Below are positions 1 through 64,000 of a stretch of 64,000 nucleotides of DNA, one piece after another. The DNA lies in assembly GCA_963770995.1 (NCBI GenBank), contig CAVYRS010000001.1:502815-566814 (forward strand), written 5' to 3'. The position numbers and the translations under genes were made by a program. Origin of the DNA: an uncultured Acidobacteriota bacterium. Lineage in GTDB: Bacteria; Acidobacteriota; Vicinamibacteria; Vicinamibacterales; CAVVIG01. How positions within the stretch are numbered: position 1 is the first letter of the stretch; each line of letters starts with the position of its first letter. The notes beneath the pieces were generated by a model. The model ran no database searches. It saw only the letters and a program-made list of their open reading frames with translations, and was not told the origin of the DNA.

Positions 1-991
1 AAATGCCGCGAGCGCCGAGCAGGCGGACGGTTTCTCCGGCGCGGAGGATTCGCGATGTGGGTGCGCCGCTGTCGATCGCGGACTCCACCCACGCCTCTCG
101 ACGCATTTCGATCTCCAGCGACAACGGATTGGATGTCCCCGGCACCAGCGCAATGAGGCTGGCCGACAGCGTTGGCATCCGGTCGTCCGCCCACGACGGC
201 GTGACGCGCGGTACCTGCGGAACGGCGGCGAGCGGCGGAGCAAGGTTCTCCGCGGCCTCGAGGTAGCTGGAGAGCCACCAACCGCCTCCCCCGACGATCG
301 ACACGGCAATGACGGCAAGCACCGCCACGACGCCGGCCTTGCCAAGCCGTGGCGTCTCACGATCGGGAACCGCACGCATCGGTGCGGGCGCTGGCGCGGG
401 AGCGGTAACGGGAGCCCGAGCCGGTGTGAACACGGGAACGGGAACAGCGACCGTGCTCTCGACCGCAAGCGAATCCTCACGTTCGAAGAGCGGCGCGATC
501 GCGGCAAGCGCCGCTTCGTGTTCGACCTCGTCGACGACCGGCACCTCGGGCACTGCGACAACCGGTTCGACGACCGGCGCCGGGGGTGGCGGCTGCTCGG
601 CGAACTGCTGAACCTGCACGGCGATCTCGTCGAGTTCCGGGCGCATGTCAGCAAGCAATCGCTGGAGATCGCGCCGCGCCTGCTCCACGCTGTCCGACGC
701 GTCATCGTCCTGCTCGCCGTGCTCGGTCTGTTCGTTGATTGCCTGAAGCTGCGCCGTCAGAACCAGCAGCGCACGGCGCGCATCGACGACGATGCGGTGG
801 ATATCGGATCGCGCGGCCGCCAGAATGGCGGACGCTTCCCGTCCTGCCGCCGTACGCGCATCAGCCCGGAGCCGCGCCAGGTTTTCGCCCTGTCGCCGCC
901 AGGCGTCATGGCGGGCCTGGAAGTCGGCGATCAGATCGGTCGCGCGCGACGGAGACGACGACGGGGGATCTTGGAGGTCGAGGTCGGTCAT
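1..991 (-). CDS. partial CDS (C-terminus lies beyond window start): coiled-coil, single-TM envelope protein; C-terminal part tentatively RodZ-C (DUF4115)-like
   Basis: Not in the supplied track because no stop lies inside the window. I read every + strand triplet starting at pos 2 and found no TTA/CTA/TCA up to the CAT at 989-991, so the reverse frame is open for 330 codons. Translation MTDLDLQDPPSSSPSRATDLIADFQARHDAWRRQGENLARL... has one clear TM segment (AGVVAVLAVIAVSIVGGGGWWL) and G/C-rich third positions. The overlapping + ORFs (309..611, 518..1030) look like Arg/Gly-rich shadow frames. The domain call is from memory only. Confidence 0.55.
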   Translation of the reverse strand, partial: MTDLDLQDPPSSSPSRATDLIADFQARHDAWRRQGENLARLRADARTAAGREASAILAAARSDIHRIVVDARRALLVLTAQLQAINEQTEHGEQDDDASDSVEQARRDLQRLLADMRPELDEIAVQVQQFAEQPPPPAPVVEPVVAVPEVPVVDEVEHEAALAAIAPLFEREDSLAVESTVAVPVPVFTPARAPVTAPAPAPAPMRAVPDRETPRLGKAGVVAVLAVIAVSIVGGGGWWLSSYLEAAENLAPPLAAVPQVPRVTPSWADDRMPTLSASLIALVPGTSNPLSLEIEMRREAWVESAIDSGAPTSRILRAGETVRLLGARGI

Positions 992-1107
992 GACGTTTCT
1001 TGTATCGGTGGAAACGAAAGGACAGATTAGGGTTTGGCCGGCGGATCCTGTGGCTGAGCTGGCAGATAGTTTATATATAAAGTATACTGGCTGCCAGGAG
1101 AACGCCG

Positions 1108-2010
1108 ATGTCCGTCCGCCCTGTCAAACGGCTGCTCAGCACCAAGCCGACTCTCGAAGGCGCTGGCGTCAAGCTCCAGCGCGCCTTTGGCTTCGGCAAC
1201 ACGACCGAGTTCGATCCGTTCCTGCTGTTCGACGACTTCCGCAACGACAACCCGAAGGACTTCCTGGCGGGGTTTCCCTGGCATCCCCATCGGGGGATTG
1301 AAACGATTACGTACGTCCTGGCCGGCACTGTCGAGCACGGCGACAGCCTCGGCAACCGCGGCAGCCTCGGCTCGGGCGACGTGCAGTGGATGACGGCGGG
1401 CAGCGGCATCCTGCACCAGGAAATGCCGAAGGGCGACCCGAACGGGCGCATGCACGGCTTCCAGCTGTGGGCCAACCTCCCCGCTTCACTCAAGATGACC
1501 GCGCCGCGCTACCAGGACGTCACGGCGAACGACATCCCGGAGATCGTGGACGACGACGGCACGCGCGTGCGGATCATCTGCGGGGACTTCTGGGGCAAGA
1601 AGGGTCCGATCGAAGGCGTCGCTGCCGAACCGCGCTATCTGGATGTCTCGGTTCCGCCCGGCAAGCAGAAGCGGCTGGCCGTGGACCGCTCGAACCATGC
1701 GTTCGCGTACGTGTTCGCCGGGTCGGGGCGGTTCCGCGACGCGTCAGAGCCGCGCGCCGTACGCAACGAGCTGGCGGAATCGCCCAGCCTCGTGGCGGTG
1801 GACCGCGAAGCCGGCAACCGATCGCTCGTGCTCTTCGACGCCGGCGACGAAATCGTCGTGCAGGCGGGCGACGAAGGGATCCGGTTTCTGCTCGTCTCAG
1901 GAAAACCGATCGAGGAACCCGTCGCGTGGTACGGGCCGATCGTGATGAACACCGACCAGCAACTGCAGGAAGCGTACGCGGAACTGCGTAACGGGACGTT
2001 TATCAAGTAA
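1108..2010 (+). CDS. pirin family protein (bicupin)
   Basis: 300 aa. Typical pirin N-terminus and metal motif (FPWHPHRGIETITYVLAGTVEHGDSLGNRG, then MHGFQLWANLP). AGGAG lies about 8 nt upstream of the ATG. An AT-rich stretch (TTATATATAAAGTATACT, ~1067-1085) lies in the divergent gap. Confidence 0.95.
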   Translation: MSVRPVKRLLSTKPTLEGAGVKLQRAFGFGNTTEFDPFLLFDDFRNDNPKDFLAGFPWHPHRGIETITYVLAGTVEHGDSLGNRGSLGSGDVQWMTAGSGILHQEMPKGDPNGRMHGFQLWANLPASLKMTAPRYQDVTANDIPEIVDDDGTRVRIICGDFWGKKGPIEGVAAEPRYLDVSVPPGKQKRLAVDRSNHAFAYVFAGSGRFRDASEPRAVRNELAESPSLVAVDREAGNRSLVLFDAGDEIVVQAGDEGIRFLLVSGKPIEEPVAWYGPIVMNTDQQLQEAYAELRNGTFIK

Positions 2011-2017
2011 CGTACAA

Positions 2018-2088
2018 GTCAGAAGTCAGAAGTCAGAAGTCAGAAGTCAGAACGGTTCCGACTTCTGACTTCGTACTTCTGACTTTTT
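2018..2088 (+). terminator. heptamer-array hairpin followed by a T-run (candidate intrinsic terminator of the pirin gene; sits between convergent genes)
   Basis: GTCAGAA x5 in tandem (2018-2052), loop CGGTTCCG, then ACTTCTG/ACTTCGT/ACTTCTG (2061-2081), then ACTTTTT (2082-2088). It starts 8 nt after the pirin TAA. Confidence 0.6.
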
Positions 2089-2103
2089 CCGCGCCAGTCT
2101 GAA

Positions 2104-3024
2104 CTACTGCTGGCGAACGGTATCCTTCGCCGCCGCCTTGCCGGTGAAGCTGATGATCGCGAACTTGGGCTGCACTTCAGCGACCGCGCCGTCGCCGGTG
2201 CGCTTCTCGTCGGCGCCCAGCTTCGCGCCGGTGGCCGGGTCGACCAGCGCTTCGCCGATGTTGAAGACGGCGAACTTGTCGCCCACCTTGATCCCGCCTT
2301 CGGAGCCGAGGTTGATCCACGCACGGTTCCCTTCGACCTTGATGATCAGGCCTTCGAGCTTGCCGGACGGGTTGTTGGCCGTGCCGAGGCGCGCGAGGTA
2401 CTCGCCGGTCGTGAATTTCGCGACGAGATCCTTGGCCGTCTTCTGAATCGTCTCGCTGGCGATGCCCCACTCGGAGTCGCGGCTCAGGCTGGCGCCCTTC
2501 ATGAAGCCGCCGCCCTTCTTGACCTCGCCGTCGGCCGACAGCGACAGCACGCGCTCGGCGGTCGTCGAGTCGATCAGCCGCATGTTGATCGTCGCCTTCG
2601 ACTGGACCATGGCGCCGCCGATGCCGCGGAAGCCGCCGCCGGTCTTGTCGATGTTGAACTTGTCGATCCCGCCGAGCAGGATGTATTTGACGCCGAGGAT
2701 CTTGCCGACCTTGGCTGCTGAAGCCGGGTCCACCGCGCCCGATGCGCCGAGTCCCTGCTCCTTCAGCACGAGCGCGAGCTTGTCACGCTCGACGACGGAG
2801 AACTTGTCCGAGAGCATCTTGTTCTCGGAAAACTCGGTATCGATGGTGTTCCGCGCCGCCGGCCCCATCTCGTTGTGGAACCACCACGTGGTCGCAGCGT
2901 GGTTCTCGAACTCCCAGATTGCGATCTTGATCTTGGCCTGCGCGAACCCGGACACCGGCAGCGCGAGGACCAGGGCCACGCTGGCCGCCAGACATCGGAG
3001 CGTCTTTCTCATGATGCACCTCAT
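2104..3024 (-). CDS. CsgG-like periplasmic/outer-membrane assembly protein (curli-secretion CsgG family)
   Basis: 306 aa with a signal peptide (LAASVALVLALPVSGFAQA). CsgG-like core: AIWEFENH..., LGASGAVDPASAAKVGKILGVKYILLGGIDKFN. Its ATG (3024-3022) overlaps the TGA (3023-3021) of the upstream PP2C gene. Confidence 0.8.
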   Translation of the reverse strand: MRCIMRKTLRCLAASVALVLALPVSGFAQAKIKIAIWEFENHAATTWWFHNEMGPAARNTIDTEFSENKMLSDKFSVVERDKLALVLKEQGLGASGAVDPASAAKVGKILGVKYILLGGIDKFNIDKTGGGFRGIGGAMVQSKATINMRLIDSTTAERVLSLSADGEVKKGGGFMKGASLSRDSEWGIASETIQKTAKDLVAKFTTGEYLARLGTANNPSGKLEGLIIKVEGNRAWINLGSEGGIKVGDKFAVFNIGEALVDPATGAKLGADEKRTGDGAVAEVQPKFAIISFTGKAAAKDTVRQQ

Positions 3025-3782
3025 CGAGCGTTGGTATAACGAGCTAAAAGGACCGTGACGTTGTCGCGCCCGTTCAGATCGAGCGCCGATTGAATCAACC
3101 GATCGGCGGCCTTTCCGAGATCAGGCTCTTCCTGCAGCGTTTTCTGTATCACGTCGTCGCCAATCACCCCGTGCAGGCCGTCCGTGCACATCATCAGGGT
3201 CTGGCCGTCCTCGAGGTCGAGCTCGTGTACGGTGACGTCGAGCTCGAAGCGAGCGCCGACCACGTTGGTGAGGACGTGGTGCATGGGATGCTTCTTCAGC
3301 GTCGCGGCGTCCACGCCGGTTTCCTCACTCAGCATGGTCACCCACGAATCGTCGCGTGTGAGTTGTCGGATGCTCGAACCGACGAGCGAATAGAGCCGGC
3401 TGTCGCCGACGCTCGCGAAGGTCAGACGACAGCCTTCGACCAGCGCCATGACGACCGTCGTGCCCATGCCATTGTACTCAGCGCGTTCCTGGCCGGCGCT
3501 GAAGATCTGCCGGTTGGCGACCTTGACCGCGTTGAGCAGCCGGTTCTCCGTCATCGAGAGCGCGGCATTCAGACCGTAGGCAAAGGTCACGTCCGGAGAC
3601 TGCGCGCTCTTCCGCAAGAACTCCTGGGCGGCGTCGATCGCCACGCGGGAGGCCACTTCGCCCGCGTTGTGGCCGCCCATGCCGTCGGCAATCGCCAGCA
3701 GCGACAGGTCGGGATCCCAGAGGACCGAGTCTTCGTTTGTCGCGCGCGGTCCCGGGTTGGTCCGCGTTTCCACTGTGAGCAT
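3021..3782 (-). CDS. PP2C-family Ser/Thr protein phosphatase
   Basis: MLTVETRTNPGPRATNEDSVLWDPDLSLLAIADGMGGHNAGEVAS...MMCTDGLHG...GRDNVTVLLARY. I chose the internal ATG at 3782 by domain boundary; the track ORF extends to 3857. Confidence 0.9.
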   Translation of the reverse strand: MLTVETRTNPGPRATNEDSVLWDPDLSLLAIADGMGGHNAGEVASRVAIDAAQEFLRKSAQSPDVTFAYGLNAALSMTENRLLNAVKVANRQIFSAGQERAEYNGMGTTVVMALVEGCRLTFASVGDSRLYSLVGSSIRQLTRDDSWVTMLSEETGVDAATLKKHPMHHVLTNVVGARFELDVTVHELDLEDGQTLMMCTDGLHGVIGDDVIQKTLQEEPDLGKAADRLIQSALDLNGRDNVTVLLARYTNAR

Positions 3783-3930
3783 CGAGGGAGTCCTGTCGCC
3801 TGCGAGCGGCGCGGCGAGCGACAGTATCATACCGCCGGTGCGCAAATAGACGACCAATCCATGTCGGCACTCCCCCTCGCATCCTGTATCGGATCGGCCG
3901 ATAAACCCCTTCAGAAAGGCCTGCGAGCGA

Positions 3931-3974
3931 CCCCGAATTCCGGGGGGTTTCCCCGAATTGCTGACCCCGGAATT
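3931..3974. promoter_or_regulatory. three direct CCCCG(G)AATT repeats in the divergent PP2C/PP2C control region (candidate operator)
   Basis: CCCCGAATT at 3931-3939 and 3951-3959; CCCCGGAATT at 3965-3974. The first copy is part of the near-palindrome CCCCGAATTCCGGGG. They lie between gene starts at 3782 (-) and ~4067 (+). Confidence 0.3.
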
Positions 3975-4066
3975 GCCACTAAAGTGGTATTGTTTTGGGT
4001 CTCCAGACTCTTAGTCGCTCCTATGATCCACTCGAGCCGTCTGTCGAAGCGTACGCGAGGTCTCTT

Positions 4067-4834
4067 GTGATACGAGCCTGTGGCATATCCGATACAGGGA
4101 GGGTTCGTAAATCGAACGAAGACAAGTTCGTCTCGGACCCGGAATTCCGCCTGTTTGCCGTCGCCGACGGCATGGGCGGACATAGCGCGGGCGAGGTCGC
4201 GTCGGGCCTGGCGATCGAAACGCTCCAGGGTTTCATCCATCGCTCGTCGAACGACACCGATTTCTCCTGGCCGTACGGCCTCGACAAGACTCTGTCGTTC
4301 GACGGCAATCGCCTGCGGACGGCGGTGCACCTCGCCAATCGCCGCGTGTTCCGGGCGGCCGAGAGCAGCGACGACTACGGCGGCATGGGCACCACCATCG
4401 TCGGCATGCTCATCGCCGAAGAACGGATCTCGGTCGCGCATGTCGGCGACAGCCGCGTCTATCTGCTCTCCAACGATCATCTCGCGCAGTTGACGTTCGA
4501 CGACACCTGGGCGGCGACGATCCTGGCGCAGGATCCGAGCCTGGATCCCGCGGAAATCGCGCGCCACCCGATGCGCAACGTGCTCACCAACGTGCTCGGC
4601 GCTCGCGACCATGTCGACGTGCATCTGACGGAGTGTCCGGTCAGCGACGGCGACATCCTGCTGCTGTGCACCGACGGCCTGCACGGCGTGCTCGATGCCG
4701 ATTCGCTCAAGGCCCTGCTGGAGAAAAGCTCGGACGTCGAAGCCACGGCGCGCAGCCTGATCGACGCCGCGCTCGACGGCGGCGGCCGCGACAACGTCAC
4801 GGCCCTCGTCGTGCGCTACGAGGGTGCCTCGTGA
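4067..4834 (+). CDS. PP2C-family Ser/Thr protein phosphatase (start uncertain: TTG 3995, TTG 4064 or GTG 4067)
   Basis: VIRACGISDTGRVRKSNEDKFV...FAVADGMGGHSAGEVAS...LLLCTDGLHG...GGRDNVTALVVRYEG. The TGA at 4832-4834 overlaps the GTG of the next gene. Confidence 0.9.
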   Translation: MIRACGISDTGRVRKSNEDKFVSDPEFRLFAVADGMGGHSAGEVASGLAIETLQGFIHRSSNDTDFSWPYGLDKTLSFDGNRLRTAVHLANRRVFRAAESSDDYGGMGTTIVGMLIAEERISVAHVGDSRVYLLSNDHLAQLTFDDTWAATILAQDPSLDPAEIARHPMRNVLTNVLGARDHVDVHLTECPVSDGDILLLCTDGLHGVLDADSLKALLEKSSDVEATARSLIDAALDGGGRDNVTALVVRYEGAS

Positions 4835-6120
4835 GCACGACCGCGGGCACCGGCACCCCCGCCGACAAGCTGCCGCCGACCATCGGCCGCTACCGCGTCG
4901 TCGAACGGATCGGCACCGGTGCGATGGGCATGGTGTACGCGGCCGACGACGACACGCTAGGACGGCGGGTGGCGGTGAAAGTGATGATGGGCGACCTCGA
5001 GGACGAGCCCGAAATGCGTGGGCGATTCTTCCGCGAGGCGAAGATCACGGGGCAACTCGCCCACCGCAACATCGTCACCGTGTTCGATCTCGGCGAGGAG
5101 AATCACCATCCGTACATCGTGATGGAGCTGCTCTCGGGTCTGGCGCTTCCGGAGTTTCTCGCCGCGTCCGCCAAGGTGTCGCTGGACGTCAAGATCGACT
5201 TGATGATGCAGGTCTGCGAGGGGCTCCAGGCCGCGCACAGCAAGGGCGTCGTGCATCGCGACGTGAAGCCGAGCAACCTGTTCGTGCAGCACGACGGCAG
5301 CGTGAAGATCCTCGACTTCGGCGTCGCGCGGCTGGCCTCATCGAATTTGACGAAGCACGGATTTCTGGTCGGCACGCCGGAGTTCATGTCGCCCGAGCAG
5401 GCGCGGGGCGCGGCGGTCGACGCGCGCTCGGACGTGTTCTCGGCGGCCGGCGTGTTCTATTTCATGCTCTCGGGCAATGGACCGTTCTCGTCGCCCGATC
5501 TGCCGAAGATGCTGCGCGCGGTGATTCAGGACAACCCGCCGCCGCTCACCGAGGCCCAGGCGCCTGAACCGCTCCGGCGCGTGCTGATGAAGGGACTCTC
5601 GAAGGCGCCGGCCGATCGCTATCAGCAATGCATCGACATGCAGGCCGATCTCGCCAAGGTCCGTCGCTCGGAGGGCGGTGTCGCGCACCGCTACGCCCAG
5701 GCTGCGCTGGATCGCTACCGGCAGGTCGTGGCAACCATCGAGGAGCGCCGGGCACTCGGCCAGTCGCTGGGCCGGACCGACATCGATCGTGCCGCCGCAA
5801 CCGCTCTCGCCCGGCTGGCGGCGCGGTTTCCGGAGTTCGCGAAGCACACCGATCCGCATGCGCTGATGGAGCCGTTGGATTCCGCCGTCGCTCAGGAAGC
5901 GTTGTCGTCGCTGCAGACGCGTCACAACGCCGAGCTCGCATCGCTGGAAGCATTGAAAATGGAGGCCGGCGCCGCGCGCGCGCGCGGGGCGGCAGCCGAG
6001 CAGATCGATTTGACGCTGCACCGCGGGGGCATCAACGTCGAACCGTCGGCCGATCCTGAAGCGCCCTCGTCGCTCAAGAACCGCGCCGCCGCGCTGTGGC
6101 GCAAGCTCGGGGGAACGTGA
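4831..6120 (+). CDS. Ser/Thr protein kinase (Hanks type), cytoplasmic, with helical C-terminal region
   Basis: GTG 4831 in a GTGA overlap. Motifs: GRYRVVERIGTGAMGMVYAA, VAVKVM, HRDVKPSNLF, ILDFGVAR, GTPEFMSPEQ. The first 66 codons of the track ORF 4633.. overlap the PP2C gene and are Arg-rich junk. Confidence 0.9.
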   Translation: MSTTAGTGTPADKLPPTIGRYRVVERIGTGAMGMVYAADDDTLGRRVAVKVMMGDLEDEPEMRGRFFREAKITGQLAHRNIVTVFDLGEENHHPYIVMELLSGLALPEFLAASAKVSLDVKIDLMMQVCEGLQAAHSKGVVHRDVKPSNLFVQHDGSVKILDFGVARLASSNLTKHGFLVGTPEFMSPEQARGAAVDARSDVFSAAGVFYFMLSGNGPFSSPDLPKMLRAVIQDNPPPLTEAQAPEPLRRVLMKGLSKAPADRYQQCIDMQADLAKVRRSEGGVAHRYAQAALDRYRQVVATIEERRALGQSLGRTDIDRAAATALARLAARFPEFAKHTDPHALMEPLDSAVAQEALSSLQTRHNAELASLEALKMEAGAARARGAAAEQIDLTLHRGGINVEPSADPEAPSSLKNRAAALWRKLGGT

Positions 6121-7349
6121 GTCGAAAGCTGATCGTTTCCGACGGCCGCCGGCAACGCGAGTTGCTGATCGTCAGCAAGATCGTGGTCGGTCGTGATCCG
6201 ACGTGCGATCTGAGCGAAGCGGATCCCCTGCTGTCCCGCCGACACGCCGAATTTGCGATTTCCGGCGACGATGTCGTCGTGCGCGATCTCGGCAGCCGGA
6301 ACGGCATCTACATCAACGGCGCCCGGACGGCGGAAGGCACGCTCCAATCGGGTGACGTCGTCCGCATCGGCCGCCTGCACATGCGCTACATCGAAGACAG
6401 CGCGCCGCTGGTTGCGGTGCCCGAGCTCGTCGACGACGCGACGGGGCTGGTGATTCCCGGACCCCGACCGGGAACGCCCCAGCCACCGCCGGCCGCAGCA
6501 CCCATGTCTGCCGGCGCATTCGGTGCGAGGCCGCAGCCCGCGGCTCCGTTCGCGTCGAAATCGAACCCGATGCCGTCACCGCCTCCATCCACTGAGGCTG
6601 ACGTCGATTTGACGTCGTACGTGTCGCCGTCTGCCTTCCGGAAACCGCCGTCAGGCGTCTCGGGATCGTCCATCAAGAAATCACAGCCGGCAGCAGCCGC
6701 GGCGCCGCCCGCGGGCGACGAAGTCGAATCGACCCGTGTCGTTCCGGCGCCTGGACGCAGCGGTCTGCGTCCGCCGCTCGCTCCGCTGGCGAAGTCCGGT
6801 GTGAAGCCGCCGGCGGCGCCGCCCATCGGCACGTCGGTGCTGCCGCCGCCCGTGCCGCTGAGGGAAGACGAGCTCACGTCGTACGTGACGCCGCGTCCGC
6901 GAACGTCGGTGCAAGCCCCGCCCGCACCGGATCGCACGCTGGCGGTGCCACCGCCGACGCCTCTGGTCGAGCACACGGCCGTGCACGCGCCGCCGGCGCC
7001 GCCCGCGATGCACACCGCCGTGCAGCCGCCTCCCATGCCAGCGGTCGTTCACACGGCTGTGCAGCCGCCGCCATCGCCGGCGGTTGAAGACATGGACGAG
7101 CCGACGTCGGTCATCTTGATGCCGCGTCCCAAGACACAGGTAGGATCTGACTCCCGGGCTCACGCACTGGCGACGACGGTTGCAGCGGTCGTCACGTTTC
7201 TTGGACGCTTACCGAATGGCGAGCGTGCGGCGGAGGCGGTCAGACTGCTGGAGCGCGATCTCGTGGCAGCGGCACCTCCGGCTGATCTCGTAGACACGTT
7301 GAACGGACTGGCGGCGCGCGTGAGCGCGGCCGCGAACGAGCTCACATGA
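6117..7349 (+). CDS. FHA-domain protein with long Pro-rich region
   Basis: GTG 6117 in a GTGA overlap with the kinase stop. FHA signature: IVVGRDPTCDLSEADPLLSRRHAEFAISGDDVVVRDLGSRNGIYINGARTAEGTLQSGDVVRIG. Confidence 0.85.
   Translation: MSRKLIVSDGRRQRELLIVSKIVVGRDPTCDLSEADPLLSRRHAEFAISGDDVVVRDLGSRNGIYINGARTAEGTLQSGDVVRIGRLHMRYIEDSAPLVAVPELVDDATGLVIPGPRPGTPQPPPAAAPMSAGAFGARPQPAAPFASKSNPMPSPPPSTEADVDLTSYVSPSAFRKPPSGVSGSSIKKSQPAAAAAPPAGDEVESTRVVPAPGRSGLRPPLAPLAKSGVKPPAAPPIGTSVLPPPVPLREDELTSYVTPRPRTSVQAPPAPDRTLAVPPPTPLVEHTAVHAPPAPPAMHTAVQPPPMPAVVHTAVQPPPSPAVEDMDEPTSVILMPRPKTQVGSDSRAHALATTVAAVVTFLGRLPNGERAAEAVRLLERDLVAAAPPADLVDTLNGLAARVSAAANELT
6969..7085 (+). repeat. 3 x 39-nt in-frame tandem repeat inside the FHA gene
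   Basis: Units 6969-7007, 7008-7046 and 7047-7085 encode EHTAVHAPPAPPA / MHTAVQPPPMPAV / VHTAVQPPPSPAV. The units differ partly at synonymous sites (acg/acc, gcc/gct). Confidence 0.85.
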
Positions 7350-8836
7350 CACCTCTTCTGGTGATTCGCGATGCGGACGGCTCGGAGCGCACGGTCGAAC
7401 TGCGCGACGGCGTCATGCGGATCGGCCGGGCGGCGGGCAACGAGATCGTGATTGGCGACGCGAGCAAAGGTGTCTCGCGCACGCATGCCGAGCTGCACGT
7501 CGAGAACGGCCGGTGCACGATCGTCGACTTGCACAGCCAGAACGGCACCTGGGTCAACGCGCTGCGCGTGCAGCGCGCGGAAGTGCGACCCGACGCGGAG
7601 ATTGCCATCGGCGTGTTCCGGCTTCGCGTCAGCGGAGGGACGACGAATATTTCGGCGACGGGTCATCCGGCGCCACGGCCACAGCCGGCGACGATCGTCG
7701 CGCCGCGGCCGCCATCGGTCGCGGAGCCAGTCCCGCCGCCGATGCCCTCACCCCGCGGGACCGTCAGCGATCTTCCGTTGATGGCGGCGCACGGCGTGAC
7801 CAGCCCGGTGCCGATACCGACGATCCCGCAACCGGCGCCGCAGGCTGTTGTCGCTCCGGCGGCGAAGCCGAAACGCTCATCGCTGCCGTTCATCTACGTC
7901 GGCATCGGGGCCGTCGCGATGATCGCGCTGGCCGTCGCGTTGTTCAGCCTTCCGCAGAAACCATTGGGCAGGCCTCAGGCGCCCGCGCAGGCCCCGTCAG
8001 CCCAGGTTCCCGCAGCGCCACCCGCATCCGCGCCGCAGCCTCCACCCGCCGCGCCAAGTCCCGCCGCGGCCCCGACGCCAGCCGCCGCTCCACCGCCCGC
8101 GCCCCCGACCGACGGGCCGGGACGCGCCCGACCTGCGACGCGGCAGCCGACGCCACGACGCGCCGCCGCGCCAACGCCACGACCGGCCAGTCCGGCGCCG
8201 AGCGCGCCCGCGGGCAGCCGAAACGCGCCGCCGGCGCCGTCCGGTAGCGCACGAGGGCGAGTTGGTGCGGTCACACCAGGTTCCGCGGTGCGCACGGCCG
8301 CCGAGAATCTTCCCGTTCCGCGGAAGCCTGGCGAGTCGCTGCAGGATTGGCAGGCGCGCAGCTCGGCGCTGCAGGCGCGCTACTCGTTCGCGAAGGTCGC
8401 ACTCGAGCGCGGCGACTTCGCCGCAGCGTCCGGCGGATTTGCCGCGATCCTGCTCGAGGAGCCCGGGTTCCTCGATGCGCCGCAGTTGCTGGTCAGAGCG
8501 CGCGAGGGCCTGCGCGCAGCCGCCGTGGAGACGATTGAGGCGGGCAACAAGCTCGACGCAGCGGGCGATTCGATTGGCGCGCTCAAGAAGTACGACCAGG
8601 CGCGCGAGATCGATCGCGGAGCGCCGGGGCTGGACGAGGCGGTCAGGCGCGTGCGCGACAAGATGCGCGTGGCCGGTACCGCTGCCCTCAGACGCGCGCG
8701 CCAGTTCGACGCGCTGGGCCGTTTCGCCGATGCGCTGGCCGAGTACGAGAAGGCGGCGCAGTGGCTCTCCCCCGAGGATCCGAACCAGCAGATCGCGCGC
8801 GGCCGGGCCGATCAGCTGAAGGCGAGGCAGCGATGA
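7346..8836 (+). CDS. FHA-domain protein with one TM helix, Pro/Ala-rich spacer and helical (TPR-like) C-terminal domain
   Basis: ATGA overlap at 7346-7349. FHA: MRIGRAAGNEIVIGDASKGVSRTHAELHVENGRCTIVDLHSQNGTWVN. TM: FIYVGIGAVAMIALAVALFSL. The C-terminus is helical and repeat-like. Confidence 0.85.
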   Translation: MTPLLVIRDADGSERTVELRDGVMRIGRAAGNEIVIGDASKGVSRTHAELHVENGRCTIVDLHSQNGTWVNALRVQRAEVRPDAEIAIGVFRLRVSGGTTNISATGHPAPRPQPATIVAPRPPSVAEPVPPPMPSPRGTVSDLPLMAAHGVTSPVPIPTIPQPAPQAVVAPAAKPKRSSLPFIYVGIGAVAMIALAVALFSLPQKPLGRPQAPAQAPSAQVPAAPPASAPQPPPAAPSPAAAPTPAAAPPPAPPTDGPGRARPATRQPTPRRAAAPTPRPASPAPSAPAGSRNAPPAPSGSARGRVGAVTPGSAVRTAAENLPVPRKPGESLQDWQARSSALQARYSFAKVALERGDFAAASGGFAAILLEEPGFLDAPQLLVRAREGLRAAAVETIEAGNKLDAAGDSIGALKKYDQAREIDRGAPGLDEAVRRVRDKMRVAGTAALRRARQFDALGRFADALAEYEKAAQWLSPEDPNQQIARGRADQLKARQR

Positions 8837-9450
8837 CTCGCCTTCGCGCCTGGGTCGTCGCAGCACTCGCGATCGGCGCGACGGCGGCCGCGGCGTCGCC
8901 CCTGTCGGCGCAGGAGCCGGTGCCGCCGGCGGCGGGTGAGTACGGCCGCGCGGCAAAGCTCGAGAGCGTGGTCTTCGAAAGCGCGAACAAACAGATCCGG
9001 TTCGAGTACCCGAAGCGGGACTGGGAAATCGTGCCGCGGGCCGGCGCCGCGATGATTCCCGGCGCCACCTCCCCCATCGTGTCGCTGGTCCAGCGCAAGC
9101 GCGAGGCGGCGGTGGTCGTCGAGCAGACGAAGCTGCATCAGCCGCTCGCGCTCGACGACATCACCGATCTCCTCAGCCAGCTCGAGATGGATTCGCTGCG
9201 CGAGCGCCAGCCGCAGGCGAGCGACGTGAAGGCCAAGCTGGTGGAGGCCGGCGGCCGGCGGTTCGTCATCCTGACCTACGCCCGCCAGGGCGTCGGTGGT
9301 CCCGAGCGCGTTCGCCAGTATTCGTTTGCCGCCGGCGCCGATCTGTTTCGCCTGACGTGCGTCGCGGCGGCCTCGCAGTTCGCCCGGTACGAACCGGTTT
9401 TCGCCCACGTCGCGGCCTCGTTCACCGTGACCGCCGGCGGCACTCAGTGA
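8833..9450 (+). CDS. exported hypothetical protein (possibly PsbP/DcrB-like fold)
   Basis: Internal ATG at 8833 forms an ATGA overlap with the preceding stop. Signal peptide MTRLRAWVVAALAIGATAAAASPLSAQE. The fold suggestion is weak. Confidence 0.65.
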   Translation: MTRLRAWVVAALAIGATAAAASPLSAQEPVPPAAGEYGRAAKLESVVFESANKQIRFEYPKRDWEIVPRAGAAMIPGATSPIVSLVQRKREAAVVVEQTKLHQPLALDDITDLLSQLEMDSLRERQPQASDVKAKLVEAGGRRFVILTYARQGVGGPERVRQYSFAAGADLFRLTCVAAASQFARYEPVFAHVAASFTVTAGGTQ

Positions 9451-9457
9451 GGGATTC

Positions 9458-11232
9458 GTGAACACGAGGAACGACCCGTCCCAGATCGGACGGTATCAGG
9501 TCATCGAGCGCGTCGGCAAAGGCGGGATGGGTGTGCTCTTCCGCGGCATGGATCCGGTGCTCGATCGCGAGGTGGCGATCAAGCTGATGCTGGTCGACTT
9601 CTCCGAGGACGAGGAGCAGCTGCGCCCGCGTTTCTACGTCGAGGCCCGCGCCGCCGCCAAGCTCCAGCATCGCAACATCGTCACGGTGTTCGAGTTCGCG
9701 GAAGAAGGCAACACGCCGTACATCGTGATGGAGTTCCTGCGCGGCACGAGCCTGGCCGCGCGCATCGTGTCGCCGCTGCCGCTGTCGCTCGACGCCAAGC
9801 TCGACATCATCGCGCAGTTGTGCGACGCGCTCCATTACGCGCACGAACAGGGCGTCGTGCACCGCGACGTGAAGCCGGCGAACGTGTTCCTCCTCACCGA
9901 CGGGACGGTCAAGCTGCTCGACTTCGGCATCGCGAAGATGACCTCGTCCGGCGCTGACCCGTCAGGGCGACGTCCTCGGCAGCGCGTCGTACATGTCGCC
10001 CGAGCAGGTGCGCGGCAGCGACATGGTGGACGGCCGGGCCGACATCTTCTCGGTCGGCGTCGTCATGTACGAGCTGCTCGCCGGCCGCAAGCCGTTCGAG
10101 GCCGATCAGCCGACGGCGACGATCGTGAAGATCCTCAACGATCCGCCGCCGGCCATCGAGACGCTCGCGCCGGATCTGCCCGCACAGCTCGTCGCCGCCG
10201 TCAACCGTGCGTTGGCGAAGGATCCCGCCGAGCGCTACGCGACGGCCGGCGAGCTGAGCAAAGAGCTGCAGTGGATCCGGCGAGCGCTTGGCGCCGCCGG
10301 CGAAGGCGCGCCGCTCGAGGAAACGCGGTTCGCGTCGCCGACCGAGATCCGTTCGTTCCAGGCCGAGCTGGACAAACACGACAGGAAGTCCGCCACCGGA
10401 TCGCGCGCGGCCGCCGGCGTGGCGCCGCCGGCGACCGCGACGCCCAAGTGGGTGATCCCGGCAGCCGCAGCGGCAGTGGTCGTCGTCGGCGGGCTCGCCG
10501 CGATGCTGATGCTCGGACGCGGTTCGGACACGACCGCGGCCTCGGCGACGCCCACGGCAGCGGCCACTCCGGCCGCCGGCGCCGAAATCACCCGCCCCGG
10601 CAAATGCCGGTGTGGACGGCGCGACCCTCAAGGTCTCGTCGGAACCGACCGGAGCGTCCATCATTCTCGACGGGCGCGACACGAAGCAGGCGACGCCCGC
10701 GTCGATCACGCTCCAGGGCGCTGGTCCGCACCGGCTGCAGCTGACGAAGCGCGGATTCGTCAGCAAGACCGTCAACCTCGAAGCGCAGGACGTGAGCAGC
10801 GGCGCGGTCAACTACACGCTCGAAGAAGCGAAGGTCGTGATCGTCCCCATCGCCATCTCCAGCGCCTACCCGGTGGAGGTCTTCGAGGGCGGGAAATCGA
10901 TCTCGAAACCGAGCGACAGCCATCAGCTGAAGCTTCAAGCGGGCACGACGATCCGCGTGAGGAACCCGGAGTACCTGCTGGACGCCTCCGTCCGGGTCGA
11001 CGGCAAGACCGACTATCAGGCGCCGGCGCTCGGCTACCTGAGCGTGCTCACCCGATACGAGACGTGCAACGTCAAGATTGGCGCGAAGGATCTGGGCTAT
11101 CCGCCGATCACCAAGATGCCGCTCGTCGTCGGGCAGTACAAGGTCGATATCGTGTGCCCCGCCGGACAGAGTCCCAACGGGCAGTTCGTCACCATCGCGC
11201 CGAACAGCACCGCAGTCGCGAGGATCCAATGA
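9458..11232 (+). pseudogene. Ser/Thr kinase - TM - PEGA domain gene interrupted by two frameshifts
   Basis: The N-lobe and catalytic loop lie in the frame of 9458 (GKGGMGVLF, VAIKLM, HRDVKPANVF, LDFGIAK) and turn to junk after ...AKMTSSG. The activation segment, C-lobe and TM lie in the frame of 9993, which opens after TGA 9939-9941 (LTRQGDVLGSASYMSPEQ..., WVIPAAAAAVVVVGGLAAMLML). The PEGA domain lies in the frame of 10612, which opens after TGA 10507-10509 (ATLKVSSEPTGASIILDG...LQLTKRGFVSK), and ends at TGA 11230-11232. Confidence 0.8.
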
Positions 11233-12713
11233 AGCTGCAGTTCATGGTTGTTGCATCGCTCCTGCTGGCCGCCTCGCTAGGCGCCCAGTCGCCGCGCGAA
11301 GAAGAACTGGCGCGCAGTCAGTACCAGAGCGGCCTCGACTTTCTCCAGAGCCGGCGATACGCGGAAGCGATCAAGGATTTCCAGGCCGTCGTCGACTCCT
11401 TCCCGAAGAGCTCGGTGGCCGACGCCGCGCTGGTCCAGATCGGGATGTACCAGCTCGACGTCGCCCGCAACCCGGAGGCGGCGCAGGCTGCGACTGACAA
11501 GTTGCTGAAGGAATATCCGAGCGGTGCCGCCGCGCCAATGGCCTACGTCATGGCCGGGCGGCTGGCGATCACCAAAGGCCGCGCCGCAGCGGATGTCGAG
11601 GCGGCGATGGCCAGCTTCGAGCGCGTGTCGCGCCTCTTCCCGGGCTCGGAGGCGGTCGCGGCCGCGAATCACTACGCCGGCATCGCGCTGTGGCTGGTCC
11701 GCCGCAATGAGGAAGCGCTCGACCGGTTCCGGCGCGTGACGATGGAGTATCCGCGATCGATCTGGTCGGCGCGCGCGACCCTGGCCGCGGCCGTGGTGCT
11801 GGTGCAGACGGATCGCGCCATGCGCGCCCTCGAGGAACTGCAGCGCGTCCGCCTGCAGTTCGCGGGCACGCCGGAAGCGGCGACCGCGCTCAACTTCAAC
11901 ACGATCATCTACCGCCTCTACGTGCGTCCGCCGCAGCCCTCATACGCGTTCAGCGGCAAGTACATCGGGGCCGAAACCGCGAAGTTCCGCGATGTCGTCG
12001 GCGTCACCGTCAACGATGCCGGCCAGATCATCCTGGGTCATAAAACCGGCATCTCCGTCTTCGATGCCAAGGCGGCGCTCGTGAAGACGGTCACCGCCGA
12101 GGAGCCGTCGGCGTTTTTCACGGACGAGAAAGGTCGGCTCGTTACTGTCCGGCGCGACACGCTGGTGGCCGAGGGCGGCGACTACGCCGCGATCAGCATC
12201 CCGCAGAAGGACGGCAAACTGCGGCCGGCCGACGAAATCCCGTCGGTGCTCCCGCTGTCGAACGGCGACCGCCTCATCTCGGATCGCAAAGGCAAAGCCG
12301 TGATCCGCGTGGCGATCAACGGCAAGTACCTCAAGAACTTCGCAACGCTCAACGCCGAGCGCATGGTCATGAACCAGCTCGAAGACGTTGCGATACTGGA
12401 CAAGGACACCAAGTCGGTGGTGGTCGTCGATCGCGAAGGCAAGCAGCTGATCAAGATTCTGCCGAAGGGCACCGGCTACGAGCTCGACAACCCGGTGGAT
12501 GTGGCGTTCGATCCGTTCGGCAACATCTACGTCCTCGAGCGCGGCAAGCCGGCCCTGCATGTCTTCAATCCGAAGAACAAGCTGCTGGCGAGCTTCAGCA
12601 TGCCGGAGAAGGACCCGGGGTCGTTCCCCCGCCCGCAGGCGTTCGGGCTCGACGGCGCCGGCCGCGTGTACTTGTTCGATGATCGGTCGCAGCGCATCCA
12701 GGTGTATCAGTAA
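11229..12713 (+). CDS. exported protein: N-terminal YbgF/BamD-like TPR region plus C-terminal NHL-type beta-propeller repeats
   Basis: ATG 11229 in an ATGA overlap with the PEGA stop. Signal peptide MKLQFMVVASLLLAASLGAQS. TPR-like YQSGLDFLQSRRYAEAIKDFQAVVDSFPKS. NHL-like VDVAFDPFGNIYVLERG...LDGAGRVYLFDDRSQRIQVY. This is the last third of the chimeric track ORF 9993..12713. Confidence 0.8.
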   Translation: MKLQFMVVASLLLAASLGAQSPREEELARSQYQSGLDFLQSRRYAEAIKDFQAVVDSFPKSSVADAALVQIGMYQLDVARNPEAAQAATDKLLKEYPSGAAAPMAYVMAGRLAITKGRAAADVEAAMASFERVSRLFPGSEAVAAANHYAGIALWLVRRNEEALDRFRRVTMEYPRSIWSARATLAAAVVLVQTDRAMRALEELQRVRLQFAGTPEAATALNFNTIIYRLYVRPPQPSYAFSGKYIGAETAKFRDVVGVTVNDAGQIILGHKTGISVFDAKAALVKTVTAEEPSAFFTDEKGRLVTVRRDTLVAEGGDYAAISIPQKDGKLRPADEIPSVLPLSNGDRLISDRKGKAVIRVAINGKYLKNFATLNAERMVMNQLEDVAILDKDTKSVVVVDREGKQLIKILPKGTGYELDNPVDVAFDPFGNIYVLERGKPALHVFNPKNKLLASFSMPEKDPGSFPRPQAFGLDGAGRVYLFDDRSQRIQVYQ

Positions 12714-14857
12714 TGCTCAGACGAAAGTTCGTCCTTGTACTCGTCCTGCTGGCGGCCTTTGCGCCGGTCTGTCCTGCACACGCGCAGGCGGTGGATCCCC
12801 AGTTCTCCGAAGCCAAGCGGCTGTTCGATTCGTTGGACTACGATGCCGCGCTGCGCGCGCTGGACCTGGCGATCTCGGGCCTCGAAGCGAAACCGTTGCA
12901 GGATCCCGCCAGGCGCGAGCTGCTGCCGGGCGCGTACGAGATGCGGGCGCGCTCGAAGTTCGGCCTCGGCGATCAGGACGGCGCGCGCGCCGATTTCATC
13001 GCGCTCCTGAAGATCAACGCCGGCCACGCCTTGACGGGTCAGGTGTCGCCGCGCGTGGTGGCGCTGTTCGAGGAGGCCGTCAAGAACTCGGTCACCAGCG
13101 TGAACCTCTCAGTCACGCCGCCGAGCGCGAAGATCGCGATCGACGGCACCCCCGTGCCCGCCAGCGCCACGCTGCCGGTCACCATCGGCGAGCATACGAT
13201 CACCGCCGAGCAGCCCGGTTACCGCAAGGTGCAGCAGGCGTTCACCGCCGAAGCGGGCGCGCCCGCGACCGTGACCCTGACCCTCGAGCGCGTGTCGTCG
13301 GTATTGAACATCTTGACGACGCCGTCGGACGTCGACGTCTCGATCAACGGCGTGAAGCGCGGAAAGACCGCGGCCGGTCCGCCGCCCCCGGCGTTTGCGG
13401 AGGCAATCGCCCGCGCGAAGGTGACGCCGGCGCAGGTGTCGGCGGTGATGGTGGTCCCCGACATGCCGGCCGGCACGCACGTGATCGAATTCACGCGCGA
13501 CTGCTACGTCAAGGCCGAGAGGCGTCTGCCGATCGACAAGCCGGACGACTACACGGTGGGACCGATTCCACTCGAGCATGCGGTCGCCAGCTTGAACGTG
13601 CGCGCGAACGATCCCCGCGCGCAAGTGGTGGTCGATGGACAGAATCGCGGCTCCGCGCCGTTCAGCACGACCGATCTGTGCGAAGGCGAGCACACGGTGG
13701 AGCTGCGATCGCAATCGGGCCGCTTCTTCAAGCGCGTGCAGGCCCGGACCGGCGACAAGCTGACGGTCGACGGCGTCCTGAAGCCGGCGTTCGCCCTGCT
13801 CTCGGCGTTCGGCGGGCAGCCTGGCGGCTCGGATTTGCGGCTGGCCGTCGAGCGCCTGTTCGATCCGGCCGTCTCGGTGACGCTGTTCGCCCCGCCTGGA
13901 GACCAGGTTGATCAAGCGCTTCGCGCGAACCAGCTGCAACCCGGGTGGCTGGCGTTCGATGCCAACAAGCGGCCGATGGGCAACTCCACCGATCTGGTGC
14001 AGTCGATGCGCCGCGACCTCGGGCTCAAGCTCGCGTCGACGTTCGGGTCGCAGGGCGTTGCCGCAATCACGGTGATCGATCGAAACCGCGTGGTGCTGTC
14101 GATTCTGGCCGCCGGCAGCAACGACCCCGACGTGCTCGAGGTGAGCCTCGACAACGCCGATTCCGTGAGGCGCGCCATCGGCCAGCTCGATCGGTTGCCG
14201 GCCTTCTTCCGGCCCTCGATTGGGATGGTCTCTGTCGATGTGGCCGACGTGACCGGTGTCGTGGTCGGCGGCGTGGATGCGAACGGGCCGGCCGCGAAAG
14301 CCGGCATCAAGGTCGGCGACCTGGTGGTGAAAGCGAACAACCAGCCGATCGCGGACGCGGCGGCGCTCGCCGGCGCGCTGGCGTCCCGCAAGGCGAACGA
14401 CGACCTGAACATGGAAATCAAGGATCGCACCGGCGCCGTGAAGCAGGTCGCGGTGAAAGTGTCGATGACGCCGCGGCTGATCGGCATCTCGGATCAGAGC
14501 CTGCTGGTCAATGCGATCCTGGTGGCGCTGCGATCGCGGCTGCTCACGCCGTCGGAGCCATCCGAGGAAGCGGTGATACGCCTCAACCTGGCGGCTGCGC
14601 TCGCGCGCGTCGAGGCCTGGAGCGAGGCGCGCACGGAGCTGCAGAACGTCAAGTTGCCGGATGGCGCGGGCGTCGCCAACGGCACCGTGCAGTACCTGCT
14701 TGGCCTGTGCGCCGACCGCCTGGGGAATCGGGCCGACGCCGAAACCGCCTATCGAGCCGCGGCCGCGTCCGAGAGCCTGCTCACCGAAGACGGCCCGCCG
14801 GTGAGGGAGCTCGCGCAGGCGAAGCTCATGGAGCTGCAGCGGCGCTCGGGACTGTAG
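12713..14857 (+). CDS. exported multi-domain protein: TPR, 3 PEGA-like domains, PDZ, C-terminal TPR
   Basis: Its ATG overlaps the previous TAA (TAATG). Signal peptide LVLVLLAAFAPVCPAHAQA. PEGA-like segments: NLSVTPPSAKIAIDG...AEQPGY; LNILTTPSDVDVSINGV; LNVRANDPRAQVVVDGQNRG. PDZ: VVGGVDANGPAAKAGIKVGDLVVKANNQPI. Confidence 0.8.
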   Translation: MLRRKFVLVLVLLAAFAPVCPAHAQAVDPQFSEAKRLFDSLDYDAALRALDLAISGLEAKPLQDPARRELLPGAYEMRARSKFGLGDQDGARADFIALLKINAGHALTGQVSPRVVALFEEAVKNSVTSVNLSVTPPSAKIAIDGTPVPASATLPVTIGEHTITAEQPGYRKVQQAFTAEAGAPATVTLTLERVSSVLNILTTPSDVDVSINGVKRGKTAAGPPPPAFAEAIARAKVTPAQVSAVMVVPDMPAGTHVIEFTRDCYVKAERRLPIDKPDDYTVGPIPLEHAVASLNVRANDPRAQVVVDGQNRGSAPFSTTDLCEGEHTVELRSQSGRFFKRVQARTGDKLTVDGVLKPAFALLSAFGGQPGGSDLRLAVERLFDPAVSVTLFAPPGDQVDQALRANQLQPGWLAFDANKRPMGNSTDLVQSMRRDLGLKLASTFGSQGVAAITVIDRNRVVLSILAAGSNDPDVLEVSLDNADSVRRAIGQLDRLPAFFRPSIGMVSVDVADVTGVVVGGVDANGPAAKAGIKVGDLVVKANNQPIADAAALAGALASRKANDDLNMEIKDRTGAVKQVAVKVSMTPRLIGISDQSLLVNAILVALRSRLLTPSEPSEEAVIRLNLAAALARVEAWSEARTELQNVKLPDGAGVANGTVQYLLGLCADRLGNRADAETAYRAAAASESLLTEDGPPVRELAQAKLMELQRRSGL

Positions 14858-14861
14858 TCTC

Positions 14862-15128
14862 GTGTCGGACACCTGCGCGCATATCGACGCGATCACGAGC
14901 GTCAAACATCCCGTGCGCCGCGAGTGCGCGGAGTGCGTGAAGACGGGCGCGCGCTGGATGCACTTGCGCACGTGTCAGACCTGCGGCACGACGCTCTGCT
15001 GCGACTCGTCCCCCAACCGCCACGCCAGCAAGCACGCGCGCGCAAGCGACCATCCGGTGGTCGCGTCGGCCGAACCGGGCGAACAGTGGCTCTACTGCTT
15101 CGCCGATGACGCGTTCGCCGAGTACTGA
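14862..15128 (+). CDS. UBP-type zinc-finger (Znf-UBP) domain protein
   Basis: 88 aa, GTG start 4 nt after the previous stop. Cys/His pattern CAHID...CAECVKTGARWMHLRTCQTCGTTLCCDSSPNRHASKHA...HP. Confidence 0.8.
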   Translation: MSDTCAHIDAITSVKHPVRRECAECVKTGARWMHLRTCQTCGTTLCCDSSPNRHASKHARASDHPVVASAEPGEQWLYCFADDAFAEY

Positions 15129-15130
15129 TT

Positions 15131-16972
15131 TCAGTCGACGCCGAAAGCCAGCAGGACGTTGCCCGGCCGCAGGCCGAAGGCGCCGTAGCCGGAGCTCACA
15201 TAAACGCGCCCGCCGGCGACAACGGGCGCCGGCCCGTACATCGATCCGCCCCTGGCCTTCACGCGGTTGACGGTCGTGAACTCCCGGTTGCTGTCGAACG
15301 ACCACACCACCGCTCCGTCCGCCGTCGAGTGGGCGCGCGCGACGCCGTCGTTCGATGGGGAAAAGACGACGCCGCGAATCACTGTCACGGCGGAGAACAA
15401 CGCGCTGCTGCACGCGCGGCTCGGTTTGCCGCAGGCCGGCGCGGCGGGAGCCGCGAGCCACGCGCGATGGCCGGTTGCCAGATCGAGCGCGTGCAGCCCA
15501 CCGGGTTCCGGCGCGTAGATGTCGGCAATCGGAACGTACGCGTGCTGCCCGTCCGCGGCGACACCCCACTGCGTTCCGCCCAGTCCCGTTCCGACGCCGG
15601 CTCGATGGCGCCAGACGAGAGCGCCTTTCCGATCCGGATCGAGCGCGTAGGCCACGCCGGATTTCTGCCCGACAACGATCAGGTCGCGGCGCGGCGAGAC
15701 GGCAACGAGCGCCGGCGCGGCCCCGATGTCGAAGTCGGGTCCAGGCCGCTCGGCACAGTTGACGTCGCCGGGCACGCAGCCGAAGAGATCGTTCGGCGTC
15801 AGTTGATGCGTCCATCGCATGGCCCCGGTTTTCAGATCGAACGCGACGATCGCATCCGTCGTCGGCTGCGGCGGTCCGCTGTAGGAGTTGCCGACGCCGA
15901 CGTACAGCGCGCCGCGCTTGGCATCGATCGTCGGCGCCGACCAGATCGCGCCGCCAGACGGTCCCCACAACTCGGTGCCGTTCGCGTAGACACGCAGCAG
16001 TGTCGGCGGATCGGCAATGGTGTGGGTCTTCCACACTTCCTCTCCGGTGACGGCGTCGAGCGCGACGACGCTTCCCCGAAACGTGCAGCAGGGGTAGCCG
16101 GGCGCTCTGCCGCCTTCTTCGTAGGACGAAGTGGGCACGTACAGCCGGCCTTCATGCAGGGTTGGCGATCCTGTGAGTCTGACGAGCAGATGGTCGTCAA
16201 CCTTACGGCTCCATAAGAGCCGGCCATCGGATGCGTCAGCCGCGTAAACGTAGCCTTGTAGATCTGCGAAGTACGCCGCGTAACGGCGGGCGCTCCGGGC
16301 GACGCCGGGCGGACTCACCATACCAACCGAAATCGACGCGCGCACACCGGCGTGCGCTTCGAACGTCCATGCGATGCAGCCCGTTCGGGCGTCGAGCGAG
16401 TAGACGATGCCGTTCTGACCGCCGACGAACAGACGGCCGCCCGCAACCGTCGGCTGGGCCCATGCGGATGTCGTGTCCGGAAAGCCGAAGGCCCATTTCA
16501 AACGGAGGCGCGGCACCTGATCGGCGGTGAGGCCCGCCTGCGCGGCCGGTTGAAAGTGTGTGTTGCCGGGACCGGGCCCCCAGCCATTCCAGTGCGGGCC
16601 TGTCGCGGGATCCGTCATCGGCGGGATGCGCGGGCAGCGGCCGAGGGTGGCGCCGCTGACCGTTCCGCGCAGCGTTCGGCCCGTGATGAATTCGGCCACG
16701 GCGCGGCGTTCTGGTCCACTCAGCGCGAGTCCCTGGTAGCGCATGGAGCCGGACGTGAGCGCGTCCACGATCGCCTGCGGAGAACGGCCGCTCATCGCGT
16801 CCTGCGTCGGCGCGCGCGGATCGTCGCCGTCGTGACACGACTGGCAGGCCCGCTCGAAAATCGCCTGGCCGTCCACGGGCGCCGGTGCCGGTGCCGGTAT
16901 CTGCGCCAGCGCGGCGGCAAGGCACACGGCGGGCACGACCAGAAAGGGGATGACCAGACGGCTAGGGACCAC
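15131..16972 (-). CDS. cytochrome c domain fused to a PQQ-repeat (BamB-like) beta-propeller dehydrogenase-like protein
   Basis: 613 aa with a signal peptide and one CxxCH (ERACQSCHDG) at the N-terminus. Repeated propeller segments follow (GGRLFVGGQNGIVYSLDARTGCIAWTF, YVYAADASDGRLLW, VVALDAVTGEEVWK, LHALDLATGHRAW). Confidence 0.8.
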   Translation of the reverse strand: MVPSRLVIPFLVVPAVCLAAALAQIPAPAPAPVDGQAIFERACQSCHDGDDPRAPTQDAMSGRSPQAIVDALTSGSMRYQGLALSGPERRAVAEFITGRTLRGTVSGATLGRCPRIPPMTDPATGPHWNGWGPGPGNTHFQPAAQAGLTADQVPRLRLKWAFGFPDTTSAWAQPTVAGGRLFVGGQNGIVYSLDARTGCIAWTFEAHAGVRASISVGMVSPPGVARSARRYAAYFADLQGYVYAADASDGRLLWSRKVDDHLLVRLTGSPTLHEGRLYVPTSSYEEGGRAPGYPCCTFRGSVVALDAVTGEEVWKTHTIADPPTLLRVYANGTELWGPSGGAIWSAPTIDAKRGALYVGVGNSYSGPPQPTTDAIVAFDLKTGAMRWTHQLTPNDLFGCVPGDVNCAERPGPDFDIGAAPALVAVSPRRDLIVVGQKSGVAYALDPDRKGALVWRHRAGVGTGLGGTQWGVAADGQHAYVPIADIYAPEPGGLHALDLATGHRAWLAAPAAPACGKPSRACSSALFSAVTVIRGVVFSPSNDGVARAHSTADGAVVWSFDSNREFTTVNRVKARGGSMYGPAPVVAGGRVYVSSGYGAFGLRPGNVLLAFGVD

Positions 16973-17019
16973 GGAATCGAAAAACGATCATAACCGTGCA
17001 CGTGTAGAATCAGAGCGAA

Positions 17020-17598
17020 ATGCAACCACGAAGCCACGAAACCACGAAGAAGAACCGGTCTTTTTCGTGTCTTCGTGTTTTCGTGGTTGCGGTTGGGTTG
17101 GTGTCAGGTGGTGTAGGTACGGCGCAGACGCATCGGCTCCCGCAACCGGGCGTGCGCTACGTCCCGTCTCCACAGAGCGTCGTCGATGCGATGCTCGAGT
17201 TGGCGCACGTCACCTCAGCCGACGTCGTCTACGACCTGGGCTCTGGAGACGGCCGGATTCCGATCACTGCGGCGCAGCGCTACGGCGCGCGGGGTGTCGG
17301 CGTCGAGATCGAACGGCGGCTGGTGGCCGAGGCCGCGAGCAACGCGGCGAAGGCGCACGTGGCCGGCCTCGTCTCGTTCGTTCATGGAGACTTGTTCGAA
17401 GCCGACATCCGGCCGGCGACGGTGATCGCGATGTTCCTGCTGCCGCGGATGATCGACGAGCTCTTGCCGAAGTTCAAGCGCGATCTCCGGCCCGGAGCCC
17501 GCATCGTCTCGCACGGATACGACCTGGGTCCGAGTTGGCCGCCCGAACAGACGCGAGACGTCAGCGGCCTCACCATCCATCTCTGGACGATTCGATAG
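17020..17598 (+). CDS. class I SAM-dependent methyltransferase (start uncertain: ATG 17020 lies inside the repeat; TTG 17098 / GTG 17101 are alternatives)
   Basis: YVPSPQSVVDAMLELAHVTSADVVYDLGSGDGRIPITAAQRYGARGVGVEIERRL...FVHGDLF. The first ~24 codons (MQPRSHETTKKNRSFSCLRVFVV) are the translated hairpin element. Confidence 0.8.
   Translation: MQPRSHETTKKNRSFSCLRVFVVAVGLVSGGVGTAQTHRLPQPGVRYVPSPQSVVDAMLELAHVTSADVVYDLGSGDGRIPITAAQRYGARGVGVEIERRLVAEAASNAAKAHVAGLVSFVHGDLFEADIRPATVIAMFLLPRMIDELLPKFKRDLRPGARIVSHGYDLGPSWPPEQTRDVSGLTIHLWTIR
17022..17090. repeat. octamer-array hairpin element (CACGAAG class)
   Basis: GCAACCACGAAG-CCACGAAA-CCACGAAG, loop AAGAACCGGTC, then the inverse TTTTTCGTG-TCTTCGTG-TTTTCGTGGTTGC. 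It lies in a divergent 5' region. Confidence 0.9.
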
Positions 17599-17613
17599 GG
17601 ACGGAGGCGCCCG

Positions 17614-18375
17614 ATGATGATCGCCGGATTGCTCTTGGCTCTGCTCACCGCTCAAGGTCCAGCGGAGGTCGAACAGGGCAAGCAGCTGTTCAACGGCATG
17701 TGCGCACGGTGCCACGGCATCGACGGGACCGGCGACGAAGGTCCGAGCCTGAACCGGCCGGTGCTGGCTCGCGCCACCAGCGACGATGCCTTGCGCGAGG
17801 TGATACGGGACGGCATTCCCGATCGCGGCATGCCTCGCGTGCGCCGGATGACGGACAACGAGCTGGATCAGCTCGTCGCTTATGTCCGGTCGCTCGGACG
17901 GACGGCATCAGTGGCAACCACCGGCAATGTGGACAAAGGCCGCGCGACGTACGAGAAGCTGGGCTGCGCCGCCTGCCACATCGTGAAAGGACAGGGCGGC
18001 AGCTTCGGTCCGGATCTCACGCACATCGGGATCAATCGGGGAGCGGCATACCTGCGGCAGTCGTTTCTGGGACCCTCGGAGACGCTGCCCCGTGGAACGT
18101 CTCCGGTGCCAGGTCGCGGATTCACCGAATACCTCCCCGTTCGCGTCATCACCAACGACGGACGCGAAGTGCGCGGCGTCCGCATCAACGAGGATCCGTT
18201 CACGATTCAGATGCGCGACTCGGCCAACCGTTTTCACTCGTTTCGAAAGAGCGACACGAAGGAAGTCGAGAAAGAGTTCGGCAAGAGCCTGATGCCCAGC
18301 TACCGCGGCCGCCTGACCGACGCCGAAACCGAAGATCTGGTGGCCTTTCTTGCGAGTCTGCGAGGTGCCCAGTGA
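17614..18375 (+). CDS. di-haem c-type cytochrome
   Basis: Signal peptide MMIAGLLLALLTAQG. Two CxxCH motifs (GMCARCHG, LGCAACHIV). GGAGG upstream. Its stop overlaps the next start (GTGA at 18372-18375). Confidence 0.85.
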   Translation: MMIAGLLLALLTAQGPAEVEQGKQLFNGMCARCHGIDGTGDEGPSLNRPVLARATSDDALREVIRDGIPDRGMPRVRRMTDNELDQLVAYVRSLGRTASVATTGNVDKGRATYEKLGCAACHIVKGQGGSFGPDLTHIGINRGAAYLRQSFLGPSETLPRGTSPVPGRGFTEYLPVRVITNDGREVRGVRINEDPFTIQMRDSANRFHSFRKSDTKEVEKEFGKSLMPSYRGRLTDAETEDLVAFLASLRGAQ

Positions 18376-19958
18376 GGCGAATCCTCATCGTCCTGCTTTT
18401 GCTCTGTCCGTTCGCTGTCTCGGCGCAGGTTCCGTATCCGCGTATCGCGGCAGGCGACCGCACGCCGGCCGACTGGCTCACCTATTCGGGCAACTACCAG
18501 GCGCATCGCTTCTCGTCGCTGACACAAATCAACCGCCAGAACGTCTCGCAATTGAGACCGGCGTGGATCTACCAGGTGCGCCGCACGGGGATCGTCGAGA
18601 CGAGCCCGATTGTGGTCGACGGCGTCATGTACATCACGGAACCGCCGAGCACGGTGACGGCGCTCGACGTGCGGACGGGCCGTCCGCTCTGGACCTACAC
18701 GCCCGAGATTCCGACCGACGTCATCGTGATCGGATCGCCGCCGGTCAACCGCGGCGTCGCCATCCTGGACGATTCCGTGTTCGTGGGAACGGTGCATGGA
18801 CATCTGATCGCTCTCGATACCAAGTCCGGAGCGGTGCGATGGGACACTCAGGTCGACGACAACAAGTTCGGCTACTACGTGACCTCGGCGCCGCTGGCGG
18901 TCGACGGGCGGATCCTCATCGGCGTATCCGGCGCTGAGGCCGGGATTCGCGGATTCCTCGACGCCTACGACCCGAAAACCGGGAAGCGGGTCTGGCGCAC
19001 GCATACGATTCCGGCCCCGGGTGAGCCGGGCTCCGAGACCTGGAGCGGCGACGCGTGGAAGACCGGGGGCGGTTCCATGTGGCTGACCGGTTCGTACGAT
19101 CCCGAGCTGAACTTGATCTATTGGGGAACCGGAAATCCTGGACCCGATTGGAACGGAGATGTGCGGCCGGGCGACAACCTGTTCACCTGCTCGCTGCTCG
19201 CCATCAACGCCACGGACGGAAAGATCAAGTGGCACTTCCAGTTCACGCCACATGACATCCACGACTGGGACTCGAATGAGATTCCGGTGCTGTTCGAGGC
19301 TCCTGTCGAAGGTCGGCCGCGCAAGCTGGTGGCGATGGCCAACCGAAACGCGTTCTATTACGTGCTCGATCGCGAGACAGGCGAATTCCTCTCAGCCTTG
19401 CCGTACGCGAAGCAGACGTGGGCCGAGCGAATCGATGCGAAAGGCCGACCCGTTCGCCGGCCCGGCACGGCGCCCTCGGTGGAAGGCACGCTCGTGTTCC
19501 CGAACATCGTTGGCGCGTCGAACTGGCCGAGCCCGTCCTACAGCCCACAGACGCGCTTGTTCTACCAGGCTGCGCGCGAAATGGGGACCTACTTCTACAA
19601 AGGCGAGTCGGTCTACAAGCCCGGCGAAGCGTTCGTCGCGGGGGGCGGCCGCGCCGTGAACGGCGACGATGCGTGGGGCGCCGTGCGGGCGCTGGAGTCG
19701 ACCACCGGCAAACTGAAATGGGAATTCAAGCTCGTGACGCCGCCGCTGGCCGGTGTGCTGTCCACGGCCGGCGGTCTGGTCTTCAGCGGCACTGACGAAG
19801 GCAACTTCTTCGCGCTCGACGCGGACACCGGCAAGCCGCTGTGGGACACGCAGCTCGGCGGCGCGGTCCGGGCCAATCCGATGTCGTTTTCCGTCGACGG
19901 CAAACAGTATGTTGCGATTGCCGCCGGCTATGCGCTGTTCGTGTTCGGACTGCCGTAA
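18372..19958 (+). CDS. PQQ-dependent alcohol dehydrogenase family quinoprotein (8-bladed propeller), possible lanthanide-type
   Basis: GTG 18372. Signal peptide VRRILIVLLLLCPFAVSAQ. Motifs: WLTYSGNYQAHRFS, ETSPIVVDGVMY, ALDVRTGRPLW, GGGSMWLTGSYDPELNLIYWGTGNPGPDWNGDVRPGDNLFTCS, FTPHDIHDWDSNE. The first 474 codons of track ORF 16950..19958 are a shadow frame. Confidence 0.9.
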   Translation: MRRILIVLLLLCPFAVSAQVPYPRIAAGDRTPADWLTYSGNYQAHRFSSLTQINRQNVSQLRPAWIYQVRRTGIVETSPIVVDGVMYITEPPSTVTALDVRTGRPLWTYTPEIPTDVIVIGSPPVNRGVAILDDSVFVGTVHGHLIALDTKSGAVRWDTQVDDNKFGYYVTSAPLAVDGRILIGVSGAEAGIRGFLDAYDPKTGKRVWRTHTIPAPGEPGSETWSGDAWKTGGGSMWLTGSYDPELNLIYWGTGNPGPDWNGDVRPGDNLFTCSLLAINATDGKIKWHFQFTPHDIHDWDSNEIPVLFEAPVEGRPRKLVAMANRNAFYYVLDRETGEFLSALPYAKQTWAERIDAKGRPVRRPGTAPSVEGTLVFPNIVGASNWPSPSYSPQTRLFYQAAREMGTYFYKGESVYKPGEAFVAGGGRAVNGDDAWGAVRALESTTGKLKWEFKLVTPPLAGVLSTAGGLVFSGTDEGNFFALDADTGKPLWDTQLGGAVRANPMSFSVDGKQYVAIAAGYALFVFGLP

Positions 19959-19970
19959 AATAAGGCTCTC

Positions 19971-20024
19971 GTAGCGCGGGCCTTTCAGGCCCGCGTCGGC
20001 GGCCCTGAGAGGGCCGCCCTACGA
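19971..20024. repeat. double GC-rich hairpin element flanked by GTAG...CTAC (palindrome family variant); possible terminator
   Basis: CGCGGGCC-TTTCA-GGCCCGCG (19975-19995) and GGCGGCCC-TGAGA-GGGCCGCC (19998-20018). Outer TCGTAG/CTACGA flanks. There is no T-run. Confidence 0.7.
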
Positions 20025-20039
20025 CTAAGGAGCGGGCCG

Positions 20040-20999
20040 ATGCATCATCGCTCTTTCCACCTCGCCTGGCTCGTCGCCGCCCTCGTCGCCATCGGCACGG
20101 CTACGCCGACGAGCCAATCGAAGAAACCGATCCCACGCACCACCGACGGCCGTCCGGATCTCCAGGGCACCTGGGACTTCGCGCAGCTGACCCCGTTGGA
20201 ACGGCCCTCCGAGTTCAAGGACAAGGATTCGATCACCGAAGAAGAGGCGGAAGAATTCGCGCAGCGGCGCATCGAGACCAGCAATAAGGATCGCCGCGAC
20301 GGTGGCGCCGCAGCCGACGTCGAACGCGCCTACAACGACTTCTGGTGGGACTTCGGGACACGCATCGCCAAGCAGCGATCGCTCGTCGTGGATCCCCCGG
20401 ACGGCCGCATCCCGCCGCTCACCGACGATGCGCGCGAGCGCAACGCGCAGCGCCGCGTGCTCTACGAGAACCCCGAAGAGCGGCCGCTGCCCGAACGCTG
20501 CATCCTCGGTTTCAACTCCGGACCGCCGATGGTGCCGAGCGCGTACAACAACAACATGCAGCTCGTCCAAACGCCGCGGCACGTGATGATTCTCAACGAG
20601 ATGATCCACAGCGCCCGCGTCGTGGACATGAGCGGCCGCCCGCACATGCCCAAGTCGATGCGCTTTCTGACCGGCGACTCGATCGGACGGTGGGAAGGCG
20701 ACACGCTGGTGGTAGACACGACGAACTTCTCGAAGGAGCGGGCCTTCCGCGGTGCGAGCGCCAACATGCACCTCGTTGAGAAGTTCACGCGCGTCGATCG
20801 CGACACGCTCCGTTACGAGTTCACCGTGGACGATCCGTCGGTCTGGACGAAGAGCTGGACGGTGTCGATGCCGATGGCGCTCTCGAACGAACTGATGTTC
20901 GAGTACGCCTGCCACGAAGGCAATTACGCACTCGAAGGGGTCCTGAAAGGCGCGCGGTATCAGGAGAAGCAGCCCAAGTCCCAGGAAAAAGAAAAATAG
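20040..20999 (+). CDS. exported hypothetical protein
   Basis: 319 aa. AAGGAG lies 8 nt upstream. Signal peptide LAWLVAALVAIGTATP. Good GC3. I recognise no family. Confidence 0.7.
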   Translation: MHHRSFHLAWLVAALVAIGTATPTSQSKKPIPRTTDGRPDLQGTWDFAQLTPLERPSEFKDKDSITEEEAEEFAQRRIETSNKDRRDGGAAADVERAYNDFWWDFGTRIAKQRSLVVDPPDGRIPPLTDDARERNAQRRVLYENPEERPLPERCILGFNSGPPMVPSAYNNNMQLVQTPRHVMILNEMIHSARVVDMSGRPHMPKSMRFLTGDSIGRWEGDTLVVDTTNFSKERAFRGASANMHLVEKFTRVDRDTLRYEFTVDDPSVWTKSWTVSMPMALSNELMFEYACHEGNYALEGVLKGARYQEKQPKSQEKEK

Positions 21000-21024
21000 C
21001 TCGTCGCATTGACGGGGCGTGAGT

Positions 21025-21189
21025 ATGGACGACCTCGAGGCGGGTGTCCGCGTCGGGTCGTATGAGGTCGGCGCCCCCCTCGGTCGTGGCGGCATGGGCG
21101 ACGTCTATCGAGCCCTCGACACACGGCTGAATCGACCGGTCGCGATCGAATACGAACCGGTCCGACTGCGCTCCCCTGGTTTAGAGTGA
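21025..21189 (+). pseudogene. 5' remnant of a Ser/Thr kinase gene (first ~40 codons of the kinase domain only)
   Basis: Translation by hand: MDDLEAGVRVGSYEVGAPLGRGGMGDVYRALDTRLNRPVAIEYEPVRLRSPGLE*. The Gly-loop is present and the VAIK lysine is replaced (VAIE). The rest of the kinase is missing. It ends 7 nt before sixA. Confidence 0.5.
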
Positions 21190-21195
21190 CTCCGG

Positions 21196-21684
21196 ATGAA
21201 GACTTTGCTCGTGCTGCGACACGCCAAGTCCAGCTGGAGCGAGCCGGGTCTCGACGACCACGAGCGCCCGCTGAACACCCGCGGCCGTCGCGACGCCCCG
21301 CGGATGGGTGGGCTGGTGCGCCGGCAGCGAATCACCCCTGACATCATCATCAGCTCCGATGCGGTCAGGGCCTGCCTGACGGCGGAGGCCGTGGCTAAAG
21401 CTGCCCGCTACAAGGGAGACATCGTGCTGGACCGGCGTCTCTATCTCGCCGGCCCGTCCGCCATCGTCGCGGTTCTCCAGGGGACGCGCGACGAGAACGA
21501 GACGGTGTTGATCGTCGGGCACAATCCCGGGTTCGAACAGCTGGTTGCGGAGTTGACGGGCGAGTCGGAGGACCTCCCGACAGCAGCGCTGGCGCAGATT
21601 GTCCTGCCGATCGACCGGTGGCGCGCTCTCAACGTCTCGACGCGCGGGACGCTCGCGGGCATCTGGCGCCCGAAAGAGCTGTAG
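21196..21684 (+). CDS. sixA: phosphohistidine phosphatase SixA (histidine phosphatase superfamily)
   Basis: MKTLLVLRHAKSSW...RPLNTRGRRDAP...VLIVGHNPGFEQLV. Confidence 0.9.
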   Translation: MKTLLVLRHAKSSWSEPGLDDHERPLNTRGRRDAPRMGGLVRRQRITPDIIISSDAVRACLTAEAVAKAARYKGDIVLDRRLYLAGPSAIVAVLQGTRDENETVLIVGHNPGFEQLVAELTGESEDLPTAALAQIVLPIDRWRALNVSTRGTLAGIWRPKEL

Positions 21685-21699
21685 TGCCTCCGACACTAG

Positions 21700-21891
21700 G
21701 AGCAGATCGACCAGTACCTGGCGACCGGCGTCCGGCAGTTAAGGTTCGTGGAACCGTCCAAGCGGTGCGTCACTGTCTACCGGCCAAACGCAGCGCCACA
21801 GCTCCTCGTCGAAACTGACACGCTGGACGGCGGCGACGTTCTGCCCGGGTTCCACTATCCGCTCGCGCGCCTGTTTACGTTCGACACCTAG
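21700..21891 (+). pseudogene. 3' remnant of a Uma2-family (DUF820) endonuclease gene
   Basis: A 63-codon open frame with no start: EQIDQYLATGVRQLRFVEPSKRCVTVYRPNAAPQLLVETDTLDGGDVLPGFHYPLARLFTFDT*. It matches the usual Uma2 C-terminus pattern (..VYR.....L...D.L....LPGF...L..LF). The N-terminal two thirds are absent. Confidence 0.45.
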
Positions 21892-21903
21892 GGCGTCGAG
21901 GCA

Positions 21904-23595
21904 TCACCAGTCGCGGGCGAGGTTGGGATCGTGCGCGTCGATGAATCGCGAGTCCCATCTCACGTACAGCCCTGGGCGAACGCGCGCGTAGCCGTACGAT
22001 TCGACCTCCGGCTCGTCGAGCCCAATGAGCACGACGTCGGGCCGGAGCGTCCCGATCGAGTATCCGTAGTCGACCTTGTTGTGCCCGGGGCGAAACGCGC
22101 GTGTCGGCGTGATGCGGGCAATGTGTTTGTCCGTCTTGCCGAACAGATCGATCGCGGGGAGGCCGCTGTAGTACGCGGGCCCTCCCAGCCAGCCGGCGGC
22201 CAGCACCGCGCTGGCTGGAACGCGATCCCGCAGTGCCAGGCCGAAGTGCGCCACGCCCCGATCGTTCGGCACGTAATGCCCATTGTCGGCGGCCCATCGG
22301 ATCCACGCATGCGCGGAGGGGATGAGCACCGTCGCCGCCAGCGCGCCCGCCGCGCAGAGCTCCCGCCGCCGCGACCGCGACCCACCTCCGGCAGCGACCC
22401 CTGTCAGGGCGATGGCGGCGCCGACGATCCAGCCCGCGAGCATCGTGCGCTTCGACGGAGGATCGAGGGCGGGGAAGATCCAGAGCGTCTGGAGAAACGC
22501 GACATTGAGCAGCATGAACGTCATCGCCGTTCGCGGGCGATTGAAAAACTGCAGGCAACTCGGCGCCGCAGCGATCACTCCGGTCATCAGCACGGGCACG
22601 ACCAATGACGTAAACCGGTTCGAGTGATCGAACACCCACGCGTCGCCGCCAACCCAGACCAGATACATCGACTGGACGGCCACGAGCGCCAGGCCAATCG
22701 CGATCAGCTTCCGCACCGGCCGCGGCGTTTCGGCGGACAACGCGCCGCCGCCGGCTATCGCTGTGAGCCAGACCAGCGGCGGCAGGGTCTCCACGAACGC
22801 ATCAAGGCCCCTCGCCAGCCGCTCGCCGACTCCGACGCCGGTCAGCTTCAGCACGTACGTGTTCGGCACGAGCTCACCGTAGTAGGCGTAGCGGAACGCG
22901 AACTGCGCCAGGATGCACAGCGCCAGCGGCGCGGCCGCGGCGAGCGCGTGCTGCCGAATCCCGCGATGCTGAATCACGGACGCCCCCACGAGCGCGAACA
23001 GGATGATGGAGTCGTTGCGGGTCAGGAACGCGACGCCGGCAATTGTCGACAGCATCACCAGCTCGCGCCGAGCGCGCGTTGAGTCCTCCGGGGCCGGCCG
23101 AAGCGCGATCGCGACAGCCCATAACAGGAGGCAGGCGACCAGACCGACCTCCATCCCCCGCAGCGTCCAGAACACGAGCGGGTAGTACGTGAGCACGATC
23201 GCGACGCCAGCGATTTGAATCGCCGCGGGCGATCCAAGCCCGCGCAGGATACTGTGCACGGCGAGCCCGCACGCGAGCAGCGTCGCCGCGCCGATCGCGC
23301 TCACGACGATTGGCGCGATGGTCTTCGGGAACACGAGCAGCACCGCGCTCATGACGAGCGTCCAGGCGAGGTTCGTGTACCCCTCAATCGGCGGATTCTC
23401 GCCGGGATTCCACACGAGCCCGTACCCGCTCGCCAGGTTGTGCGCGTACCGGAGCGAAATCAGCGCATCGTCGAACAGCGTCCCGACCAGTTGGCCCTTG
23501 TAGGTGAAGACGGTGCGCGCGATGAAGGCGGCATACAACCCGGCGATGCCGACAAGGACAAGAACCCATGGAATCGTGCGCCGGTCAGAGGCCAC
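21904..23595 (-). CDS. polytopic membrane protein, GT-C-type glycosyltransferase-like
   Basis: 563 aa, GTG start, about 12 hydrophobic segments. N-terminal [39 protein letters not shown] loop and a C-terminal soluble part. The family call is tentative. Confidence 0.65.
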
Positions 23596-23645
23596 GGTCG
23601 CAACAATGATAGGGCGTATAGTCCCGTTTCGAAAGGCAGGGTTCC

Positions 23646-24215
23646 ATGAAGCGTGCCGCCTGCTTCGCGCAGGTCATCCTCGCTCTGGCCACCGCAGTCC
23701 CCCGCGCCGCCGGACCTGCCCTGAGCGCAGTCGAAGGACCGACGTTCACGCCCGGTGAAGTCGCGCCGATGTCGCTCGTCTCGTACGAGGATGTGCGGCC
23801 GTGGGCGAAGTCGATCCGCCTCAAGGTCGCCAACCGGGAGATGCCGCCGTGGGGCGCGGATCCGCGATTCGGCACCTTCAAGGACGACCGGAGCCTCACC
23901 GCGGAACAGATCGACACGATCGCGAAGTGGGTCGATGGCGGCGCACCGAAAGGCAGCGACGCGGACCTTCCGCCGGTGCCGACATTCGCCACCGGCTGGT
24001 CGCGCGGCGAGCCGGATGTCGTGATCGAGATGCCGATCGACTTCGACATTCCAGCCGAGGGCCTCGTCCCGGTGATCGACTTCTTCGCGAAGTCGCCGTT
24101 CACCGAGGACGTCTACGTGAAGGCGCTCGAAGTGCGGCCCGGAACGCCCGGCGTCGTGCATCACGCGGGCCTGTATGTCATCGAGCGGCTGCCCGACGGC
24201 GCGCAATTGGTGTAA
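23646..24215 (+). pseudogene. truncated paralogue of the haem-c/PHM-like family (lacks CxxCH and everything after the HH motif)
   Basis: 189 aa, colinear with residues ~55-215 of the 25808..27256 protein (SYEDVRPWAK, EMPPWGADP, DRSLTAEQIDTIAKWVDGGAPKG, VVHHAGLY). Where the paralogue has NNCATCHRAGEVAPM this copy reads GPTFTPGEVAPM. It stops at TAA, directly abutting a hairpin element. Confidence 0.5.
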
Positions 24216-24283
24216 GAACTTAGAAGGGCTGCGACGCCGGCCTCGTTGTCCGTCTAACTTCTGAATTCTAACTTCTAACTTCC
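24214..24283. repeat. heptamer-array hairpin element (TAACTTC / GAAGTTA class) between convergent genes
   Basis: The right arm is TAACTTC-TGAATTC-TAACTTC-TAACTTC (24255-24282). The left arm AAGAACTTAGAAGG is shorter. The loop is GC-rich. Confidence 0.7.
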
Positions 24284-25620
24284 TACAGGAAGATCGCGCC
24301 GGCGACGACTCCCACGATCATCACGGCGACGGATAACAGCGCGACCATCCGGAATCGCTGTAGCGATCCGCCGAGCAGCATCATGCACGGCAGGCTGACC
24401 GCCGGCAGCACGACCAGCAGCGCCGCGGCCGGACCGTTGATGCCAGCCTGAATCAGCTCCAACGCCATCGGGATCTCAGACCAGGTGGAGATCATGAACA
24501 ACGTGCCGGCGATGGCCGACACCAGCACGCTGGGCAGGTTGTTGCCGAATGCCGATGGCAGCGTCTGAAACACCGCGGACGCAAGCACGCTCCACACCCA
24601 CAACGTCGGCACCAGGACCAGAGCGATGCGGCCGCTCGCGTACAGCCAGGATCCAATCAGCTGCGACGCCGTCTCGACCTTGCGGCCCGCCACGATCCGG
24701 TCAAAGTCCAGCAGCCCCAGGTAGAAGCGGCTGAAGGTCCGCCTAATGGTGGACCCCACGTACGGAGCTCGATTCACCTCGTACGTGGAGTCCGCAGCCT
24801 CCATAGCGTACGTGGGGTCCGGCTTTAGCCGGACCTTCACCCCCGCGTCCCATCGGTCGGCCACTCGAGAAATGAGATACGTGACCAGCACCGTGACGAC
24901 CACGCCGGCGACGACGCGCGTCACCGCGAACGGCACCGGCAGGAGCGCGAACGCCAGGACCAGCGTCGTGACGTTCAGCATGGGGGCGCCGACGACGAAC
25001 GAGAGCAGGAAGTTCGTGGAGGCACCGCGGCGGGCGAACGAGGGCGCCATCACCGACGAGCAGCAGGAGCAGAACGGCTGCGGCAGCGCAAACAGCGCGC
25101 CGAACAGCGAACCGGTGAAGCCGTCGCGGACGAAGTACGGCTTGAAGTACACGGGCAGGATTGTCAGCGCCAGCCCGGAAATCAGAATACCCAGCATCGT
25201 CGCGTGCCAGACGTTGAACAGGTAGCTGGTCGCCTGCGCGAACGGCCGCCACCATGCGGTCACGCCGAACGCGTGCAACCAGTCCATGTTGATGCGGCCG
25301 GACGCCATCGAGCGCGCCGCCGGCACGCCGCGATACGCGAACAGATCGATCACCAGCAGCGCCAGGATCGCAAACGTCAGCGGCTTGAGGTATCGCGCCG
25401 TGGGGGCGTCCTGCGCCTCGCGCATCCGCAGGCCGCGAAAGGACACGAGCATGCCGACGACGCCCGCCGCGAACAGTGGCACCTGCCACGGGTTGAACAC
25501 GTAGAACAGCGTGCGGACGGGATATGCGGCGAAGAGGAACCCGCGACGAAAATCGACGAGCGCCAGCAGGGCAACGCCCAGGCACACGACGAAGGCCATC
25601 GCCAACCGGCGGGCTGTCAC
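24283..25620 (-). CDS. permease of the UPF0718/DUF318 (ArsP-like) family, carrying an in-frame palindromic-element insertion
   Basis: 445 aa, polytopic. Signature: ALPQPFCSCCSSVMAPSFARRGAS. The central loop contains VRLKPDPTYAMEAADSTYEV, encoded by the repeat at 24782-24840. Confidence 0.85.
   Translation of the reverse strand: MTARRLAMAFVVCLGVALLALVDFRRGFLFAAYPVRTLFYVFNPWQVPLFAAGVVGMLVSFRGLRMREAQDAPTARYLKPLTFAILALLVIDLFAYRGVPAARSMASGRINMDWLHAFGVTAWWRPFAQATSYLFNVWHATMLGILISGLALTILPVYFKPYFVRDGFTGSLFGALFALPQPFCSCCSSVMAPSFARRGASTNFLLSFVVGAPMLNVTTLVLAFALLPVPFAVTRVVAGVVVTVLVTYLISRVADRWDAGVKVRLKPDPTYAMEAADSTYEVNRAPYVGSTIRRTFSRFYLGLLDFDRIVAGRKVETASQLIGSWLYASGRIALVLVPTLWVWSVLASAVFQTLPSAFGNNLPSVLVSAIAGTLFMISTWSEIPMALELIQAGINGPAAALLVVLPAVSLPCMMLLGGSLQRFRMVALLSVAVMIVGVVAGAIFL
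24782..24840. repeat. palindromic element (one intact copy plus one degenerate copy) in frame inside the permease ORF
   Basis: ACGTGGGGTCCGGCTTTAGCCGGACCTTCAC (24810-24840), preceded by the degenerate TACGTGGAGTCCGCAGCCTCCATAGCGT. Confidence 0.85.
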
Positions 25621-25807
25621 CGGCTCTGCCCCGCTCTGTACCTCGTGACTCGCTGCGCGCGTTCCAGCGTGTCTCGTTGACCGGCGGCGACGTAGGGAAG
25701 ATCGTCGAAGGTGAACGCCATCGTGCGCGCGACCGGCTGGCCGGGCGTGAGCGCGGCCCAGCCGATCGTGATGGCGAATGCGAAGAGCGACCGGATAAGC
25801 AGAGCCG

Positions 25808-27256
25808 CTACTGTTTTTGCGACGGCTTGGTGACCGTCAACTCGGTGACCACCTGGCTGTCCACGGAGTACTCGGTGAAGGGCTGGTACATCTCGTCCCA
25901 GCTCTGCTCCGACCAGAACACTTCGAGATTCGGCGACGGGTTCCAGCGGTTCTTCGGCGAGTTGTCGTAGGCGCCGATGCCGAGAATCTTGCTGCCGGCC
26001 GGAATCTTCAGCGGCTCGGCGAGCTCGTACTGAATCTGCCAGTTGAAGTCGAACTTCGGCACGTCGAGAATCGTCTGCTCGCGGCCGTCGGGATAGACGA
26101 TCACCCACTTCAGGCTCTTGCCGCGCACATGCATGTGCGGGGACATCGCGTAGAGCGTGATGTCTTCCGTCACCGGCGTGATGCCCGTGAGCTTCCAGTT
26201 CTCGGCGTACGCCGGAATGTTGGGCGTCTTGCTGCGCCGGCGCGTGCTGCCCTCTTCGGCGGTGTACTCGACTTCCTTCCCTTCGGCGCGATACAGCGAG
26301 AGGCCGCCCTTGGTCGTCGCCAGCGGATCGCCGGCCTGGCGAATCAGCACTTCGTGCGTCACCGGCACCTTGTTGAACCAGATCCCCAGGCGCGTGCGGT
26401 CGGTGGCTTCCTTGCCGATCGGGTTGTAGTGCACCTGCCAGTTGATGTACTTGCCGGCGGGAATGCGCTTGCCGATGTCCGCGCGATGGGCATCCACGCC
26501 ACGGCCCGGAACCCAGGACAACAGCTTGTTCGCGCCCGGCAACGCCGTCGTGTCAGCACGGCCCGCGAGGCCTTCGCCGCGATCGGTCGCCGGCTTGCCG
26601 TCGGGTGCGATCAACCTGCCCTGCGCGTCGATGGTCGCCCCTTCAGGAATGTCCACGACGAAGACGCCCGCGTGATGGACGAGCGATCGGTTGCCGGGCC
26701 GGATTTCCAGCACCTCCGCGAAGCGATCCTCCTTGAACGGCACCTTCGAGTAGAACATCTGCACGCCGAGCTCGCCCTCGGCCGGAATCGTGAACTCGAT
26801 CGGCATCTCGAGGATGTAGTCCGGCTCGCGGCCGTAGGTCCAGCCGTCCGCGAACTTCGGCAGCGCCGGCAGATCCGCGTCGTTGCCTTTCGGCGCCCCG
26901 CCGTCCACCCACGCGACGATCGTGTCGATCTGCTGCTTGGAGAGGCTGCGGTCGTTCCGCATCTTCAGCGAGTGGTCGGGGTCGGCGCCCCACGGCGGCA
27001 TCTCGCGCGCCTGAACCTTCGTCTTGATCACCTTCGCCCACGGCCGGACATCCTCGTACGAGAGGAAGGTCATCGGCGCCACTTCGCCGGCGCGGTGACA
27101 GGTCGCGCAGTTGTTGAAGATGATCGGCGCGACGTCTTTGGTGAACGTCGGCACGGCCGCGGGTGCCCCTTCGCTCAGGGCGGGCAGGCCAGCCGCGTGC
27201 ATCGTCGTCGCCGCGACTGCGAGGGTTCCAAGGAGCACTACAGCGGCACGCTTCAT
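25808..27256 (-). CDS. exported c-type haem motif + PHM/DBH-like copper monooxygenase-fold protein (uncharacterised family)
   Basis: 482 aa with a signal peptide. CxxCH: NNCATCHRAGE. The ligand-like motifs then occur in PHM order: LVHHAG ... WQVHYNP ... SPHMHVRG ... FDFNWQ ... SWDEMY. Confidence 0.75.
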   Translation of the reverse strand: MKRAAVVLLGTLAVAATTMHAAGLPALSEGAPAAVPTFTKDVAPIIFNNCATCHRAGEVAPMTFLSYEDVRPWAKVIKTKVQAREMPPWGADPDHSLKMRNDRSLSKQQIDTIVAWVDGGAPKGNDADLPALPKFADGWTYGREPDYILEMPIEFTIPAEGELGVQMFYSKVPFKEDRFAEVLEIRPGNRSLVHHAGVFVVDIPEGATIDAQGRLIAPDGKPATDRGEGLAGRADTTALPGANKLLSWVPGRGVDAHRADIGKRIPAGKYINWQVHYNPIGKEATDRTRLGIWFNKVPVTHEVLIRQAGDPLATTKGGLSLYRAEGKEVEYTAEEGSTRRRSKTPNIPAYAENWKLTGITPVTEDITLYAMSPHMHVRGKSLKWVIVYPDGREQTILDVPKFDFNWQIQYELAEPLKIPAGSKILGIGAYDNSPKNRWNPSPNLEVFWSEQSWDEMYQPFTEYSVDSQVVTELTVTKPSQKQ

Positions 27257-27291
27257 GACCCCTCCAAGGTGAAGATCCGGCGTAGTTTAGC

Positions 27292-27660
27292 CTATTTACT
27301 GGCTCCCGGAGCGCACGACGTCGTCGCGGTCGTGACCGAGGTCACGTTGACACGGCTCACCGGCGTTGCCTTGATGAAGAGGCCTTTAATCACGACGGTG
27401 TGGTCCTTGTGGGCGGGCATGTTGAACTCGAAGACGCCGATGAGCCGAAACTCGTTCTTCCCTGCCGGCGGCGTCGTAGGGACATCCTTCGGCGCCGGCG
27501 TGTTCGCGCTGCTCGGCACCGGGTCGGTGGCGCTGACGAGGGTCCACGTGTTCGGCGCGGACTCGCGGAGGCAGCCGGTGACGCTCACGATCTCGACCTT
27601 CGGCGCCGGCGCGGCCTGAGCCGCCAGCGCAGCAGCCGCCAGCACAGCTATCGCGGTCAT
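27292..27660 (-). CDS. small exported hypothetical protein
   Basis: ATG at 27660 (MTAIAVLAAAALAAQAAPAP...). It ends 35 nt upstream of the haem-c/PHM-like gene. The upstream part of the track ORF runs through a repeat. Confidence 0.6.
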   Translation of the reverse strand: MTAIAVLAAAALAAQAAPAPKVEIVSVTGCLRESAPNTWTLVSATDPVPSSANTPAPKDVPTTPPAGKNEFRLIGVFEFNMPAHKDHTVVIKGLFIKATPVSRVNVTSVTTATTSCAPGASK

Positions 27661-27692
27661 GGCGCGTATGATACCGCCAGTGACATACGGAT

Positions 27693-27756
27693 CAACGCAG
27701 AACACGCGGAACACGCAGAGCCGTTTTTCTCTGCGCGTTCTGCGAATTCTGCGTGC
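27693..27756. repeat. nonamer-array hairpin element (ACGCAGAAC class) in a divergent 5' region
   Basis: ACGCAGAAC-ACGCGGAAC-ACGCAGAG, loop CCGTTTTT, then CTCTGCGCG-TTCTGCGAA-TTCTGCGTG. Confidence 0.85.
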
Positions 27757-27763
27757 TACGTTC

Positions 27764-28285
27764 GTGACGGTCGCAATCGGGCTAGTCGCCTCGCAAGCAG
27801 GGGCGCACGACGTGGAGCGCACGCAGGTGCTGCTGGCGTTCGAGCGCGACGGATCGTTCACGCTCGACGTGTCCAACGATCCCAATTGGCTGAAGCTGCG
27901 TCTGGAACGGTTCAACGGAAACTTCATCGATCGCGTCGTACTGTTCGTGGACGGCCACGAGATCCGGCCCACGTCGATCGAATACATCGCCGGCGAAGCG
28001 ATGGCCACACAGCGCATGCGCGGCCGCTTCCCCACCGACGCGCGCACGCTGCGCTGGTACTACGGCATGGTTGTGGATCCGTATCCGCTCGCGATTCGGC
28101 GGGCCGATGGTCGTGTCGTGGTTGAAGAAATTGCGGGCGATGCGTGGAGCGGCGCCATTGACGTGAGCGGTCAGTTCAAGGCGCCGCTGCTCTCCGAGCG
28201 GAGCGTCGTCGTGCTCGTGATTGGCTTGTTCTGCGCGCCGCTATTGCTGCGTCGAGCCCGTCGCGGCCGGCACGAACTTCTGTAG
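27764..28285 (+). CDS. hypothetical protein with C-terminal TM anchor (start uncertain; GTG 27764 chosen)
   Basis: Good GC3 throughout. C-terminal VVVLVIGLFCAPLLLRRARRGR. The track ORF N-terminus (27659..) is the translated repeat. The 3' end overlaps the convergent NHL gene by 45 nt. Confidence 0.55.
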   Translation: MTVAIGLVASQAGAHDVERTQVLLAFERDGSFTLDVSNDPNWLKLRLERFNGNFIDRVVLFVDGHEIRPTSIEYIAGEAMATQRMRGRFPTDARTLRWYYGMVVDPYPLAIRRADGRVVVEEIAGDAWSGAIDVSGQFKAPLLSERSVVVLVIGLFCAPLLLRRARRGRHELL

Positions 28286-29386
28286 CCGCTGGCCGTAGGT
28301 GTCGGCCGCGTACACCGCACCCTTCGAGTCGACGACGATGCCGTGGACCCAGTCGAACTCGCCAGGTCCCCAACCCTGCTTGCCCCAGATCGCGAGAATC
28401 TTGCCGTCCTTCAACGAGAACTTCACCACGCGCTCGTCTTTGTGATCGGCGATGAATCCAACGCCGTCGGTGCCTTTCCGCGAGATGTTCACGTCCCACG
28501 GATTCCAGTCATTTCGAATCTCGCGAACGTAGTTCAAATTCTTGTCGAACACCTCGATCCGGTGACCCTCGCGATCGATGATGTAGAGGTTCTCGTCGGC
28601 GTCCACCGCGAGCTTGTGCGGGAGATTCCATTCACCGGGCCCCGTCCCCTTGTCGCCGGGACCACCCGCGCCCTTCGCCACCTGTTTGATGAACTTGCCG
28701 TTCTTGTCGAAGAGGATCACACGGTTGTTGCCGTACCCGTCGGTGACGATCATGTTGCCGTTGCGGAGAATCGCGATGCCTGACGGCAGGTCCAGGTGCG
28801 TCGGATCGTTCCCCTTCTCGTTCGTCGTCCCGAGCTGGAGCAGGAACTTGTCCAGTTTTGGACCAAGTTTGACGATGCGGTGGGCGTCGCGCTCGATGAC
28901 GTAGACGTTGCCTTCCCAGTCCACGCCGCCCGAGTGCTGCCAGGACGGGTTGATCGTCTTGCCGTTGATCTCCTGATCGCCGCCGGCGAGGATCAGGTTG
29001 CCGTCGCGGTCGAACACCATGACCGGCTTCGCGCCGCGGTTGAACACGTAGATGTGATCCTGCGCGTCGATGGCGAGGCCGGAAATCCCCGGCTGGTTCG
29101 TCGGGCCGCCGGACATCTGATTGCCGCCCTGCCCTGAGCCTGTCGAAGGGGCACCGGTACCACCCGCCCGTGGTGAGCTTGTCGAACCACGTGCGCGCCG
29201 TGCCGCGGCCAGCGCCTCACGCTCGGCCGGAGGCGGCGGTGGCTCCTTCAATCCGAAGAACATCCCCTGCGGCAGCTTCGGCCAGTTCGGCACGCGCCTG
29301 TAGCCGCCGTCGCCTTGGGCCTGCATCGCGGTAGATACCAGCAACAACGCTGCAACCGCCAAGAGCGCGAACACAACTCGTCGCAT
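28241..29386 (-). CDS. exported NHL-repeat six-bladed beta-propeller protein (PAL-like)
   Basis: ATG 29386 with GGAGG 5 nt upstream. Signal peptide MRRVVFALLAVAALLLVSTAMQAQ. Repeated NHL blades: GLAIDAQDHIYVFNRG, VDWEGNVYVIERDAHRIVKL, IAILRNGNMIVTDGYGNNRVILFD, LAVDADENLYIIDREGHRIEVFD, IVVDSKGAVYAADTYGQRLQKF. Confidence 0.85.
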   Translation of the reverse strand: MRRVVFALLAVAALLLVSTAMQAQGDGGYRRVPNWPKLPQGMFFGLKEPPPPPAEREALAAARRARGSTSSPRAGGTGAPSTGSGQGGNQMSGGPTNQPGISGLAIDAQDHIYVFNRGAKPVMVFDRDGNLILAGGDQEINGKTINPSWQHSGGVDWEGNVYVIERDAHRIVKLGPKLDKFLLQLGTTNEKGNDPTHLDLPSGIAILRNGNMIVTDGYGNNRVILFDKNGKFIKQVAKGAGGPGDKGTGPGEWNLPHKLAVDADENLYIIDREGHRIEVFDKNLNYVREIRNDWNPWDVNISRKGTDGVGFIADHKDERVVKFSLKDGKILAIWGKQGWGPGEFDWVHGIVVDSKGAVYAADTYGQRLQKFVPAATGSTQQ

Positions 29387-29405
29387 AGAACCTCCAGATC
29401 GATCA

Positions 29406-29475
29406 GCCACGAAAGCACGAAATCACGAAAATCATCCTGTACACATCACGTTTCGTGTTTTCGTGTTCTCGTGGC
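29406..29475. repeat. octamer-array hairpin element (CACGAAA class)
   Basis: GCCACGAAA-GCACGAAA-TCACGAAA ... GTTTCGTG-TTTTCGTG-TTCTCGTGGC. It lies between the MFS stop (29481) and the NHL start (29386) on the - strand. Confidence 0.9.
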
Positions 29476-29480
29476 AGATC

Positions 29481-30712
29481 CTAAACTCTCGCGGGCACTG
29501 CCGCACGCGCGGGCTCCGCATGCGGGTTCTTCGCCATGAACAGCGTCGCGAGCGCAACAATCGACACGCCGGCGGCAATGAAGAACGCCCACCGGTATTC
29601 GCCGGTGGCGACGTACACGCGCCCGCCGAGATACGGACCGAGGATCCCGGCGACGCCCCACGCCGTGAGCAGCAATCCGTAGTTGAAGCCGACGTTTTTC
29701 GTTCCGTAGAAGTCCGCGCTCGTGGACGCGTACACCGACAACTGCGTGCCGTAGCAGTAGTAGACGAGCGCGAGCAGCAGGTAGAAGAGGACGACATTCT
29801 CGCGCAGCAGGAAGAGCAGCGGCATCGTGGCGGTCGACACGAAGAGCAGAAGGCGGATCGTATTCAAGCGGCCCACGCGATCCGACATCCACCCCGACAG
29901 CACGCGGCCGACACGCTGCCGATGGCGCCGACGGTGATTGCATAGGCGGCAGCCGTCGCACCGTGCCCCGCAGCGCGCGCGAACGGCACGAGCTGGCTGA
30001 TCACCATCGTGCCCGCCGTCGTGCCCAGACAGTAGGCGACCCACAGCGCCCAGAACGTCTGCGTGCGCACCATATCCGACGCCATCATGTCCGCGCCGCC
30101 GCGAGCGGCCGCGCGAGCCATCGCCGGATCCCAGCCCTCCGGCCGGTATCCCGGTGGAGGGTTCTGCAGCAAGTACGTCGCGATCAGCGTCATCGCGAAG
30201 AACAGCAGCGCAAAAATCTGGAACGTGCTCCGCCAGCCGACCTGTTCGATCAACGACGAGGCGATCGGACCGAAAATCCCGGACCCCGCGCCATAGCCGC
30301 CGACCATCATCCCCACCACCAGGCCGCGCTTGTCCGGAAACCATTTCGCGCCGACCGAGGTCGGCACGACGTAGCCGAAGCCGCCGCCGATGCCCGAGAT
30401 GAACCCGGCGGTCACGAAGAACCAGGTCAGGGACTGGGTGTAGCTCGCGAGGAAGAAGCCGAGGCTGAACAGCGTGCCGCCGATCGCCGCCACGATGCGC
30501 GGGCCGCGCAGATCGTGAATGCGCCCGGCGAACACGTACCAACCGGCGACCATCGCAATGCCAATCGTCGTCACCCACGACGTCTGCGCGCGCGTCGAGC
30601 CGAACTCTTTTTCGAGCGGCAGCATGAACGCGCTCATCGCATAGAGCGTACCCAGGGTGATGTTCAGCATCACGCCGCCGACAACGGGGAGCGAGCGATT
30701 CGGCGTGTTCAT
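29481..30712 (-). pseudogene. MFS transporter (oxalate/formate antiporter-like) with one frameshift
   Basis: The N-terminal 270 aa lie in the frame of track ORF 29864..30745 (MNTPNRSLPVVGGVMLNITLGTLYAMSAF...AITVGAIGSV). The C-terminal 140 aa lie in the frame of ORF 29481..30779 (GRVLSGWMSDRVGRLNTIRLLLF...). The junction is consistent with a 1-nt deletion near 29909-29912. Confidence 0.8.
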
Positions 30713-31314
30713 CGGCTCGTCGGGGCCGCAACGTCCTTGCGCCACCAGGGGTTGCCGTAATTGCGATACGGCCCGCCATCCACCGACAGCGTCGTCGCCA
30801 CCTTGTAGTTGAGCGGCGACAGCAGGCGCAGCGCGTGCTTGATGCGAAGCGTCTTGCCGGCGTGGTTGAACGGCGAGCTCTCGAAGTAGATGTTGTAGTA
30901 GCCGCCCAGATCGCCGCCGATCGTGCCGATCTGCAAGTAGGTGAAGCCGCGGCTGTCGGTCGCCTGCCGCGCGAGCGCTTTCTGCTCCTTGTGGTACGCG
31001 ATCAGCTCACGAAGCTTGAAGGCGCCGCCGGGCCCGACGGCGTCCGTGTTCGCCTCGTAGAATCGCCCGTCGACCGGCTTGTAGACCGTTGTGCCGGTGA
31101 TGCGGCCCGCCGGACCGAGCGGCCCCTCGGGCACGTCCCACTCGAACGTCCACTTGCCGGGAAAGTACTCGTCGAAGTTGAACGGCGGCAGCGCGTCCTC
31201 GGATTTCGTCGGCCGGCCAAGATCGGGCATCTGGCCCTTCGGGAGCGGAGTCTGCGCAGCGAGCGCCCCAGCCGCCAGAACTACTCCCAGTGCCGGCAAC
31301 AATAGATCTGCCAC
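30709..31314 (-). CDS. exported hypothetical protein
   Basis: GTG 31314 gives M-ADLLLPALGVVLAAGALAAQTP (signal peptide). Its TGA overlaps the ATG of the MFS gene (ATGA at 30709-30712). The start codon lies within the terminal GCCACGAAG of a hairpin element. Confidence 0.65.
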   Translation of the reverse strand: MADLLLPALGVVLAAGALAAQTPLPKGQMPDLGRPTKSEDALPPFNFDEYFPGKWTFEWDVPEGPLGPAGRITGTTVYKPVDGRFYEANTDAVGPGGAFKLRELIAYHKEQKALARQATDSRGFTYLQIGTIGGDLGGYYNIYFESSPFNHAGKTLRIKHALRLLSPLNYKVATTLSVDGGPYRNYGNPWWRKDVAAPTSR

Positions 31315-31374
31315 GAAGACACGAAAACACGAAGAAGACTTCCTTGGGTTTCGTGCTTTCGTGATTTCGTGTCT
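31310..31374. repeat. octamer-array hairpin element (CACGAAG class)
   Basis: GCCACGAAG-ACACGAAA-ACACGAAG ... TTTCGTG-CTTTCGTG-ATTTCGTGTC. Confidence 0.9.
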
Positions 31375-31418
31375 GCTTCGAACGCCTCGGCTCATTGCGT
31401 GCTCCACGCCCCGGAAGT

Positions 31419-31913
31419 CTATCGCACGTCCACGCCGTTCGACCATTTCTCCATCGTAAACAGCGGCGTACCGAAGAGCTCGTAGGGTGGCGCGCTCGTG
31501 CGGACGAAACCGGCGCGCTCGTAGAGCTGAATCGCGGAGGCCAGGAACGGTGTTGTGCTCAAATAGAAATGGTGACGGTTCTGCGCGGCGGCGAACTCCT
31601 CCACCTGATGCAGCAGGTTCCGCGCGATTCCGCAGCCGCGCGCCGCGGGCCCAACCGCCATGCTGCGAACGTACACGCCATCCGGTCGGACCACGGCGGA
31701 CACAGTTCCGGCGATCCCGCCGTCGTGTTCGGCGACCCAGATCGGGCCGTCGGCGAATCGCCGCTCGATTTCGTCCCGGCTCAGCGTGGTGGCACGATAC
31801 CCGTCGGGCGTGTAGAGACGCTCGAATTCGACGAAGGCGTCGGCGAGCAGCGATGCAATCGCTTCGGCGTCGGTCGGCGCCGCCACCCGGACGGCAACAG
31901 TGTCGACAATCAT
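31419..31913 (-). CDS. GNAT family N-acetyltransferase
   Basis: ATG 31913 (MIVDTVAVRVAAPTDAEAIASLL...). Acetyl-CoA motif VGPAARGCGIARNLL. Confidence 0.85.
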   Translation of the reverse strand: MIVDTVAVRVAAPTDAEAIASLLADAFVEFERLYTPDGYRATTLSRDEIERRFADGPIWVAEHDGGIAGTVSAVVRPDGVYVRSMAVGPAARGCGIARNLLHQVEEFAAAQNRHHFYLSTTPFLASAIQLYERAGFVRTSAPPYELFGTPLFTMEKWSNGVDVR

Positions 31914-31930
31914 GGCGGACGGAGTGTAGC

Positions 31931-33178
31931 TCAGGTCTCGAGCTCTCGGAGCCGGCGCTCGAGAAATCGCCGCTGCGGCTCCTGACGCGTCAGCTCCAGC
32001 GCACGCTGATACGACGCGCGCGCGTCCTCGGTCTTCCCCAGGCGGCGGCACAGATCGGCGCGGGCCGAGTGCGCCAGCTGGTAATCGGCGAGATCACCTC
32101 GGGCGAGGATCGCGTCGATCAGCGCGAGACCGGCTTGCGGACCATCGCGCATCGCGACGGCGGCGGCGCGGTTGAGATCGACCACCGGCGACGGATCGGC
32201 GCGCGCCAGGACGTCGTACAAGCCGACGATCTGCGCCCAGTCCGTCCGCTCCGCGCTCGGCGCTTCGGCGTGCAGCGCCGCAATCGCCGCCTGCAAGGTG
32301 TAGGGGCCGATCCGGCGCGACGCCAGCGCGCGCCCGACCAACGTGCTTCCCTCGGCAATCTGATCGTGGTTCCAGAGCGATCGGTCCTGTTCGTCCATCA
32401 GGATCAACTCGCCATCTACCGTCGTGCGGGCCGCGCGTCGCGACTCATGGAGGAGCATCAACGCGAGCAGCCCCACCGCTTCCGGCTCAGGAAGCAGCTC
32501 GACGAGCAGCCGTCCGAGACGAATCGCCTCCGCCGACATGTCGTGGCGTGTCAGAGACGCGCCGGAAGAGGCCGAGTACCCTTCGTTGAACACGAGATAA
32601 ACGACGCGGAGTACCGTGTCGAGGCGATCGGGGAGATCCGCGCGCGACGGCAGCTGATACGGAATGCGCGCGTCGCGGATCTTGGCCTTCGCCCGCACGA
32701 TGCGCTGCGCCACCGTGGGGGCGCCGGTCAAGAAGGCATGGGCGATCTCTTCCGTCGTGAGACCGCAGACTTCGCGAAGCGTGAGCGCCACCTGCGCGTC
32801 CGCCGGCAGCGCCGGATGGCAGCACGTGAAGATCAGCCGCAGCCGATCATCGTCCACACCGTCCTCGTCCGGATCGGGCGAGCCGGCGGCCGCCGCTTCG
32901 ATGCGTTCCGCCAACTCACCGAGCGACGCGTCGAACCGCGCGCGGCGGCGCATGCCGTCGATCGCTTTGAAGCGGCCGGTCGAGACGAGCCAGGCGCGTG
33001 GATTGGCGGGGACGCCGTCCGCGGCCCACTGGACCAGGGCGGCCATGAAGGCGTCGTGCAGCGCCTCCTCGGCGAGATCGAAATCGCCGAGAAGCCGGAT
33101 CAACGTGGCGAGGACGCGCCGCGATTCGGATCGGTAGACGGCATCCACCCGTTCGCGAACGCTGGCGTCCTCGGCCAT
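31931..33178 (-). CDS. ECF-type RNA polymerase sigma factor with extended C-terminal (TPR-like) domain, of the type paired with YciI-like proteins
   Basis: 415 aa. Region 2: LLGDFDLAEEALHDAFMAALVQW. Region 4: LTLREVCGLTTEEIAHAFLTGAPTVAQRIVRAK. It lies 20 nt downstream of a YciI-family gene. Confidence 0.85.
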   Translation of the reverse strand: MAEDASVRERVDAVYRSESRRVLATLIRLLGDFDLAEEALHDAFMAALVQWAADGVPANPRAWLVSTGRFKAIDGMRRRARFDASLGELAERIEAAAAGSPDPDEDGVDDDRLRLIFTCCHPALPADAQVALTLREVCGLTTEEIAHAFLTGAPTVAQRIVRAKAKIRDARIPYQLPSRADLPDRLDTVLRVVYLVFNEGYSASSGASLTRHDMSAEAIRLGRLLVELLPEPEAVGLLALMLLHESRRAARTTVDGELILMDEQDRSLWNHDQIAEGSTLVGRALASRRIGPYTLQAAIAALHAEAPSAERTDWAQIVGLYDVLARADPSPVVDLNRAAAVAMRDGPQAGLALIDAILARGDLADYQLAHSARADLCRRLGKTEDARASYQRALELTRQEPQRRFLERRLRELET

Positions 33179-33197
33179 CAGTGTTCCGCGGCTGTTG

Positions 33198-33557
33198 CTA
33201 CGTCGGCTGCTCGAAGACGACCACCGGGCGCACTTCGACGCTGCCCAGCCTCGCCGACGGAATCTTCGACGCCACCTGGATGGCGTCGTTCAGGTCCCGA
33301 GCCTCGATCATGTAGAAGCCGCCCAGCTGCTCCTTCGTCTCGGCGAACGGACCGTCGGTCGTCGAGACCTTGCCGCTGCGCACCCGCACAGTGGTGGCCG
33401 TCTGAACGGGCTGGAGCGCTTCGCCGGCGACATAGTGCCCGCTCTTGCGAATCCCCTCCGTAAAGGCGAAGTACTCGCCCATGAACGCGTCCGATTCAGT
33501 CTTGGACATCCCGCCGAGCTTCTTCTCTTCGTCGTAAATCAGGCACAGGTACTTCAT
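33198..33557 (-). CDS. YciI family protein
   Basis: MKYLCLIYDEE...DGPFAETKEQLGGFYMIEARDLNDAIQVASKIP. Confidence 0.9.
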   Translation of the reverse strand: MKYLCLIYDEEKKLGGMSKTESDAFMGEYFAFTEGIRKSGHYVAGEALQPVQTATTVRVRSGKVSTTDGPFAETKEQLGGFYMIEARDLNDAIQVASKIPSARLGSVEVRPVVVFEQPT

Positions 33558-33659
33558 GACTTCCTCCAAATCGTGTGTGAACTGCTTCGAACACGAGATA
33601 GTCGTTCGCAGGCGTTCGAATTCGACAATCTGCCGACCGTGGTATCGTTCGATTCACTC

Positions 33660-35291
33660 ATGAGTGCTCTGGCCAGCGGCAGAGCTGCCTTCCATCGAGG
33701 CACATGGGCCACCGCGTACGCGCGGCTGTCCGCGGCCGATGCGCAGACTCCACTCGACCCCGAGGATCTGGAGCGGCTGGCGACGGCTGCCGAGTTGATT
33801 GGCAAGGACTCCGAGAGCATCGCCGCGCGGACGCGCGCCCACGCGGGCTGTCTGGAGCGAGGCGACCGTCTCGGCGCCGCCGCCAGCGCCCTCCGGCTCG
33901 CGTTCGGCATGATCGCCGATCCGAACTCGCACGCACAAGCCATGGGATGGTTCGCGCGGGCGCACCGGCTGATCGACGAAGTCAATGTGCCGTGCGTCCA
34001 TCAGGGTTGGCTGGCCTGCGCCTCCGGTCTGCAGCAGGTGTTTGCTGGCGAGCTCGACGCGGCTCGAGCCATGTTCGAGGAAGCGGCTGCAGCCGGCTCC
34101 CGCTTCAACGATCGCGATCTGATCGCGTATGCGCGGCACGGAGAGGGGCGCGCGCTCGTCGGCATGAACCGCAAGTCCGAGGGACTCGCCCTGCTCGACG
34201 AGGTGATGATCGCCGTCACCGGCGGCGAAGTCGGCCCGGTGATTGCCGGCGTCGTCTACTGCAGCGTGATCAGCGCCTGTCACGACCTGTTCGATCTCCG
34301 CCGGGCGCACGAGTGGACCGCGGCCTTGCATCGGTGGTGTGCGGAGCATCCGGACATGGTGCCGTTTCGCGGCCCCTGCCTCGTGCGCCGATCGGAGGTC
34401 ATGCAGCTGCGCGGCGCGTGGCGCGATGCCATGGAGGAGGCTCGGCGCGCATGTGAGCACCTCAACGCTGAGGCCCGCCCGGTCGAACCCGGGGCGGCCC
34501 ACTACCAGCTCGCCGAGCTGCATCGCCTGCAAGGCGACTTCGAAGAGGCCGAGGACGCCTATCGGCTGGCGAGTCAGGCAGGACGCAAACCGCAACCCGG
34601 TCTGGCGCTGCTGCGGCTCGCACAGGGACAAATAGACGCCGCCGATGCGGCGATCCGCCTCGCGCTTCGCGAGACGCGCGCTCCCCGCGCGCGCGTGCAC
34701 GTGTTGGCGGCCGCCGTGGAGATCATGCTGGCGAAAGGTGACCGTGCCGCCGCACGCGCCGCGGCCGACGAGCTCTCGCAGAGTGCTGAACATCTGGAGG
34801 CTCCGTTCCCGCGTGCGGTCGCATCGCAGGCCGCCGGCGCGGTGGAAGTCTGCGACGAACACGCCGAGGCTGCGCTCGCCGCGCTCGACACTGCTCGCAC
34901 CATCTGGCAGGAGCTTGACGTGCCGTACGAGCTGGCGCGAGTCCGCATGCTGATCGGTCTCGCCTATCGGCACCTCGGCGACGAGGATGGCGCGCAACTC
35001 GAGTTCGATGCCGCGCTCGAAGCCTTCGAGCGGCTCGGCGCCGGACCGGATGTGAGGCGCGCCTCCGCGATCGCCGCGACGGCTGAGCCGCCTTCGGCGG
35101 CGGGCCTGACCGGCCGCGAGATCGAAGTGCTGCGGCTGATCGCCACCGGCGCCACCAACCGCGCAATCGCCGCACGCCTCGGCATCAGCGAAAAGACCGT
35201 CGCCCGGCATTTGAGCAACATCTTCACGAAGCTGGATTTGCCGTCGCGCTCGGCAGCCACCGCTTACGCCTACGAGCACAAGCTCGTGTAG
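33660..35291 (+). CDS. LuxR-family transcriptional regulator with large N-terminal helical/TPR sensor region
   Basis: ATG 33660. C-terminal HTH: LTGREIEVLRLIATGATNRAIAARLGISEKTVARHLSNIFTKLDL. The first 155 codons of the track ORF overlap the YciI gene on the opposite strand and are discarded. Confidence 0.85.
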   Translation: MSALASGRAAFHRGTWATAYARLSAADAQTPLDPEDLERLATAAELIGKDSESIAARTRAHAGCLERGDRLGAAASALRLAFGMIADPNSHAQAMGWFARAHRLIDEVNVPCVHQGWLACASGLQQVFAGELDAARAMFEEAAAAGSRFNDRDLIAYARHGEGRALVGMNRKSEGLALLDEVMIAVTGGEVGPVIAGVVYCSVISACHDLFDLRRAHEWTAALHRWCAEHPDMVPFRGPCLVRRSEVMQLRGAWRDAMEEARRACEHLNAEARPVEPGAAHYQLAELHRLQGDFEEAEDAYRLASQAGRKPQPGLALLRLAQGQIDAADAAIRLALRETRAPRARVHVLAAAVEIMLAKGDRAAARAAADELSQSAEHLEAPFPRAVASQAAGAVEVCDEHAEAALAALDTARTIWQELDVPYELARVRMLIGLAYRHLGDEDGAQLEFDAALEAFERLGAGPDVRRASAIAATAEPPSAAGLTGREIEVLRLIATGATNRAIAARLGISEKTVARHLSNIFTKLDLPSRSAATAYAYEHKLV

Positions 35292-35400
35292 CCGGCCTGC
35301 GAAGAATTACCCATTCGGATTTCCAGCACGTCTGCGCAATCCGCCCGATGCGGCGCGGCCGCGTTCTCCCTATTCTTCGAACAAGCACGGAGGAGAGAAC

Positions 35401-36519
35401 ATGGCCGGAACGAATACGACAGAACGCGTGAACACGCTCGTCATCGGCGGCGGTCAAGCCGGCCTGTCGGTCGGCTACCACCTCGCCCGACACGGCGTGC
35501 CGTTCTTGATTCTGGACGGCAGCGAGCGCGTCGGCGACGCATGGCGGCAGCGGTGGGATTCGCTCCACCTCTTCACGCCGGCCAAGCTCGCCGGCCTGGA
35601 CGGCATGCGTTTTCCTGCCCCACCAGACTCATTTCCGACGAAGGACGCGATGGCCGACTATCTCGAGTCGTACGCCCAGACGTTCGCGCTGCCGGTGCGC
35701 TCGGGCGTTCGCGTCGACCGGCTCTCGCGGCTCGGTGACGGTTTCGTGGCCGTGTCGGGCACGAGGCGCTACGAGGCCGATCAGGTGATCGTCGCGATGG
35801 CGAACTATCAGCGGCCGCGCGTGCCCGCGTTCGCCCGCGATCTCGACGCGGGTATCGTGCAGCTCCATTCCTTCGAGTACCGGCGCCCGTCGCAGTTGCA
35901 GACGGGTGACGCGCTCGTGGCCGGCGCGGGCAATTCGGGCGCCGAGATCGCCATCGAGCTCGTGCGCAGCCATGCGACGTGGCTGGCCGGCCCCGATACC
36001 GGCCATATCCCGTATCGCATCGACGGCCTCGCGGCGCGACTGGTGTTTACGCGGCTCGTGCTCCGGGTGGTGTTTCACCGCGTGCTGACGATCGGCACGC
36101 CGCTCGGGCGGAGGGTGCGGCCAACGGTGCTGCACGGCGCCGCACCGCTCATCCGGCTGAAGCCGAGAGACCTCGCTGCCGCGGGCGTCGCTCGCGTGCC
36201 TCGCGTCGCCGGGGTCAGGAACGGCTTGCCGCTGCTCGAGGATGGCCGCGTACTCGAGGTGTCCAATGTCATCTGGTGCACCGGCTACGATCCGGGATTC
36301 TCGTGGATCGATCTGCCGGTGTTCGATGCCGACGGCGATCCGCGGCATGTGGCCGGCGTCGTCGAGAGCGAACCGGGCCTGTACTTCGTCGGCCTCCACT
36401 TCCTGTACGCGTTCTCGTCGGAAATGATTCACGGCGTCGGGCGTGATGCCGCGCGGATCGCAGGTGTCGTCGCGTCTCGAGGCGCCGCCGCGAGGACGGC
36501 ACAGCGCAGCGCGGCGTAA
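35401..36519 (+). CDS. FAD/NAD(P)-binding flavin monooxygenase-like oxidoreductase
   Basis: GGAGGAG upstream. Two dinucleotide motifs: VIGGGQAGLSVG and VAGAGNSGAEIA. Confidence 0.85.
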   Translation: MAGTNTTERVNTLVIGGGQAGLSVGYHLARHGVPFLILDGSERVGDAWRQRWDSLHLFTPAKLAGLDGMRFPAPPDSFPTKDAMADYLESYAQTFALPVRSGVRVDRLSRLGDGFVAVSGTRRYEADQVIVAMANYQRPRVPAFARDLDAGIVQLHSFEYRRPSQLQTGDALVAGAGNSGAEIAIELVRSHATWLAGPDTGHIPYRIDGLAARLVFTRLVLRVVFHRVLTIGTPLGRRVRPTVLHGAAPLIRLKPRDLAAAGVARVPRVAGVRNGLPLLEDGRVLEVSNVIWCTGYDPGFSWIDLPVFDADGDPRHVAGVVESEPGLYFVGLHFLYAFSSEMIHGVGRDAARIAGVVASRGAAARTAQRSAA

Positions 36520-36545
36520 CGGAGCATCGGGATCGGAGGGCGGTC

Positions 36546-36995
36546 ATGCGCACACTATTTGATGATGCCTGCCGCATGGACGTTCTCGCTCGCCTCAGAC
36601 ACGTCCGACAGGATGTGCGACCGTTATGGGGTCGGATGACCGCGCCGGAAATGGTAGTGCACCTCGCAGACCAGATGCGGATGACGCTTGGCAATGCGCG
36701 CTGGACACGGATGCCACCTGCCCATTTGAGATGGCCGGGGATGAAACAGGCTGCCCTCTACTGGCTTCCATGGCCCAAAGGCGGCATCCAGGGTCCGCCC
36801 GAAGCGTTCGTGACGACGCCGACAGACTGGGATGCCGATATCGCGAGGCTGGAGGCGCTGGTCGTGCGCTTCGCCGAGCGTGGGCCGGGCGGCGTCTGGC
36901 CGCAGCATTCCCATTTCGGCCGGCTGAACGGCCGGCAGTGGGGCGTGTTTTGCTATCGTCATTTCGACCACCACCTGCGCCAGTTCGGAGCCTGA
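36546..36995 (+). CDS. DinB-superfamily / DUF1569-like protein
   Basis: 149 aa. C-terminal HSHFGRLNGRQWGVFCYRHFDHHLRQFG is typical of DUF1569. Confidence 0.75.
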   Translation: MRTLFDDACRMDVLARLRHVRQDVRPLWGRMTAPEMVVHLADQMRMTLGNARWTRMPPAHLRWPGMKQAALYWLPWPKGGIQGPPEAFVTTPTDWDADIARLEALVVRFAERGPGGVWPQHSHFGRLNGRQWGVFCYRHFDHHLRQFGA

Positions 36996-37076
36996 GTACC
37001 AAGCGCCGTGCCGCACAGTGTGCCGGTCATGATGAAGCGATCGCCTCCGTGGTCGCGGGTGCGATCGCACGGGCGT

Positions 37077-40037
37077 CTAGCGTCCGAACGACCACCGGAC
37101 GCCAATCTGGCCGACGCGCTGCTCGGGCTGCTGAAAATCCCCGGCATATGACGTGGGTTGCATGAAACTCGGATTCGGATTGCCAAGTCCGAGCAGCCGC
37201 TGCCTGTTGAACGCCCCAGGATTGTCGGCGTTCAACAGGTTGAACATCTCCGCGATCAGTTCGAGCCGCGATCCCCGTGGCAGCGCAAAGCGCTTCGAGG
37301 CGCGCAAGTTGAGCTGGCTGAACGATGCGCCGCGGCCGCAGTTGACGGTCGCGCACGCGCCGATCTCCCTGGCGGGACTGCCGACGCCGTCGAATGCATA
37401 CGCACGGGCGGGAAGATCGTTGTTGTTCAGATCGTTGTTCCGATCAACGCCCTCAATCGTGTTGACCGGCGGCGCCGAGCGGAAATAGAAAATCGGCGCC
37501 AGCTGCACGCCCCAGCGGATCGGCGCGATGACGCTAATCGACACACGGTGGCGCGCATCGGTGACGCCCGGACCGTACTCAGCCGCCGCAAATGGATCGG
37601 CGGCATCGAGGACGCTGTGGTTCCGGCCGCCGGTGATGGCGGTCTCATCGGCCGCCAATCCCAGGTAGCCTTTCGCGTTCGACAGCGTGTAGCTGGCGGC
37701 AACGTCGAGGCCCGCCGTTGTCCGACGCCGAATGCTGAACAGCAGCGCGTCGTACCGGCTCCATGCGGCACTCGTTGCGATGCGGAACAACGGGGCGGTG
37801 ATGCGAAGATCGGCGAATCGACGCGGGCCGCGGTTGGGCGCCGAATTCAGCGGCAGGCGCGTGCTGAGATCGCGTCCGTCGGCATGAATGAAGTCCGCCG
37901 CGAGCGCGGTAGACGGATCCAGCTGATGCGACCACCCCACTGACAGCTGGCGCGTGAAGGGCTGTTCGAGGAGCGGCGACAGCACCTCGTTGTTGAGTCC
38001 GAGCCCCGATGCCTGATTGAGCGAGGCGATCGCAGCGATCGGATCGCCGACGCGAAAGAACGTGCCGTCGGGTTTCCGCAGCCCGTTCGGATCGATCGCG
38101 TTGAAGCCTCCGGTATCGACTGGCCCTCTGGCATCGCCGGCCGCAATCAGGATATTGGCGTTCGTGAAGGCGGCGTCGGTGAACACGCCCCAGCCGCCGC
38201 GGACAACGTCGCGGCCGTCTCCGCGAACATCGAGCGCAAATCCGAGGCGAGGCTGGAGGTTGTCGATGTCCTCGCGCGGCGCCGCACCGAAATCCTCGAA
38301 CCCGATCACGCCGCGCAAGCGGCCCGACTGCGCAGCCTGCTGCAAGATGACGAAATTGGGATTGCGCGACTGGTCGATCTGGTAGCCAAGGGCGACGTCG
38401 TATCGCAGGCCGAGGTTGACGGTCAGGCGATCGGTCACGCGCCAGTCATCCTGAACGTACCCGCCGACATGGGTCAGCGGTGTATTCAACTCGGGGAATT
38501 CGCGTGGCGCCGTGGCGAGACTGGCCACGACCTGCGTGAGCGGGCCGGTGCGATCGTTCGTCAGATGAAAGTACGTGGTGAACCCTGACGCCTCTGTCAC
38601 CGCAGGGACACCGAGAACAGGCACATAGCCGAAACTTCCCCCAAACTTCAGGCCGTGCGCGACGCCGAATCTGCCGCCGCGATGCCAGGTGAGATCGTCG
38701 CGGATCTGGAGCTGACGCTGTCGCGTGAACTGCGGTGCGAACGGAGAACGCCCGACGGTCACGCCGTTGGGGAATATCTCGAGGGGCTGGTCGTTGGTCG
38801 TGATCGCGTTCTCGAACGTCGCAAACTGCACGACGAGCTCGTTGAACGCCGACGCCGCCATCACGCGGCTGTGGTTGACGTTGATCGAATGAAAGCGGTT
38901 GCGGCTATCGCCCCAGGCCTCCGCCGTTCGAGTCGGCGCCGCGCCTTCGGGCTGCCGGTTCGCGTCCCATCCGTAGCGGATGGCGAAACGATCGCGCAGG
39001 CCGAGGTTCACCGTGAGTTTGCCGGTCGCCAGGGTGTCGCGGTAGCGGACCGGAGAGACGCCGTCCCTCGCCGGAAACAACCCTTGCGTGTTGACGGCCT
39101 GGAATGTGTTCTGATGGACGCGTTCGGCGGCGCCGAAGAAATGCGCTCTGTTTTCGATGACGGGACCGCCCAGCGATCCGCCGAACTGCGACCGCCGGTA
39201 ATCCGGCTTCTCCACGTCGAGGATCGTCTCTGTCGCCGTCCGGCTATTGAGCGATTCGTGGCGGATCAGATCGAATGCGCTCCCCGCTACTTGGTTCGCA
39301 CCGCTCTTCGTGACGACGCTCAGCACGCCGCCGCTGGCCCGGCCGTGCTCGGCCCCGTAGCTCGCATTCGAGAAACGGAATTCTTCGATGGCGTCGAGCG
39401 GAAATTGCTGCAGCGGCCCGCCGACCGTATCGTCAACGTTGTCGGCGCCGTCGACGACGTACATCACGTTGCGGCCGTTGCCGCCGTTGACCTGCGGCAT
39501 GTACTGCGTGCTTTTCGTCGGGTCGCGATGAAATCCGAGGCCGACGCCCGGCAGCGTCGCGGCCAGATTCGCGAACTGCCGCCCGTTGAGCGGCAGCTCC
39601 GCGATCCGGCGCTGGTCGACGACGCCGCCGACTTCCGGCGAAGCCGGCTGCATGAGCGGACTGGACGCGGCGACGGCCACCGTCTCGGCCACCGCGGCAA
39701 CACGCAGCTGGAAATCGACGCGCACGATGGCCGCGACTTCGATCGCCATTCCGCGCTGCTCGACAGTCGCAAACCCGTTGAGCGCCGCTTGAATGTCGTA
39801 CATGCCAGGTGGTAGACCGGCAATTCGGTATGCGCCCTGACCGTCGCTGATGCCCTGCCGCGCGAAGCCGGTCGCCGGGTTCGCCACGGTGACGACGACA
39901 CCTGGGACGGCTAGCGCCTGTTGATCCACGGCCCGGCCTTCAATCGCCGCGCTCTGGGCGGACGCCGCACGGATGCCAGGGAGTAGCACGCCGACACAAA
40001 CGATCGCAGCGGCTCGAATGCGCACGCGGTAGTTCAT
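37077..40037 (-). CDS. TonB-dependent receptor-like outer-membrane barrel with N-terminal CarboxypepD_reg domain
   Basis: 986 aa with a signal peptide. IEGRAVDQQALAVPGVVVTVANPATGFARQGISDGQGAYRIAGLPPGMYDI, then a long beta-rich region. Its ATG overlaps the kinase stop (ATGA 40034-40037). Confidence 0.9.
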   Translation of the reverse strand: MNYRVRIRAAAIVCVGVLLPGIRAASAQSAAIEGRAVDQQALAVPGVVVTVANPATGFARQGISDGQGAYRIAGLPPGMYDIQAALNGFATVEQRGMAIEVAAIVRVDFQLRVAAVAETVAVAASSPLMQPASPEVGGVVDQRRIAELPLNGRQFANLAATLPGVGLGFHRDPTKSTQYMPQVNGGNGRNVMYVVDGADNVDDTVGGPLQQFPLDAIEEFRFSNASYGAEHGRASGGVLSVVTKSGANQVAGSAFDLIRHESLNSRTATETILDVEKPDYRRSQFGGSLGGPVIENRAHFFGAAERVHQNTFQAVNTQGLFPARDGVSPVRYRDTLATGKLTVNLGLRDRFAIRYGWDANRQPEGAAPTRTAEAWGDSRNRFHSINVNHSRVMAASAFNELVVQFATFENAITTNDQPLEIFPNGVTVGRSPFAPQFTRQRQLQIRDDLTWHRGGRFGVAHGLKFGGSFGYVPVLGVPAVTEASGFTTYFHLTNDRTGPLTQVVASLATAPREFPELNTPLTHVGGYVQDDWRVTDRLTVNLGLRYDVALGYQIDQSRNPNFVILQQAAQSGRLRGVIGFEDFGAAPREDIDNLQPRLGFALDVRGDGRDVVRGGWGVFTDAAFTNANILIAAGDARGPVDTGGFNAIDPNGLRKPDGTFFRVGDPIAAIASLNQASGLGLNNEVLSPLLEQPFTRQLSVGWSHQLDPSTALAADFIHADGRDLSTRLPLNSAPNRGPRRFADLRITAPLFRIATSAAWSRYDALLFSIRRRTTAGLDVAASYTLSNAKGYLGLAADETAITGGRNHSVLDAADPFAAAEYGPGVTDARHRVSISVIAPIRWGVQLAPIFYFRSAPPVNTIEGVDRNNDLNNNDLPARAYAFDGVGSPAREIGACATVNCGRGASFSQLNLRASKRFALPRGSRLELIAEMFNLLNADNPGAFNRQRLLGLGNPNPSFMQPTSYAGDFQQPEQRVGQIGVRWSFGR

Positions 40038-42760
40038 CTCAGGCCGTCAATCATATACAGGCTCGCGAGTCCTCTCGCGAACCCGTACACGTAGCTCTGG
40101 CCGTCAGCGGATATCAACACGCGGTTCGGAACGAGGCCCGCGGGATCCGCGAAGGCGATCTCGCGCCACACCGTGCGTGTCCGCGTCGCGAGATCGAACC
40201 GCAGGATTTGGATCGGTGTGCTCCGACTGTTTGAAAGCCATAAGGCTTTCCCGTCCACGCTCCAGCGCAGCGGGTTATCGCCTCGTGCGAGACCCTCGAG
40301 TGGATCCGGCTGCTCGCGGTCTGGATGGTACAGGAAGAATTGTCCAGCCGAATCGGTCGTCACGACTCTGGAATCCGGCGACACGACCACCGGAACCGTC
40401 AGCCGCACGCCCTCCGGCGTGATCGGGCGTGGGGATCCGGTGGTTGTCGACTGCACGTAGACCCGCGGCGGACGACCAGGCTCGGCCGCATTGAACACAA
40501 TCCGGGCATTGTCCGGCAGCCAGGCCGCGAACGTGTTGGTCAACTGCAGTCGGCCGAGATCGAGCGCCCGTGATTGACCGGGTCCGGTCGGCATGATGGT
40601 CGGAAAACTCTCATCCTGTTTGCGAACGAGCACCCATTGCCCGTCCGGCGAGAGCGCCATGCTCACGCCCTCCGTCAGGCGGATGGCGGGCGACCCATCG
40701 GTCTTCCGCAGAAACACGACTGGCGTTGGACCTGCGCCGACACCGCTCTCCTGGAACAACAGCGTCTTGCCGTCGCTCGACAAGTCCTTCGACGTTGACC
40801 AGTCCAGCCACGAGAGATCGCGCTCGCGACTCGAGCCGTCGGCCACACCAATCATCTGTGCTCGGGCGACCTCCGAGGCCGCCAACACGCGACCGTCGGG
40901 CGCGACATCCGCAATCCACAGCGATTCCGGGCTCCGCTGGACGACGCGCTCACGGCCGTCCCGGGTTACGGCGCGCAGCGAATAATCGAGGCCGACTTCC
41001 GAGGCACTGAACCAGACCTCATTGCCGCTCCAGGCCGCGCACCCACAGGCTGACGAATACTGCTGGGACAACCGCGTAACGGCGCCCGATCGATCCACGA
41101 CGGTCAGCCGACCACCGCCCGGCGGGTCGCGGTCGATGAACGCCACGAGACTGCCGTCGGGTGATAGGCGAACGCCGTCAACCGGCGCGCTCGTCGTGTA
41201 CAGCGTTTTCCCGATCGGATACTCAATCGTACGTTCTCGACCCTTTGCACGCAGCACGGCGAGGGAGGTGCCATCGGGCGCCCAGTCGGCCGCTACGACG
41301 TTGTCGACCAGTTCGCGTGGGGCTTCGCCGCCGAGCGGTACCTGCGCGAGCGTGCCCGATTTGGTCAGGATCGCCAGTTCCCCCGAACGCGAAACCGCCA
41401 ACAGCCTCGCGTCCGGCACGGGGATGGGAACGGACTGCCCTGTATCCAGCCGCATCGAGAAGGTCTGAGCCGGCTTGCCCTCCCACTGCGCCGTGTAAAG
41501 GATCGTCTGACCGTCAGGCGAGAACCTGGCGTTGTCGATGGTTCCGCGACGGAACGTGAGCTTCTTGAGCGTCGGAGACACGGTCGGTGCGAATCGGCGG
41601 CCCGCCATGTAGGTTCCTGTCATGCCAAGCGCCGCGAGAACACCGAGCAACGCCAGCCACGCCCCTGCGGGTCGCGTGCGACTGTGCGACTGCCCCTCCG
41701 ACGGCCTCAACACCCCGTCGCGAATCCAGCGCAACTGCAGCGCGGCGTCGTGCGCCGATTGCAGCCGCGCGTCGGGATCCTTCGCGAGACACGTGCGGAC
41801 GAGCACATCGAGCGCCGGCGGCGTGACCGGCTGAATCGTGGACAGCGGTGGCGGCTCGTCGCGCAGAATCGACGCGATCAGATTCGAGCGGCTGTCGCCC
41901 GTAAACGCTCTTCGGCCGGTGATCATCTCGTAGACGATGGCGCCGAATGCGAAGAGATCCGTGCGGGCGTCCGCATCCTTGCCTTCGAGCTGCTCGGGCG
42001 CCATGTACTGAAACGTGCCGACGATGGTTCCTTCGCCCGTGAGCGTGTGCGGCGTTGTCGGCAGAGCCGTGGCCGAGGCAAACGTACCGGTGCGAGCGCC
42101 GAACTTCGCCAGGCCGAAATCCAGCAGCTTCGCGCCGTCCTTCGTCAGCATGACGTTGCCGGGTTTCAAGTCGCGATGCGTGATGCTGGCACGATGCGCG
42201 CTGTGCAGCGCCTCGGCGATCTCGATGGCGTACTGCAGCGCCCGGTCGAGCGGCAGCGGGCCCTTTTTCAACCGCTGCTCCAGGGTCTCGCCTTCGAGGT
42301 GCTCCATGACCAGGAACTCGACGCCCTGATCGTGGCCGATGTCGTACAGCACGCAGATGTGCGGATGCCTGAGCGCCGCGATCGCCTGCGCCTCGCGCTC
42401 GAAGCGCTGCCGCAGTTCGGGCTCGTTCGCGAATGCGGAGGGCAGCACTTTGATCGCGACGGACCGATTCAATCGCGTATCGCGCGCCTTGTACACCTCA
42501 CCCATGCCGCCGGCGCCGAGCGCCGCTTCGATCCGATAGGGGCCGAGCGCCGTGCCGGGCGCGACGCTTGGCGCAGGCCGCGCGAACGGATCGCCGCCTT
42601 CGCGCGCGCGTGCGTCGCCCGACAGCAGCGTCTCCACTTCGCCGCGCAGCGCGGCGTCGTCGCTGCACACATCTGCGAGAAACGCCGCGCGTGCGCCCGA
42701 CTCGCGCGCCAGCGCCGCGTGGAAGATCTCGGTGATCTTCTTCCAGCGTTCAGGATCCAT
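40034..42760 (-). CDS. Ser/Thr protein kinase with one TM helix and a periplasmic PD40/TolB-like beta-propeller
   Basis: ATG 42760 (MDPERWKKITEIFHAAL). Kinase motifs: GAGGMGEVYKARD, VAIKVL, HRDLKPGNVM, LLDFGLAK, GTFQYMAPEQ. TM: WLALLGVLAALGMTGTYMA. More than 8 xSPDG/xAPDG repeats. It overlaps the sigma gene by 11 nt. Confidence 0.9.
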   Translation of the reverse strand: MDPERWKKITEIFHAALARESGARAAFLADVCSDDAALRGEVETLLSGDARAREGGDPFARPAPSVAPGTALGPYRIEAALGAGGMGEVYKARDTRLNRSVAIKVLPSAFANEPELRQRFEREAQAIAALRHPHICVLYDIGHDQGVEFLVMEHLEGETLEQRLKKGPLPLDRALQYAIEIAEALHSAHRASITHRDLKPGNVMLTKDGAKLLDFGLAKFGARTGTFASATALPTTPHTLTGEGTIVGTFQYMAPEQLEGKDADARTDLFAFGAIVYEMITGRRAFTGDSRSNLIASILRDEPPPLSTIQPVTPPALDVLVRTCLAKDPDARLQSAHDAALQLRWIRDGVLRPSEGQSHSRTRPAGAWLALLGVLAALGMTGTYMAGRRFAPTVSPTLKKLTFRRGTIDNARFSPDGQTILYTAQWEGKPAQTFSMRLDTGQSVPIPVPDARLLAVSRSGELAILTKSGTLAQVPLGGEAPRELVDNVVAADWAPDGTSLAVLRAKGRERTIEYPIGKTLYTTSAPVDGVRLSPDGSLVAFIDRDPPGGGRLTVVDRSGAVTRLSQQYSSACGCAAWSGNEVWFSASEVGLDYSLRAVTRDGRERVVQRSPESLWIADVAPDGRVLAASEVARAQMIGVADGSSRERDLSWLDWSTSKDLSSDGKTLLFQESGVGAGPTPVVFLRKTDGSPAIRLTEGVSMALSPDGQWVLVRKQDESFPTIMPTGPGQSRALDLGRLQLTNTFAAWLPDNARIVFNAAEPGRPPRVYVQSTTTGSPRPITPEGVRLTVPVVVSPDSRVVTTDSAGQFFLYHPDREQPDPLEGLARGDNPLRWSVDGKALWLSNSRSTPIQILRFDLATRTRTVWREIAFADPAGLVPNRVLISADGQSYVYGFARGLASLYMIDGLR

Positions 42761-43322
42761 GGGTGAGCTGCGCGTGCAGCCAGGCCCGGGCCGCCCGCCA
42801 CTCGCGATCGATGGTTGCCGGCGAGACCTCGAGGAAGCGGGCTGTCTCTTCGAGCGAGAGCCCGCCGAAGTATCGCAATTCGACGACGCGGCTCTTGCGT
42901 GCATCGAACGCCGCCAGCCGATCGAGCAGCGTGTCGAGCATCAAGACGTCGAATCCGGGATCGGGCGCAGCGGCGCCGAGATCGGTCAGGGACACGCGCA
43001 CCCACCGTCCCGAGCGTTTGTCCATCTTCCGCCGGCGGGCGTGATCGACGAGGATGCGCCGCATCATCTGCGACGCCACGCCGTAGAACTGCGCGCGGTT
43101 CTGCCAGCTGGCGTGCTTCTGACCGGCCAGCCGAAGGTAGGCCTCGTGAACGACTGCGGTCGCCTGCAGCGTGTGATTCGGCCGTTCCTGTCGCAGGTAC
43201 GCCGCAGCGCGCCGCCGCAGCTGCTTGTAGACCAGGGGCACGAGACGGTCTCCAGCCTCCCGATCCCCCCGGCCCCACGCACGGAGCAGCCCGGTGACGT
43301 CAGGGCTCGATTCGCTGTTCAA
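42750..43322 (-). CDS. ECF sigma factor of the TIGR02999 (kinase-associated, ECF43-like) type
   Basis: TTG start. VTGLLRAWGRGDREAGDRLVPLVYKQLRRRAAAYLRQERPNHTLQATAVVHEAYLRL; region 4 VVELRYFGGLSLEETARFLEVSPATIDREW. Confidence 0.85.
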   Translation of the reverse strand: MNSESSPDVTGLLRAWGRGDREAGDRLVPLVYKQLRRRAAAYLRQERPNHTLQATAVVHEAYLRLAGQKHASWQNRAQFYGVASQMMRRILVDHARRRKMDKRSGRWVRVSLTDLGAAAPDPGFDVLMLDTLLDRLAAFDARKSRVVELRYFGGLSLEETARFLEVSPATIDREWRAARAWLHAQLTHGS

Positions 43323-43433
43323 GGTATTGCATCAGATCCTCTGGCCTGGCCCGTTCAAAGTCAACAGCCCGAGTGAGTTCCGGGGCATGACGAGGTTTCG
43401 CCGAGGTTCTCGCGTCACGGTCCGGAGGCCGAT

Positions 43434-43979
43434 ATGGCTACGGAGCGCGACGGCCACAATCGAGCGACATCCCGCGCAGCCGCGGCGCTGTGCCTCATCG
43501 GACTCATGCTGGCCCCGGCTCGGGCAGCTGCCGCAGGCTTCGACCACGTTCGCTCGGAGGACGCGTACGTGCGCGCGCTGCTGGACAGCGGCTACGCGCG
43601 CTCCGCGACCTTCAAGGCGCTCGTCGACGAACTCGACTCGCGCCCGGGCATCGTCTACATCGTCCAGGCCGTCGCGCTCTCGCGTGGCATGGATGGTGCG
43701 CTGCTCCACGCCGTCGCGGGCTCGCCGGAGATCCCGATGTTCCGCGTGTTGCTCAAAACGAACCTGGGGCGGGATTACGCCGTTGCGGTTCTCGCGCACG
43801 AACTGCAGCACGTCCTCGAGGTGCTGCGCGCCGGACGGCCAATGGACAGCGCCGCGATGGCAGAGTTCTTCGCGGCGCTCGACGATCAGGCGGCGGATTC
43901 GAAATTCGAAACCGAGGATGCACGCGCCATCACGTCCCGCGTGCTGGACGAGCTGCGGGTGGGCCGCCGGCGGCGATGA
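43434..43979 (+). CDS. exported hypothetical protein with HExxH motif (possible small zinc metallopeptidase)
   Basis: 181 aa with a signal peptide (ALCLIGLMLAPARAAAA). AVLAHELQHVLE is the only recognisable motif. Confidence 0.55.
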   Translation: MATERDGHNRATSRAAAALCLIGLMLAPARAAAAGFDHVRSEDAYVRALLDSGYARSATFKALVDELDSRPGIVYIVQAVALSRGMDGALLHAVAGSPEIPMFRVLLKTNLGRDYAVAVLAHELQHVLEVLRAGRPMDSAAMAEFFAALDDQAADSKFETEDARAITSRVLDELRVGRRRR

Positions 43980-44196
43980 CGCTCTGGTCGAACTCTTTCA
44001 CCTCGGGAAATTCATGCGTTGGAGCAGCGCCTGAAAGCGCGGATCCGATCGCGCAAAGTCCTGGGGTGGACCCTGTTTCATGTGCACCAATCCGGCGCGG
44101 GGCGATCGTGGCAGGAGGCGCATTTCGTGCGGTAGAGCGTCTCCCCGTCAGGGTACCCCCTGAGTAGCCGGGAATCCCGCAGCGACCATCAGAACA

Positions 44197-44274
44197 AATG
44201 CAACCACGAAGACACGAAGGCACGAAAAAGACATGTTGTTCTTCTTCGTGGTTTCGTGACTTCGTGGTTGCATT
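44197..44274. repeat. octamer-array hairpin element with AATGCAACCACGAAG termini
   Basis: AATGCAACCACGAAG-ACACGAAG-GCACGAAA ... CTTCTTCGTG-GTTTCGTG-ACTTCGTGGTTGCATT. Its last 2 nt overlap the TAA of the hydrolase gene. It spawns the spurious ORF 44198.. (MQPRRHEGTKKT). Confidence 0.9.
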
Positions 44275-45274
44275 AGAGATACTTCTGGAACCAGGCCACT
44301 GCTGCCTCGACTGCGGCGTCGAAAGCCTGCGGCGACGTGAGACCATGCGTCGCGCCGGGGATTGTGGTCACGCCATTCGGTCCCTTCAACAGCTTCGAGG
44401 CAGCGACCGCGTTCGTGGCGTTGTTCACCTTCGCATCCTTCTCCGCGACGACGAACAGGATGGCAGTTGTCTGCGGAATCTGATCGACGTACCAGAACGG
44501 ATGGTACTCGGCCAGGGCGAGCTTCGCTTCCTCGTCGTTCATCACCGCGCCTGCGGCCGCGGTTGCGGGCGCCTGTCCGCTTCGCGCCAGCCGCACCATC
44601 GCCGCCTGCTGCGCCGACGTCGGCTTCATCGCCTTGCGCGGCGTGTCCTGGCCGTCGATGATCGGCGTCTGCGCAACCGCCGCCTTGACACGAAAGTCGA
44701 CTCCGGCGGTCACCACAACATGACCGCCGGCGAGGCCGGCGCCCCAGACACCGATCCGCGCGCGATCCACGCCCGGTTCGCCCTGCAGGTACGAGATTGC
44801 GTTGCGGATATCGAGGATCTGCGCGTCAGGGATCGATCGCCCGCGGCGGACTCGCATTTTCGCCGTGTGCTGTGAGAAACGCAGCCGGTCGTCCCACCGA
44901 AGCGGTTCGGCCAGATAGAGAAAGCCGCCGCTCTTGCCCCAGCCGCGATAGTCGATGGCCATCGCGACCATGCCGCGCGCGGCCAGCTGCGCCGCGTACT
45001 TGTCGATCGACGCGGCCGTCTCGCCCGCTGCCGGCGCGAGGACGACAGCGGGGGCCTTGCTGTCGGCGGTGAATCCCTTCGGCGTATAGATCTTCGCGTA
45101 GCACTGCACGGCTTCGCTGAAGAACTTCACCTCTTTCGAGCTGACGCCGTCGGGTGGGCTTCCGGCTTTCGCGGGTTGTGCAATCGCCGTACTCGAGATA
45201 AGCCACGAAGACACAAAGACACGAAGAACCTGTAGCCTTCGTGCCTTCGTGCCTTGGTGGCACATCGAAGTCAT
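44273..45274 (-). CDS. alpha/beta-hydrolase fold protein (dienelactone-hydrolase-like), nucleophile position Gly
   Basis: ATG 45274 forms an ATGA overlap with the stop of the upstream paralogue. Signal peptide MTSMCHQGTKARRLQVLRVFVSSWLISSTAIAQPA. VAMAIDYRGWGKSGG. The elbow reads GVWGAGLAGG instead of G-x-S-x-G. Asp (VAEKDAKV) and His (GATHGL) are present. Confidence 0.8.
   Translation of the reverse strand: MTSMCHQGTKARRLQVLRVFVSSWLISSTAIAQPAKAGSPPDGVSSKEVKFFSEAVQCYAKIYTPKGFTADSKAPAVVLAPAAGETAASIDKYAAQLAARGMVAMAIDYRGWGKSGGFLYLAEPLRWDDRLRFSQHTAKMRVRRGRSIPDAQILDIRNAISYLQGEPGVDRARIGVWGAGLAGGHVVVTAGVDFRVKAAVAQTPIIDGQDTPRKAMKPTSAQQAAMVRLARSGQAPATAAAGAVMNDEEAKLALAEYHPFWYVDQIPQTTAILFVVAEKDAKVNNATNAVAASKLLKGPNGVTTIPGATHGLTSPQAFDAAVEAAVAWFQKYL
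45202..45261. repeat. octamer-array hairpin element lying entirely inside the signal-peptide codons of the hydrolase gene
   Basis: GCCACGAAG-ACACAAAG-ACACGAAG-AACC TGTAG CCTTCGTG-CCTTCGTG-CCTTGGTGGC. It is translated on the - strand as HQGTKARRLQVLRVFVSSW. Confidence 0.9.
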
Positions 45275-46457
45275 CGCCGCACCTGCTCGGTCGATGTTTT
45301 TGTCGGCGTCGAGGAGCCCAGGTATTTCAAGAACCACTCAGCCGCGAGATTGGACCCGACCTCGAACCCCGTGTTCGAGTACGCCTGAAAATGCGTGAGC
45401 TCGGGATAGACAATGGTTTGCGCGGTGATGCCGTGCTCGTTCAGATACTTCGTGGCTTCGATCGCGCCGCCGGGGCCGTTGGTGAGCTCGTCCTTCTCCG
45501 CCGGCAGGAACAGCACCCTGGTCGACTCGGCGATTTGATCGAGCGTCGCGCCCGGCCGCACGTCGCGGTTCCGGAAGTTGCCGAACAGATCGATCTTGCT
45601 GCGGAAGGAAAACCCGCCGTCCACCTCGGCGCCCTGCCCCGTCCTCGCGCGCTTGATCGCATCGTCCACCATCGCCGCCTGCGGACCGGCCGGCGCCGGC
45701 GCGGGACCGCGCGGCACCGGACGCGGGCCGGCGACTTGTGCCACGACCGCCTTCGCTCGCGTGTCGAGTGCGGCGACCGCGATGACGACGCTGCCGGCGT
45801 TGCTCGATCCCCAGATGCCGATGCGATCCGGATCGACGCCCGCCTCGCCCTGCAGATACGACATTGCCGCGCGATAGTCGTCCACTTCGTGCGCGTTGTT
45901 CAGATTTGTACGCTTGACGACGACACGCAGACGTCTGTCGGTAACTGTAGGTCCGGCTTTAGCCGGACCTACACGCGGCGGTCGCTCGTGGGATCCGGTT
46001 CGAGCAGCCGCAGATCGTCGGAGCCGCTGCCGCTGAACCCGTAGCTCTGGTAGTCGATGGCCATCGCGACGAGCCCGCGTTCAGCGAACCGCGCGGCGTA
46101 CTTCTCGATACCGATCGACAGCGCGTTGATCCCGTGGCCGACGACAACGCCCGGCCGGCGATCGGTGGCCTTGAATCCCTTCGGGAAAAACAGCTTCCCG
46201 TAGAGCGGCGTGCCGCCGTCCACGTAGAACGTGATCTGTTTCGTCGTGACGCCGTCCGGGAGCGTGTAGTCCCAGTCTCGCGGCTGCGTGCCGCCCTCAC
46301 GCTTCATGTCGGCGTCGGTCGCCTGCTTGTGGAACTCGGCGCGATTCTTCTCGACGAGATCGGTGCCGATTTGCGCGACGACGGACGAGGGCGCCAACCC
46401 GAGCGCCGCCATCGTGCCAAGGCCAATGACGAACGCCGGATGCCGGCACACAGCCAT
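45271..46457 (-). pseudogene. alpha/beta-hydrolase paralogue interrupted by a palindromic element (in-frame TAG plus frame change)
   Basis: The N-terminal part is track ORF 45969..46457 (...VAMAIDYQSYGFSGSGSDDLRLLEPDPTSDRRV*). The C-terminal part is ORF 45271..45885, and its frame extended upstream reads VGPAKAGPTVTDRRLRVVVKRTNLNNAHEVDDYRAAMSYLQGEAGVDPDRIGIWGSSNAGS. The two frames meet at the palindrome at 45946-45973. Confidence 0.7.
45946..45973. repeat. palindromic element TGTAGGTCCGGCTTTAGCCGGACCTACA
   Basis: Perfect 12-bp stem with a 4-nt loop. It supplies the TAG that ends the upstream hydrolase ORF. Confidence 0.9.
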
Positions 46458-46524
46458 GGCAATCTCCTGTGAGAAACGACGGGCCGTATCCTATCATCGA
46501 GCTGAAAACAAGGAGGCGCACGTG

Positions 46525-46962
46525 ATGCGGCTGATGATCGTCGGGCTCGCGGCCCTGGCGCTGGGCGCCGGCGGACAAACCGGCGCGAAGAACGTCGAGC
46601 GCGACATTCATGCGATGGAGCATCAATGGAATGAGGCGCGGGCAAAAGCCGACGTGGCCACGCTCGAGCGCATCCTGGTGGACGACTGGACCGTGACGCA
46701 CGGCGACGGCACGACGGACACGAAGGTGCGTTACCTGACGGATCTGAAGTCCGGCGCTCGGAAATTTTCTGGCGGGGTCACCGAATCCGATGTGACGATC
46801 CGCGTCTACGGAGACACCGCGGTCGCCGCCGGCTCCAGCAATTCGACCGTCACCCTGAACGGCCAGGCGCAGGGCGGCGCGCTGCATTTCACGCGCGTCT
46901 ACATAAAACGCGACGGCGCGTGGAAGATGATCGTGTCGCACGCAACCCGCCGACAGCCCTGA
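46525..46962 (+). CDS. SnoaL-like / DUF4440 (NTF2-fold) exported protein
   Basis: AAGGAGG lies 9 nt upstream of ATG 46525. MRLMIVGLAALALGAGG. HAMEHQWNEARAKADVATLERILVDDWTVTHGDG...FTRVYIKRDGAWKMIVSHAT. Confidence 0.8.
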   Translation: MRLMIVGLAALALGAGGQTGAKNVERDIHAMEHQWNEARAKADVATLERILVDDWTVTHGDGTTDTKVRYLTDLKSGARKFSGGVTESDVTIRVYGDTAVAAGSSNSTVTLNGQAQGGALHFTRVYIKRDGAWKMIVSHATRRQP

Positions 46963-46965
46963 AAA

Positions 46966-47041
46966 AAAGCAACCATGAAGTCACGAAGTCACGAAGAAAA
47001 CCTATTGAGGCTTCGTGTTTTCGTGTCTTCGTGGTTGCATT
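46966..47041. repeat. octamer-array hairpin element with GCAACC...GGTTGCATT termini between convergent genes
   Basis: AAAGCAACCATGAAG-TCACGAAG-TCACGAAG ... GCTTCGTG-TTTTCGTG-TCTTCGTGGTTGCATT. Confidence 0.9.
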
Positions 47042-47046
47042 CGGAA

Positions 47047-48216
47047 CTACTGGCTCTTTTTTCCCGCCGCCAGGTAGGCCTTCGACTGCGACTTCACGAC
47101 GTCGAGCAGGTTGCCCATCGCCAGGTTGACGTCGATCAAGTGCAGGCCCCAGCTCGCGTTGGGCTGGCCGTTCTGCATGACGTCGCCGGTGATCTCGTCG
47201 GTGCGCGGATCCGCCGGGTTGCCGTGCACGGTCACCTCGAGATACGAGCCCTTCTCGTTCGACACACATTGCGCGGTCAGCAGACCCGGGACACTCACAA
47301 ACGGCGTGTCGATCGTCTTGGCGGGAGTCACCCACGGCTTCGGCTGGGCGGCCGACCCCGTAATGCTGCTGCCACCGGTCGAGAGGTACGCGTGGAGCGC
47401 GCCGCTGCCGCCGCCCAGCGCCGCTGGATTGGAGCACGCCGCCTGCATCGAGTTGTCCCCGGCGATCCGGCCAAACAGCGAGTTCCCAGGCGGCGGGATC
47501 GTGGAGCGGAACGAGGCGTACGCGATCGCGCAGCCGGTGTCGGTCGCTGAATGGCACAGCGGGATCTTCTGAAACGCGCCGCCGACGTCCTTGCCTTTCG
47601 GCACCGACAGGCTGGTCCCAAGGAGCAGCGCGGAGATCAGCCGCGCCTGCACCGGCTTGCCGTCGATCTCGCTGCGGATGAGCTGCGTCAGGACGCCGGA
47701 TCCCTGGGAGTGCCCGATCAGCACGACGCCGCGGCCGTTGTTGTCGTGCTGCAGGTAGTAATTCCACGCGTCGAGGACGTCGTTGTAGGCGAGCTCGCGG
47801 TCGCGAGTCATCGGAGTCCCGCCGGAGAGGCGGGCGCGCAGCGCGGCGAGGGTGACCTGCCGGTACATCGGCGCGAACAACCGGCACGCCGCGCCGAACC
47901 GGGCGAACTGCGACCGCACGACGCCTCGCTCGGCGGGATCGATGTTCATGTCGCTGTTCGCCGACGGGTCGGACGACACCGTCGGGTAGACGTAGAAGCA
48001 GTCGATCGGTGGATTCGCCAGCGGCTTGAACTCCTCGCGCATCAGCGCGCCGTCCGCAGCCACGATCGTCGTGTTCAGGTCGATCGTGCAGGCATCGGTC
48101 CGTCCCGGTCGACAGAGCCATGCCCGACCGTCGCTGTAGTCGTTCTTCTCGGCCGCGATCACCCCCGTCGAGCAGAAGCCCGCCACGATCCCGATCATCA
48201 GTAGTCGACGATGCAT
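47047..48216 (-). CDS. DUF3089-like alpha/beta-hydrolase fold lipoprotein/exported protein
   Basis: ATG 48216 with AAAGAGGAG upstream. MHRRLLMIGIVAGFCSTGVIA. VVLIGHSQGSGVLTQLI. Confidence 0.8.
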   Translation of the reverse strand: MHRRLLMIGIVAGFCSTGVIAAEKNDYSDGRAWLCRPGRTDACTIDLNTTIVAADGALMREEFKPLANPPIDCFYVYPTVSSDPSANSDMNIDPAERGVVRSQFARFGAACRLFAPMYRQVTLAALRARLSGGTPMTRDRELAYNDVLDAWNYYLQHDNNGRGVVLIGHSQGSGVLTQLIRSEIDGKPVQARLISALLLGTSLSVPKGKDVGGAFQKIPLCHSATDTGCAIAYASFRSTIPPPGNSLFGRIAGDNSMQAACSNPAALGGGSGALHAYLSTGGSSITGSAAQPKPWVTPAKTIDTPFVSVPGLLTAQCVSNEKGSYLEVTVHGNPADPRTDEITGDVMQNGQPNASWGLHLIDVNLAMGNLLDVVKSQSKAYLAAGKKSQ

Positions 48217-48232
48217 ACGCTCCTCTTTTGCT

Positions 48233-49506
48233 TCACGCGATCGCTCGCGCTTTTTCAACCAGCCGGACACCCTTCGTTTCCGGCAGCGCCCAGACAGCCA
48301 TGCCCGCCAGCAGCGCGAACGGCGCGGCAAGCGCAATGCCCGCTCCGAATGTGGAACGCGCGGCCACCCACGCGATGATGACTGGCGCCAGGAACTGCAC
48401 GCCGCTCGACACGTTGTAGATGATACCCAGCGCGGCCGCGCGCACCGAGGTCGGGAACAGTTCGTTCAACAGCGGCCCGATGCAGCCCCAGTTGCCCTCG
48501 CCGAAACCGACCATGAACATGAACGCGAAGATCGCCAGCGAGTAGCCGCCGCCGAGCGTCCACCCGAGCGTGACCATGAGCAGCCCGATCGCCTTGATGA
48601 ATGGAAAACGCCGTGAAGCTCGGGCGCCGGCCGAAGCGATCGCTCGAGAAACCGAAGGCGATGTAGCCGATGAGCGATCCGATCTGATCCATGAGGAGCA
48701 GCCAGGCCGAGTCGCCGAGCGAGAGTCCGCGGATCTGCGTGAAAGTAGGTCGGCAGCCAGATCGTCTTGAACCAGTAGGCCGCCATGTTGAGCGTCGTCA
48801 CGGTCATGGCGAGCGCGGTCGTCCTCCGCAGCGCCGGGCCGATCATCTCCGACGACACGCGCCCGTAGTGGTGACCCGCGGCCGACGCCCGCTTGCTCTT
48901 CTCGAGCAGCCAGACGTCGGACTCGGGCATCTGCCGACGGATGAGGACGACGATGCAGCGCCGGCAGCGGCCGACACCATGAAGGCCGCGCGCCAGCCGA
49001 TCCACGGCGCCAGCAGGTTGCCCATCATCGTCGCGAAGAACCGCGCGAACGCGGATCCGCTCTGCAGGTACGAACCGTAGCGGCCGCGCACGTGCGGCGG
49101 CACCGTTTCGCCGACCATCGCGTGCGCCACGGCCCACTCGCCGCCGACGCCAATGCCGGTGATGGCGCGCGCGATGAGCAGCGTCCAAATCCCCGTCGCC
49201 ATGCCGGACAGCAGCGTGCCGATGCTGTAGATGAGGATCGTGATCATCAGCAGCGGCTTGCGGCCGTACCGATCCGCCAGCGCGCCGCCGAGAAGACCGC
49301 CCACTGCCGTGAAGGCCAGCGCCGTCCCCAGCAGCACCGCCACGTCGTCTGCGCGACAGCGCGAGATCCTTCGTCAGCGACGTCGATGCGACGAGGAAAC
49401 TGAGGAGCAGCAGGTCGTAGAAGTCGAAGATCCAGCCGATGAACGAAAACGCCAGGATCTTGCGGTGGATCGGCAGGACGGTCGGGCTCTCGCTGAGGAG
49501 GGGCAT
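48233..49506 (-). pseudogene. MFS transporter gene broken by at least four frameshifts
   Basis: The sensible peptide alternates between frames. MPLLSESPTVLPIHRKILAFSFIGWIFDFYDLLLLSFLVASTSLTKDLALS (ORF 48466..49506), then ADDVAVLLGTALAFTAVGGLLGGALADRYGRKPLL...WIGWRAAFMVSA (ORF 48843..49343), then IVVLIRRQMPESDVWLLEKSK...AAYWFKTIWLPTYF (ORF 48466.. again), then QIRGLSLGDSAWLLLMDQIGSLIGYIAFGFSSDRFGRRPSFTAFS (ORF 48255..48692), then FIKAIGLLMVTLGWTLGGGYSLAIF...ALPETKG (ORF 48233..48577). Confidence 0.8.
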
Positions 49507-49529
49507 CTTGGAGCGCTGATTATAGCGTT

Positions 49530-49692
49530 ACGAGAACACGGAGGTTTTCGGAGGGCACGGTTTTAGACGGAGGCACGAAGGCACGGAGGAAAACGGACAG
49601 AGACAGCGATGGGCAGTTCGACGGGTCGAACTTCTGTCTTCTTCGTGCGTCTTCGTGTCTCCGTTCCTCCGTGTGAGATCCGTGCGCTCCGC
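49530..49692. repeat. ~160-bp composite hairpin (CACGGAGG/CACGAAGG arms) with a central perfect palindrome
   Basis: The left arm at 49530-49606 contains CACGGAGG, GACGGAGG, CACGAAGG, CACGGAGG, ACAGAGACAG. The centre is AGTTCGAC-GG-GTCGAACT. The right arm at 49634-49690 reads TCTGTCTTCTTCGTGCGTCTTCGTGTCTCCGTTCCTCCGTG... Confidence 0.8.
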
Positions 49693-51477
49693 TACCTTCG
49701 TTGGCTCAGATACAGGGTGCGTTGTCGCCGCAGCTCGCTCGCGAGCGGGTCGGCGGGCGCCAGGAGAAGCGCGGCGTCAATCGCCTCGATCGCGCGCTCG
49801 AATTGACCGTCGGCCGCGTACGCGGATGCGAGGTTCGCGAACCCGTTGGCCACGGCCGGCTGCAGCCGCACGACCTCTCGATACTCTCGAACCGCGTCAC
49901 CGAACTTGCGCTGCTGCATGAGCACGCTGCCGAGGTTGTTGTGCGCGTTGGCGTATTGCGGGTCGATCTCCAGGGCGCGCCGATACTCGGTCGCGGCTTC
50001 ATCCAGCCGGCGGGCGACGGTCAGCGCGGTGCCCAGGTTGTAGTGTGCGGCGGCGGACCCGGGTTTCAGAGCGAGCGATGCGCTGAAGTGCTTCACTGCG
50101 TCATTGGCGCGCCCCAGTTCGAGATTCAGCAGGGCGGCATCGTCGTGCAAGCCGGCGTCGCTGGGATGCTTCTCGATCTCCACGCTCGTAGCCGATCACG
50201 TCTTCGGCGAGGACCTTCGGCCGAAAATCACTGATCAGCCGATCGAGCTCGCTCGCGTCCTTCGTCAACACCTGGATCCAGAGATCGCCCATCTCGTCCG
50301 ATGAACGCTGTCCCCACCTCGCCCGTTTCGGCGGCTGATCCGGATTGCGCGGGTTCTCCGCGGAGTTGTCGTAGGTGTAGCGCATCGACAGCCGCGTTCC
50401 TTTCGGAAAATGCAGCGGCGTGGCGAACCGGTAGACGTGCTGCCACCGGAAATCCCAGTCCTTGATCCCGATCAGCGGCCGGACGGTGCCATCCGGCAGC
50501 ACCGCCTCGCCCCGCACGTCGCGCGCGCGGTAGTGCGCGTGCGGCTGCACGGCCTGCACGTCCACGTCCACCGGCACCACGTACGAGTCGGTAATCGTGT
50601 ACTCCTTCTGACCCGCGGGAATGTCGATGCTCTGCCGCCCGAGACGCAGCATCGCCGGCGTCCGCGTCGGCGCCGCGTCGCTGAAATACAAGCCGACCGA
50701 CGGCGCCACCGATTCCGGCTTGCCGCTCGGCCGCATGTGCAGCTCGACGACGAGATCGGAGTGCACGTCGAGACGCCAGGACAGATCCTTCGGCAGCAGC
50801 GGCGCAACCTGGCCGGGCGTCCAGCCGAGAAAATGGCCGGCGGGGTACTGCGCCGAATGCGCGATCAACCCGTCGTATCCCGGACCAGGCTGCGCCTCGT
50901 CGAGGCCGCGCGATGCGGGCGTCTTGTCGATGCGGATGTTGGCGTGATGCACCACCCTGGGATTTCCCGGACGGAATTCGAGCGCCCGCACGAATCGAAT
51001 GGCCGATGTCGGAATCGGGATCACGAAGATTCGAAACGCATCGGTGCCGTCCGGCGGCAGCGTGTACGCCTGCGGGAGCGTGATGATGACGTCCGGCTGA
51101 CCAAGCTGCCAGCCTTCGTTCCACGTCCGCGCCGGCGGGCGCGGCGACGGGTTGCCTTCGGCGCTGCCCTCATCCACCCAGCGGCGGATCAATCGGATTT
51201 CCTCATCCGAGAGCGGACGCTGATCGACGAACGGACCGTTTGACGGATCGGCCTTCCACGGCGGCATGTAGCGTCGTTCGGTGACCGCCGCGACGAGCGC
51301 CGCACGGCGCTTCACGTCGTCGTAGGTAAGCAGATTGAACGGCCCCGATCCGCCGGGGTGATGGCACATCGCACAGCGATCGGCGACGAGCGGCGCGATG
51401 TCTTTCGAGTAGGTGACCGGCTGTGCAAAAACCTCGACATGAGTTAGCACAAACGCGACCGCAAGCAGACGTTTCAA
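49692..51477 (-). pseudogene. haem-c/PHM-like monooxygenase-fold + TPR protein, split by one frameshift (or two overlapping ORFs)
   Basis: TTG 51477 gives MKRLLAVAFVLTHVEVFAQP. CxxCH: ADRCAMCHHPGG. Then VVHHANIR, VVELHMRP, QPHAHYRA, WDFRWQ, SSDEMGDLWIQV...LAEDVIGYE. The TPR part (VEIEKHPSDAGLHDDAALLNLELGRANDAVKHF...) continues in another frame (track ORF 49692..50183). The intact paralogue 55532.. has both parts fused. Confidence 0.7.
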
Positions 51478-51482
51478 AATCG

Positions 51483-51609
51483 ACGTGGGGTCCGCCTTCA
51501 CGTGGACCAAGGTCCGGCTAAAGCCGGACCCCACGTACAGCCAGGTCCGGCTAAAGCCAGACCCCACCAAAATACGTCTTCCTCGTGTTTTCGTGTTTTC
51601 GTGGTTGCC
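51483..51609. repeat. cluster: three palindromic-element copies next to a solo arm of a CACGAA-type hairpin
   Basis: ACGTGGGGTCCGCC..., AAGGTCCGGCTAAAGCCGGACCCCACGTA (51509-51537), CAGGTCCGGCTAAAGCCAGACCCCACC (51541-51568), then CTTCCTCGTG-TTTTCGTG-TTTTCGTGGTTGCC (51577-51609). No partner arm is present. Confidence 0.8.
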
Positions 51610-51617
51610 TTTGGTCG

Positions 51618-52187
51618 TCATCGCGCGAAATCGGCGATGAAACAGCCCACGGCCTGTGTGGTGGGTCGCGGAATCGGCTTGCCGGCCAGCACCGCCGTCA
51701 GCGCGTCGGCCAGATCGTGCGTCGTCGGCGCCGGCCTCTCGAGACCGAGATCCACGTAGCGATCGTCGATGCGGCCGAGGTACGCGACGCGACCGCCCGC
51801 AACAACGGCGGCTTCAGGTGTGACGGTCGCCTTGACGTACTTGACGAGTGCGAGCGCCGGATCGCGCAGCGCCTCGAACGAGCCGTCGTAGCCGAACGCC
51901 GCCATGTGCTCGCGAATCGCCGCGGCCTGCTCCGACGGATTGGGATAGACGAGGCGAAACACCACGCCTTGTCGCGCGAACGTGGACACGATGCGGCGCA
52001 CTTCCGGCGCGTAGCGGTTCGAGATGGGGCAATCGGTGCTCGTGAACAGGAACACGATCGCCTTGGTCCCGGCCGGCGCGGCGAGCGCGTCGACGGCTGC
52101 CCCGTCGATCGTCAGCACGCGCACCTCGGAGGCTCCGTGGACGGTTGCCGACAGCAGCAGGCAGACCAGCGTACATCTGAGAATCAC
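51618..52187 (-). CDS. thioredoxin-fold (redoxin/AhpC-TSA-like) exported protein, single-Cys active-site variant (start uncertain)
   Basis: IVFLFTSTDCPISNRYAPEV...; C-terminal TTQAVGCFI. GTG 52187 chosen; the track ORF extends to 52256. Confidence 0.7.
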   Translation of the reverse strand: MILRCTLVCLLLSATVHGASEVRVLTIDGAAVDALAAPAGTKAIVFLFTSTDCPISNRYAPEVRRIVSTFARQGVVFRLVYPNPSEQAAAIREHMAAFGYDGSFEALRDPALALVKYVKATVTPEAAVVAGGRVAYLGRIDDRYVDLGLERPAPTTHDLADALTAVLAGKPIPRPTTQAVGCFIADFAR

Positions 52188-52294
52188 GGTCGAAGCCAAG
52201 ATAGCACGAACAAAAAAGGGCTGAGGCGTTTCCACCCCAGCCCTTCGACGAACCACGAACGACGAACGAAGGTCGAAGACCTACGAACGTCGCC

Positions 52295-55200
52295 TTACCA
52301 GTTGACGACCGCCGCCAAACGAAGCAGACGGCCCTGGATGATGCTGCCCGGCAGCAGGTAGCTGCCGCTCGACCCGTTGACCGCCGTCGGCGTCGCGCCG
52401 ACCCCCGTCAACGTGTAGGTAGTCGACCGAGCGGTGAAGAAGTCGCTCGAGTTCAACGCGTTGAACACGTCGACCTTCGGGTCGATCCGGAAGCGGCCGA
52501 CGGTAATGCGCTTCGAGACCGACAGGTCGAGCTGATTCAGCCGCGGCGTGAGCAACGTATTCGGCGCGTCCAGCGGGACGGTCAGCGTGGACAGCGCACC
52601 CGGTGCGATGAGCGCGCCGACGACGCAGCCCTGCGACGCCGAATTGCCCGGGCACGCCGTGTACCGCGTCGCCGCCGTCACGGTCAGCTGGCTGGCGAGC
52701 CCGCTGATGTTCGCGAAGTTCGGCGCGCCGGCGCCGCCCGCGGTCAGCGCGCTGGTCCCGAGGACGTAACCCGGCAGCCCCTGATACGCGCCGGCGAAGA
52801 CCAGCCCGTACCAGGGCAGCGGAACCATCCCGACGAGCTTGATGCCCGTCCGCCATGGAATCCCGCTGTTCTCCTGATCGCAGTAATTGGCGCCGCCGAT
52901 TCTGATCAGGAAGTTCGGATTCGAGGCGGCCGCCGTGCAGGTGTAGGCGATCGTCCGCTCGGTCCCGAATCCGCCCGAGAGGCGCGCGCCGCGCGGCAGC
53001 CGCGCGTTGAAGCCCATCTCGAACGAGTTGTACGTCTGCTTCAGTCCCGGATCGTTGGTGTCGATGTTCTTCGCCGCGAGGGTGCCGACCGCCGCGCTGG
53101 CGACGTCGAACACCGTGATCGGCGTTCCGTCGATGGGGCTGAACACCGTGACCGGTCGATAGCTGGCGTTGGTCACGGTCCCGTCGGCGTTGAGGGTGCC
53201 GGGCCGGTTGACGTTGTTCCGCTCCATGAAACCCTTGCTCACGTTGTGGAACCAGTCGAACGACACTGAGACGCCTTGGAACAGCTCGCGCGTGATGCCG
53301 GTGTTGCCCTGCAGCACGTACGGGCGCGTCAAGCCGGGATCGGGCTCCGCCAGCGAGACCGTCCCGAAGTTCGACGGGAGGCTGGCGAAGTTGATCTCGC
53401 AGGTCGGGTCGGTCGCGAAGGCGCAGCCCCGCGCGCCCTGCGCGACGTCGTCGAGGTTCTTGTCGGTCCACGGAAGCGTCGCATTGATGATGTTGCCGGC
53501 GCCCGGATCGTAGAGCTCGGCCAACGTCGTCGTGGCCGCCGCCATGAACTTGTTGAAGCCGAACTTCAGCGCGGTCTTGCCGTTGCCCTGCAGGTCGTAG
53601 ACCACTCCGGTGCGCGGCGAGAAGCTCTTCCAGATCGGCATCTGCTTGTCGCCGTAGGCCGGAATGTTGGCGAAGCGCCCCGACTGCGCGGGCTGTCCGT
53701 CAACTTGTTCGTTGACATATTCCCACCGGCCGCCGTACGTCAACGTCAGGCGATTGAGCGTCCAGATGTCCTGCGCGAAGATGCCGAGGCTGGCGTTCAG
53801 GCGATCCCGCCACCGGGCCGGCGTCGCGAACACGGTCACGGTTTGCGGGGTCTCGACGCCGTTGACCTGCACGTAGTTCTGATACAGATCCCCGTTCGCG
53901 TAGGACGCTCGGTTGAACGGACCCCACGAATCCTGGAATCCGACTTTGACGCTGTGGGTGCCGGTGACGTAGGTTGCCGACGCCTGCGCGTTGTAGCGAT
54001 CGGGATAGACGTTGTTCTGGAGGGCCGACGCCTTCCAGGTGAGGCCCGCGCCGGCGTCGACGTGGCGCGCGTTCGAGAACCATTCCGGCGAGCCATACGG
54101 CTTCTCGATGCCCGGTTGATAGAGGTTGTTGTAGCGCTCGATGTTGCCGGAATACCCGCCCTCGATGAGCAGCCGGCTGCTGACGGTCGACGTCCACTTG
54201 ACGCTGTTCGTCGTATACAACGGCGAATTCCAGAGAACCGACGACGTCGTCTGATCGTCGCCGGGCGCCATCGCCGCGCCGCGATCTTTGAGGACGCGGT
54301 CGTAGTACCCCGACAGCTTGTTCCGCGGCGAGATCTGCCACGTGAGGCGGCCGAGGTAGCTGTACTGGTGCTGCGGGTCGACGCCCTGCGGACAGAGCGC
54401 GCCGCCGCGGCCGGCCAGAGCCGCCTGGCACCGCTGAATGCCGGCCGGCGTGCCGTCGGAAACGAGCGTGTTCGCGATTGGCTTGTTCACCGTGAAGAGC
54501 CGGAACGACGCGAAGAACCACATCTTGTCTTTCTTCAGCGGTCCGCCCTGCGTGAAGTTGGTGTCGTTGTAGGTTCCGATCTTGTCGACCGTCCGGACCC
54601 CTAGCGACTCCAGCTTGGGTGTCAGGTTGTTGCTCTGCATCTTGCTGCTCTCGTAGCCCTCGAACAGCGATCCGCTGAACCGGTTGCCGCCTTCCTTCGG
54701 CACCAGGTTGATCTTGACGCCCCCGGTCGGCGAATCGACCGTGCCGCCACCCGTCTGGTAGACCATTTCCTGGTTCGCGCCTTCGTTCAGATAGCTCTGG
54801 ATGGCGCCGTCGCCCTGCAGCCCGTTCATGATCATGCCGTCGATCGTCACGGTCGTCTGCGCGGCGCCGAGGCCGTGCACCGTGAAGTAGGTCTGCTGCA
54901 TCGCCTGCGATCCGCCGACGTCGGGCGCGGTCAACGACACGCCCACGACGAGCTGGCCGACCGATTGAATCGTGTGCGCCGACGGGACCGCGTCGAGCAC
55001 GTCGCGCGACAGGACCTGTGCCTTGATGTTGGTCTGCACGTCGACCACCGGAGATTCGCCGGACACCGTCACGGTTTCCTCGACCGTGCCGACCTTCAAA
55101 TCGCCGTTGATCGTGGACGTGAAGTTCGACGGCAATTCGATCGCGTCTTTCTTCACACTGGAGAATCCGGGGAGCGAGAAGGTAAGGGAGTAAATGCCGG

Positions 55201-55417
55201 GCCGGAGGTTTTCAATCCTGTACGCCCCGTTCGAGTCGGTGGTGACCGACCGCACCCTTTCGATGAGCGCGTCGCTAGCGGCTTCCACGGTCACGCCCGG
55301 AAGCACGGCGCCGGTGGTGTCCTTGACCACGCCGGCGAACGCGCTCTGTGCGCGGGCGGTCGTCGGCCACGCCAGCAGACACGCTAGCGCAAATACCGAC
55401 AGCAGTAGTCTTCTCAT
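52295..55417 (-). CDS. TonB-dependent receptor-like outer-membrane barrel with CarboxypepD_reg domain
   Basis: 1040 aa. Signal peptide, then GVVKDTTGAVLPGVTVEAASDALIERVRSVTTDSNGAYRIENLRPGIYSLTF. C-terminal ...LRLAAVVNW. GGAGGA upstream. Confidence 0.9.
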   Translation of the reverse strand: MRRLLLSVFALACLLAWPTTARAQSAFAGVVKDTTGAVLPGVTVEAASDALIERVRSVTTDSNGAYRIENLRPGIYSLTFSLPGFSSVKKDAIELPSNFTSTINGDLKVGTVEETVTVSGESPVVDVQTNIKAQVLSRDVLDAVPSAHTIQSVGQLVVGVSLTAPDVGGSQAMQQTYFTVHGLGAAQTTVTIDGMIMNGLQGDGAIQSYLNEGANQEMVYQTGGGTVDSPTGGVKINLVPKEGGNRFSGSLFEGYESSKMQSNNLTPKLESLGVRTVDKIGTYNDTNFTQGGPLKKDKMWFFASFRLFTVNKPIANTLVSDGTPAGIQRCQAALAGRGGALCPQGVDPQHQYSYLGRLTWQISPRNKLSGYYDRVLKDRGAAMAPGDDQTTSSVLWNSPLYTTNSVKWTSTVSSRLLIEGGYSGNIERYNNLYQPGIEKPYGSPEWFSNARHVDAGAGLTWKASALQNNVYPDRYNAQASATYVTGTHSVKVGFQDSWGPFNRASYANGDLYQNYVQVNGVETPQTVTVFATPARWRDRLNASLGIFAQDIWTLNRLTLTYGGRWEYVNEQVDGQPAQSGRFANIPAYGDKQMPIWKSFSPRTGVVYDLQGNGKTALKFGFNKFMAAATTTLAELYDPGAGNIINATLPWTDKNLDDVAQGARGCAFATDPTCEINFASLPSNFGTVSLAEPDPGLTRPYVLQGNTGITRELFQGVSVSFDWFHNVSKGFMERNNVNRPGTLNADGTVTNASYRPVTVFSPIDGTPITVFDVASAAVGTLAAKNIDTNDPGLKQTYNSFEMGFNARLPRGARLSGGFGTERTIAYTCTAAASNPNFLIRIGGANYCDQENSGIPWRTGIKLVGMVPLPWYGLVFAGAYQGLPGYVLGTSALTAGGAGAPNFANISGLASQLTVTAATRYTACPGNSASQGCVVGALIAPGALSTLTVPLDAPNTLLTPRLNQLDLSVSKRITVGRFRIDPKVDVFNALNSSDFFTARSTTYTLTGVGATPTAVNGSSGSYLLPGSIIQGRLLRLAAVVNW

Positions 55418-55531
55418 GCTGTTTCCTCCTCGGAGTCCACGAGAACCAAAGTTTGGTCCGAGGAAAAACCTACACCGAAGGGTGGCGAGAATCTACGGGG
55501 AATTTGACAAACGGAGACGTCTGGCCCGCCG

Positions 55532-57574
55532 TTACGGAAACTTGGATCCGGGCATGCGGTAGGGTCGCCCCTCTTCATACATCTGCAATCGCTCCCGGAA
55601 GCGGGCCGCCACCTCGTGCGCCCCCGCCGCCGCCGCCGTGTCTACCCCAGCCCTGGCGGTTTTCACGGCTTCGGTGAAGCGTCCGGCAGCGGCATACGCC
55701 GCCGCCAGCGCGTCGAGCGATGCGACATCGCGTCCCTCGGTGACACTCACCGCCCGTTCTCCCAGCGAGATCGCTTCGGCGGCGTTGCGAAGGGCGGGAT
55801 CGGCAGCGGTCGCCCGGATCCAGGCCAGCCCGGCCAGCGCCGGCGCGAAATCGGGTGTCAGCGTCAGCGCGCTCCTGAGCACACCCATGGCCTCGGCCGT
55901 TCGTCCCTGCGCCGACAACAGAAGGCCGAGATTCGCGCGCGCCTGGACGTTGTCCGGACGCAAGGCGATGGCTCGGCGATAGTGCTCCAGAGCCGGCTCC
56001 GTGCGTCCGAGCATGTGAAGCACGGCCCCCAGATTGTTGTGCGCCTGCGCGTAGTCGGGGTCGATGCCGAGCGCGGCGTCGAATGCCAACACGGCTTGTT
56101 CGCGCAACCCGCGCACCGACAACGCGATTCCGAGGTTGTAGTGCGTCTGCGCGGAGCGCGGATCGAGCCTGAGCGACTCGCTGTATTCGGCAATCGCCTC
56201 GTCGTACTGCCCGCCCTCGAGGTACAGATTCGCGACCGCGTCGTGGCGCAGCGGATCGTCGGGCGCATTGCGCAGGAGTTTGGAGTACGCGGCGAGATCG
56301 TCGGCACGCGCCTTACTGCGAACGTCCGTAGCCAGGCGCTGATGATCTGCGCCGGTCCGCGCTGCCACCTGCAGCCACAGATCGCCCATTTCGTCGGTCG
56401 TGTTCTGCCCCCACACGACGCGCACCGGCGGCTGATGCGGATTGCGCACGTTCTCGGCGGAGTTGTCGTAGGTGTAGCGCATTGCAACCGTGGTCCCCTT
56501 GGGCAAGGCGATCGGCGACGCGAAGCGGTAGACGTCCTGCCACCGGAAATCCCAGTCGTCGATGGCGATGAGCGGCCGCGTGGACCCGTCGGGCAGGGTC
56601 GCGTTCGCCTCCATGCGGCGCGCCAGGTTGTGCGCGTGCGGCTGCACGGCCAGCACGTCGACGTCGACGGGCAGCGCGTACCGATCGGTGATGACGTGCG
56701 CGCGATCGCCGGCGGGAACGTCGATTGTCTCGCTGCCGAGACGAAGGCCGACCGGCGTGCGTGTAGGCGGCGCGTCCGTCAAGAACAGCCCGATAGTGGG
56801 CTGGACCGGCTCGGGCTTCCCGGTCGGTTGCAGGTGCAGCTGGACGACGAGGTCGCTTCCCGGATCGAGCCGCCATTGCATGCCGTCAGGCGACGCGTGC
56901 GGCGCCTGACCCGGGGTCCAGCCGAGGAGTTGCCCTTCCGGATAGCGCGCCTCGACCACCATGCTTCCCGTGTATCCCGGCTCGGCGTCGCGGCGATCGA
57001 GCTGGCGCGACGACTGTGTTCGATCGATCCCAAGGTTCGCGTGGTGCACGACCCGGGCGTTGCCCGGCTGGAACTCAATCGCGCGCACGTAGCGGGGCGA
57101 GGTGAGTGGAATCGGAATCACGAACGTGCGGAACACATCGGGTCCATCCGCGCGCACGGTATACGCCTCGGCCATGCGGACGACGAGGTCGGGCGTGCCG
57201 AGCTGCCAGCCATCGGCGAATCTCGGGGGCGGCGAGAGGTCGGAGTGATCGCCTTCGACGGCGCCGGCGGCAATCCAGCGCTGCAATGTGTCGAGCTCGG
57301 CATCTGAGAGTCGCCGTTCGTTTTGAAAGTTACCCTTTCCCGCCACGGGCTTCCACGGCGGCATCACACGCCGCGCGGTCACCGCCGCAATCTGCGTCAG
57401 CCGCCTCTTCACATCGTCATACGTGAGCAGGCTGAAGGGACCGATCTCGCCGGGGCGATGGCAGTTCGCGCAGCGGGACCAGATGATCGGTGCGATGTTT
57501 TTGGTGAACGTGAGGCGCGGTTGAGCCGACACAGAGGGGACGGAGAACACGGAGACAAACAGCCACAGAGACAC
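55532..57574 (-). CDS. haem-c/PHM-like copper monooxygenase-fold + C-terminal TPR protein (intact paralogue; start uncertain, GTG 57574 proposed)
   Basis: WSRCANCHRPGE (CxxCH), VVHHANLG, VVQLHLQP, QPHAHNLA, WDFRWQ, NTTDEMGDLWLQV, then about 7 TPR units. The hydrophobic signal segment SLWLFVSVFSVPSVSAQP is encoded by a repeat arm. The track ORF 5' extension to 57994 crosses repeats. Confidence 0.75.
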   Translation of the reverse strand: MSLWLFVSVFSVPSVSAQPRLTFTKNIAPIIWSRCANCHRPGEIGPFSLLTYDDVKRRLTQIAAVTARRVMPPWKPVAGKGNFQNERRLSDAELDTLQRWIAAGAVEGDHSDLSPPPRFADGWQLGTPDLVVRMAEAYTVRADGPDVFRTFVIPIPLTSPRYVRAIEFQPGNARVVHHANLGIDRTQSSRQLDRRDAEPGYTGSMVVEARYPEGQLLGWTPGQAPHASPDGMQWRLDPGSDLVVQLHLQPTGKPEPVQPTIGLFLTDAPPTRTPVGLRLGSETIDVPAGDRAHVITDRYALPVDVDVLAVQPHAHNLARRMEANATLPDGSTRPLIAIDDWDFRWQDVYRFASPIALPKGTTVAMRYTYDNSAENVRNPHQPPVRVVWGQNTTDEMGDLWLQVAARTGADHQRLATDVRSKARADDLAAYSKLLRNAPDDPLRHDAVANLYLEGGQYDEAIAEYSESLRLDPRSAQTHYNLGIALSVRGLREQAVLAFDAALGIDPDYAQAHNNLGAVLHMLGRTEPALEHYRRAIALRPDNVQARANLGLLLSAQGRTAEAMGVLRSALTLTPDFAPALAGLAWIRATAADPALRNAAEAISLGERAVSVTEGRDVASLDALAAAYAAAGRFTEAVKTARAGVDTAAAAGAHEVAARFRERLQMYEEGRPYRMPGSKFP

Positions 57575-57859
57575 GGAGACACAGAGGGGCGCGCCGCAGG
57601 AGATTCGGCGGGAGCGCCGCGATGCGGCGCACTGTGGCCGAACCGATCGGAAACGTGAACCTGGAACATCCGAGAGGTTCACGTTTCCGGTCGGTTCGAC
57701 CACAGCGCCCGGCCTGCTCCGCAGGCCGTCCCGCCGAACTGCGAGCGCGCCTCGCGTTCCGCGCCACCCGAACTCTCTTGTTTCCACGCTGTCTTCTCTG
57801 TGTCTCTGTGTCTCCGTGGCTGAATCACTCCGTGAGCTCTGCTTCCTCCGTGTCCTCCG
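57528..57859. repeat. nested composite inverted repeat in a divergent 5' region
   Basis: The outer arms are built of ACACAGAG/ACACGGAG units (57528-57589) and their inverse CTCTGTGT/CTCCGTG units (57775-57859). The inner 25-bp inverted repeat is CCGAACCGATCGGAAACGTGAACCT / AGGTTCACGTTTCCGGTCGGTTCGA (~57638-57700), with 1 mismatch. Confidence 0.8.
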
Positions 57860-57937
57860 CGCTGGTTTAGCATAGCGCTGTTGCCGCCCAAGAAAGTCGT
57901 TCGACCGCTCGCGCTGGAAACCCGCGTCGATCGCCCG

Positions 57938-60187
57938 ATGCTGCTGCCGGCGGTCGCGATCTTCGCGATCGCGTTCGGCATCCGGCTCGTGCACGTGTTG
58001 CAGATTCGATCCGCGCCGTTCTTCTCCGTCCTGATGGGCGACTCCCGCGGGTACGACGAGTGGGCACAGCGGATCGCGGCCGGCGACTGGTGGGGGACGG
58101 AGGTCTTCTATCAGGCGCCGCTGTATCCGTACTTCCTCGGCGTTCTGTACTCGGTCGCGGGCCGGTCGCTGCTGCTCGTGCGGCTCGTCCAGGCGGCGAT
58201 CGGGTCGGCGTCGTGCGTGCTGGTCGCCCTCGCCGCCGCGCGATTGATCTCGCGCCGCGCGGGCATTGCAGCCGGACTGATCCTGGCGTTGTACGCGCCC
58301 GCGATTTTCTTCGACGGTCTGCTGCAGAAGTCGGTGCTCGACGTGTTCTTCGTCAGCCTCGCGCTGTTATTGATCGCCCGGATCGAGACGGTCCGCCTAA
58401 AGGCGGACCCCACGTACGAGAAAAGGCCGGTAGGTGGGGTCCGGCTTCAGCCGGACCTACATTGGCTCTTGCTCGGCCTCGCGATCGGCGGGCTGAGCCT
58501 GACGCGCGAAAACGCGCTCGTCTTCGTCGTCGTTCTGCTCGCGTGGGCGCTGATGCGTTCATGGCCTTTGCGGTCTCCGCGGTCTTTGCGTTCACCTGCT
58601 GCGCTCCTCCTGGGCCTCGCGCTGGTTCTCGTTCCAGTCGCGACGCGCAACACGCTCGTCGGCGGCGGCTTCTTCATCACGACGTCGCAGTTCGGCCCCA
58701 ACTTCTACATCGGCAACAACTCGAAAGCAGACGGGACGTACGCCTCGCTGCGCTTCGGGCGAGGCGCGCCGGAATACGAACGGCAGGACGCCACCGAGCT
58801 CGCCGAGCTCTCGTTGGGGCACCGGCTCCCGCCTGGAGAGGTGTCGAGCTACTGGACCGATCGCGCGCTGCAGTACATCACCTCACAACCGGGCGCGTGG
58901 GCACGGCTGATGGCGAGGAAGGCCGCGCTGCTGGTAAACCGGGCGGAAATGGTGGACACCGAAGATCAGGCGACCCACGCCGAGTGGTCGCTGCCGCTCC
59001 GCCTGCTCGGGCCCGTGGCGCATTTCGGCGTGCTCGTTCCACTCGCGATGCTCGGCATCGTCGCGACGTGGCCCCAGCGATCGCGGCTCGGTGTCCTGCT
59101 CGCCCTGCTGGTCGTCTACGCCGCGAGCGTGGTGATGTTCTACGTCTTCGCGCGGTATCGATATCCGCTGGTGCCGATGCTGATCGTGTTTGCGGCCGTC
59201 GCGCTCGTCGAATCACCGCGATTCGCGCGATCGCTCACGAAGGGCTCTACCACGGAGGACACGGCCACAAACGGAGGACACAGAAAACCAAAGGATTCCG
59301 TGCCCGCCGTTCGCCACAGTGCCCTCCGTGGTGAAGCCGTGTGGACGGTCGTGGCGATTGTCGGGACCGCGGTCCTGACCAATTGGCCGCTGCTGTCGAC
59401 GAACAACATGCGCGCGGTCACCGAGAACAATCTCGCCGCCGCGTTGCAGGCCACCGGCCGCCTCGACGAGGCCGAAGCACACTATCGCCGCGCCGTCGAT
59501 TTTCGTCCCGACTACGCGCCCGCCTACAGCAACCTCGGAACCGTGCAGCGCGCGCGCGGGCGGCGCGCTGACTCCATCGCCTCGTACGAGCAGGCGCTGC
59601 GCCTGCAGCCTGATTATCCAGACGCGCACTACAACCTCGCCAACGCGCTCACGGACGACGGGCGATCCGCGGAGGCGATCCAGCACTTTCAGATCGCGTT
59701 GCGGTCCGTGCCCGGATCAGCCGAGGTGCACAACAACCTTGGCATCGCGCTCGCGTCGAGCGGGAAACGCGACGAGGCGATCGCGGAATTCGAAGCTGCC
59801 CTACGCGCCGATCCGGCGGCGGCGAAGGCGCATCGCAACCTCGGCGACGCGCTGCTGGCAGCCGGGCGCGGACCGGAAGCGCTGACCCACTTCAAACGCG
59901 CCACCGAACTGGCGCCAGACGAGGGCTCGTTCCACTACGACTACGGGAGCGTGCTGCTCGAGGCGGGACGTCCGCAGGACGCCGCGGCCGAATTCCGCGC
60001 CGCGCTGAAGTCGATGCCCCGCGCACCCGAGGTGCACAACAACCTGGGCATCGCGCTCGGATCGCTGGGGAAGCTGGACGAGGCGATCGAGCAGTTTCAG
60101 GAGGCGCTGAGCATCAAGCCGGACTTCGCTGATGCGCGCAGGAATTTGACAATGGCTGGCGAGGCACGAAAACGCAAAACACCCTAG
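57938..60187 (+). CDS. GT39/ArnT-like membrane glycosyltransferase fused to C-terminal TPR domain, with several repeat-derived in-frame segments
   Basis: ATG 57938. N-terminal polytopic part: FFSVLMGDSRGYDEWAQRIAAGDWWGTEVFYQAPLYPYFLGVLY. The C-terminus has about 7 TPR units (AHYRRAVDFRPDYAPAYSNLG...). In-frame repeat segments lie at 58389-58461, 58567-58593 and 59250-59331. Confidence 0.85.
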   Translation: MLLPAVAIFAIAFGIRLVHVLQIRSAPFFSVLMGDSRGYDEWAQRIAAGDWWGTEVFYQAPLYPYFLGVLYSVAGRSLLLVRLVQAAIGSASCVLVALAAARLISRRAGIAAGLILALYAPAIFFDGLLQKSVLDVFFVSLALLLIARIETVRLKADPTYEKRPVGGVRLQPDLHWLLLGLAIGGLSLTRENALVFVVVLLAWALMRSWPLRSPRSLRSPAALLLGLALVLVPVATRNTLVGGGFFITTSQFGPNFYIGNNSKADGTYASLRFGRGAPEYERQDATELAELSLGHRLPPGEVSSYWTDRALQYITSQPGAWARLMARKAALLVNRAEMVDTEDQATHAEWSLPLRLLGPVAHFGVLVPLAMLGIVATWPQRSRLGVLLALLVVYAASVVMFYVFARYRYPLVPMLIVFAAVALVESPRFARSLTKGSTTEDTATNGGHRKPKDSVPAVRHSALRGEAVWTVVAIVGTAVLTNWPLLSTNNMRAVTENNLAAALQATGRLDEAEAHYRRAVDFRPDYAPAYSNLGTVQRARGRRADSIASYEQALRLQPDYPDAHYNLANALTDDGRSAEAIQHFQIALRSVPGSAEVHNNLGIALASSGKRDEAIAEFEAALRADPAAAKAHRNLGDALLAAGRGPEALTHFKRATELAPDEGSFHYDYGSVLLEAGRPQDAAAEFRAALKSMPRAPEVHNNLGIALGSLGKLDEAIEQFQEALSIKPDFADARRNLTMAGEARKRKTP
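58389..58461. repeat. two palindromic-element copies in frame inside the glycosyltransferase ORF
   Basis: ACGGTCCGCCTAAAGGCGGACCCCACGTA (58389-58417) and TAGGTGGGGTCCGGCTTCAGCCGGACCTACA (58431-58461), translated TVRLKADPTYEKRPVGGVRLQPDLH. Confidence 0.9.
59250..59331. repeat. degenerate CACGGAGG-type hairpin element in frame in the linker between the GT39 and TPR domains
   Basis: CCACGGAGGACACGGCCACAAACGGAGGACACAG, loop, CCGTGCCCGCCGTTCGCCACAGTGCCCTCCGTGG. About 24 of 34 arm positions are complementary. Translated STTEDTATNGGHRKPKDSVPAVRHSALRGE. Confidence 0.75.
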
Positions 60188-60247
60188 AGTGCTTCACGAA
60201 CAAAGCACCCTAAGGTGCTGTTCGAGAAGAGCACTCTAGAGTGCTGG
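60184..60247. repeat. multi-hairpin element of alternating GTGCT / AGCAC blocks between convergent genes (candidate bidirectional terminator)
   Basis: CTAGAGTGCTTCACGAACAAAGCACCCTAAGGTGCTGTTCGAGAAGAGCACTCTAGAGTGCTGG. It contains the perfect palindrome AGCACTCTAGAGTGCT and two further GTGCT...AGCAC stems. Confidence 0.75.
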
Positions 60248-60255
60248 TCCAAGTC

Positions 60256-63207
60256 CTACCAGCGAACCCCCGTCCCGATCCCGATGATGCGCCCCTGCAC
60301 GATGCTGTTGGGGCGCAGGTAAGTCGCCGCCAGGACGTTGGTCGACACGTAGCTCACGACCGCATCCGAGTTGTTCAGGTTGAAGATCTCGAGCGTCGGG
60401 AGAATCGTCACGCGACCCGCTTTAAACGTCTTCGAGATCTTCAGGTCGAGCTGATTGATCCGCTCCGTGTACGTCGTGTCCTGATCGACGAGTTGCACGG
60501 TCAGCGTCGCCGGCTGGAACGTCGCCGGCAGGATGAACGCGCCGGCCGGGCAGGGCGCCGGGCAGTTGGCCGGATACCGCGTCGAGTTCCGCGTGATCGC
60601 CATGTTCATGCTGCTCGTGCTGCCCTGGACGTTCTGGAACGAGGCGCTGATGGTTACGCCGTAGGGCAGCGGATACGACCCCGCCAGCTTGAACTGCCTC
60701 CGGAATGGAAGCCCGTTCTCGCGGTCATCACAGAAACGCAGGGTGTTGGGATTGTCGGGCGCCGTGCAGGTGACGTCCTGCTGCCGCTCGAAGGTGAACC
60801 CGCCGAACAGATTCGAGCCGCGCCCCGGCCGCGCGCGGAACTCCATCGAGTACGCGTTGTAGATCCGCTTGCGGTCCGGATCGAATGTGTCGAGGTTCAA
60901 CGTGGGAGCCGCGGCCGCCGCAGCCGTCCGGCCGTACACCGTAATCGGCTCGCCGGTCAGCGGGTTGAACACGGCAAAGGGAGTGTAGTTCGGGTTCTGG
61001 ACCGGATCGCCGGTGGTCACCCAGCTCCGGTTGATGGTCGTCGTCAGGTTGTGGAAGCCGCCGTGGAACCAGCTGCCTGTTACGGAAAGCTGCGGCATCA
61101 CTTCATGCTGGAGCTCGAGGCCCTGCTCCACGTTCCAGGTCCGCGGATAGCCGCCGTACGTGTTCAGTGCCACGAACCCGAAATTCGACGGCAGCGCGCT
61201 GAAGTTGATCTCGCATCCAGGCAGGCCGTTCGTTCCGAAATTGCAGCCGCGGGTACCCTGCGCGATGTCGTCGCCGTTCACGTCGCGCCAGGCCAGAGCC
61301 GGCGACGTGGCCGTCGTGGCCCCGAGCGACCGGAGCCCGTTGTAATCCTCTGCGATACCGGTCGTCCGGGCGAGGTTGTATTTGTTGAGCGAGTACTTGA
61401 GCGCGGTCTTCGCGTTGCCGAACAGATCGTAGACAAGGCTCGAGCGAGGCGCCCAGTTCCGCCAGTTCGGCAGGTTTTCGATCCCCTCGAACCGCCGCTC
61501 GGGGACGAAACGGCCGGCCGCCGCGACGGCGGGGTCCACCTGCGCGTTGAGCGCCTCGTACCGGATCCCGGCGTTGATCGTCATCCGGTTCATCCGCCAC
61601 GAGTCCTGCGCGTAGATGCCGAGATCGTAGTTCAGACGTTCACCGTACGTGGAGAGCGGCGTGTTGCGTATGTAGACCGTATCAGGGACGGTGAAGGCCT
61701 TCCCCGTGCTGTTGCTTCGATACTGCTGCGTGAGATCGGCGTTCACGTCAACGGTGTGGTAGAACGTGCCCCACGTCCGCTGTACGCCTACCTTGAAGCT
61801 GTGCGATCCCGTGATGTAGGAGACCGACGCATTGACGGCGTACCGTATCGGACTTTGCGTGGTCTGCGTCGGCGCCGCGCCCTTGCGGCCGCCCAGGTCG
61901 AGCTCGACCCTCGGAGCGCCAGCGAACCACTCCGGCGTACCCCGCAAATGTCCGATCCCGGGCAGGTAGCTGTTCGTGTAGTTCTCGGTGTTGTTCGACC
62001 AGCCGGCTTCGAGCAGCAGGCGATTCGTGACTGGCGACTGCCACTTGGCCGACGCCGTGTGGTACGCCGGCGAGTACCAGACGGTTGCGGCCGTCTCGGG
62101 ATCGTACAGGGCCTGCATGTCGTGGCCGCGGAACTTGTCGACCTCGTCGAAGTAGGCCGAAAACTTGTTGCGGGGGCTGACCTGCCACGTCAGGCGGCCG
62201 TTGATGCTTTTGATGAACTGATCGTCGATGCCCTTGCTCCCGTCGTCGAAGAACGTGTCGGGAATGAAGTTGTTCACCGAGATGTAGCGGGCCGAGGTGA
62301 AGAACCACAACTTGTCCTTCTTGATAGGTCCGCCCTGCGCAAAGGTGTAGTCGACAATGCGATCCGTCGCGTTCCCGGTCGCCAGCCCCTTGTCCTTGTG
62401 CCGCTGCGTCAGGTTGTTGCCCTGCCACGTGCCGGGGCGATACGCCTGCTTGAAATCGCCGCTGAAGCGGTTGCCGCCTTCGCGGGGAATCATGTTCAGG
62501 CGCACGCCGCCTGCCTGGGTGTCCGCTCCGATACCGGAAGTCTGGTAGCTGACTTCCTGATTCATCGCGTCGTTGTAGTAGCTCTGGACCGCGCCGTCAG
62601 ACTGCAGACCGTTCACCATCATCCCGTCCACCAGGACCGTGGTGTTCGACGTCGTCATGCCGTGCGTCGACATGTAGGTCTGCTGCATCGCGCGCGCGCC
62701 GCCCGTATCGGGAAGGCTCAGACTGACTCCCACGATCAGCTGCCCGATCCCCTGGATGGTGCGCCCGGTCGGAATTGAATCGATCTGCTCGCGATTGAGC
62801 ACCTGCGTGTGGACAGCGGTCGTCACATCGACGATGGGCGATTGAGCGGAGACCGTCACCGACTCCTCGATCGCACCGACTTTCATGTCCGCGTTGATCG
62901 TGGCGGTGAATTCAGACGGCAGTACGACGTTCTCACGCCTGAAACTTTGGAACCCGACCAGCGTGAACGTCACCACGTAGGTGCCGGGCCGCAGGTCCAC
63001 GATCCGGTAAGCGCCCTGCCCATCGGTGATCACTTCGCGGCTCTTCTCGATGAGCACGTCGCTGGACGCTTCGACGCTCACGCCAGGCAGCACTGCTCCC
63101 GAGGTGTCCTTGGCGACGCCGACGATGGCGCTTTGGGCGTGCACGACGCCGGGCAACACCGCGAGCAGCAGCACCGCGAAGGGACATGCGAGTAGTCGTC
63201 TGCTCAT
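60256..63207 (-). CDS. TonB-dependent receptor-like outer-membrane barrel with CarboxypepD_reg domain (paralogue of 52295..55417)
   Basis: 983 aa. GVAKDTSGAVLPGVSVEASSDVLIEKSREVITDGQGAYRIVDLRPGTYVVTF. C-terminal ...GIGTGVRW. AGGAGGA upstream. Confidence 0.9.
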   Translation of the reverse strand: MSRRLLACPFAVLLLAVLPGVVHAQSAIVGVAKDTSGAVLPGVSVEASSDVLIEKSREVITDGQGAYRIVDLRPGTYVVTFTLVGFQSFRRENVVLPSEFTATINADMKVGAIEESVTVSAQSPIVDVTTAVHTQVLNREQIDSIPTGRTIQGIGQLIVGVSLSLPDTGGARAMQQTYMSTHGMTTSNTTVLVDGMMVNGLQSDGAVQSYYNDAMNQEVSYQTSGIGADTQAGGVRLNMIPREGGNRFSGDFKQAYRPGTWQGNNLTQRHKDKGLATGNATDRIVDYTFAQGGPIKKDKLWFFTSARYISVNNFIPDTFFDDGSKGIDDQFIKSINGRLTWQVSPRNKFSAYFDEVDKFRGHDMQALYDPETAATVWYSPAYHTASAKWQSPVTNRLLLEAGWSNNTENYTNSYLPGIGHLRGTPEWFAGAPRVELDLGGRKGAAPTQTTQSPIRYAVNASVSYITGSHSFKVGVQRTWGTFYHTVDVNADLTQQYRSNSTGKAFTVPDTVYIRNTPLSTYGERLNYDLGIYAQDSWRMNRMTINAGIRYEALNAQVDPAVAAAGRFVPERRFEGIENLPNWRNWAPRSSLVYDLFGNAKTALKYSLNKYNLARTTGIAEDYNGLRSLGATTATSPALAWRDVNGDDIAQGTRGCNFGTNGLPGCEINFSALPSNFGFVALNTYGGYPRTWNVEQGLELQHEVMPQLSVTGSWFHGGFHNLTTTINRSWVTTGDPVQNPNYTPFAVFNPLTGEPITVYGRTAAAAAAPTLNLDTFDPDRKRIYNAYSMEFRARPGRGSNLFGGFTFERQQDVTCTAPDNPNTLRFCDDRENGLPFRRQFKLAGSYPLPYGVTISASFQNVQGSTSSMNMAITRNSTRYPANCPAPCPAGAFILPATFQPATLTVQLVDQDTTYTERINQLDLKISKTFKAGRVTILPTLEIFNLNNSDAVVSYVSTNVLAATYLRPNSIVQGRIIGIGTGVRW

Positions 63208-63385
63208 TACCGCGTCCTCCTTGGAGTCACGAATGATGGAATTGCAAGCTACTCGATGACATCAAGCGACGAATGAAGACGAAGGCTTACGAAATGTGAC
63301 AAACACTACGCTTACGGTTTCCTACGGTCAAGGGAATTTGCCCGCGACGGACACACGGCTTGTCACCGACCGGAAATTTGGATTC

Positions 63386-63473
63386 CGTAGGTCCGCCTAA
63401 AGGCGGACCCCACGTATTGCGTTTCTGCGCGTTCGCGAAACGTACGTGGGGTCCGGCTTTAGCCGGACCTTCA
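63386..63473. repeat. pair of palindromic elements flanking a small CGTTTC...GAAACG hairpin; overlaps the stop codon of the PTE-like gene
   Basis: CGTAGGTCCGCCTAAAGGCGGACCCCACGTA (63386-63416), TTGCGTTTCTGCGCGTTCGCGAAACG, TACGTGGGGTCCGGCTTTAGCCGGACCTTCA (63443-63473). The TGA at 63473-63471 lies within the last copy. Confidence 0.85.
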
Positions 63474-64000
63474 GCCCCGTGGGACGAACGCGAGGAAGCG
63501 GCGGGAGTTGTCGACCAGGATGTGGCGGAGTGTGGCTTCGCTCACGCCCGCCTTGATCAGCATCGGACCAAAGACGGTGGCTGTCTGAGCAATGCCGGGG
63601 CCGCCGTTCTTTTTCAATGCACGGCCGGTGGCGAAGTCCGACGACAGCAAGAGGTGATCGACGTGGCCGGCTTCGAGAAACGCCAGAATCGTCGTCACTT
63701 TCTGCGCGTCCGGAACGATCGGGAGCGTCACTCGATCGAAACCGACGAAGACCCCGCGCCTGGCGAGCTGCTTGGGAATTTCGGCCTTCACATCGTCGAG
63801 GCAGCACACGTGGCCGATCGCGAGATGGCGCGGATCCGCGCCGGCCGATTCGAGCACGTCGAGTTGCTTGAGCGCGGTGTCCATGGGGATCGGCGTCGTA
63901 GCAGGACGAGTCCCGGTGTACGCGTTGTGCGTGAAAATCGGGATCCCCGTGCGCGCCTGCGCTTTGGCCACCGCCATGAACACCTTGCGCTCGTCGTCGG
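63471..64000 (-). CDS. partial CDS (N-terminus beyond window end): phosphotriesterase-family (PTE/PHP, amidohydrolase superfamily) protein
   Basis: ...GIPIFTHNAYTG...LAIGHVCCLDD...VFVGFDRV...GHVDHLLLSSDF... pattern. The frame is open to the window end. Confidence 0.7.
   Translation of the reverse strand, partial: DDERKVFMAVAKAQARTGIPIFTHNAYTGTRPATTPIPMDTALKQLDVLESAGADPRHLAIGHVCCLDDVKAEIPKQLARRGVFVGFDRVTLPIVPDAQKVTTILAFLEAGHVDHLLLSSDFATGRALKKNGGPGIAQTATVFGPMLIKAGVSEATLRHILVDNSRRFLAFVPRG

Follow-up and report, generated by a model that had tools for sequence, protein, structure and literature searches.

Inverted pairs of tandem 7-9-nt arrays, a fast-changing kind of repeat in an uncultured Acidobacteriota bacterium and other bacteria

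Hairpins whose arms are tandem arrays of 7-9-nt units, with 2-5 copies per arm, are a genuine type of repeat that changes fast, is widespread in bacteria and has barely been described; in the soil bacterium studied here they often fill the space between genes. In the window, the 64,000-nt stretch of genomic DNA of an uncultured Acidobacteriota bacterium analysed here, the two arms match each other at each locus while the unit sequence changes from locus to locus, as the sequence-only reading of this DNA had stated and as tandem-repeat (TRF) and inverted-repeat scans confirmed. We favour, with confidence a little short of even, the explanation that each element is a pair of long simple-sequence-repeat arrays in inverted orientation, that is, a DNA palindrome which would form, be homogenised and decay locally, and which would be tolerated at gene ends.

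Architecture, extent and position of the elements

TRF detected tandem arrays in the window where the sequence-only reading had placed its loci (Table 1). The single architecture ascribed there to at least 14 loci holds for 11, which are hairpins with tandem 7-9-nt arms; two, 24214-24283 and 51577-51609, are one-armed, and 60175-60247 is built differently. In a gapless inverted-repeat scan of the window, 12 hairpins reached a score of at least 14, seven of them periodic-armed, which is far above the dinucleotide-shuffle means of 0.475 and 0.125, respectively (n=40). Folding as single-stranded DNA gave z values from -3.9 to -9.9 in 10 of 11 loci, with 0 of 200 shuffles folding as well; one-armed 24214-24283 folds no better than shuffles (z +0.11).

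Table 1. Loci in the window. Paired numbers in brackets are TRF arrays of period 7, 8 or 9 on either side of the loop; scan, inverted-repeat scan; z, folding.
Position (strand)	Feature	Build	Context	Support
2016..2085	7-nt-unit hairpin	(AAGTCAG)x5.3, loop, (TTCTGAC)x4.3, then TTTTT	convergent gap, pirin gene (1108-2010 +) versus gene 2104-3024 (-)	TRF (2016/2056); scan score 21; z -7.07
17022..17090	8-nt-unit hairpin	GCAAC(CACGAARN)x3, loop, (YTTCGTGN)x3 GTTGC	divergent gap	TRF (17026/17064), scan; z -7.03
24211..24287	one-armed array	(TCTAACT)x4.3 at 24253-24282 plus 16-nt partial inverted partner	convergent gap, filled	TRF
27695..27754	9-nt-unit hairpin	ACGCAGAAC-type / TTCTGCG	divergent gap	TRF (27695/27730), scan; z -5.86
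29401..29480	hairpin	(CACGAAAN)x3 / (TTTCGTGN)x3	fills gap of a minus-strand gene pair, from 1 nt past upstream stop to just before next gene's Shine-Dalgarno sequence	TRF (29408/29451), scan; z -6.69
31310..31374	hairpin	(CACGAARA)x3 / (TTTCGTGN)x3	tandem minus-strand gap	TRF (31312/31349), scan; z -4.23
44197..44274	best-formed copy	AATGCAAC(CACGAAGN)x3, loop, (YTTCGTGN)x3 GTTGCATT	convergent gap, ending at stop codon of gene 44273-45214 (-)	TRF (44205/44245), scan; z -9.94
45202..45261	hairpin	(CACRAAGA)x3 / (CTTCGTGC)x3	between two minus-strand genes	TRF (45200/45235); z -4.71
46966..47041	hairpin	GCAAC(CAYGAAGT)x3 / (YTTCGTGT)x3 GTTGC	convergent gap, 6 nt past stop of DUF3089 gene (47047-48198 -)	TRF (46977/47011), scan; z -7.32
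49530..49692	compound element	left CACGGAG/CACGAAG, right CTCCGTG/CTTCGTG, inner hairpin AGTTCGACgggTCGAACT	tandem minus-strand gap	z -5.59 (49525-49700)
51577..51609 (-)	solo pyrimidine arm	(TCGTGTTT)x2.6 then GGTTGC		TRF
57528..57859	nested palindrome, ~330 nt	outer CACAGAG/CACGGAG x~6 and CTCTGTG/CTCCGTG; interior GC-rich inverted repeat and central hairpin with 31-bp arms (57632-57705)	divergent gap	TRF (57547/57795), scan; RNA fold -203.6 kcal/mol
59250..59331 (+)	in-ORF hairpin	9-nt CACGGAGGA-type units	inside GT39(PMT_2)+TPR gene 57881-60187	z -3.93
60175..60247	different build	three 16-nt mini-palindromes (AGCACCCTAGAGTGCT-like), jointly one hairpin	convergent gap	TRF period 26; z -6.74

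The heptamer core CACGAAR is present in 8 of the 14 window loci and is the commonest unit in a census of 570 kb of related DNA, which counted 190 arrays, with almost every unit type occurring once. This core, which recurs across phyla as the octamer CACGAAR+N, was found in at least 117 loci of many phyla, and the related cores CACGGAG, CACAGAG, CGCAGAG and CACAAAG are spaced at 8 or 9 nt. The density is about one locus per 5 kb, and genomes probably hold hundreds of such loci each. A separate GTAG-headed REP-like family is also present in the window.

The eighth base of the octamer had been described as usually unpaired. Among 48 octamer hairpins from the window and other genomes it is indeed paired less than the core positions (89-99%), but it still pairs with its opposite-arm partner in 66%. 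It is identical to that of the next unit in only 35%, which means that adjacent units are not fresh duplicates and that the periodic core is maintained. In the CACGAAG class nearly all pairs are invariant across the 12 elements compared, so this class is conserved in sequence and not in structure alone. The purine-rich arm lies 5' in 52 of 59 and in 31 of 42 periodic hairpins, and consequently the 3' arm of the RNA is U/C-rich whichever strand is transcribed. Loops are often long, from tens to hundreds of nucleotides.

By context, the 14 window loci comprise five convergent, three divergent, five tandem and one clearly in-ORF; the earlier tally, with tandem counted as four and in-ORF as two, was about right. 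The statement that the elements fill most intergenic gaps was too strong: among window gaps of at least 30 nt, an element is present in 5 of the 7 convergent, 3 of the 8 divergent and 4 of the 15 tandem ones. In the wider comparison, tandem elements number 41 against 245 gaps, convergent ones 16 against 79 and divergent ones 13 against 89, which shows no strong bias among gap types. Median distances across phyla are 30 nt to stop codons versus 66 nt to start codons, and the window elements lie 0-20 nt from stop codons. Copies are also present on phage contigs, where solo arrays lie just upstream of start codons.

Turnover among relatives and the level of symmetry

Presence/absence polymorphism at orthologous loci, as unrelated units, single arms, REP-like hairpins and empty gaps, was seen after the stop codon of the DUF3089 gene, where 80 orthologous loci were compared. 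Right after this stop, relatives at 62-87% protein identity carry the unrelated units CACGAAG, CACAGAG, GTGTCAGAC, GGTCGAGTG, GGATTTGA, AATTCTTA, GAAGTCA, GCTAGGG and GTTCGGC/GTTCTGG; in one outcome a TGAAGTC array begins at the stop codon itself. Elsewhere only one arm is present, a REP-like hairpin takes the place of the arrays, or the genes leave no gap. Two relatives (L175, L178) have GGTCGAGTG-type arrays of different lengths. L209 is two-armed, while L212 (~89% identical) has the left arm only and L208 (95%) the right arm only, and in L119, L218 and L222 the gaps are ~0-40 nt and hairpin-free. One-armed survivors and empty orthologous gaps show that the hairpin is dispensable. The mirrored unit blocks of L209, with stepwise variants within one array, suggest local growth.

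Likewise, in the relative L118 the left arm is 23 nt shorter at the ortholog of 17022, and at the 31310 spot the hairpin is a GC-rich, REP-like one of unrelated sequence. At 27695 it keeps a 9-nt hairpin, with units CGCAAAGAC/CTTTGCG instead and flanks ~91% identical, so the units have changed on both arms in concert. The array at 24211..24287 marks the right-hand edge of a window-specific segment (23611-24283) absent from L118, and 29401..29480 adjoins another (29326-30706). Gaps orthologous to 57528..57859 hold CGCAGAG-type hairpins in L124 and L125 and a REP-like element in L123. In relatives, REP-like GC hairpins share the niches of the tandem-arm elements.

Arm matching had been read as covariation preserving structure rather than sequence. 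The matching itself stands, but in the CACGAAG class the sequence is conserved too. Where genes lie in tandem, mismatches compatible with G·U number 28 on the sense and 34 on the antisense strand (p=0.53), with no sense-strand bias. The symmetry sits at the DNA level, as does the behaviour of the free eighth base, which agrees with the next unit in 35% but pairs across the arms in 66%. Arm matching was therefore rejected as evidence of RNA-structure selection, given the absent G·U bias, the arm loss and the unrelated orthologous units. A single homologous RNA family was likewise rejected, since relatives carry such different elements, or none, after one orthologous stop, strand-specific G·U bias is absent, and the elements are found in all three gap types and within ORFs.

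Element arms are without stop codons in any frame, which would allow occasional persistence in permissive protein linkers and N-termini. The solo arm at 51577-51609 lies in gene 50101-51621, in the part coding for the N-terminus (minus-strand codons 5-15, encoding MTTKGNHENTKTRGRR), and 59250..59331 is translated in frame as a linker (..TTEDTATNGGHRKPKDSVPAVRHSALRG..) between transmembrane helices. An alignment of homologs shows differing repeat elements in this same linker. The in-ORF hairpin is kept in all four relatives compared at ~60% identity (L123-L125 included), and same-class hairpins lie upstream of the gene in three of the four; such positional persistence hints at some benefit.

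Possible origins and roles

Architecture, excess over shuffles, turnover, DNA-level symmetry, range of positions and translation are observed; the mutational mechanism, and any role at the RNA level, we infer from these patterns and not from mutation events seen directly. According to the favoured local-palindrome explanation, a short-unit array would arise together with its inverted copy in a permissive gap, adjoining a stop or start codon. Replication slippage would alter the unit number, and intrastrand template switching between the arms, a process that homogenises and expands inverted-repeat arms without selection (PMC5941160, PMC13100816), would keep them alike. Repair after breakage at the palindrome centre may accompany it, which would also yield the nested arrays. 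Decay would follow by loss of one arm or replacement of the element, with persistence mainly at gene ends, where extra DNA would be harmless. Transcription from either side would produce a long hairpin with a pyrimidine-rich 3' arm, and the elements probably behave like REPs, as transcript-end barriers or insulators, by side-effect or for a weak benefit. Unrelated orthologous units, varying unit number, arm loss, concerted change, G·U balance, the weak positional bias, empty gaps and singleton units all support this explanation, as do the published Xanthomonas arrays discussed below (PMC4692102). A purely local mutational origin does not account for the dominance, cross-phylum recurrence and near-invariance of CACGAAR, nor, alone, for the purine-first rule; the stop-free, sometimes translated arms are a third regularity left over.

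The roles proposed from the sequence (REP/MITE-like elements, terminators or stabilisers, protein-binding arrays) were the right shortlist, none being proven. It is possible, though on the unlikely side, that selection maintains the elements as factor-independent terminators acting in both directions, or as hairpins protecting 3' ends. They would replace the scarce hairpin-plus-U-tract terminators of a GC-rich genome, and the periodic pyrimidine-rich 3' arm would leave the RNA:DNA hybrid weak past every unit. In number, canonical terminator-like sites do not exceed shuffles (16 versus 11.9; 11 versus 11.0), and the high convergent occupancy, the proximity of stop codons and the 3' arm that is U/C-rich in both directions fit such a role as well. 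So do the TTTTT directly after 2016-2085, the inner part of 17022-17090, scored as terminator-like when taken with the unit that follows it, and the REP-like GC hairpins in the same niches of relatives. The mismatches at 45202..45261 (four A·C and no G·T, A·C being G·U on minus-strand RNA) suit a transcribed minus strand, yet overall the sense strand shows no wobble bias. Moreover, most copies miss the U-tract, long loops are frequent, divergent promoter gaps are filled roughly in proportion (13 of 70 elements, 89 of 413 gaps), and one-armed survivors and empty gaps exist.

Alternatively, the arms could be binding sites for a sequence-specific protein reading the heptamer with 0-2 nt spacing, either on duplex DNA (ribbon-helix-helix-like) or on single-stranded RNA/DNA (OB-fold, cold-shock-domain), as two converging protein arrays. 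Tandem sites of 7-8 bp are read by ribbon-helix-helix repressors, with omega repressor reading heptads and MetJ 8-bp metboxes as tandem or inverted arrays, and OB-fold and cold-shock-domain proteins cover ~7 nt. The almost invariant CACGAAR on both arms, across loci and phyla, with a free eighth base, the maintained periodic core, the related cores recurring at 8- or 9-nt spacing and the solo arrays immediately 5' of start codons on phage contigs all agree with such a reader. We nevertheless consider it doubtful, because one protein could not read the unrelated units of orthologous sites, one locus per 5 kb would demand a very abundant binder, spacing of 7, 8 or 9 nt disfavours cooperative duplex-DNA binding, and a candidate binder gene was not found in the window.

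Non-autonomous mobile elements, MITE- or REPIN-like, with a trans-acting transposase reading the heptamers and termini (GCAAC... or TCAC...) and spread across phyla by horizontal transfer, are improbable. The termini AATGCAAC...GTTGCATT do recur in 3-4 window copies and in the Acidobacteria MAGs L018, L024, L034 and L117, and TCAC(C)ACGAAG...GTGA in several phyla and phage contigs; variable presence among relatives, different repeat elements in one permissive linker of homologs, nested arrangements and copies on phage contigs point the same way. On the other hand, no target-site duplication was seen at filled L120 versus empty L119 or at the window copies, nor was a transposase gene flanked by an array pair; the diverse, one-off unit types are unlike the output of a single transposase, and the L209 array speaks for local growth. 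Classical MITE identity was rejected, there being no target-site duplication or parent IS and units differing by locus.

Relation to known systems

Bacterial MITEs, such as Correia and other IS-derived elements, are likewise short and non-coding, with terminal inverted symmetry, variable presence and sometimes in-frame positions in genes; the elements described here differ in having locus-specific units and neither target-site duplication nor parent IS. They resemble ribbon-helix-helix operator arrays (omega heptads, MetJ metboxes) in their tandem 7-8-bp sites, direct or converging, but those operators are few in number, strictly spaced and confined to specific promoters, as opposed to many loci and many unit sequences. 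With bidirectional intrinsic terminators they share the convergent-gap hairpin with A/purine-rich 5' and U/pyrimidine-rich 3' flanks on both strands; instead of a short GC-rich stem and U-tract, they have regularly mismatched stems of 25-35 bp, in many cases with a long loop, and are found in promoter regions and within ORFs too.

REP, BIME and REPIN sequences with their RAYT transposases are also abundant imperfect palindromes at gene ends, forming hairpins on transcription and turning over quickly (PMC3116915, PMC3733652). REPs, however, are palindromes of 20-40 nt that carry a conserved head, GTAG or CGTC, and lack internal periodicity; the tandem-arm elements are without that head. Long simple sequence repeats whose units measure 5-11 nt, among them the STRR heptamers of cyanobacteria and the TAACTGA repeats of Beggiatoa (Mrazek et al. 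2007, via PMC4679880), are reported in that account to be over-represented in intergenic DNA of scattered lineages, with heptamers prominent and polymerase slippage as the proposed origin. Some of those arrays lie just 5' of start codons, as do the solo arrays on phage contigs; they are described there as direct arrays, whereas ours are defined by an inverted two-arm layout, purine-first, with matching arms.

The elements had not been recognised as a named family, and no Rfam family fits them; their architecture nevertheless has a precedent, the closest being the convergent GGGAATC heptamer arrays of Xanthomonas (PMC4692102). The GGGAATC / GGGGA(C/T)T arrays of Xanthomonas and Nostoc are tandem 7-nt units, usually in ~4 copies and ~90% intergenic (Rehm et al. 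2015, PMC4692102). In Xanthomonas, 70-75 array pairs are convergent, inverted and stem-loop-capable, with the purine-rich strand first; they lie near the end of the upstream ORF, vary in length and sequence between close species and have no assigned function (PMC4692102). Convergent pairing, intergenic bias, upstream-ORF proximity and interspecies length variation are thus common to both. In contrast to the Xanthomonas arrays, the units found here are not G-tracts and so have no quadruplex potential, divergent gaps are not depleted as they are there (PMC4692102), 8- and 9-nt periods occur as often as 7-nt ones, and many unit types occur in one genome together with a CACGAAR core common to phyla.

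Paired arrays in the window and their gene context

In the window, which has a G+C content of 62-71%, tandem-repeat analysis (TRF) of the listed loci revealed arrays with a period of 7, 8 or 9 nt and 2.5-5.3 copies, paired on either side of a loop, at the places where the sequence-only reading had located them (Table). A gapless inverted-repeat scan found 12 hairpins scoring at least 14, seven of them with periodic arms, while the corresponding averages over 40 dinucleotide shuffles were 0.475 and 0.125, so the hairpin excess is real. Single-stranded DNA folding gave 10 of 11 loci z-scores in the range -3.9 to -9.9, and a value of -5.6 was obtained for the compound locus at 49.5 kb. One architecture common to all 14 loci had been claimed, which holds for most of them and fails for the three marked as deviating in the Table. 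Genes of the window include CarboxypepD_reg TonB-type receptors, PEGA, Ser/Thr kinase-PD40 and TPR proteins, and a tRNA scan found no tRNA. The nearest named homolog is an Acidobacteria MAG protein, and identical element termini are also present in MAGs. Together with the gene content, these matches suggest that the window is part of an Acidobacteriota, Vicinamibacteria-like chromosome.

Table. Positions in the window (other contigs where named), gene context and build of tandem-arm elements and associated features
Feature	Position	Context	Remarks
Element	2016-2085	convergent gap	pirin locus
Element, deviating	24211 (24214-24283)	convergent gap	essentially one-armed array; folding no better than shuffles (z +0.11)
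Element	44197	convergent gap	
Element	46966-47041	convergent gap	DUF3089 locus
Element, deviating	60175-60247	convergent gap	three 16-nt mini-palindromes, different build
Element	17022-17090	divergent gap	
Element	27695	divergent gap	9-nt period
Element	57528-57859	divergent gap	nested arrays
Element	29401	co-directional minus-strand genes	
Element	31310	co-directional minus-strand genes	
Element	45202-45261	co-directional minus-strand genes	
Element	49530	co-directional minus-strand genes	
Element, deviating	51577-51609	co-directional minus-strand genes	solo arm, translated as gene start; encodes MTTKGNHENTKTRGRR
Element	59250-59331	inside ORF	
GC-rich REP-like family	19969-20024		
GC-rich REP-like family	24732-24839	within continuous ORF	at dip in coding potential
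GC-rich REP-like family	45946-45973	just upstream of Peptidase_S9 pair	small hairpin
GC-rich REP-like family	51510-51560		
GC-rich REP-like family	58390-58457	within continuous ORF	at dip in coding potential
GC-rich REP-like family	63389-63470		
Box upstream of GT39-TPR	57835-57880		
Box upstream of GT39-TPR	L123 ~5840-5870		
Box upstream of GT39-TPR	L124 ~262-290		
Box upstream of GT39-TPR	L125 ~5852-5880		
Canonical terminator	52215-52246 (minus strand)	just downstream of TonB-type receptor gene 52295-55417	14-bp stem GAAGGGCTGGGGTGgaaaCGCCTCAGCCCTTT, then TTTGTT

Contexts in the window were assigned from coding-potential profiles. They confirm the five convergent and three divergent positions of the earlier tally, and replace its four tandem and two in-ORF positions with five and one. 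An element usually takes up the whole gap, beginning 0-20 nt after a stop codon and reaching close to the ribosome-binding site or the stop codon of the next gene. Among gaps of at least 30 nt, 5/7 convergent, 3/8 divergent and 4/15 tandem ones are occupied; of the other tandem gaps, three contain GC-rich REP-like hairpins and a fourth has the canonical terminator. In the larger set of 101 periodic-arm hairpins from the loci listed, crude gene calls placed 41 in tandem, 16 in convergent and 13 in divergent gaps and 17 apparently in ORFs, roughly tracking the supply of 245 tandem, 79 convergent and 89 divergent gaps. The median distance, by the same crude calls, was 30 nt to a stop codon vs. 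66 nt to a start codon.

Several individual loci deserve separate mention. The mini-palindromes of 60175-60247 (AGCACTCTAGAGTGCT and AGCACCCTAAGGTGCT) resemble the GCACTC/GAGTGC half-sites of the CIRCE (HrcA) operator, a likeness offset by a spacing of 2-4 nt rather than 9 and by the position at a convergent gene end. Two adjacent minus-strand genes with element 45202-45261 between them (44273-45214 and 45271-45885) both match Peptidase_S9, the upstream one over its first 51 residues only, and may represent a split or rearranged hydrolase gene. Copies of the REP-like family, a second family of palindromes, read GGTCCGCCTAAAGGCGGACCCCACGTAC...GTACGTGGGGTCCGGCTTTAGCCGGACC, and some have GTAG/CTAC heads (TCGTAGCGCGGGCC...GGCCGCCCTACGA).

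Since the purine-rich arm contains no T and the pyrimidine-rich arm no A, the arms are free of stop codons in every frame, and gene callers consequently run ORFs through them. Annotation is affected accordingly, as real proteins gain peptides such as TTEDTE.. or ..HENTKTRGRR.. from translated arms. Element 59250-59331 encodes a linker, TTEDTATNGGHRKPKDSVPAVRHSALRG, between transmembrane helices of a GT39(PMT_2)-TPR protein, and its hairpin is kept in the DNA of three relatives; homologs of 58-73% identity have related TTEDTE../..SVR..LR peptides, peptides of the kind that REP-like sequences encode, or nothing at the same hypervariable spot. The linker as a whole (window 59111-59470; homologous proteins P0030-P0060) is a hot spot in which translated repeat elements differ among homologs, being of TTEDTE.., ARGFSPAIAGLKACATSLR or EPVEGRARG type, or missing. 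Just upstream of the start of this gene, immediately 3′ of variable hairpin elements, four relatives with ~60% protein identity share a conserved box, GCATGCTGCGTTAGCATACCAACGTTGCC (GCTGGTTTAGCATAGCGCTGTTGCC in the window), possibly part of a promoter or leader. Translation is also seen in phage contigs, where the charged n-region of signal peptides is encoded by arrays.

Turnover at orthologous sites

The closest comparison is provided by L118 (ENA ERZ25039588 contig_103299), a contig ~92% identical to the window and covering its 10-33 kb part. Genes that are single and long in the window (PQQ, PEGA/PDZ) are called there as many short fragments, which suggests frameshift errors in the assembly; nucleotide comparisons are unaffected by this fragmentation, and small indels in L118 are to be read with care. 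The left arm of 17022 is shorter by 23 nt in L118, and the position of 31310 is taken by an unrelated GC-rich hairpin. At 27695, the 9-nt-period hairpin is kept between flanks of 91% identity, with the units of both arms altered in concert (CGCAGAAC/TTCTGCG in the window vs. CGCAAAGAC/CTTTGCG in L118). Furthermore, two gene-bearing segments of the window, 23611-24283 and 29326-30706, are absent from L118 (L118 12701-12708 and 18513-18606), and elements 24211 and 29401 each lie exactly at one border of such a segment. Window 20974-21906 is likewise missing in L118, which has ~770 nt extra at window 25641.

At the pirin locus, relatives ~80% identical have either a gap of 5 nt (L119) or a different tandem-arm hairpin with GGTTCAAA/GGTTCGCG units (L120). 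A series of 80 metagenomic orthologs of the DUF3089 gene revealed a wide choice of units directly after the stop codon: CACGAAG, CACAGAG, GTGTCAGAC, GGTCGAGTG, GGATTTGA, AATTCTTA, GAAGTCA, GCTAGGG, TGAAGTC and GTTCGGC/GTTCTGG, in arrays that are solo or inverted, with REP-like hairpins or nothing in other relatives. Arrays of the GGTCGAGTG type differ in length between L175 and L178. In L209 the palindrome is complete and its units, which vary stepwise, form mirrored blocks; of this palindrome L212 (~89% identical) has the left arm only and L208 (95%) the right arm only, and L217 (93%) has a REP-like hairpin in its place. Taken as a series, these sites show two-armed arrays that would have been made locally, varied and lost arm by arm. 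Neither a conserved structured RNA nor copies of one transposon are seen in these comparisons.

In L236, just after a stop codon at 2300, the unit TGAAGTC begins with the gene's own stop codon, and at L120 2740-2860 the neighbouring gene ends in a sequence (TGCGAACCGT) that the unit GCGAACC matches. Such cases hint that some arrays could have been built from local sequence by in-situ amplification.

Unit core, orientation and distribution

The elements are not confined to the source genome. The pattern CACGAARN x3 has at least 117 loci in 185,579 species genomes, with ~2 matches expected by chance as estimated from database size alone. The matches listed come from Acidobacteriota, Gemmatimonadota, Planctomycetota, Verrucomicrobiota, Nitrospirota, Bacteroidota, Myxococcota and others, together with several proteobacterial classes and Streptomyces, over a G+C range of 37-72%. 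In many of them (CACGAAGN)3-4 is followed, after 5-130 nt or more of spacer, by (CTTCGTGN)3, and CACGGAG, CACAGAG, CACAAAG and CGCGGAG units are often found near CACGAAG arrays or nested with them. The 101 periodic-arm hairpins are mostly of period 8 (64; period 7 accounts for 15 and period 9 for 12) and are built from many unrelated unit types, the CACGAAR core being the commonest in the window and its relatives. Spacers of long-loop elements share neither mutual homology nor cargo, and many hold further nested hairpins. A plasmid collection gave no match to 20 kb of the window or to one element.

In viral contigs, CACGAAR occurs at 36 loci, some contigs having 2-4 copies, against 5, 15 and at least 120 loci for permuted-octamer controls. 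The highest of these counts comes from one redundant phage clade, and the core is thus no more than modestly specific among viruses. Several CACGAAG arrays are present on each of a number of phage and giant-virus contigs, including one of 41.5 kb (L143, L145, L154, L159), one of 241 kb (L133/L139) and L146, with some of the arrays placed at a start codon or shortly before it. Viral contigs also include long one-directional (TCACGAAG/TTACGAAG)n arrays in genomes of 31-33% G+C.

In 48 octamer hairpins, core positions 1-7 are paired in 89-99%. The eighth base is identical to that of the next unit in 35%, about chance by estimate, pairs with its opposite-arm partner in 66%, and is rarely T (8%). 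These figures imply that adjacent units are not fresh slippage copies, that the core is maintained, and that coupling between the arms extends to the free position. The arm-to-arm covariation proposed in the sequence-only reading is a difference between unit classes and not a feature of one homologous family: nearly every pair is invariant across 12 CACGAAG-class elements from several genomes, so this class is conserved in sequence. For comparative RNA work, this means that such "covariation" in DNA palindromes need not indicate a selected RNA structure. Likewise, wobble-compatible mismatches in co-directional contexts were distributed as 28 sense vs. 34 antisense (p=0.53), without the restriction of G·U to the transcribed strand expected of RNA-level constraint, and therefore give no sign of selection on one transcript.

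The purine-rich arm lies 5′ in 52/59 CRCRRAG hairpins (p=1e-9), in 31/42 other periodic hairpins (p=0.003) and in 63/112 non-periodic ones. An independent orientation tally on TRF arrays gave 76 vs. 13, the only figure used from those data, as the solo-vs-paired count is inflated by GC-rich coding repeats. Because the palindrome is identical on both strands, either transcript would have the purine-rich arm first and the pyrimidine-rich arm last.

Possible origins and relation to known repeats

In regard to origin, we lean, tentatively, towards the elements being inverted pairs of long simple-sequence-repeat arrays, that is, DNA palindromes made and kept symmetric by local DNA-level processes and tolerated mainly at gene ends. 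Unit number would be altered by slippage, and symmetry could be kept through intrastrand template switching between the arms, a process for which there is published documentation that it makes inverted repeats longer and more perfect (PMC5941160, PMC13100816). Repair at the fragile palindrome centre might add to array growth, which would explain the nested arrays (L045, L097, L132 and L209 in other genomes or contigs, and window 57528-57859). If this is right, much of the non-coding DNA in many bacteria from soil and aquatic habitats, among them Acidobacteriota, Gemmatimonadota, Planctomycetota, Verrucomicrobiota and others, stems from one poorly studied process that turns short tandem units into palindromes. 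For genome evolution, the elements mark borders of gene-content differences and evolve more rapidly than the sequence on either side.

Position, the pyrimidine-rich 3′ arm and the replacement by REP-like hairpins in relatives make a REP-like effect on transcripts plausible; it would be dispensable, because some orthologous sites are empty or one-armed. Selection of the elements as bidirectional terminators or stabilisers, to which the same features could point, is possible and rather doubtful. The build of an intrinsic terminator, a short GC-rich stem with a 3-8-nt loop directly followed by a U-tract, was not found in the elements: a terminator consensus scan of their loci picked up only the inner parts of 17022-17090 and 49615-49638, and T5 directly follows only the element at 2016-2085. 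Terminator-like consensus sites of the window are not enriched over shuffles, and canonical terminators found no support on the same count as alternative gene-end occupants. The sole clear canonical one in the scanned 40 kb is that listed in the Table. Rfam gave no match at gathering score in the whole window, and only sub-threshold microRNA-precursor models at E<=5.

A generic mutational process predicts neither the dominance of the core, nor its recurrence across phyla, its near-invariance or the orientation rule; the shared near-invariant core and the orientation rule imply a putative sequence-specific partner or horizontal spread. It is conceivable, and on balance unlikely, that CACGAAR+N palindromes and their CACGGAG, CACAGAG and CGCAGAG relatives form a pan-bacterial superfamily made and maintained by dedicated, undescribed sequence-specific machinery. 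Such machinery may be an enzyme that acts at a break or an opened hairpin and adds a purine-rich tandem unit to each of the two 3′ ends or, alternatively, a domesticated transposase analogous to RAYT. Either candidate would explain the cross-phylum core, the purine-first rule, two-armed birth with nested inner arrays, and phage presence, and following up the first two might reveal a novel activity in DNA processing or RNA binding. Arrays serving as binding sites for a protein would likewise accommodate a sequence-specific partner; with so many unrelated unit types, this explanation is quite improbable. CsrA GGA sites, Rho rut sites, Chi sites, DNA uptake sequences, Type III restriction sites, invertons and transposon excision footprints do not fit the unit diversity and inverted arrangement.

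About equally improbable are MITE/REPIN-like elements mobilised in trans, which would share with ours the presence/absence polymorphism at orthologous sites. No direct repeat resembling a target-site duplication flanks 17022, 44197 or 46966, or distinguishes the filled site in L120 from the empty one in L119, and inspection of individual loci revealed no gene with an array pair on its two sides. Instead of the 20-40-nt palindrome with a GTAG or CGTC head typical of REP/REPIN sequences, tandem-arm elements begin with GCAAC/TCAC and units, the GTAG head being confined to the separate GC-rich family, and the scanned proteins of the 64-kb window include no RAYT (Y1 transposase).

Inverted pairs of long simple-sequence-repeat arrays have, on the other hand, a described counterpart. 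The nearest description of the window elements is that of convergent GGGAATC heptamer arrays in Xanthomonas, with 70-75 inverted pairs per genome, read as quadruplex-forming and with their function left open (PMC4692102). As there, the window has head-to-tail arrays, whose period and copy number by TRF fall within the class of 5-11-nt units in at least 2-3 copies, two arrays of complementary units lie close together in convergent orientation, and the pairs are intergenic and, by crude gene calls, closer to where the upstream ORF ends than to the start codon that follows. The GGGAATC pairs also obey the same "convergent" rule as the purine-first elements (PMC4692102). Unlike them, the window elements lack G-tract units capable of forming quadruplexes, as CACGAAG, GTCAGAA and ACGCAGAAC contain no G-runs. 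A full-text literature search found no paper with CACGAAGGCACGAAG, and only primer-type matches for CACGAAG as a tandem or intergenic repeat. The broader class is that of long SSRs with units of 5-11 nt (Mrazek et al., summarised in PMC4679880). Compared with described SSR arrays, the present elements are without G-tracts, use 8- and 9-nt periods as well, combine many coexisting unit types, share a cross-phylum CACGAAR core and are translated. Given these differences, and since the elements lack the hallmarks of REPs (the GTAG/CGTC head), MITEs (target-site duplication) and intrinsic terminators (U-tract and strand-specific wobble), they are best seen as a variant of a known, poorly understood kind of repeat.

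Follow-up and report, generated by a model that had tools for sequence, protein, structure and literature searches.

A candidate transmembrane Ser/Thr phospho-signalling operon of Vicinamibacterales (Acidobacteriota) with two conserved exported partner proteins

Genes C to J lie on the + strand at positions 3995-14857 of the window, i.e., the whole 64,000-nucleotide stretch of DNA that was analysed, from an uncultured acidobacterium. These genes are regarded, with slightly more confidence than doubt, as a single operon that encodes a transmembrane module for Ser/Thr phospho-signalling in Vicinamibacterales (Acidobacteriota), in which the input would be periplasmic and the signal would pass through a kinase/FHA/PP2C relay. 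The gene content, domains, predicted topology and operon structure, together with the conservation of the H-I-J and I-J arrangements, can be followed directly in this and related genomes. The order PP2C, STK, FHA, (FHA-TM), (exported protein), STK-TM-PEGA, TPR/NHL, and PEGA/PDZ/TPR occurs in ~30 Vicinamibacterales species.

The genes of the cluster are closely packed. GTGA overlaps are present at 4831 and 6117, ATGA overlaps at 7346, 8833, and 11229, and the I/J junction reads TAATG at 12711-12715, while the B/A junction on the other strand is an ATGA at 3021-3024. The six start/stop overlaps that the sequence-only reading had named on the + strand are all found in the DNA; the fixed stoichiometry it drew from them is an over-reading of 4-nt overlaps. 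The C/D, D/E, and H/I overlaps are found again in many relatives. Related loci, 41 in all, were retrieved for synteny with a 6-sequence J alignment, and in 24 of them J has its first in-frame start 3 nt ahead of the I terminus. The sole sizeable gap in the cluster (3858-3994) is intergenic; it separates the divergent genes B and C and is presumed to hold the operon promoter. A promoter scan of the cluster, this region included, did not find a sigma-70 consensus, and terminator-like sites in the cluster scan were at chance level (9 observed vs 7.1 expected). Signal-like N-termini are carried by A, G, I, and J, and hydropathy gives a single TM segment in F and in H. The Pfam search bears out the genes and the PEGA, PDZ, NHL, FHA, and PP2C assignments made earlier from the letters. 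None of the genes in the operon encodes an output component such as a transcription factor or an enzyme.

Gene C (3995-4834, + strand) is the first gene of the conserved operon and encodes a PP2C/PPM phosphatase. It is matched by PP2C_2 (E 5e-15, 56 bits vs cutoff 24) and PP2C (E 3.5e-11), and its DGMGGH, TDG, and RDN motifs are readable. With 219 bits, it falls slightly short of the cutoff of the NCBIfam Stp1/IreP equivalog (230). An orthologue stands at the matching position in 26 of the 41 related loci. The TTG start of C is uncertain. Gene D (4831-6120, + strand) encodes the soluble Hanks-type Ser/Thr kinase STK1 with a helical C-terminal tail. Its kinase domain is clear (Pkinase E 2e-46, 158.9 bits vs cutoff 31.7; GTGAMG, VAVK, HRDVKPSN, and DFG present), and no TM or other hydrophobic segment was found by hydropathy.

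Two FHA proteins follow. Gene E (6117-7349, + strand) encodes a cytoplasmic FHA protein whose linker is long and Pro-rich (FHA E 5e-17, 62.6 bits vs cutoff 20.7; GR, SRRH, and NG residues), for which hydropathy gave no TM segment. Gene F (7346-8836, + strand) encodes an FHA domain (E 2e-15, 57.6 bits vs cutoff 20.7; GR, SRTH, and NG residues), one internal TM segment at residues 182-200 (hydropathy 2.53), and a helical, TPR-like C-terminal domain that is predicted to be periplasmic. The F orthologue in L034, a locus of the same genus from a sister genome, has a weak SNAP/TPR-like match. FHA matches of the E or F type are found in 27 of the 41 loci, and F itself is restricted to the "full" operon variants. 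Gene G (8833-9450, + strand) encodes a small exported protein with a signal-like N-terminus and is a variable member of the operon. It is marginally PsbP-like in Pfam (E 9e-4, under the cutoff) and has no sequence match in the PDB. Its orthologues occur in L041, L055, L056, L057, and L079, and the one in L056 is fused to a TonB_C domain.

Gene H (9458-11232, + strand) encodes the receptor kinase STK2, composed of a kinase domain, a TM segment, and a PEGA-type ectodomain. The domains of the STK-TM-PEGA gene described in the sequence-only reading are all present; the single gene is not, and the Pkinase and PEGA profiles are distributed over three reading frames. The first frame (9458 to ~9950; frame 2) covers the kinase N-lobe as far as DFGIAKMTSSG (Pkinase profile positions 1-152). 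The second (+1; ~9951 to ~10590) carries the remaining kinase domain (positions 156-253) and the TM segment. The third (the next +1; from ~10591, with the switch at ~10590-10605, to 11232) carries the PEGA ectodomain (E 1.6e-13). Over the two kinase frames, H scores 113.9 + 42.7 bits and retains GKGGMG, VAIK, HRDVKPAN, and DFG, as in a Hanks kinase. At the first break (~9949-9951), the window reads TCCGGCGCTG vs TCC-ACGCTG in three relatives, which is one extra base.

The origin of the frameshifts was judged by a genome-wide comparison of frame switches with control loci. This genome has 5 contigs and yet is only 84% "complete"; over 140 kb of its conserved coding sequence, 21 frame switches were counted (~1.5 per 10 kb). 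Control loci from short-read MAGs show 2 in 186 kb (0.11 per 10 kb), and long-read-style MAG loci show 30 in 120 kb. The rate here is 14-fold over that of short-read assemblies and inside the range of other long-read-style MAGs, and at this rate about two switches are expected in a 13-kb cluster. The H orthologue is one ORF in relatives, of 558-611 aa in most and somewhat longer in a few distant relatives and other classes. Because of this single ORF and the high genome-wide rate, both breaks are most likely assembly indels, and the signalling system is therefore probably intact in the organism. It is improbable that H is a genuine pseudogene with two real frameshifts, in a module that is decaying or running on the soluble kinase D alone. 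Two frame changes inside 1.8 kb of one gene, a first break outside any long homopolymer, and an accessory operon that is patchy among relatives would be in line with such decay. However, the three segments are open and conserved in their own frames, with 90%, 64%, and 70% identity to the sister genome, the elevated frame-switch rate applies to the whole genome, and the other seven operon genes in the window (C-G, I, and J) are intact.

Gene I (11229-12713, + strand) encodes an exported protein that combines a TPR region resembling BamD/YbgF with an NHL beta-propeller (Pfam TPR_6, YfiO, TPR_19, and NHL). Its sequence matches in the PDB are the NHL domains of TRIM71 and TRIM2, the PknD sensor (1RWI), BamD, YbgF, and CpoB. 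It is under the NCBIfam cutoffs for ybgF (76.9 vs 90.1), BamD (65.6 vs 81.4), and CpoB (34.7 vs 383).

Gene J (12713-14857, + strand) encodes an exported protein with two TPR regions, between which lie, in this order, three beta-sandwiches of the PEGA type, a domain whose fold is unknown, and a PDZ domain (PEGA E 5e-17; PDZ_2 E 4e-12). The AlphaFold2 model has a pLDDT of 88.9 and clear domain boundaries. The PDZ domain is nearest to those of DegP, DegQ, DegS, and RseP in both sequence and predicted fold. No trypsin-like protease domain precedes it, and the Do-family model TIGR02037 gives 39 bits against a cutoff of 416, over the PDZ region only. The central domain (residues 366-498) is modelled as alpha/beta at pLDDT 92 and found no fold match in the PDB (best E 0.12); the fold search with the whole chain returned only PDZ/HtrA and Ig-like repeat matches. 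Weak phmmer extensions had raised the possibility that residues 411-510 are a degenerate half of an HtrA protease, and this was rejected since the model is alpha/beta there and not a beta-barrel. The J family comprises ~1016 clusters at 50% identity (E<=1e-30), and its full-length architecture is constant.

STK-PEGA followed by I and then J is found in 33 of the 41 related loci. The sequence-only reading had made its case depend on conservation of gene order; the + strand order is kept in related genomes, and the case therefore stands on this point. The gene content between PP2C and H is variable, and reduced forms exist, such as PP2C-STK-I-J in L064 and PP2C-I-J in L070. Among 41 close relatives, only 13 carry J, i.e., the operon is accessory and patchy. 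Across the phylum, 85 of the 201 sampled Acidobacteriota genomes have a full-length homologue of J. Gene listings compared by eye place an I-like gene immediately before J, in the same orientation, in at least 57 of the other 84 genomes with J. An STK-TM-PEGA gene directly precedes I-J in other orders and classes: G079, G080, G083, G096 (with PP2C too), G035, G042, G058, G108, G180, G197, and G208. Thus the conserved unit in the window (3995-14857) is narrower than the cluster first proposed, and in evolution it is much wider because the kinase-I-J triad is found across Acidobacteriota.

In one relative (L035), the gene before I-J encodes a TIR_2 domain (E 6e-22), a TM segment, and an H-type ectodomain that is 42% identical to the ectodomain of H. 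As judged from these sequences, the ectodomain, I, and J are the constant part of the arrangement and the cytoplasmic signalling domain is exchanged. Holophagae keep I-J without a kinase, in whose place are a small ORF and a protein with HEAT repeats; G082 also has I-J without a kinase. The deep evolutionary core of the operon is the exported pair I-J. Since the pair exists without a kinase in these lineages, it has its own function and need not be a sensor.

A close counterpart in terms of parts is the actinobacterial fhaA-fhaB-pstP-rodA-pbpA-pknA-pknB cluster (PknB/PstP/FhaA/FipA). Both operons combine a single PP2C with a pair of Hanks kinases, of which one is a receptor that has an extracytoplasmic sensor, and a pair of FHA proteins, of which one is anchored in the membrane. 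The contrast with this cluster that was drawn earlier is fair with respect to gene content, whereas the signalling toolkit is identical: the kinases here score best on the PknB/Stk1 model and the PP2C on Stp1/IreP. All ORFs in 3995-14857 are assigned other domains, and as the earlier reading had noted, the operon has neither cell-wall synthase genes such as rodA and pbpA nor T6SS genes. No PASTA match is present (PknB_PASTA_kin gives 289-326 bits vs cutoff 450, for the kinase part only), and the FhaB model gives 44-49 bits vs cutoff 125, with the FHA domains here being N-terminal. In addition, the sensor here consists of a PEGA-type ectodomain and two separately encoded exported proteins, and the host is a diderm acidobacterium.

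The H1-T6SS pathway of P. aeruginosa comprises the receptor kinase PpkA, the PP2C PppA, the FHA reader Fha1, and the accessory proteins TagQ/R/S/T. Its receptor kinase needs separately encoded periplasmic or outer-membrane accessory proteins to become active, as is proposed for the present operon, and both have a PP2C antagonist and an FHA reader. In contrast, no T6SS genes occur in the window region or the related loci, the TagH model TIGR03354 gives 30.2 bits vs cutoff 120, the PpkA ectodomain is vWA-like whereas that of H is PEGA, and the accessory proteins are unrelated. The Fha-TssL case of this kind of T6SS pathway is treated in PMC3953482. M. tuberculosis PknD (1RWI) likewise has an NHL beta-propeller in the extracytoplasmic input of a Hanks kinase, but the propeller here is on the separate exported TPR protein I and not on the kinase chain. 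The PDZ domains of DegP, DegQ, DegS, and RseP bind the C-termini of unassembled outer-membrane proteins. J resembles these sigma-E and DegP proteins in its PDZ domain but has no protease domain, and the signal here would go via a kinase rather than regulated proteolysis.

In the proposed mechanism, the input side would be periplasmic and composed of the PEGA-type ectodomain of H and the exported proteins I and J, which may form one complex that senses some cue from the envelope. The cue could be a ligand of the I propeller or C-terminal peptides to which the J PDZ domain binds. We infer both that I and J physically touch the ectodomain of H and what the cue is; since PDZ, TPR, PEGA, and NHL are generic interaction modules, any proposed ligand is a guess. 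The ligand state would govern autophosphorylation of H, and the FHA proteins E and F would recognise phosphothreonines of both H and the soluble kinase D. F is predicted to cross the membrane and would put its helical domain back into the periplasm, and the phosphatase C would reset the relay. The steps assigned to H, D, E, F, and C are taken from knowledge of these families. An envelope-linked phospho-relay, as already suggested by the sequence-only reading, agrees with the conservation pattern. A broader proposal, which is tentative and on balance doubtful, is that the H-ectodomain protein, I, and J form a phylum-wide and so far undescribed envelope-surveillance system of Acidobacteriota. 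The I-J complex would report the state of the outer membrane or cell wall via an exchangeable cytoplasmic domain, and the Vicinamibacterales form would have grown into a full kinase/FHA/PP2C relay. In this proposal, most lineages have a Hanks kinase as the exchangeable output domain, and one has TIR. If true, the system would be a functional counterpart of DegS/RseA-sigmaE, Cpx, or Rcs.

The pair I-J may also be an autonomous module for envelope maintenance or assembly, e.g., an outer-membrane or peptidoglycan/Tol-type accessory, to which kinase, FHA, and PP2C genes were added in some lineages to regulate or monitor it; I and J would then be co-regulated effectors or clients and not ligand-binding co-receptors. 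This is possible, though unlikely. The kinase-free pairs of Holophagae and G082 fit such a module, as do the N-terminal TPRs of I, which are like those of BamD and YbgF/CpoB, the large J family of constant architecture, and the operon of G096, which adjoins a RodZ gene and HEAT and DnaJ-TPR genes. However, the kinases are cytoplasmic and I and J are exported, and thus I and J cannot be direct substrates after export. Moreover, I is under the curated BamD and YbgF cutoffs, and the PEGA ectodomain co-varies with I-J and is retained under the TIR swap, which argues for the periplasmic contact of the sensor-complex reading.

Another explanation, considered very unlikely, is that the cluster is a threonine-phosphorylation switch of a secretion or pilus machine encoded elsewhere, in the style of PpkA/PppA/Fha1-TagQRST. 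The shared toolkit of receptor kinase, PP2C, FHA, and periplasmic accessory proteins upstream of the kinase points this way, as do weak TagH and YscD-like matches of the FHA proteins and a PilB/GspE-type ATPase (T2SSE E 2e-115) between the FHA genes and G in L056 and L057. On the contrary, the ATPase occurs in these two loci only, the TagH score is far under its cutoff, and neither the window nor most of the 41 loci have a secretion-system gene within or beside the operon. An anti-phage defence system based on the kinase, or on the TIR domain that replaces it in one relative, has hardly any probability. The kinases do match the PADLOC PD-T4-6 and mad6 kinase models, but these matches are limited to the generic kinase domain. 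C has a weak match to a candidate model (PDC-M21C, E 1.2e-11), and PADLOC models gave no match for E, F, G, I, J, A, and K. Exported proteins make up half of the set, and the gene pair is vertically conserved across the phylum in stable contexts that are not defence islands.

Acidobacteriota rank among the most abundant bacteria in soil, and the roles of their many Hanks kinases are unknown. To our knowledge, there is almost no information on how these bacteria perceive their envelope or their surroundings, and literature searches on the PEGA domain with kinase/FHA and on Vicinamibacter with kinase and FHA returned nothing relevant. The host of the present operon is itself a soil acidobacterium. 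The operon changes no general principle of bacterial Ser/Thr signalling. It identifies a concrete conserved unit in which a receptor kinase is tied to two dedicated exported proteins, a pair found in ~40% of the sampled genomes of the phylum, and it offers a bounded set of testable interactions. The natural kinase-to-TIR swap suggests that the ectodomain together with I and J makes up the constant input part, and the central domain of J is a new and confidently modelled domain without a solved structural relative.

The genes that flank the operon were found to lie outside the conserved unit. Gene B (3021-3857, - strand) encodes a second PP2C (PP2C_2 E 3e-16, 60 bits vs cutoff 24), a paralogue of C with 47% identity. 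Among related loci it is found only in L034 and is thus a lineage-specific neighbour. Gene A (2104-3024, - strand) encodes an exported CsgG-domain protein with an FlgT_C-like C-terminus. The CsgG domain (Pfam E 9e-20) is above the cutoff (71.3 vs 20.8 bits) and covers profile positions 5-154 of 210. The FlgT_C match is borderline, at 26.7 bits vs cutoff 27, and among CsgG/FlgT/LpoB-type proteins the LpoB-like match is also weak and under the cutoff. In contrast to the CsgG curli channel, A matches the profile in part, lacks a lipobox cysteine at the cleavage site (N-terminus ...LALPVSGFAQAKIK), and has no csgE/F/A/B partners or other curli genes nearby, its neighbours being the PP2C gene and a pirin gene. 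A is translationally coupled to B here by the ATGA overlap, yet it is unlinked in other genomes. Orthologues with 59-67% identity occur in six relatives (G008, G017, G019, G031, G037, and G039), on contigs other than that of the operon or in genomes without J, and no PP2C lies upstream of A in the three loci examined (G008, G017, and G031). The idea of a PP2C-CsgG pair conserved elsewhere was rejected on the basis of these orthologues. The two divergent PP2C-led operons of the sequence-only reading therefore do not form one cluster, the minus-strand PP2C being confined to the same genus and the CsgG-like gene unlinked elsewhere. Its Znf-UBP member likewise drops out. Gene K (14862-15128, + strand; zf-UBP E 2e-11) begins 5 nt after J and encodes a small zf-UBP protein. 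It is seen again after J only in the sister genome (L034), ~1 kb downstream, and is a local neighbour. In L079 and L080, a beta-lactamase gene is found at the position of K.

Comparison with related genomes shows that the conserved unit is C to J (3995-14857) and not the whole cluster of 2104-15128 proposed by the sequence-only reading, because A, B, and K are not conserved neighbours. According to the ORF listing and Pfam scans of the window, the minus strand carries A (2104-3024), which has a CsgG domain and a borderline FlgT_C match, and the PP2C gene B (3021-3857). The plus strand carries C (3995-4834; PP2C), D (4831-6120; a Hanks-type Ser/Thr kinase, STK, without a transmembrane segment, TM), E (6117-7349; FHA), F (7346-8836; FHA followed by a single TM at residues 182-200), G (8833-9450; a small protein with a signal-like N-terminus), H (9458-11232; kinase, TM, and PEGA), I (11229-12713; TPR and NHL), J (12713-14857; PEGA, PDZ, and TPR), and K (14862-15128; zf-UBP). 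All of the genes and domains named in that reading are present, and the start/stop overlaps it quoted are found in the sequence, namely GTGA at 4831 and 6117, ATGA at 7346, 8833, and 11229, and TAATG at 12711-12715; an ATGA is also common to B and A. C to J form an operon with translational coupling. The topology proposed earlier agrees with the hydropathy scan, with one receptor kinase and one FHA protein predicted to span the membrane and three proteins predicted to be exported. The translations retain intact catalytic or binding motifs in both kinases, both PP2Cs, and both FHA domains, and the kinases, FHA domains, and PP2C look active.

The plus-strand order recurs in relatives. Among 41 loci with 10-kb flanks, retrieved by alignment of J orthologues and onto which all window proteins were mapped, the order STK-PEGA, I, J is present in 33, a PP2C gene at the position of C in 26, and FHA genes in 27. 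The 4-nt overlaps at C/D, D/E, H/I, and I/J are seen again in many loci, and the called genes of a JGI metagenome contig are the identical eight in identical order. The full form, PP2C-STK-FHA-FHA(TM)-(G)-STK/PEGA-I-J, occurs in the window, the same-genus sister genome (L034), and loci L046, L051, L052, L069, and L079. A short form, with only one FHA gene and a kinase of roughly 280 aa, is found in L042, L043, L047, L048, L050, L059, and L071. Other forms are PP2C-STK/PEGA-I-J (L064), PP2C-I-J (L070), and an STK fused to a TM/TPR tail (L061 and L063).

Within the same 41 loci, B, a 47% identical paralogue of C, is seen only in the same-genus locus. Six relatives have orthologues of A (59-67% identity); these lie on contigs separate from the operon or belong to genomes that lack J, and no PP2C gene lies upstream of the A orthologue in three loci examined. 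K recurs in the sister genome alone, where it lies some 1 kb downstream of J; a beta-lactamase gene takes its position in another close relative. The sole sizeable intergenic gap of the cluster, 3858-3994, contains no sigma-70-like consensus. Since B is not conserved, this gap corresponds in most relatives to the operon's own upstream region and not to a shared divergent control region.

The exported pair I-J reaches much further. Of 201 evenly sampled Acidobacteriota genomes, 85 encode a full-length J homologue (about 700-750 aa, 20-35% identity). Comparison of I matches with J positions in this sample shows that at least 57 of the other 84 genomes with J have an I-like gene directly upstream of it in the same orientation, the remaining ones lying mostly at contig ends or outside the matches listed. 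The J family comprises about 1016 clusters at 50% identity, mostly alike in length, by profile search (E<=1e-30). Annotation of five distant genomes gives the order RodZ, HEAT, DnaJ-TPR, PP2C, STK-PEGA, I, J in G096, a member of another order of the same class, and STK-PEGA, I, J in G079, G083, and G080, each from another family of the phylum; G082, also from another family, has I and J only. The kinase search places a kinase directly upstream of I-J in G035, G042, G108, G180, G208, G058, and G197 as well. The triad H-I-J is conserved; I-J forms its deep core and is usually accompanied by a membrane protein with a PEGA ectodomain. In Holophagae (Geothrix rubra, L081, and a Holophaga MAG, L082), a HEAT-repeat protein of about 895 aa, I, J, and a 131-aa ORF follow in order, and no kinase is next to I-J at these loci. 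A smaller HEAT protein is located in G096 (locus L083) upstream of the PP2C-STK-I-J unit, beside RodZ and the DnaJ-TPR protein, and I-J may have a further recurrent partner in HEAT proteins.

At the related locus L035, the product of the gene before the I-J orthologues (7384-8481, plus strand) combines TIR_2 (E 6e-22) and a single TM with an ectodomain that shares 42% identity with the H ectodomain. The set of ectodomain, I, and J is thus retained although the cytoplasmic domain has changed, and by its domain content this locus represents a natural kinase-to-TIR swap ahead of the same exported pair. Among the comparative evidence, this swap argues most strongly that the periplasmic parts act jointly as input. 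In the proposed mechanism, I and J would bind to the PEGA-type H ectodomain and pass on an envelope cue, and H would autophosphorylate, with probable cross-talk to D. Phosphothreonines would serve as docking sites for E and F, C would reset the signalling state, and the C-terminal helical domain of F may return information to the periplasm. No regulator or enzyme as output is encoded in the operon. In the main rival reading, I-J may work autonomously in the envelope, with the kinase set merely regulating or monitoring it; this rival is supported by the I-J pairs without a kinase, and the retention of the H-type ectodomain across the TIR swap argues against it.

The propeller of I matches the NHL domains of TRIM71 and TRIM2, with a weaker match to the NHL sensor of M. 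tuberculosis PknD (1RWI); the N-terminal TPRs of I are BamD-, YbgF-, and CpoB-like with scores below curated cutoffs. The AlphaFold2 model of J is confident (pLDDT 88.9) and predicts a signal peptide, TPR helices (29-126), three beta-sandwich domains (127-366), an alpha/beta domain (375-492), a PDZ domain (499-587), and further TPR helices (599-713). The PDZ domain is nearest to those of DegP, DegQ, DegS, and RseP, and no protease domain is found in J. The central domain (residues 366-498; window 13808-14206) is conserved and alpha/beta and is modelled alone at pLDDT 92. Foldseek detects nothing of significantly similar fold in the PDB (best E 0.12), and the domain may have an undescribed fold. 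G is marginally PsbP-like, and its fusion to a TonB C-terminal domain (TonB_C) in the related locus L056 fits a periplasmic location.

The closest known system is the actinobacterial PknA/PknB-PstP-FhaA-FhaB cluster, whose toolkit the C-J operon shares; in contrast, PASTA, rodA, and pbpA are absent, and scores stay below the cutoffs of the curated equivalogs. The nearest parallel in logic is the P. aeruginosa PpkA/PppA/Fha1 pathway, which works with periplasmic Tag accessory proteins, whereas T6SS genes are absent here. The PADLOC search for defence systems gives matches only to the generic kinase domain, and full-text literature searches retrieved nothing published on PEGA-domain kinases accompanied by FHA or on clusters of this type from Vicinamibacteria. 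The C-J operon is a real and widely conserved receptor-kinase module that comes with dedicated exported partners and is as yet uncharacterised. To a specialist, the phylum-wide triad and the TIR swap are useful rather than startling.

H has the STK, TM, and PEGA domains assigned to it earlier, but not the single reading frame, as it is divided among three frames in this assembly. The first frame ends after DFGIAKMTSSG, the kinase resumes in the +1 frame as (A)LTRQGDVLGSASYMSPEQ..., and the PEGA ectodomain is one further +1 frame on. DNA alignment with three orthologues shows one extra base at the first break (TCCGGCGCTG in the window versus TCC-ACGCTG), and the second break falls in a variable C/G-rich linker near 10585-10605. 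In relatives H is encoded by a single ORF, for example at 6613-8397 of L034; its length is 558-611 aa in most loci and rises to 619-637 aa in a few distant ones and to 672-762 aa in other classes. The three segments of H are open and conserved, each in its own frame, sharing 90%, 64%, and 70% identity with the sister genome. Assembly indels probably account for the breaks. Uninterrupted ORFs from related short-read MAGs were aligned to other DNA and splits between frames were counted, giving 21 switches in 140 kb of aligned coding DNA for this genome, 2 in 186 kb for short-read MAG loci (0.11 per 10 kb), and 30 in 120 kb for long-read-style 'contig_' MAG loci (2.5 per 10 kb). The rate of this genome, about 1.5 per 10 kb of conserved coding DNA, is 14-fold above that of short-read MAG loci and predicts about two switches per 13-kb cluster. 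The genome (9.3 Mb; GC 63-74% around the window) has 5 contigs yet an estimated completeness of only 84%, which fits the same picture. Further broken genes in it are to be read with the raised frameshift rate in mind.

Directly after K, a cytochrome-c-fused PQQ dehydrogenase on the minus strand is followed by a second PQQ dehydrogenase on the plus strand (15131-19958); both are unrelated to the operon and are not conserved beside it in relatives. In two Vicinamibacterales relatives with no PP2C detected at the locus, a gene for a PilB/GspE-type ATPase (T2SSE E 2e-115, MshEN) separates the FHA genes from G (L056:3688-5526 and L057:4034-5884). The related contigs are Acidobacteriota throughout, mostly labelled Vicinamibacterales, which bears out the phylum guessed in the sequence-only reading. 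Three MAG records titled 'uncultured Bifidobacterium sp.' or 'Bifidobacterium breve', L043 (CAZOAZ010000004), L047 (CAYLTD010000001), and L060 (CALQBJ020000136), carry the Vicinamibacterales operon with 51-53% J identity and full synteny, and their Bifidobacterium labels therefore look wrong.

Follow-up and report, generated by a model that had tools for sequence, protein, structure and literature searches.

A short palindromic repeat that recurs along a 64,000-nucleotide stretch of DNA (hereafter, the window) from an uncultured Acidobacteriota bacterium represents, at a probability that we put near 0.88, a family of REP elements bearing a GTRG tag and for the most part paired as inverted doublets (REPINs), in a genome of the Vicinamibacterales (Acidobacteriota). 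Searching the window for GGTCCGSCNNNNGSCGGACC with up to two mismatches returned 10 matches against 0.60 expected, with a maximum of 3 in 100 shuffles. All of these copies bear GTGG or GTAG at one end, and the majority belong to inverted doublets. The 20-nt palindromic core reads GGTCCGSC-TTTA-GSCGGACC, and the full unit, of 26-39 nt, consists of (CGTAC)GTRG, this core and T(A/T)CA, with a perfect, G+C-rich stem of 8-12 bp and a 4-nt loop. The unit has no match in Rfam. Every copy listed in the preliminary description was recovered in place, although the list was incomplete, a copy at 24733-24764 having been overlooked. The repeats and their host genes are as follows.

19971-20024, strand not assigned: inverted doublet of a second, GTAG-tagged REP family, intergenic; GTAG-CGCGGGCC-TTTCA-GGCCCGCG / GGCGGCCC-TGAGA-GGGCCGCC-CTAC
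24283-25599, minus: host gene for an ArsP_1/YraQ-type permease (P0001, 438 aa)
24733-24764, minus: REP copy, arm 2 of the permease doublet; core 24736-24755, GGTCCGCCTAATGGTGGACC, one stem mismatch, GTGG tag at right; peptide YVGSTIRRTF
24780-24797, plus: incomplete third REP head within the permease doublet's spacer, CGTACGTGGAGTCCGCAG, found by direct sequence inspection
24807-24845, plus: REP copy, arm 1 of the permease doublet; core 24816-24835, head CGTACGTGG; minus-strand peptide GVKVRLKPDPTYA
45271-46457, minus: host gene for an alpha/beta hydrolase, split by a REP into ORFs 45969-46457 and 45271-45885
45947-45972, strand not assigned: single 26-nt REP in the hydrolase gene, GTAGGTCCGGCTTTAGCCGGACCTAC, perfect 12-bp stem; TAG stop and +2 frameshift
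51483-51568, strand not assigned: three-REP cluster; cores 51489-51508 (degenerate), 51511-51530 (perfect) and 51544-51563 (1 mismatch)
57938-60187, plus: host gene for a PMT_2-type membrane glycosyltransferase fused to TPR repeats (P0121, 749 aa)
58387-58418, minus: REP copy, arm 1 of the glycosyltransferase doublet; core 58390-58409, GCC..GGC subtype; peptide TVRLKADPTY
58429-58461, plus: REP copy, arm 2 of the glycosyltransferase doublet; core 58438-58457, GGC..GCC subtype, TTCA loop; peptide GVRLQPDL
63386-63416, minus: REP copy, left arm of the intergenic doublet downstream of the PTE gene; core 63390-63409
63441-63479, plus: REP copy with the PTE stop in its TTCA tail; core 63450-63469

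The anatomy of the unit was profiled over 145 copies, from the window and 94 related loci. A GTGG, GTAG or GTGAG tag abuts the core in 124 of these, and on one side only in 119; GTGG is the most common form, and GTGAG occurs in one lineage. Loop orientation follows from the tag side without exception (119 of 119 copies), and the TTTA and TAAA loops initially taken for variants are the same loop in two orientations, which reads TTTA (98/119) or TTCA (21/119) once oriented by the tag. The proposed covariation of stem variants within each copy was borne out, positions 7 and 14 being complementary in 117 of 119. Half of the neighbouring pairs (14/28) are inverted with tags inward, and inverted pairs usually combine one arm of each stem subtype (GGC..GCC with GCC..GGC). 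The single copy has a folding energy of -14.1 kcal/mol (z = -8.0), while each doublet in the window folds into one long hairpin (z = -5.3 to -10.1). The combination of an 8-12 bp stem, a GTRG tag and doublets is the anatomy of GTAG-tagged REP/REPIN elements. Units of the same sequence, up to 39 nt in length, occur at unrelated loci, and 63441-63479 and 24807-24845 are 97% identical over 39 nt. The doublet at 19971-20024, previously described as a GC variant of the main family, instead belongs to a separate family (GTAG-CGCGGSCC-TTTCA-GGSCCGCG), of which related genomes carry further examples, at L018:4703 and L053:7549.

Copies in the window meet four fates (intergenic, in-frame read-through, gene-breaking and stop-supplying), and constitute a natural experiment on protein tolerance. 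The permease carries an inverted doublet and not a single copy, and the in-frame reading predicted for it (VRLKPDPTY) extends through the doublet, which encodes a disordered loop linking helices 222-251 and 284-296. In AF2 models this insert and that of the glycosyltransferase both lie in low-confidence coil between helices. VRLK[PA]D..Y / ..SGFSRT peptides occupy one loop position in 15 permease orthologues that are mutually 76-96% identical. Comparison with orthologues, which had been named in advance as the refuting test of insertion, favours insertion: more distant permease orthologues are insert-free, with an unrelated loop of 24 aa (72 nt), and at the DNA level this loop measures 72 nt in 10 of 19 insert-free loci. 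Insert-bearing loops measure 81, 102, 120 or 129 nt, every length being divisible by 3. As these are too short to hold a REPIN plus the old 72 nt, deletion or replacement must be assumed, and the insert would then amount to more than a simple addition to the old loop. With regard to the retention of hairpins in coding sequence generally, arms are conserved while the spacer drifts, and stem-compensating changes show as coupled amino-acid swaps (SGFSRT to SAFRRT, VRLKPD to VRLKAD).

The doublet in the glycosyltransferase also reads through, in frame twice as first proposed (VRLKADPTY...VRLQPDL), in the loop between membrane helices 131-152 and 172-189. Arm 2 (58429-58461) has a TTCA loop; the consensus TTTA would create a TAG stop in its frame. 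In a syntenic orthologue the loop of the protein is occupied by a different palindrome, and among 120 glycosyltransferase homologues this one loop contains REP peptides in 26, and a 9-nt-periodic AExAE..LRSLRS palindrome in 78. At least two unrelated palindromic repeat families are found in the same loop, which bears on the notion of a landing pad, and nested inserts also lie inside REP loops.

In the hydrolase gene, where the repeat had been described as out of frame with a TAG, deleting exactly 45947-45972 (26 nt) restores a 386-aa ORF, which shares 86% identity over 385 aa with the intact orthologue P0361 (387 aa), and is colinear with it without a gap at the junction. No target-site duplication is present at this 26-nt insertion (GGTAACT/GTAGG..CCTAC/ACGCGG). 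The phosphotriesterase (PTE)-like gene was correctly predicted to terminate within a repeat: its minus-strand TGA (63471-63473), together with the last two codons, lies in the TTCA tail of the unit.

Beyond the window, at least 94 REP stretches were detected in GTDB species representatives, nearly all of them Vicinamibacterales or Acidobacteriota MAGs, with at least 11 of 80 listed loci derived from one MAG, DAINCF01. Clusters with a coding-like context (an ORF spanning both sides) make up 8 of 99 (8%), against 1071 of 2200 random intervals (49%) under the same test, amounting to a roughly six-fold depletion from coding sequence. REP DNA of 20-39 nt recurs outside coding sequence and also within unrelated proteins, where it is read in four different frames. 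Single in-frame copies in other genomes lie in five housekeeping proteins spanned by Pfam domains: a class-III aminotransferase, NuoL, acetyl-CoA synthetase, a class I tRNA synthetase and SMC (twice). The suggested search for a cognate RAYT-like transposase succeeded in related genomes only. Three ORFs in three related genomes (L012:4715-5263, L009:5178-5720 and L094:4837-5439) reach 85-96 bits against the NCBIfam model NF047646 (REP-associated tyrosine transposase; cutoff 80 bits), also match Pfam Y1_Tnp, and carry a main-family REP on both flanks with tags outward. No RAYT gene lies within the 64-kb window, and the best 120 of 2,902 RAYT relatives include none on the source contig of 5,374,118 bp.

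Copy number, the presence of same-sequence units at unrelated sites and the one clean 26-nt insertion together suggest that the repeats are mobile. We infer that a RAYT (a Y1/HUH tyrosine transposase of IS200/IS605 type) would recognize the hairpin on single-stranded DNA, cut beside the GTRG tag, and then copy or move the element in trans. The majority of copies insert, or persist, in intergenic DNA. Translation of the consensus meets no stop in four of its six frames (VGSGFSRT, WGPALAGP, GPAKAGPHV and VRLKPDPTY), nor in a fifth with the common TTCA loop variant (VRLQPD), so that an insert of a length divisible by 3 can be translated along with its host gene and tolerated where the protein has a flexible loop. 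Coding copies of this kind can persist for long periods, and intact frames and conservation suggest that the REP-coded peptides are translated. Inserts of other lengths break the gene, as in the hydrolase, and where a copy lands at a gene end, it can contribute the final codons together with the stop, the PTE gene being the example.

Among other explanations, the repeats might be non-mobile regulatory hairpins, either intrinsic terminators or mRNA-stabilizing 3' hairpins, that arose or were kept locally. Clusters 51483-51568 and 63386-63479 are each located between genes of the same strand and closely follow a stop codon, and REPs in E. coli can act as 3'-UTR elements. The former cluster separates a pair of minus-strand genes, a short way upstream of where the 50101-51476 gene likely starts; the three copies reported there are present, but the first is degenerate (2 mismatches). 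We nevertheless consider this explanation improbable, because no T-run follows the hairpin at any copy in the window on direct inspection, as an intrinsic terminator would require, units of up to 39 nt are identical at unrelated loci, copies reside inside ORFs, where one clean 26-nt insert breaks a gene, and this unit also borders a transposase gene. Regulatory side-effects of extragenic copies would be consistent with the REP explanation.

Slightly less probable still is kinship with Rickettsia palindromic elements (RPEs), as transposase-less selfish palindromes specialized for insertion into coding sequence. The likeness drawn in the preliminary description stands as far as in-frame insertion into functional proteins is concerned, with copies coding loop peptides in real proteins much as RPEs do, and RPE-4 and RPE-6 have themselves been re-classified as short tagged REPs (PMC3733652). 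It does not extend to kinship, and is one of functional analogy only: the tag is GTRG here and CGTC in RPE-4 and RPE-6, the unit is 26-39 nt compared with 100-150 bp in RPE-1, and a RAYT is associated here, whereas CGTC repeats are without an associated transposase (PMC3733652). The depletion from coding sequence is, moreover, the opposite of specialization for it.

A derivation from an insertion sequence, as MITEs mobilized via terminal inverted repeats and leaving target-site duplications, seems very improbable. The elements are indeed small, non-autonomous, palindromic and multi-copy; however, they fall well under typical MITE size, each unit is one hairpin and not a pair of terminal repeats around a core, the clean hydrolase insertion lacks a target-site duplication, and the associated gene encodes a Y1 RAYT and not a DDE transposase. 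That the peptide segments are ancestral to their host proteins, with the DNA palindromes secondary, is scarcely credible and can be regarded as refuted despite conservation of the permease segment in 15 orthologues, given the unrelated loops of distant orthologues (72 nt conserved in 10 of 19 insert-free loci), the different palindrome in the syntenic glycosyltransferase, and the recurrence of REP DNA in non-coding positions and in several frames of unrelated proteins.

It is possible, if rather doubtful, that hairpins in the coding sequences of Vicinamibacterales are more than tolerated debris, being retained for long periods within the ORF, and with particular loops of membrane proteins serving as recurrent landing pads. 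In that case insertion would be directed to hairpins, and the embedded hairpin might have a role in mRNA or DNA. The permease and glycosyltransferase cases raise the questions of whether selection acts on the hairpin itself inside an ORF, and whether existing hairpins are targeted by hairpin repeats. More broadly, Vicinamibacterales are an abundant and mostly uncultured soil group, and the repeat accounts for a recurrent annotation nuisance in soil metagenomes, where VRLKPDPTY, GSGFSRT, GPAKAGP and WGPALAGP appear as spurious small ORFs or as real loop inserts.

The system shares features with several that are known. Like the REP/BIME elements of E. coli with their TnpA-REP (RayT/YafM), it comprises hairpins with a tag, inverted pairs whose subtypes alternate, and a REP-flanked Y1 transposase. 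To our knowledge E. coli REPs are strictly extragenic, whereas about 8% of clusters here are coding. RPE-1, RPE-4 and RPE-6 are likewise in-frame palindromes within genes for functional proteins, adding loop peptides while the fold is kept; apart from their CGTC tag or 100-150 bp units and the want of an associated transposase, they are restricted to Rickettsia, and have no sequence similarity to this repeat. The closest resemblance is to the GTAG-tagged REPs and REPINs mobilized by RAYTs (Nunvar 2010, PMC2817692; Bertels & Rainey 2011, PMC3116915; Di Nocera 2013, PMC3733652), for which the tag, dimers, RAYT association and in-frame intragenic copies have been described (PMC3733652). Shared with these are a short, G+C-rich palindrome that is tagged on one side by GT[A/G]G, inverted doublets folding into a long hairpin, two alternating stem subtypes as in BIMEs, a mostly extragenic location, often just 3' of genes, and a single RAYT gene flanked by matching repeats (a 'REPtron'). 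A minority of copies are in-frame and intragenic in both, mostly as dimers coding 20-30 aa, with some at ORF ends. The 2013 survey found GTAG REPs in Proteobacteria, Cyanobacteria, Chloroflexi and the PVC group, and in Acidobacteria only RAYT-like genes flanked by long inverted repeats (PMC3733652). The present family differs in its host phylum and in its tag, mostly GTGG (GTGAG in one lineage) as opposed to GTAG, and extends RAYT-type REP/REPIN systems to Vicinamibacterales, from a phylum for which that survey had no GTAG REPs. In-frame intragenic GTAG REPs have been known since 2013, while the unit sequence reported here appears new. What goes beyond the earlier account (PMC3733652) is the long retention of coding copies, with a doublet kept across orthologues just 76-96% identical, and a glycosyltransferase loop that carries different palindromic repeats in different homologues.

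The repeats of the window are supported as RAYT-type REPs and REPINs, that is, GTRG-tagged hairpins and inverted pairs of these, of the class associated with a REP-associated transposase (RAYT). Their core, the 20-nt palindrome GGTCCGSCNNNNGSCGGACC, is matched ten times in the window with at most two mismatches, against a mean of 0.60 and a maximum of 3 in dinucleotide-preserving shuffles. Reading the window sequence bore out the position of every copy listed in the preliminary description; that list was incomplete, a REP at 24733-24764 having been overlooked, and the permease gene therefore contains an inverted REP pair, together with a partial third head at 24780-24797. The conserved unit exceeds the palindrome and is asymmetric, reading (CGTAC)GTGG-GGTCCGGCTTTAGCCGGACC-T(A/T)CA in the direct-repeat families D9, D11 and D18 of the window, and the REPs at 63441-63479 and 24807-24845 are 97% identical over 39 nt. 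A search of Rfam returned no family match anywhere in the window, the G+C content of which is 63-70%. The genes that host the copies discussed below are:

24283-25599, minus strand: permease gene, ArsP_1 match over residues 132-444
57938-60187, plus strand: glycosyltransferase gene, REP doublet between two hydrophobic helices
45271-46457, minus strand: hydrolase gene, two ORFs with alpha/beta-hydrolase family matches

When the core was scanned across one genome per GTDB species, at least 94 stretches matched; the matches listed come nearly all from Vicinamibacterales or Acidobacteriota MAGs, and all matched loci have a G+C content of 62-72%. Pooled with the window, these loci gave 145 copies, in 124 of which GTGG, GTAG or GTGAG abuts the core, single-sided in 119. 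Read in the orientation of the tag, the loop of these 119 is TTTA (98 copies) or TTCA (21 copies) without exception, and in 117 the two variable stem positions are complementary (G-C in 70, C-G in 47). Half of the neighbouring REP pairs (14/28) are inverted with tags inward, and 10 of these inverted pairs, among them both of those counted from the window, combine a first arm of the GCC..GGC stem subtype with a second arm of the GGC..GCC subtype. The single copy folds with z = -8.0; each doublet forms a single extended hairpin that contains two symmetric mismatches (z = -5.3 to -10.1).

Motif search of six-frame translations of the related loci revealed three ORFs of 160-170 aa (in L012, L009 and L094) with both the HUH motif (MPDHVH) and the tyrosine motif (YIxNNPVRAGLV). 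All three score 85-96 bits against the NCBIfam model NF047646, 'REP-associated tyrosine transposase' (cutoff 80), reach just 22-31 bits against the IS200 model (cutoff 55), and also match Pfam Y1_Tnp. Each is flanked on both sides by window-type REPs with tags outward, two copies per side in L012, where the REP at 4715-4745 encodes the last 11 codons of the ORF (...MDGPAEAGPHA), such that the transposase gene overlaps its own repeat. A profile search returned 2,902 relatives, some carrying the JGI name RayT; the window's proteins map to a 5,374,118-bp contig on which none of the best 120 is found, and there is no RAYT gene in the 64-kb window. The same REP and its RAYT, with a GTGAG tag, occur in JAIEMQ01 loci labelled Cyanobacteriota (L009, L017, L038), and six loci labelled Bifidobacteriaceae or Bifidobacterium (L040, L044, L055, L064, L066, L075) carry the same REP as the window. 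The taxon labels of these MAGs look wrong, since their G+C content of 62-67% is like that of the acidobacterial loci, though the REP may truly have spread across phyla.

The frequency of coding copies was assessed in the clusters of the window and of the related loci, 99 of which were evaluable, by requiring an open frame of at least 150 nt and high third-position G+C on both sides. Only 8 of the 99 pass, against 49% of random intervals; REPs are thus depleted about six-fold in coding sequence, yet not excluded from it. Besides the permease and glycosyltransferase doublets, single copies pass in genes for a class-III aminotransferase, NuoL, an acetyl-CoA synthetase, a class I tRNA synthetase and SMC (twice). 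Pfam domains span the insert in all of these except NuoL, where it sits beyond the last matched domain. Among coding copies every open frame is in use, giving GPALAGP, VRLKPD, GPAKAGPH, GPPKGGPH, GSGFSRT and VRLQAD.

By the comparison with orthologues that the preliminary description had proposed, the permease segment is an insertion: in more distant orthologues the loop is shorter and of unrelated sequence. Among the best 120 homologues, the 15 closest share 76-96% identity with one another outside the loop, and all have VRLK[PA]D..Y followed, after a spacer that varies from 3 to 18 aa, by (Y)VGSGFSRT at a single loop site. In DNA, 19 insert-free loci were readable across the loop, and in 10 of them this old loop measures 72 nt; with the insert, the loop is 129 (window), 120, 102 or 81 nt long, each length being divisible by three. 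The two REP arms can still be made out in the orthologues, with site and orientation preserved and with decay that differs by lineage. In the AF2 model of the permease (mean pLDDT 84.7, pTM 0.82), the REP segment is a coil that links helices 222-251 and 284-296 and has a pLDDT below 50. Arm 1 of the window permease is identical to that of the related locus L096 over 32 nt, where the flanking gene is only 79.5% identical, and switches of stem subtype appear as coupled residue changes (SGFSRT vs SAFRRT, VRLKPD vs VRLKAD). Together, this arm identity and these coupled switches suggest that more than neutral decay has acted on the arms; we regard this as a lead drawn from few independent events, because the permease orthologues are related to each other.

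Several further permease loops deserve mention. Loci L095 and L096 share 91% of their flanking DNA, yet the stem subtype of both arms is swapped and the spacers are 39 vs 17 nt; in a check for REPIN inversion, these spacers had no reverse-complement relation. The swap may stem from inversion, re-insertion or conversion. In L115 (3400-4100) a REP doublet with a stop lies in the permease loop, but the gene has several other frameshifts, and we rejected it as a second disruptive case, the sequence being either a pseudogene or a low-quality, error-prone assembly. The loop of L108, which has no insert, contains the 9-mer AGCCGGACC, perhaps left over from a REP or else a target; this single instance is uninformative. 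Two permease homologues (P0009, P0013) have an extra peptide nested in the REP loop (SGF-LTAEASAKAV-SRT), as do three glycosyltransferases (P0130, P0179, P0212; VRL-PAFA...RRR-QPD). The position of the nested peptides, exactly in the hairpin loop of coding copies, suggests that other elements may insert there.

The glycosyltransferase doublet reads TVRLKADPTY-EKRPVG-GVRLQPDL, and in the AF2 model (pLDDT 82.5, pTM 0.87) residues 153-171 are a coil, with block pLDDT 56-63, between helices 131-152 and 172-189. Its second arm has a TTCA loop; the consensus TTTA would contain TAG in that frame, and therefore only the stop-free variant can survive there. VRLQPD is the form in nearly all homologues that have the second arm. 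REP-derived peptides occupy the loop in 26 of 120 homologues, TAExAExAEK...SLRSLRS in 78, other sequences in 12 and a short loop in 4, and the REP type is scattered across a neighbour-joining ordering. The closest homologue (P0122), a syntenic orthologue, has the TAExAExAEK...SLRSLRS type, encoded by a long palindrome with 9-nt periodicity. This palindrome differs from the REP, and one glycosyltransferase loop therefore hosts different palindromic repeats in different genomes. At L121:4400-4560, in a syntenic orthologue of the window glycosyltransferase, the transmembrane loop that holds the REP doublet in the window is filled by such a 9-nt-periodic palindrome (AEHAEIAEK..LRVQRVLRA).

The hydrolase copy is a clean, gene-breaking and probably recent insertion. 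A perfect 28-nt palindrome splits the two ORFs, its GTAG tag yielding an in-frame TAG on the minus strand, with the downstream half in another frame. Exact removal of GTAGGTCCGGCTTTAGCCGGACCTAC (45947-45972, 26 nt) restores a single ORF of 386 aa, which aligns colinearly with the paralogue next to it (E = 2e-45, gap-free at the junction). An exhaustive search, for which the N-terminal fragment served as query, retrieved an intact orthologue of 387 aa, and the restored ORF shares 86% identity with it over 385 aa. The 26-nt insert is not flanked by a target-site duplication. In the phosphotriesterase (PTE)-like gene, the stop codon was rightly placed inside a repeat: the C-terminus reads ...FVPRG*, and the codons of the final two residues, with the TGA (CGG GGC TGA), fall within the 39-nt unit shared with the permease copy, so that the repeat supplies the stop. 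This is a natural gene end, the Pfam PTE match extending to position 297 of 298. The REP triple at 51483-51568 has a minus-strand gene on either side and directly precedes the TTG that is the likely start of the gene at 50101, and the long ORF reading through it is probably an artefact.

The window also holds other repeats. Those of a second GTAG-tagged REP family and of a further family of long hairpins (the 'first' family) are:

19971-20024: second GTAG-tagged family (GTAG-CGCGGSCC-TTTCA-GGSCCGCG), inverted doublet
L018:4703, L053:7549, L028:372 and L028:6447: second family in related genomes, single copies
17019-17096: 'first' family, long hairpin
29400-29484: 'first' family, long hairpin
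31304-31382: 'first' family, long hairpin
44197-44277: 'first' family, long hairpin
45196-45228: 'first' family, long hairpin
46966-47044: 'first' family, long hairpin
51576-51614: 'first' family, long hairpin
57556-57588: 'first' family, long hairpin
57791-57829: 'first' family, long hairpin

The 'first' family consists of 8-nt-periodic CACGAAGN units with a mismatch at each eighth base (z = -6.6 to -10.4), placed at gene boundaries; ORFs that read through it encode HEDTKTRR- or LRVFVSSWL-type peptides, some beside apparent signal peptides. A gene module is duplicated (50101-55417 vs 55532-63207; DNA blocks D1, D4, D7, D10 and D13, 71-76% identical), and holds a CarboxypepD_reg/TonB-type outer-membrane protein of ~1000 aa as well as a cytochrome-c/Cu-monooxygenase-like protein, one copy of which has TPR. 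Three tandem 39-nt repeats, 72% identical, lie within an ORF region at 6951-7067.

GTAG-type REPs, BIMEs and REPINs are defined by a short tagged palindrome, inverted pairs and alternating subtypes (PMC3733652), all of which the window family shares. Di Nocera et al. (2013; PMC3733652) described GTAG and CGTC REPs within genes, mostly as dimers that code for 20-30 aa, and some copies at ORF ends; tRNA synthetases and repair proteins are among the hosts, and such inserts were argued to occupy linkers or loops. The in-frame behaviour is real, as the preliminary description observed, and already known; its interpretation is supported and refined to RAYT-type REPs/REPINs. Its analogy with Rickettsia palindromic elements (RPE) holds for behaviour, and not for kinship, which lies with the RAYT-type repeats; RPE-4 and RPE-6 have themselves been re-classified as CGTC REPs without a transposase (PMC3733652). 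The hosts of GTAG REPs in the 2013 survey were Proteobacteria, Cyanobacteria, Chloroflexi and the PVC group, and Acidobacteria were represented only by RAYT-like genes flanked by long inverted repeats (PMC3733652). The window family is therefore of a known kind, in a phylum that had not been covered at that time, and it is the long retention of coding REP copies, together with the shared landing loop, that is worth following up.
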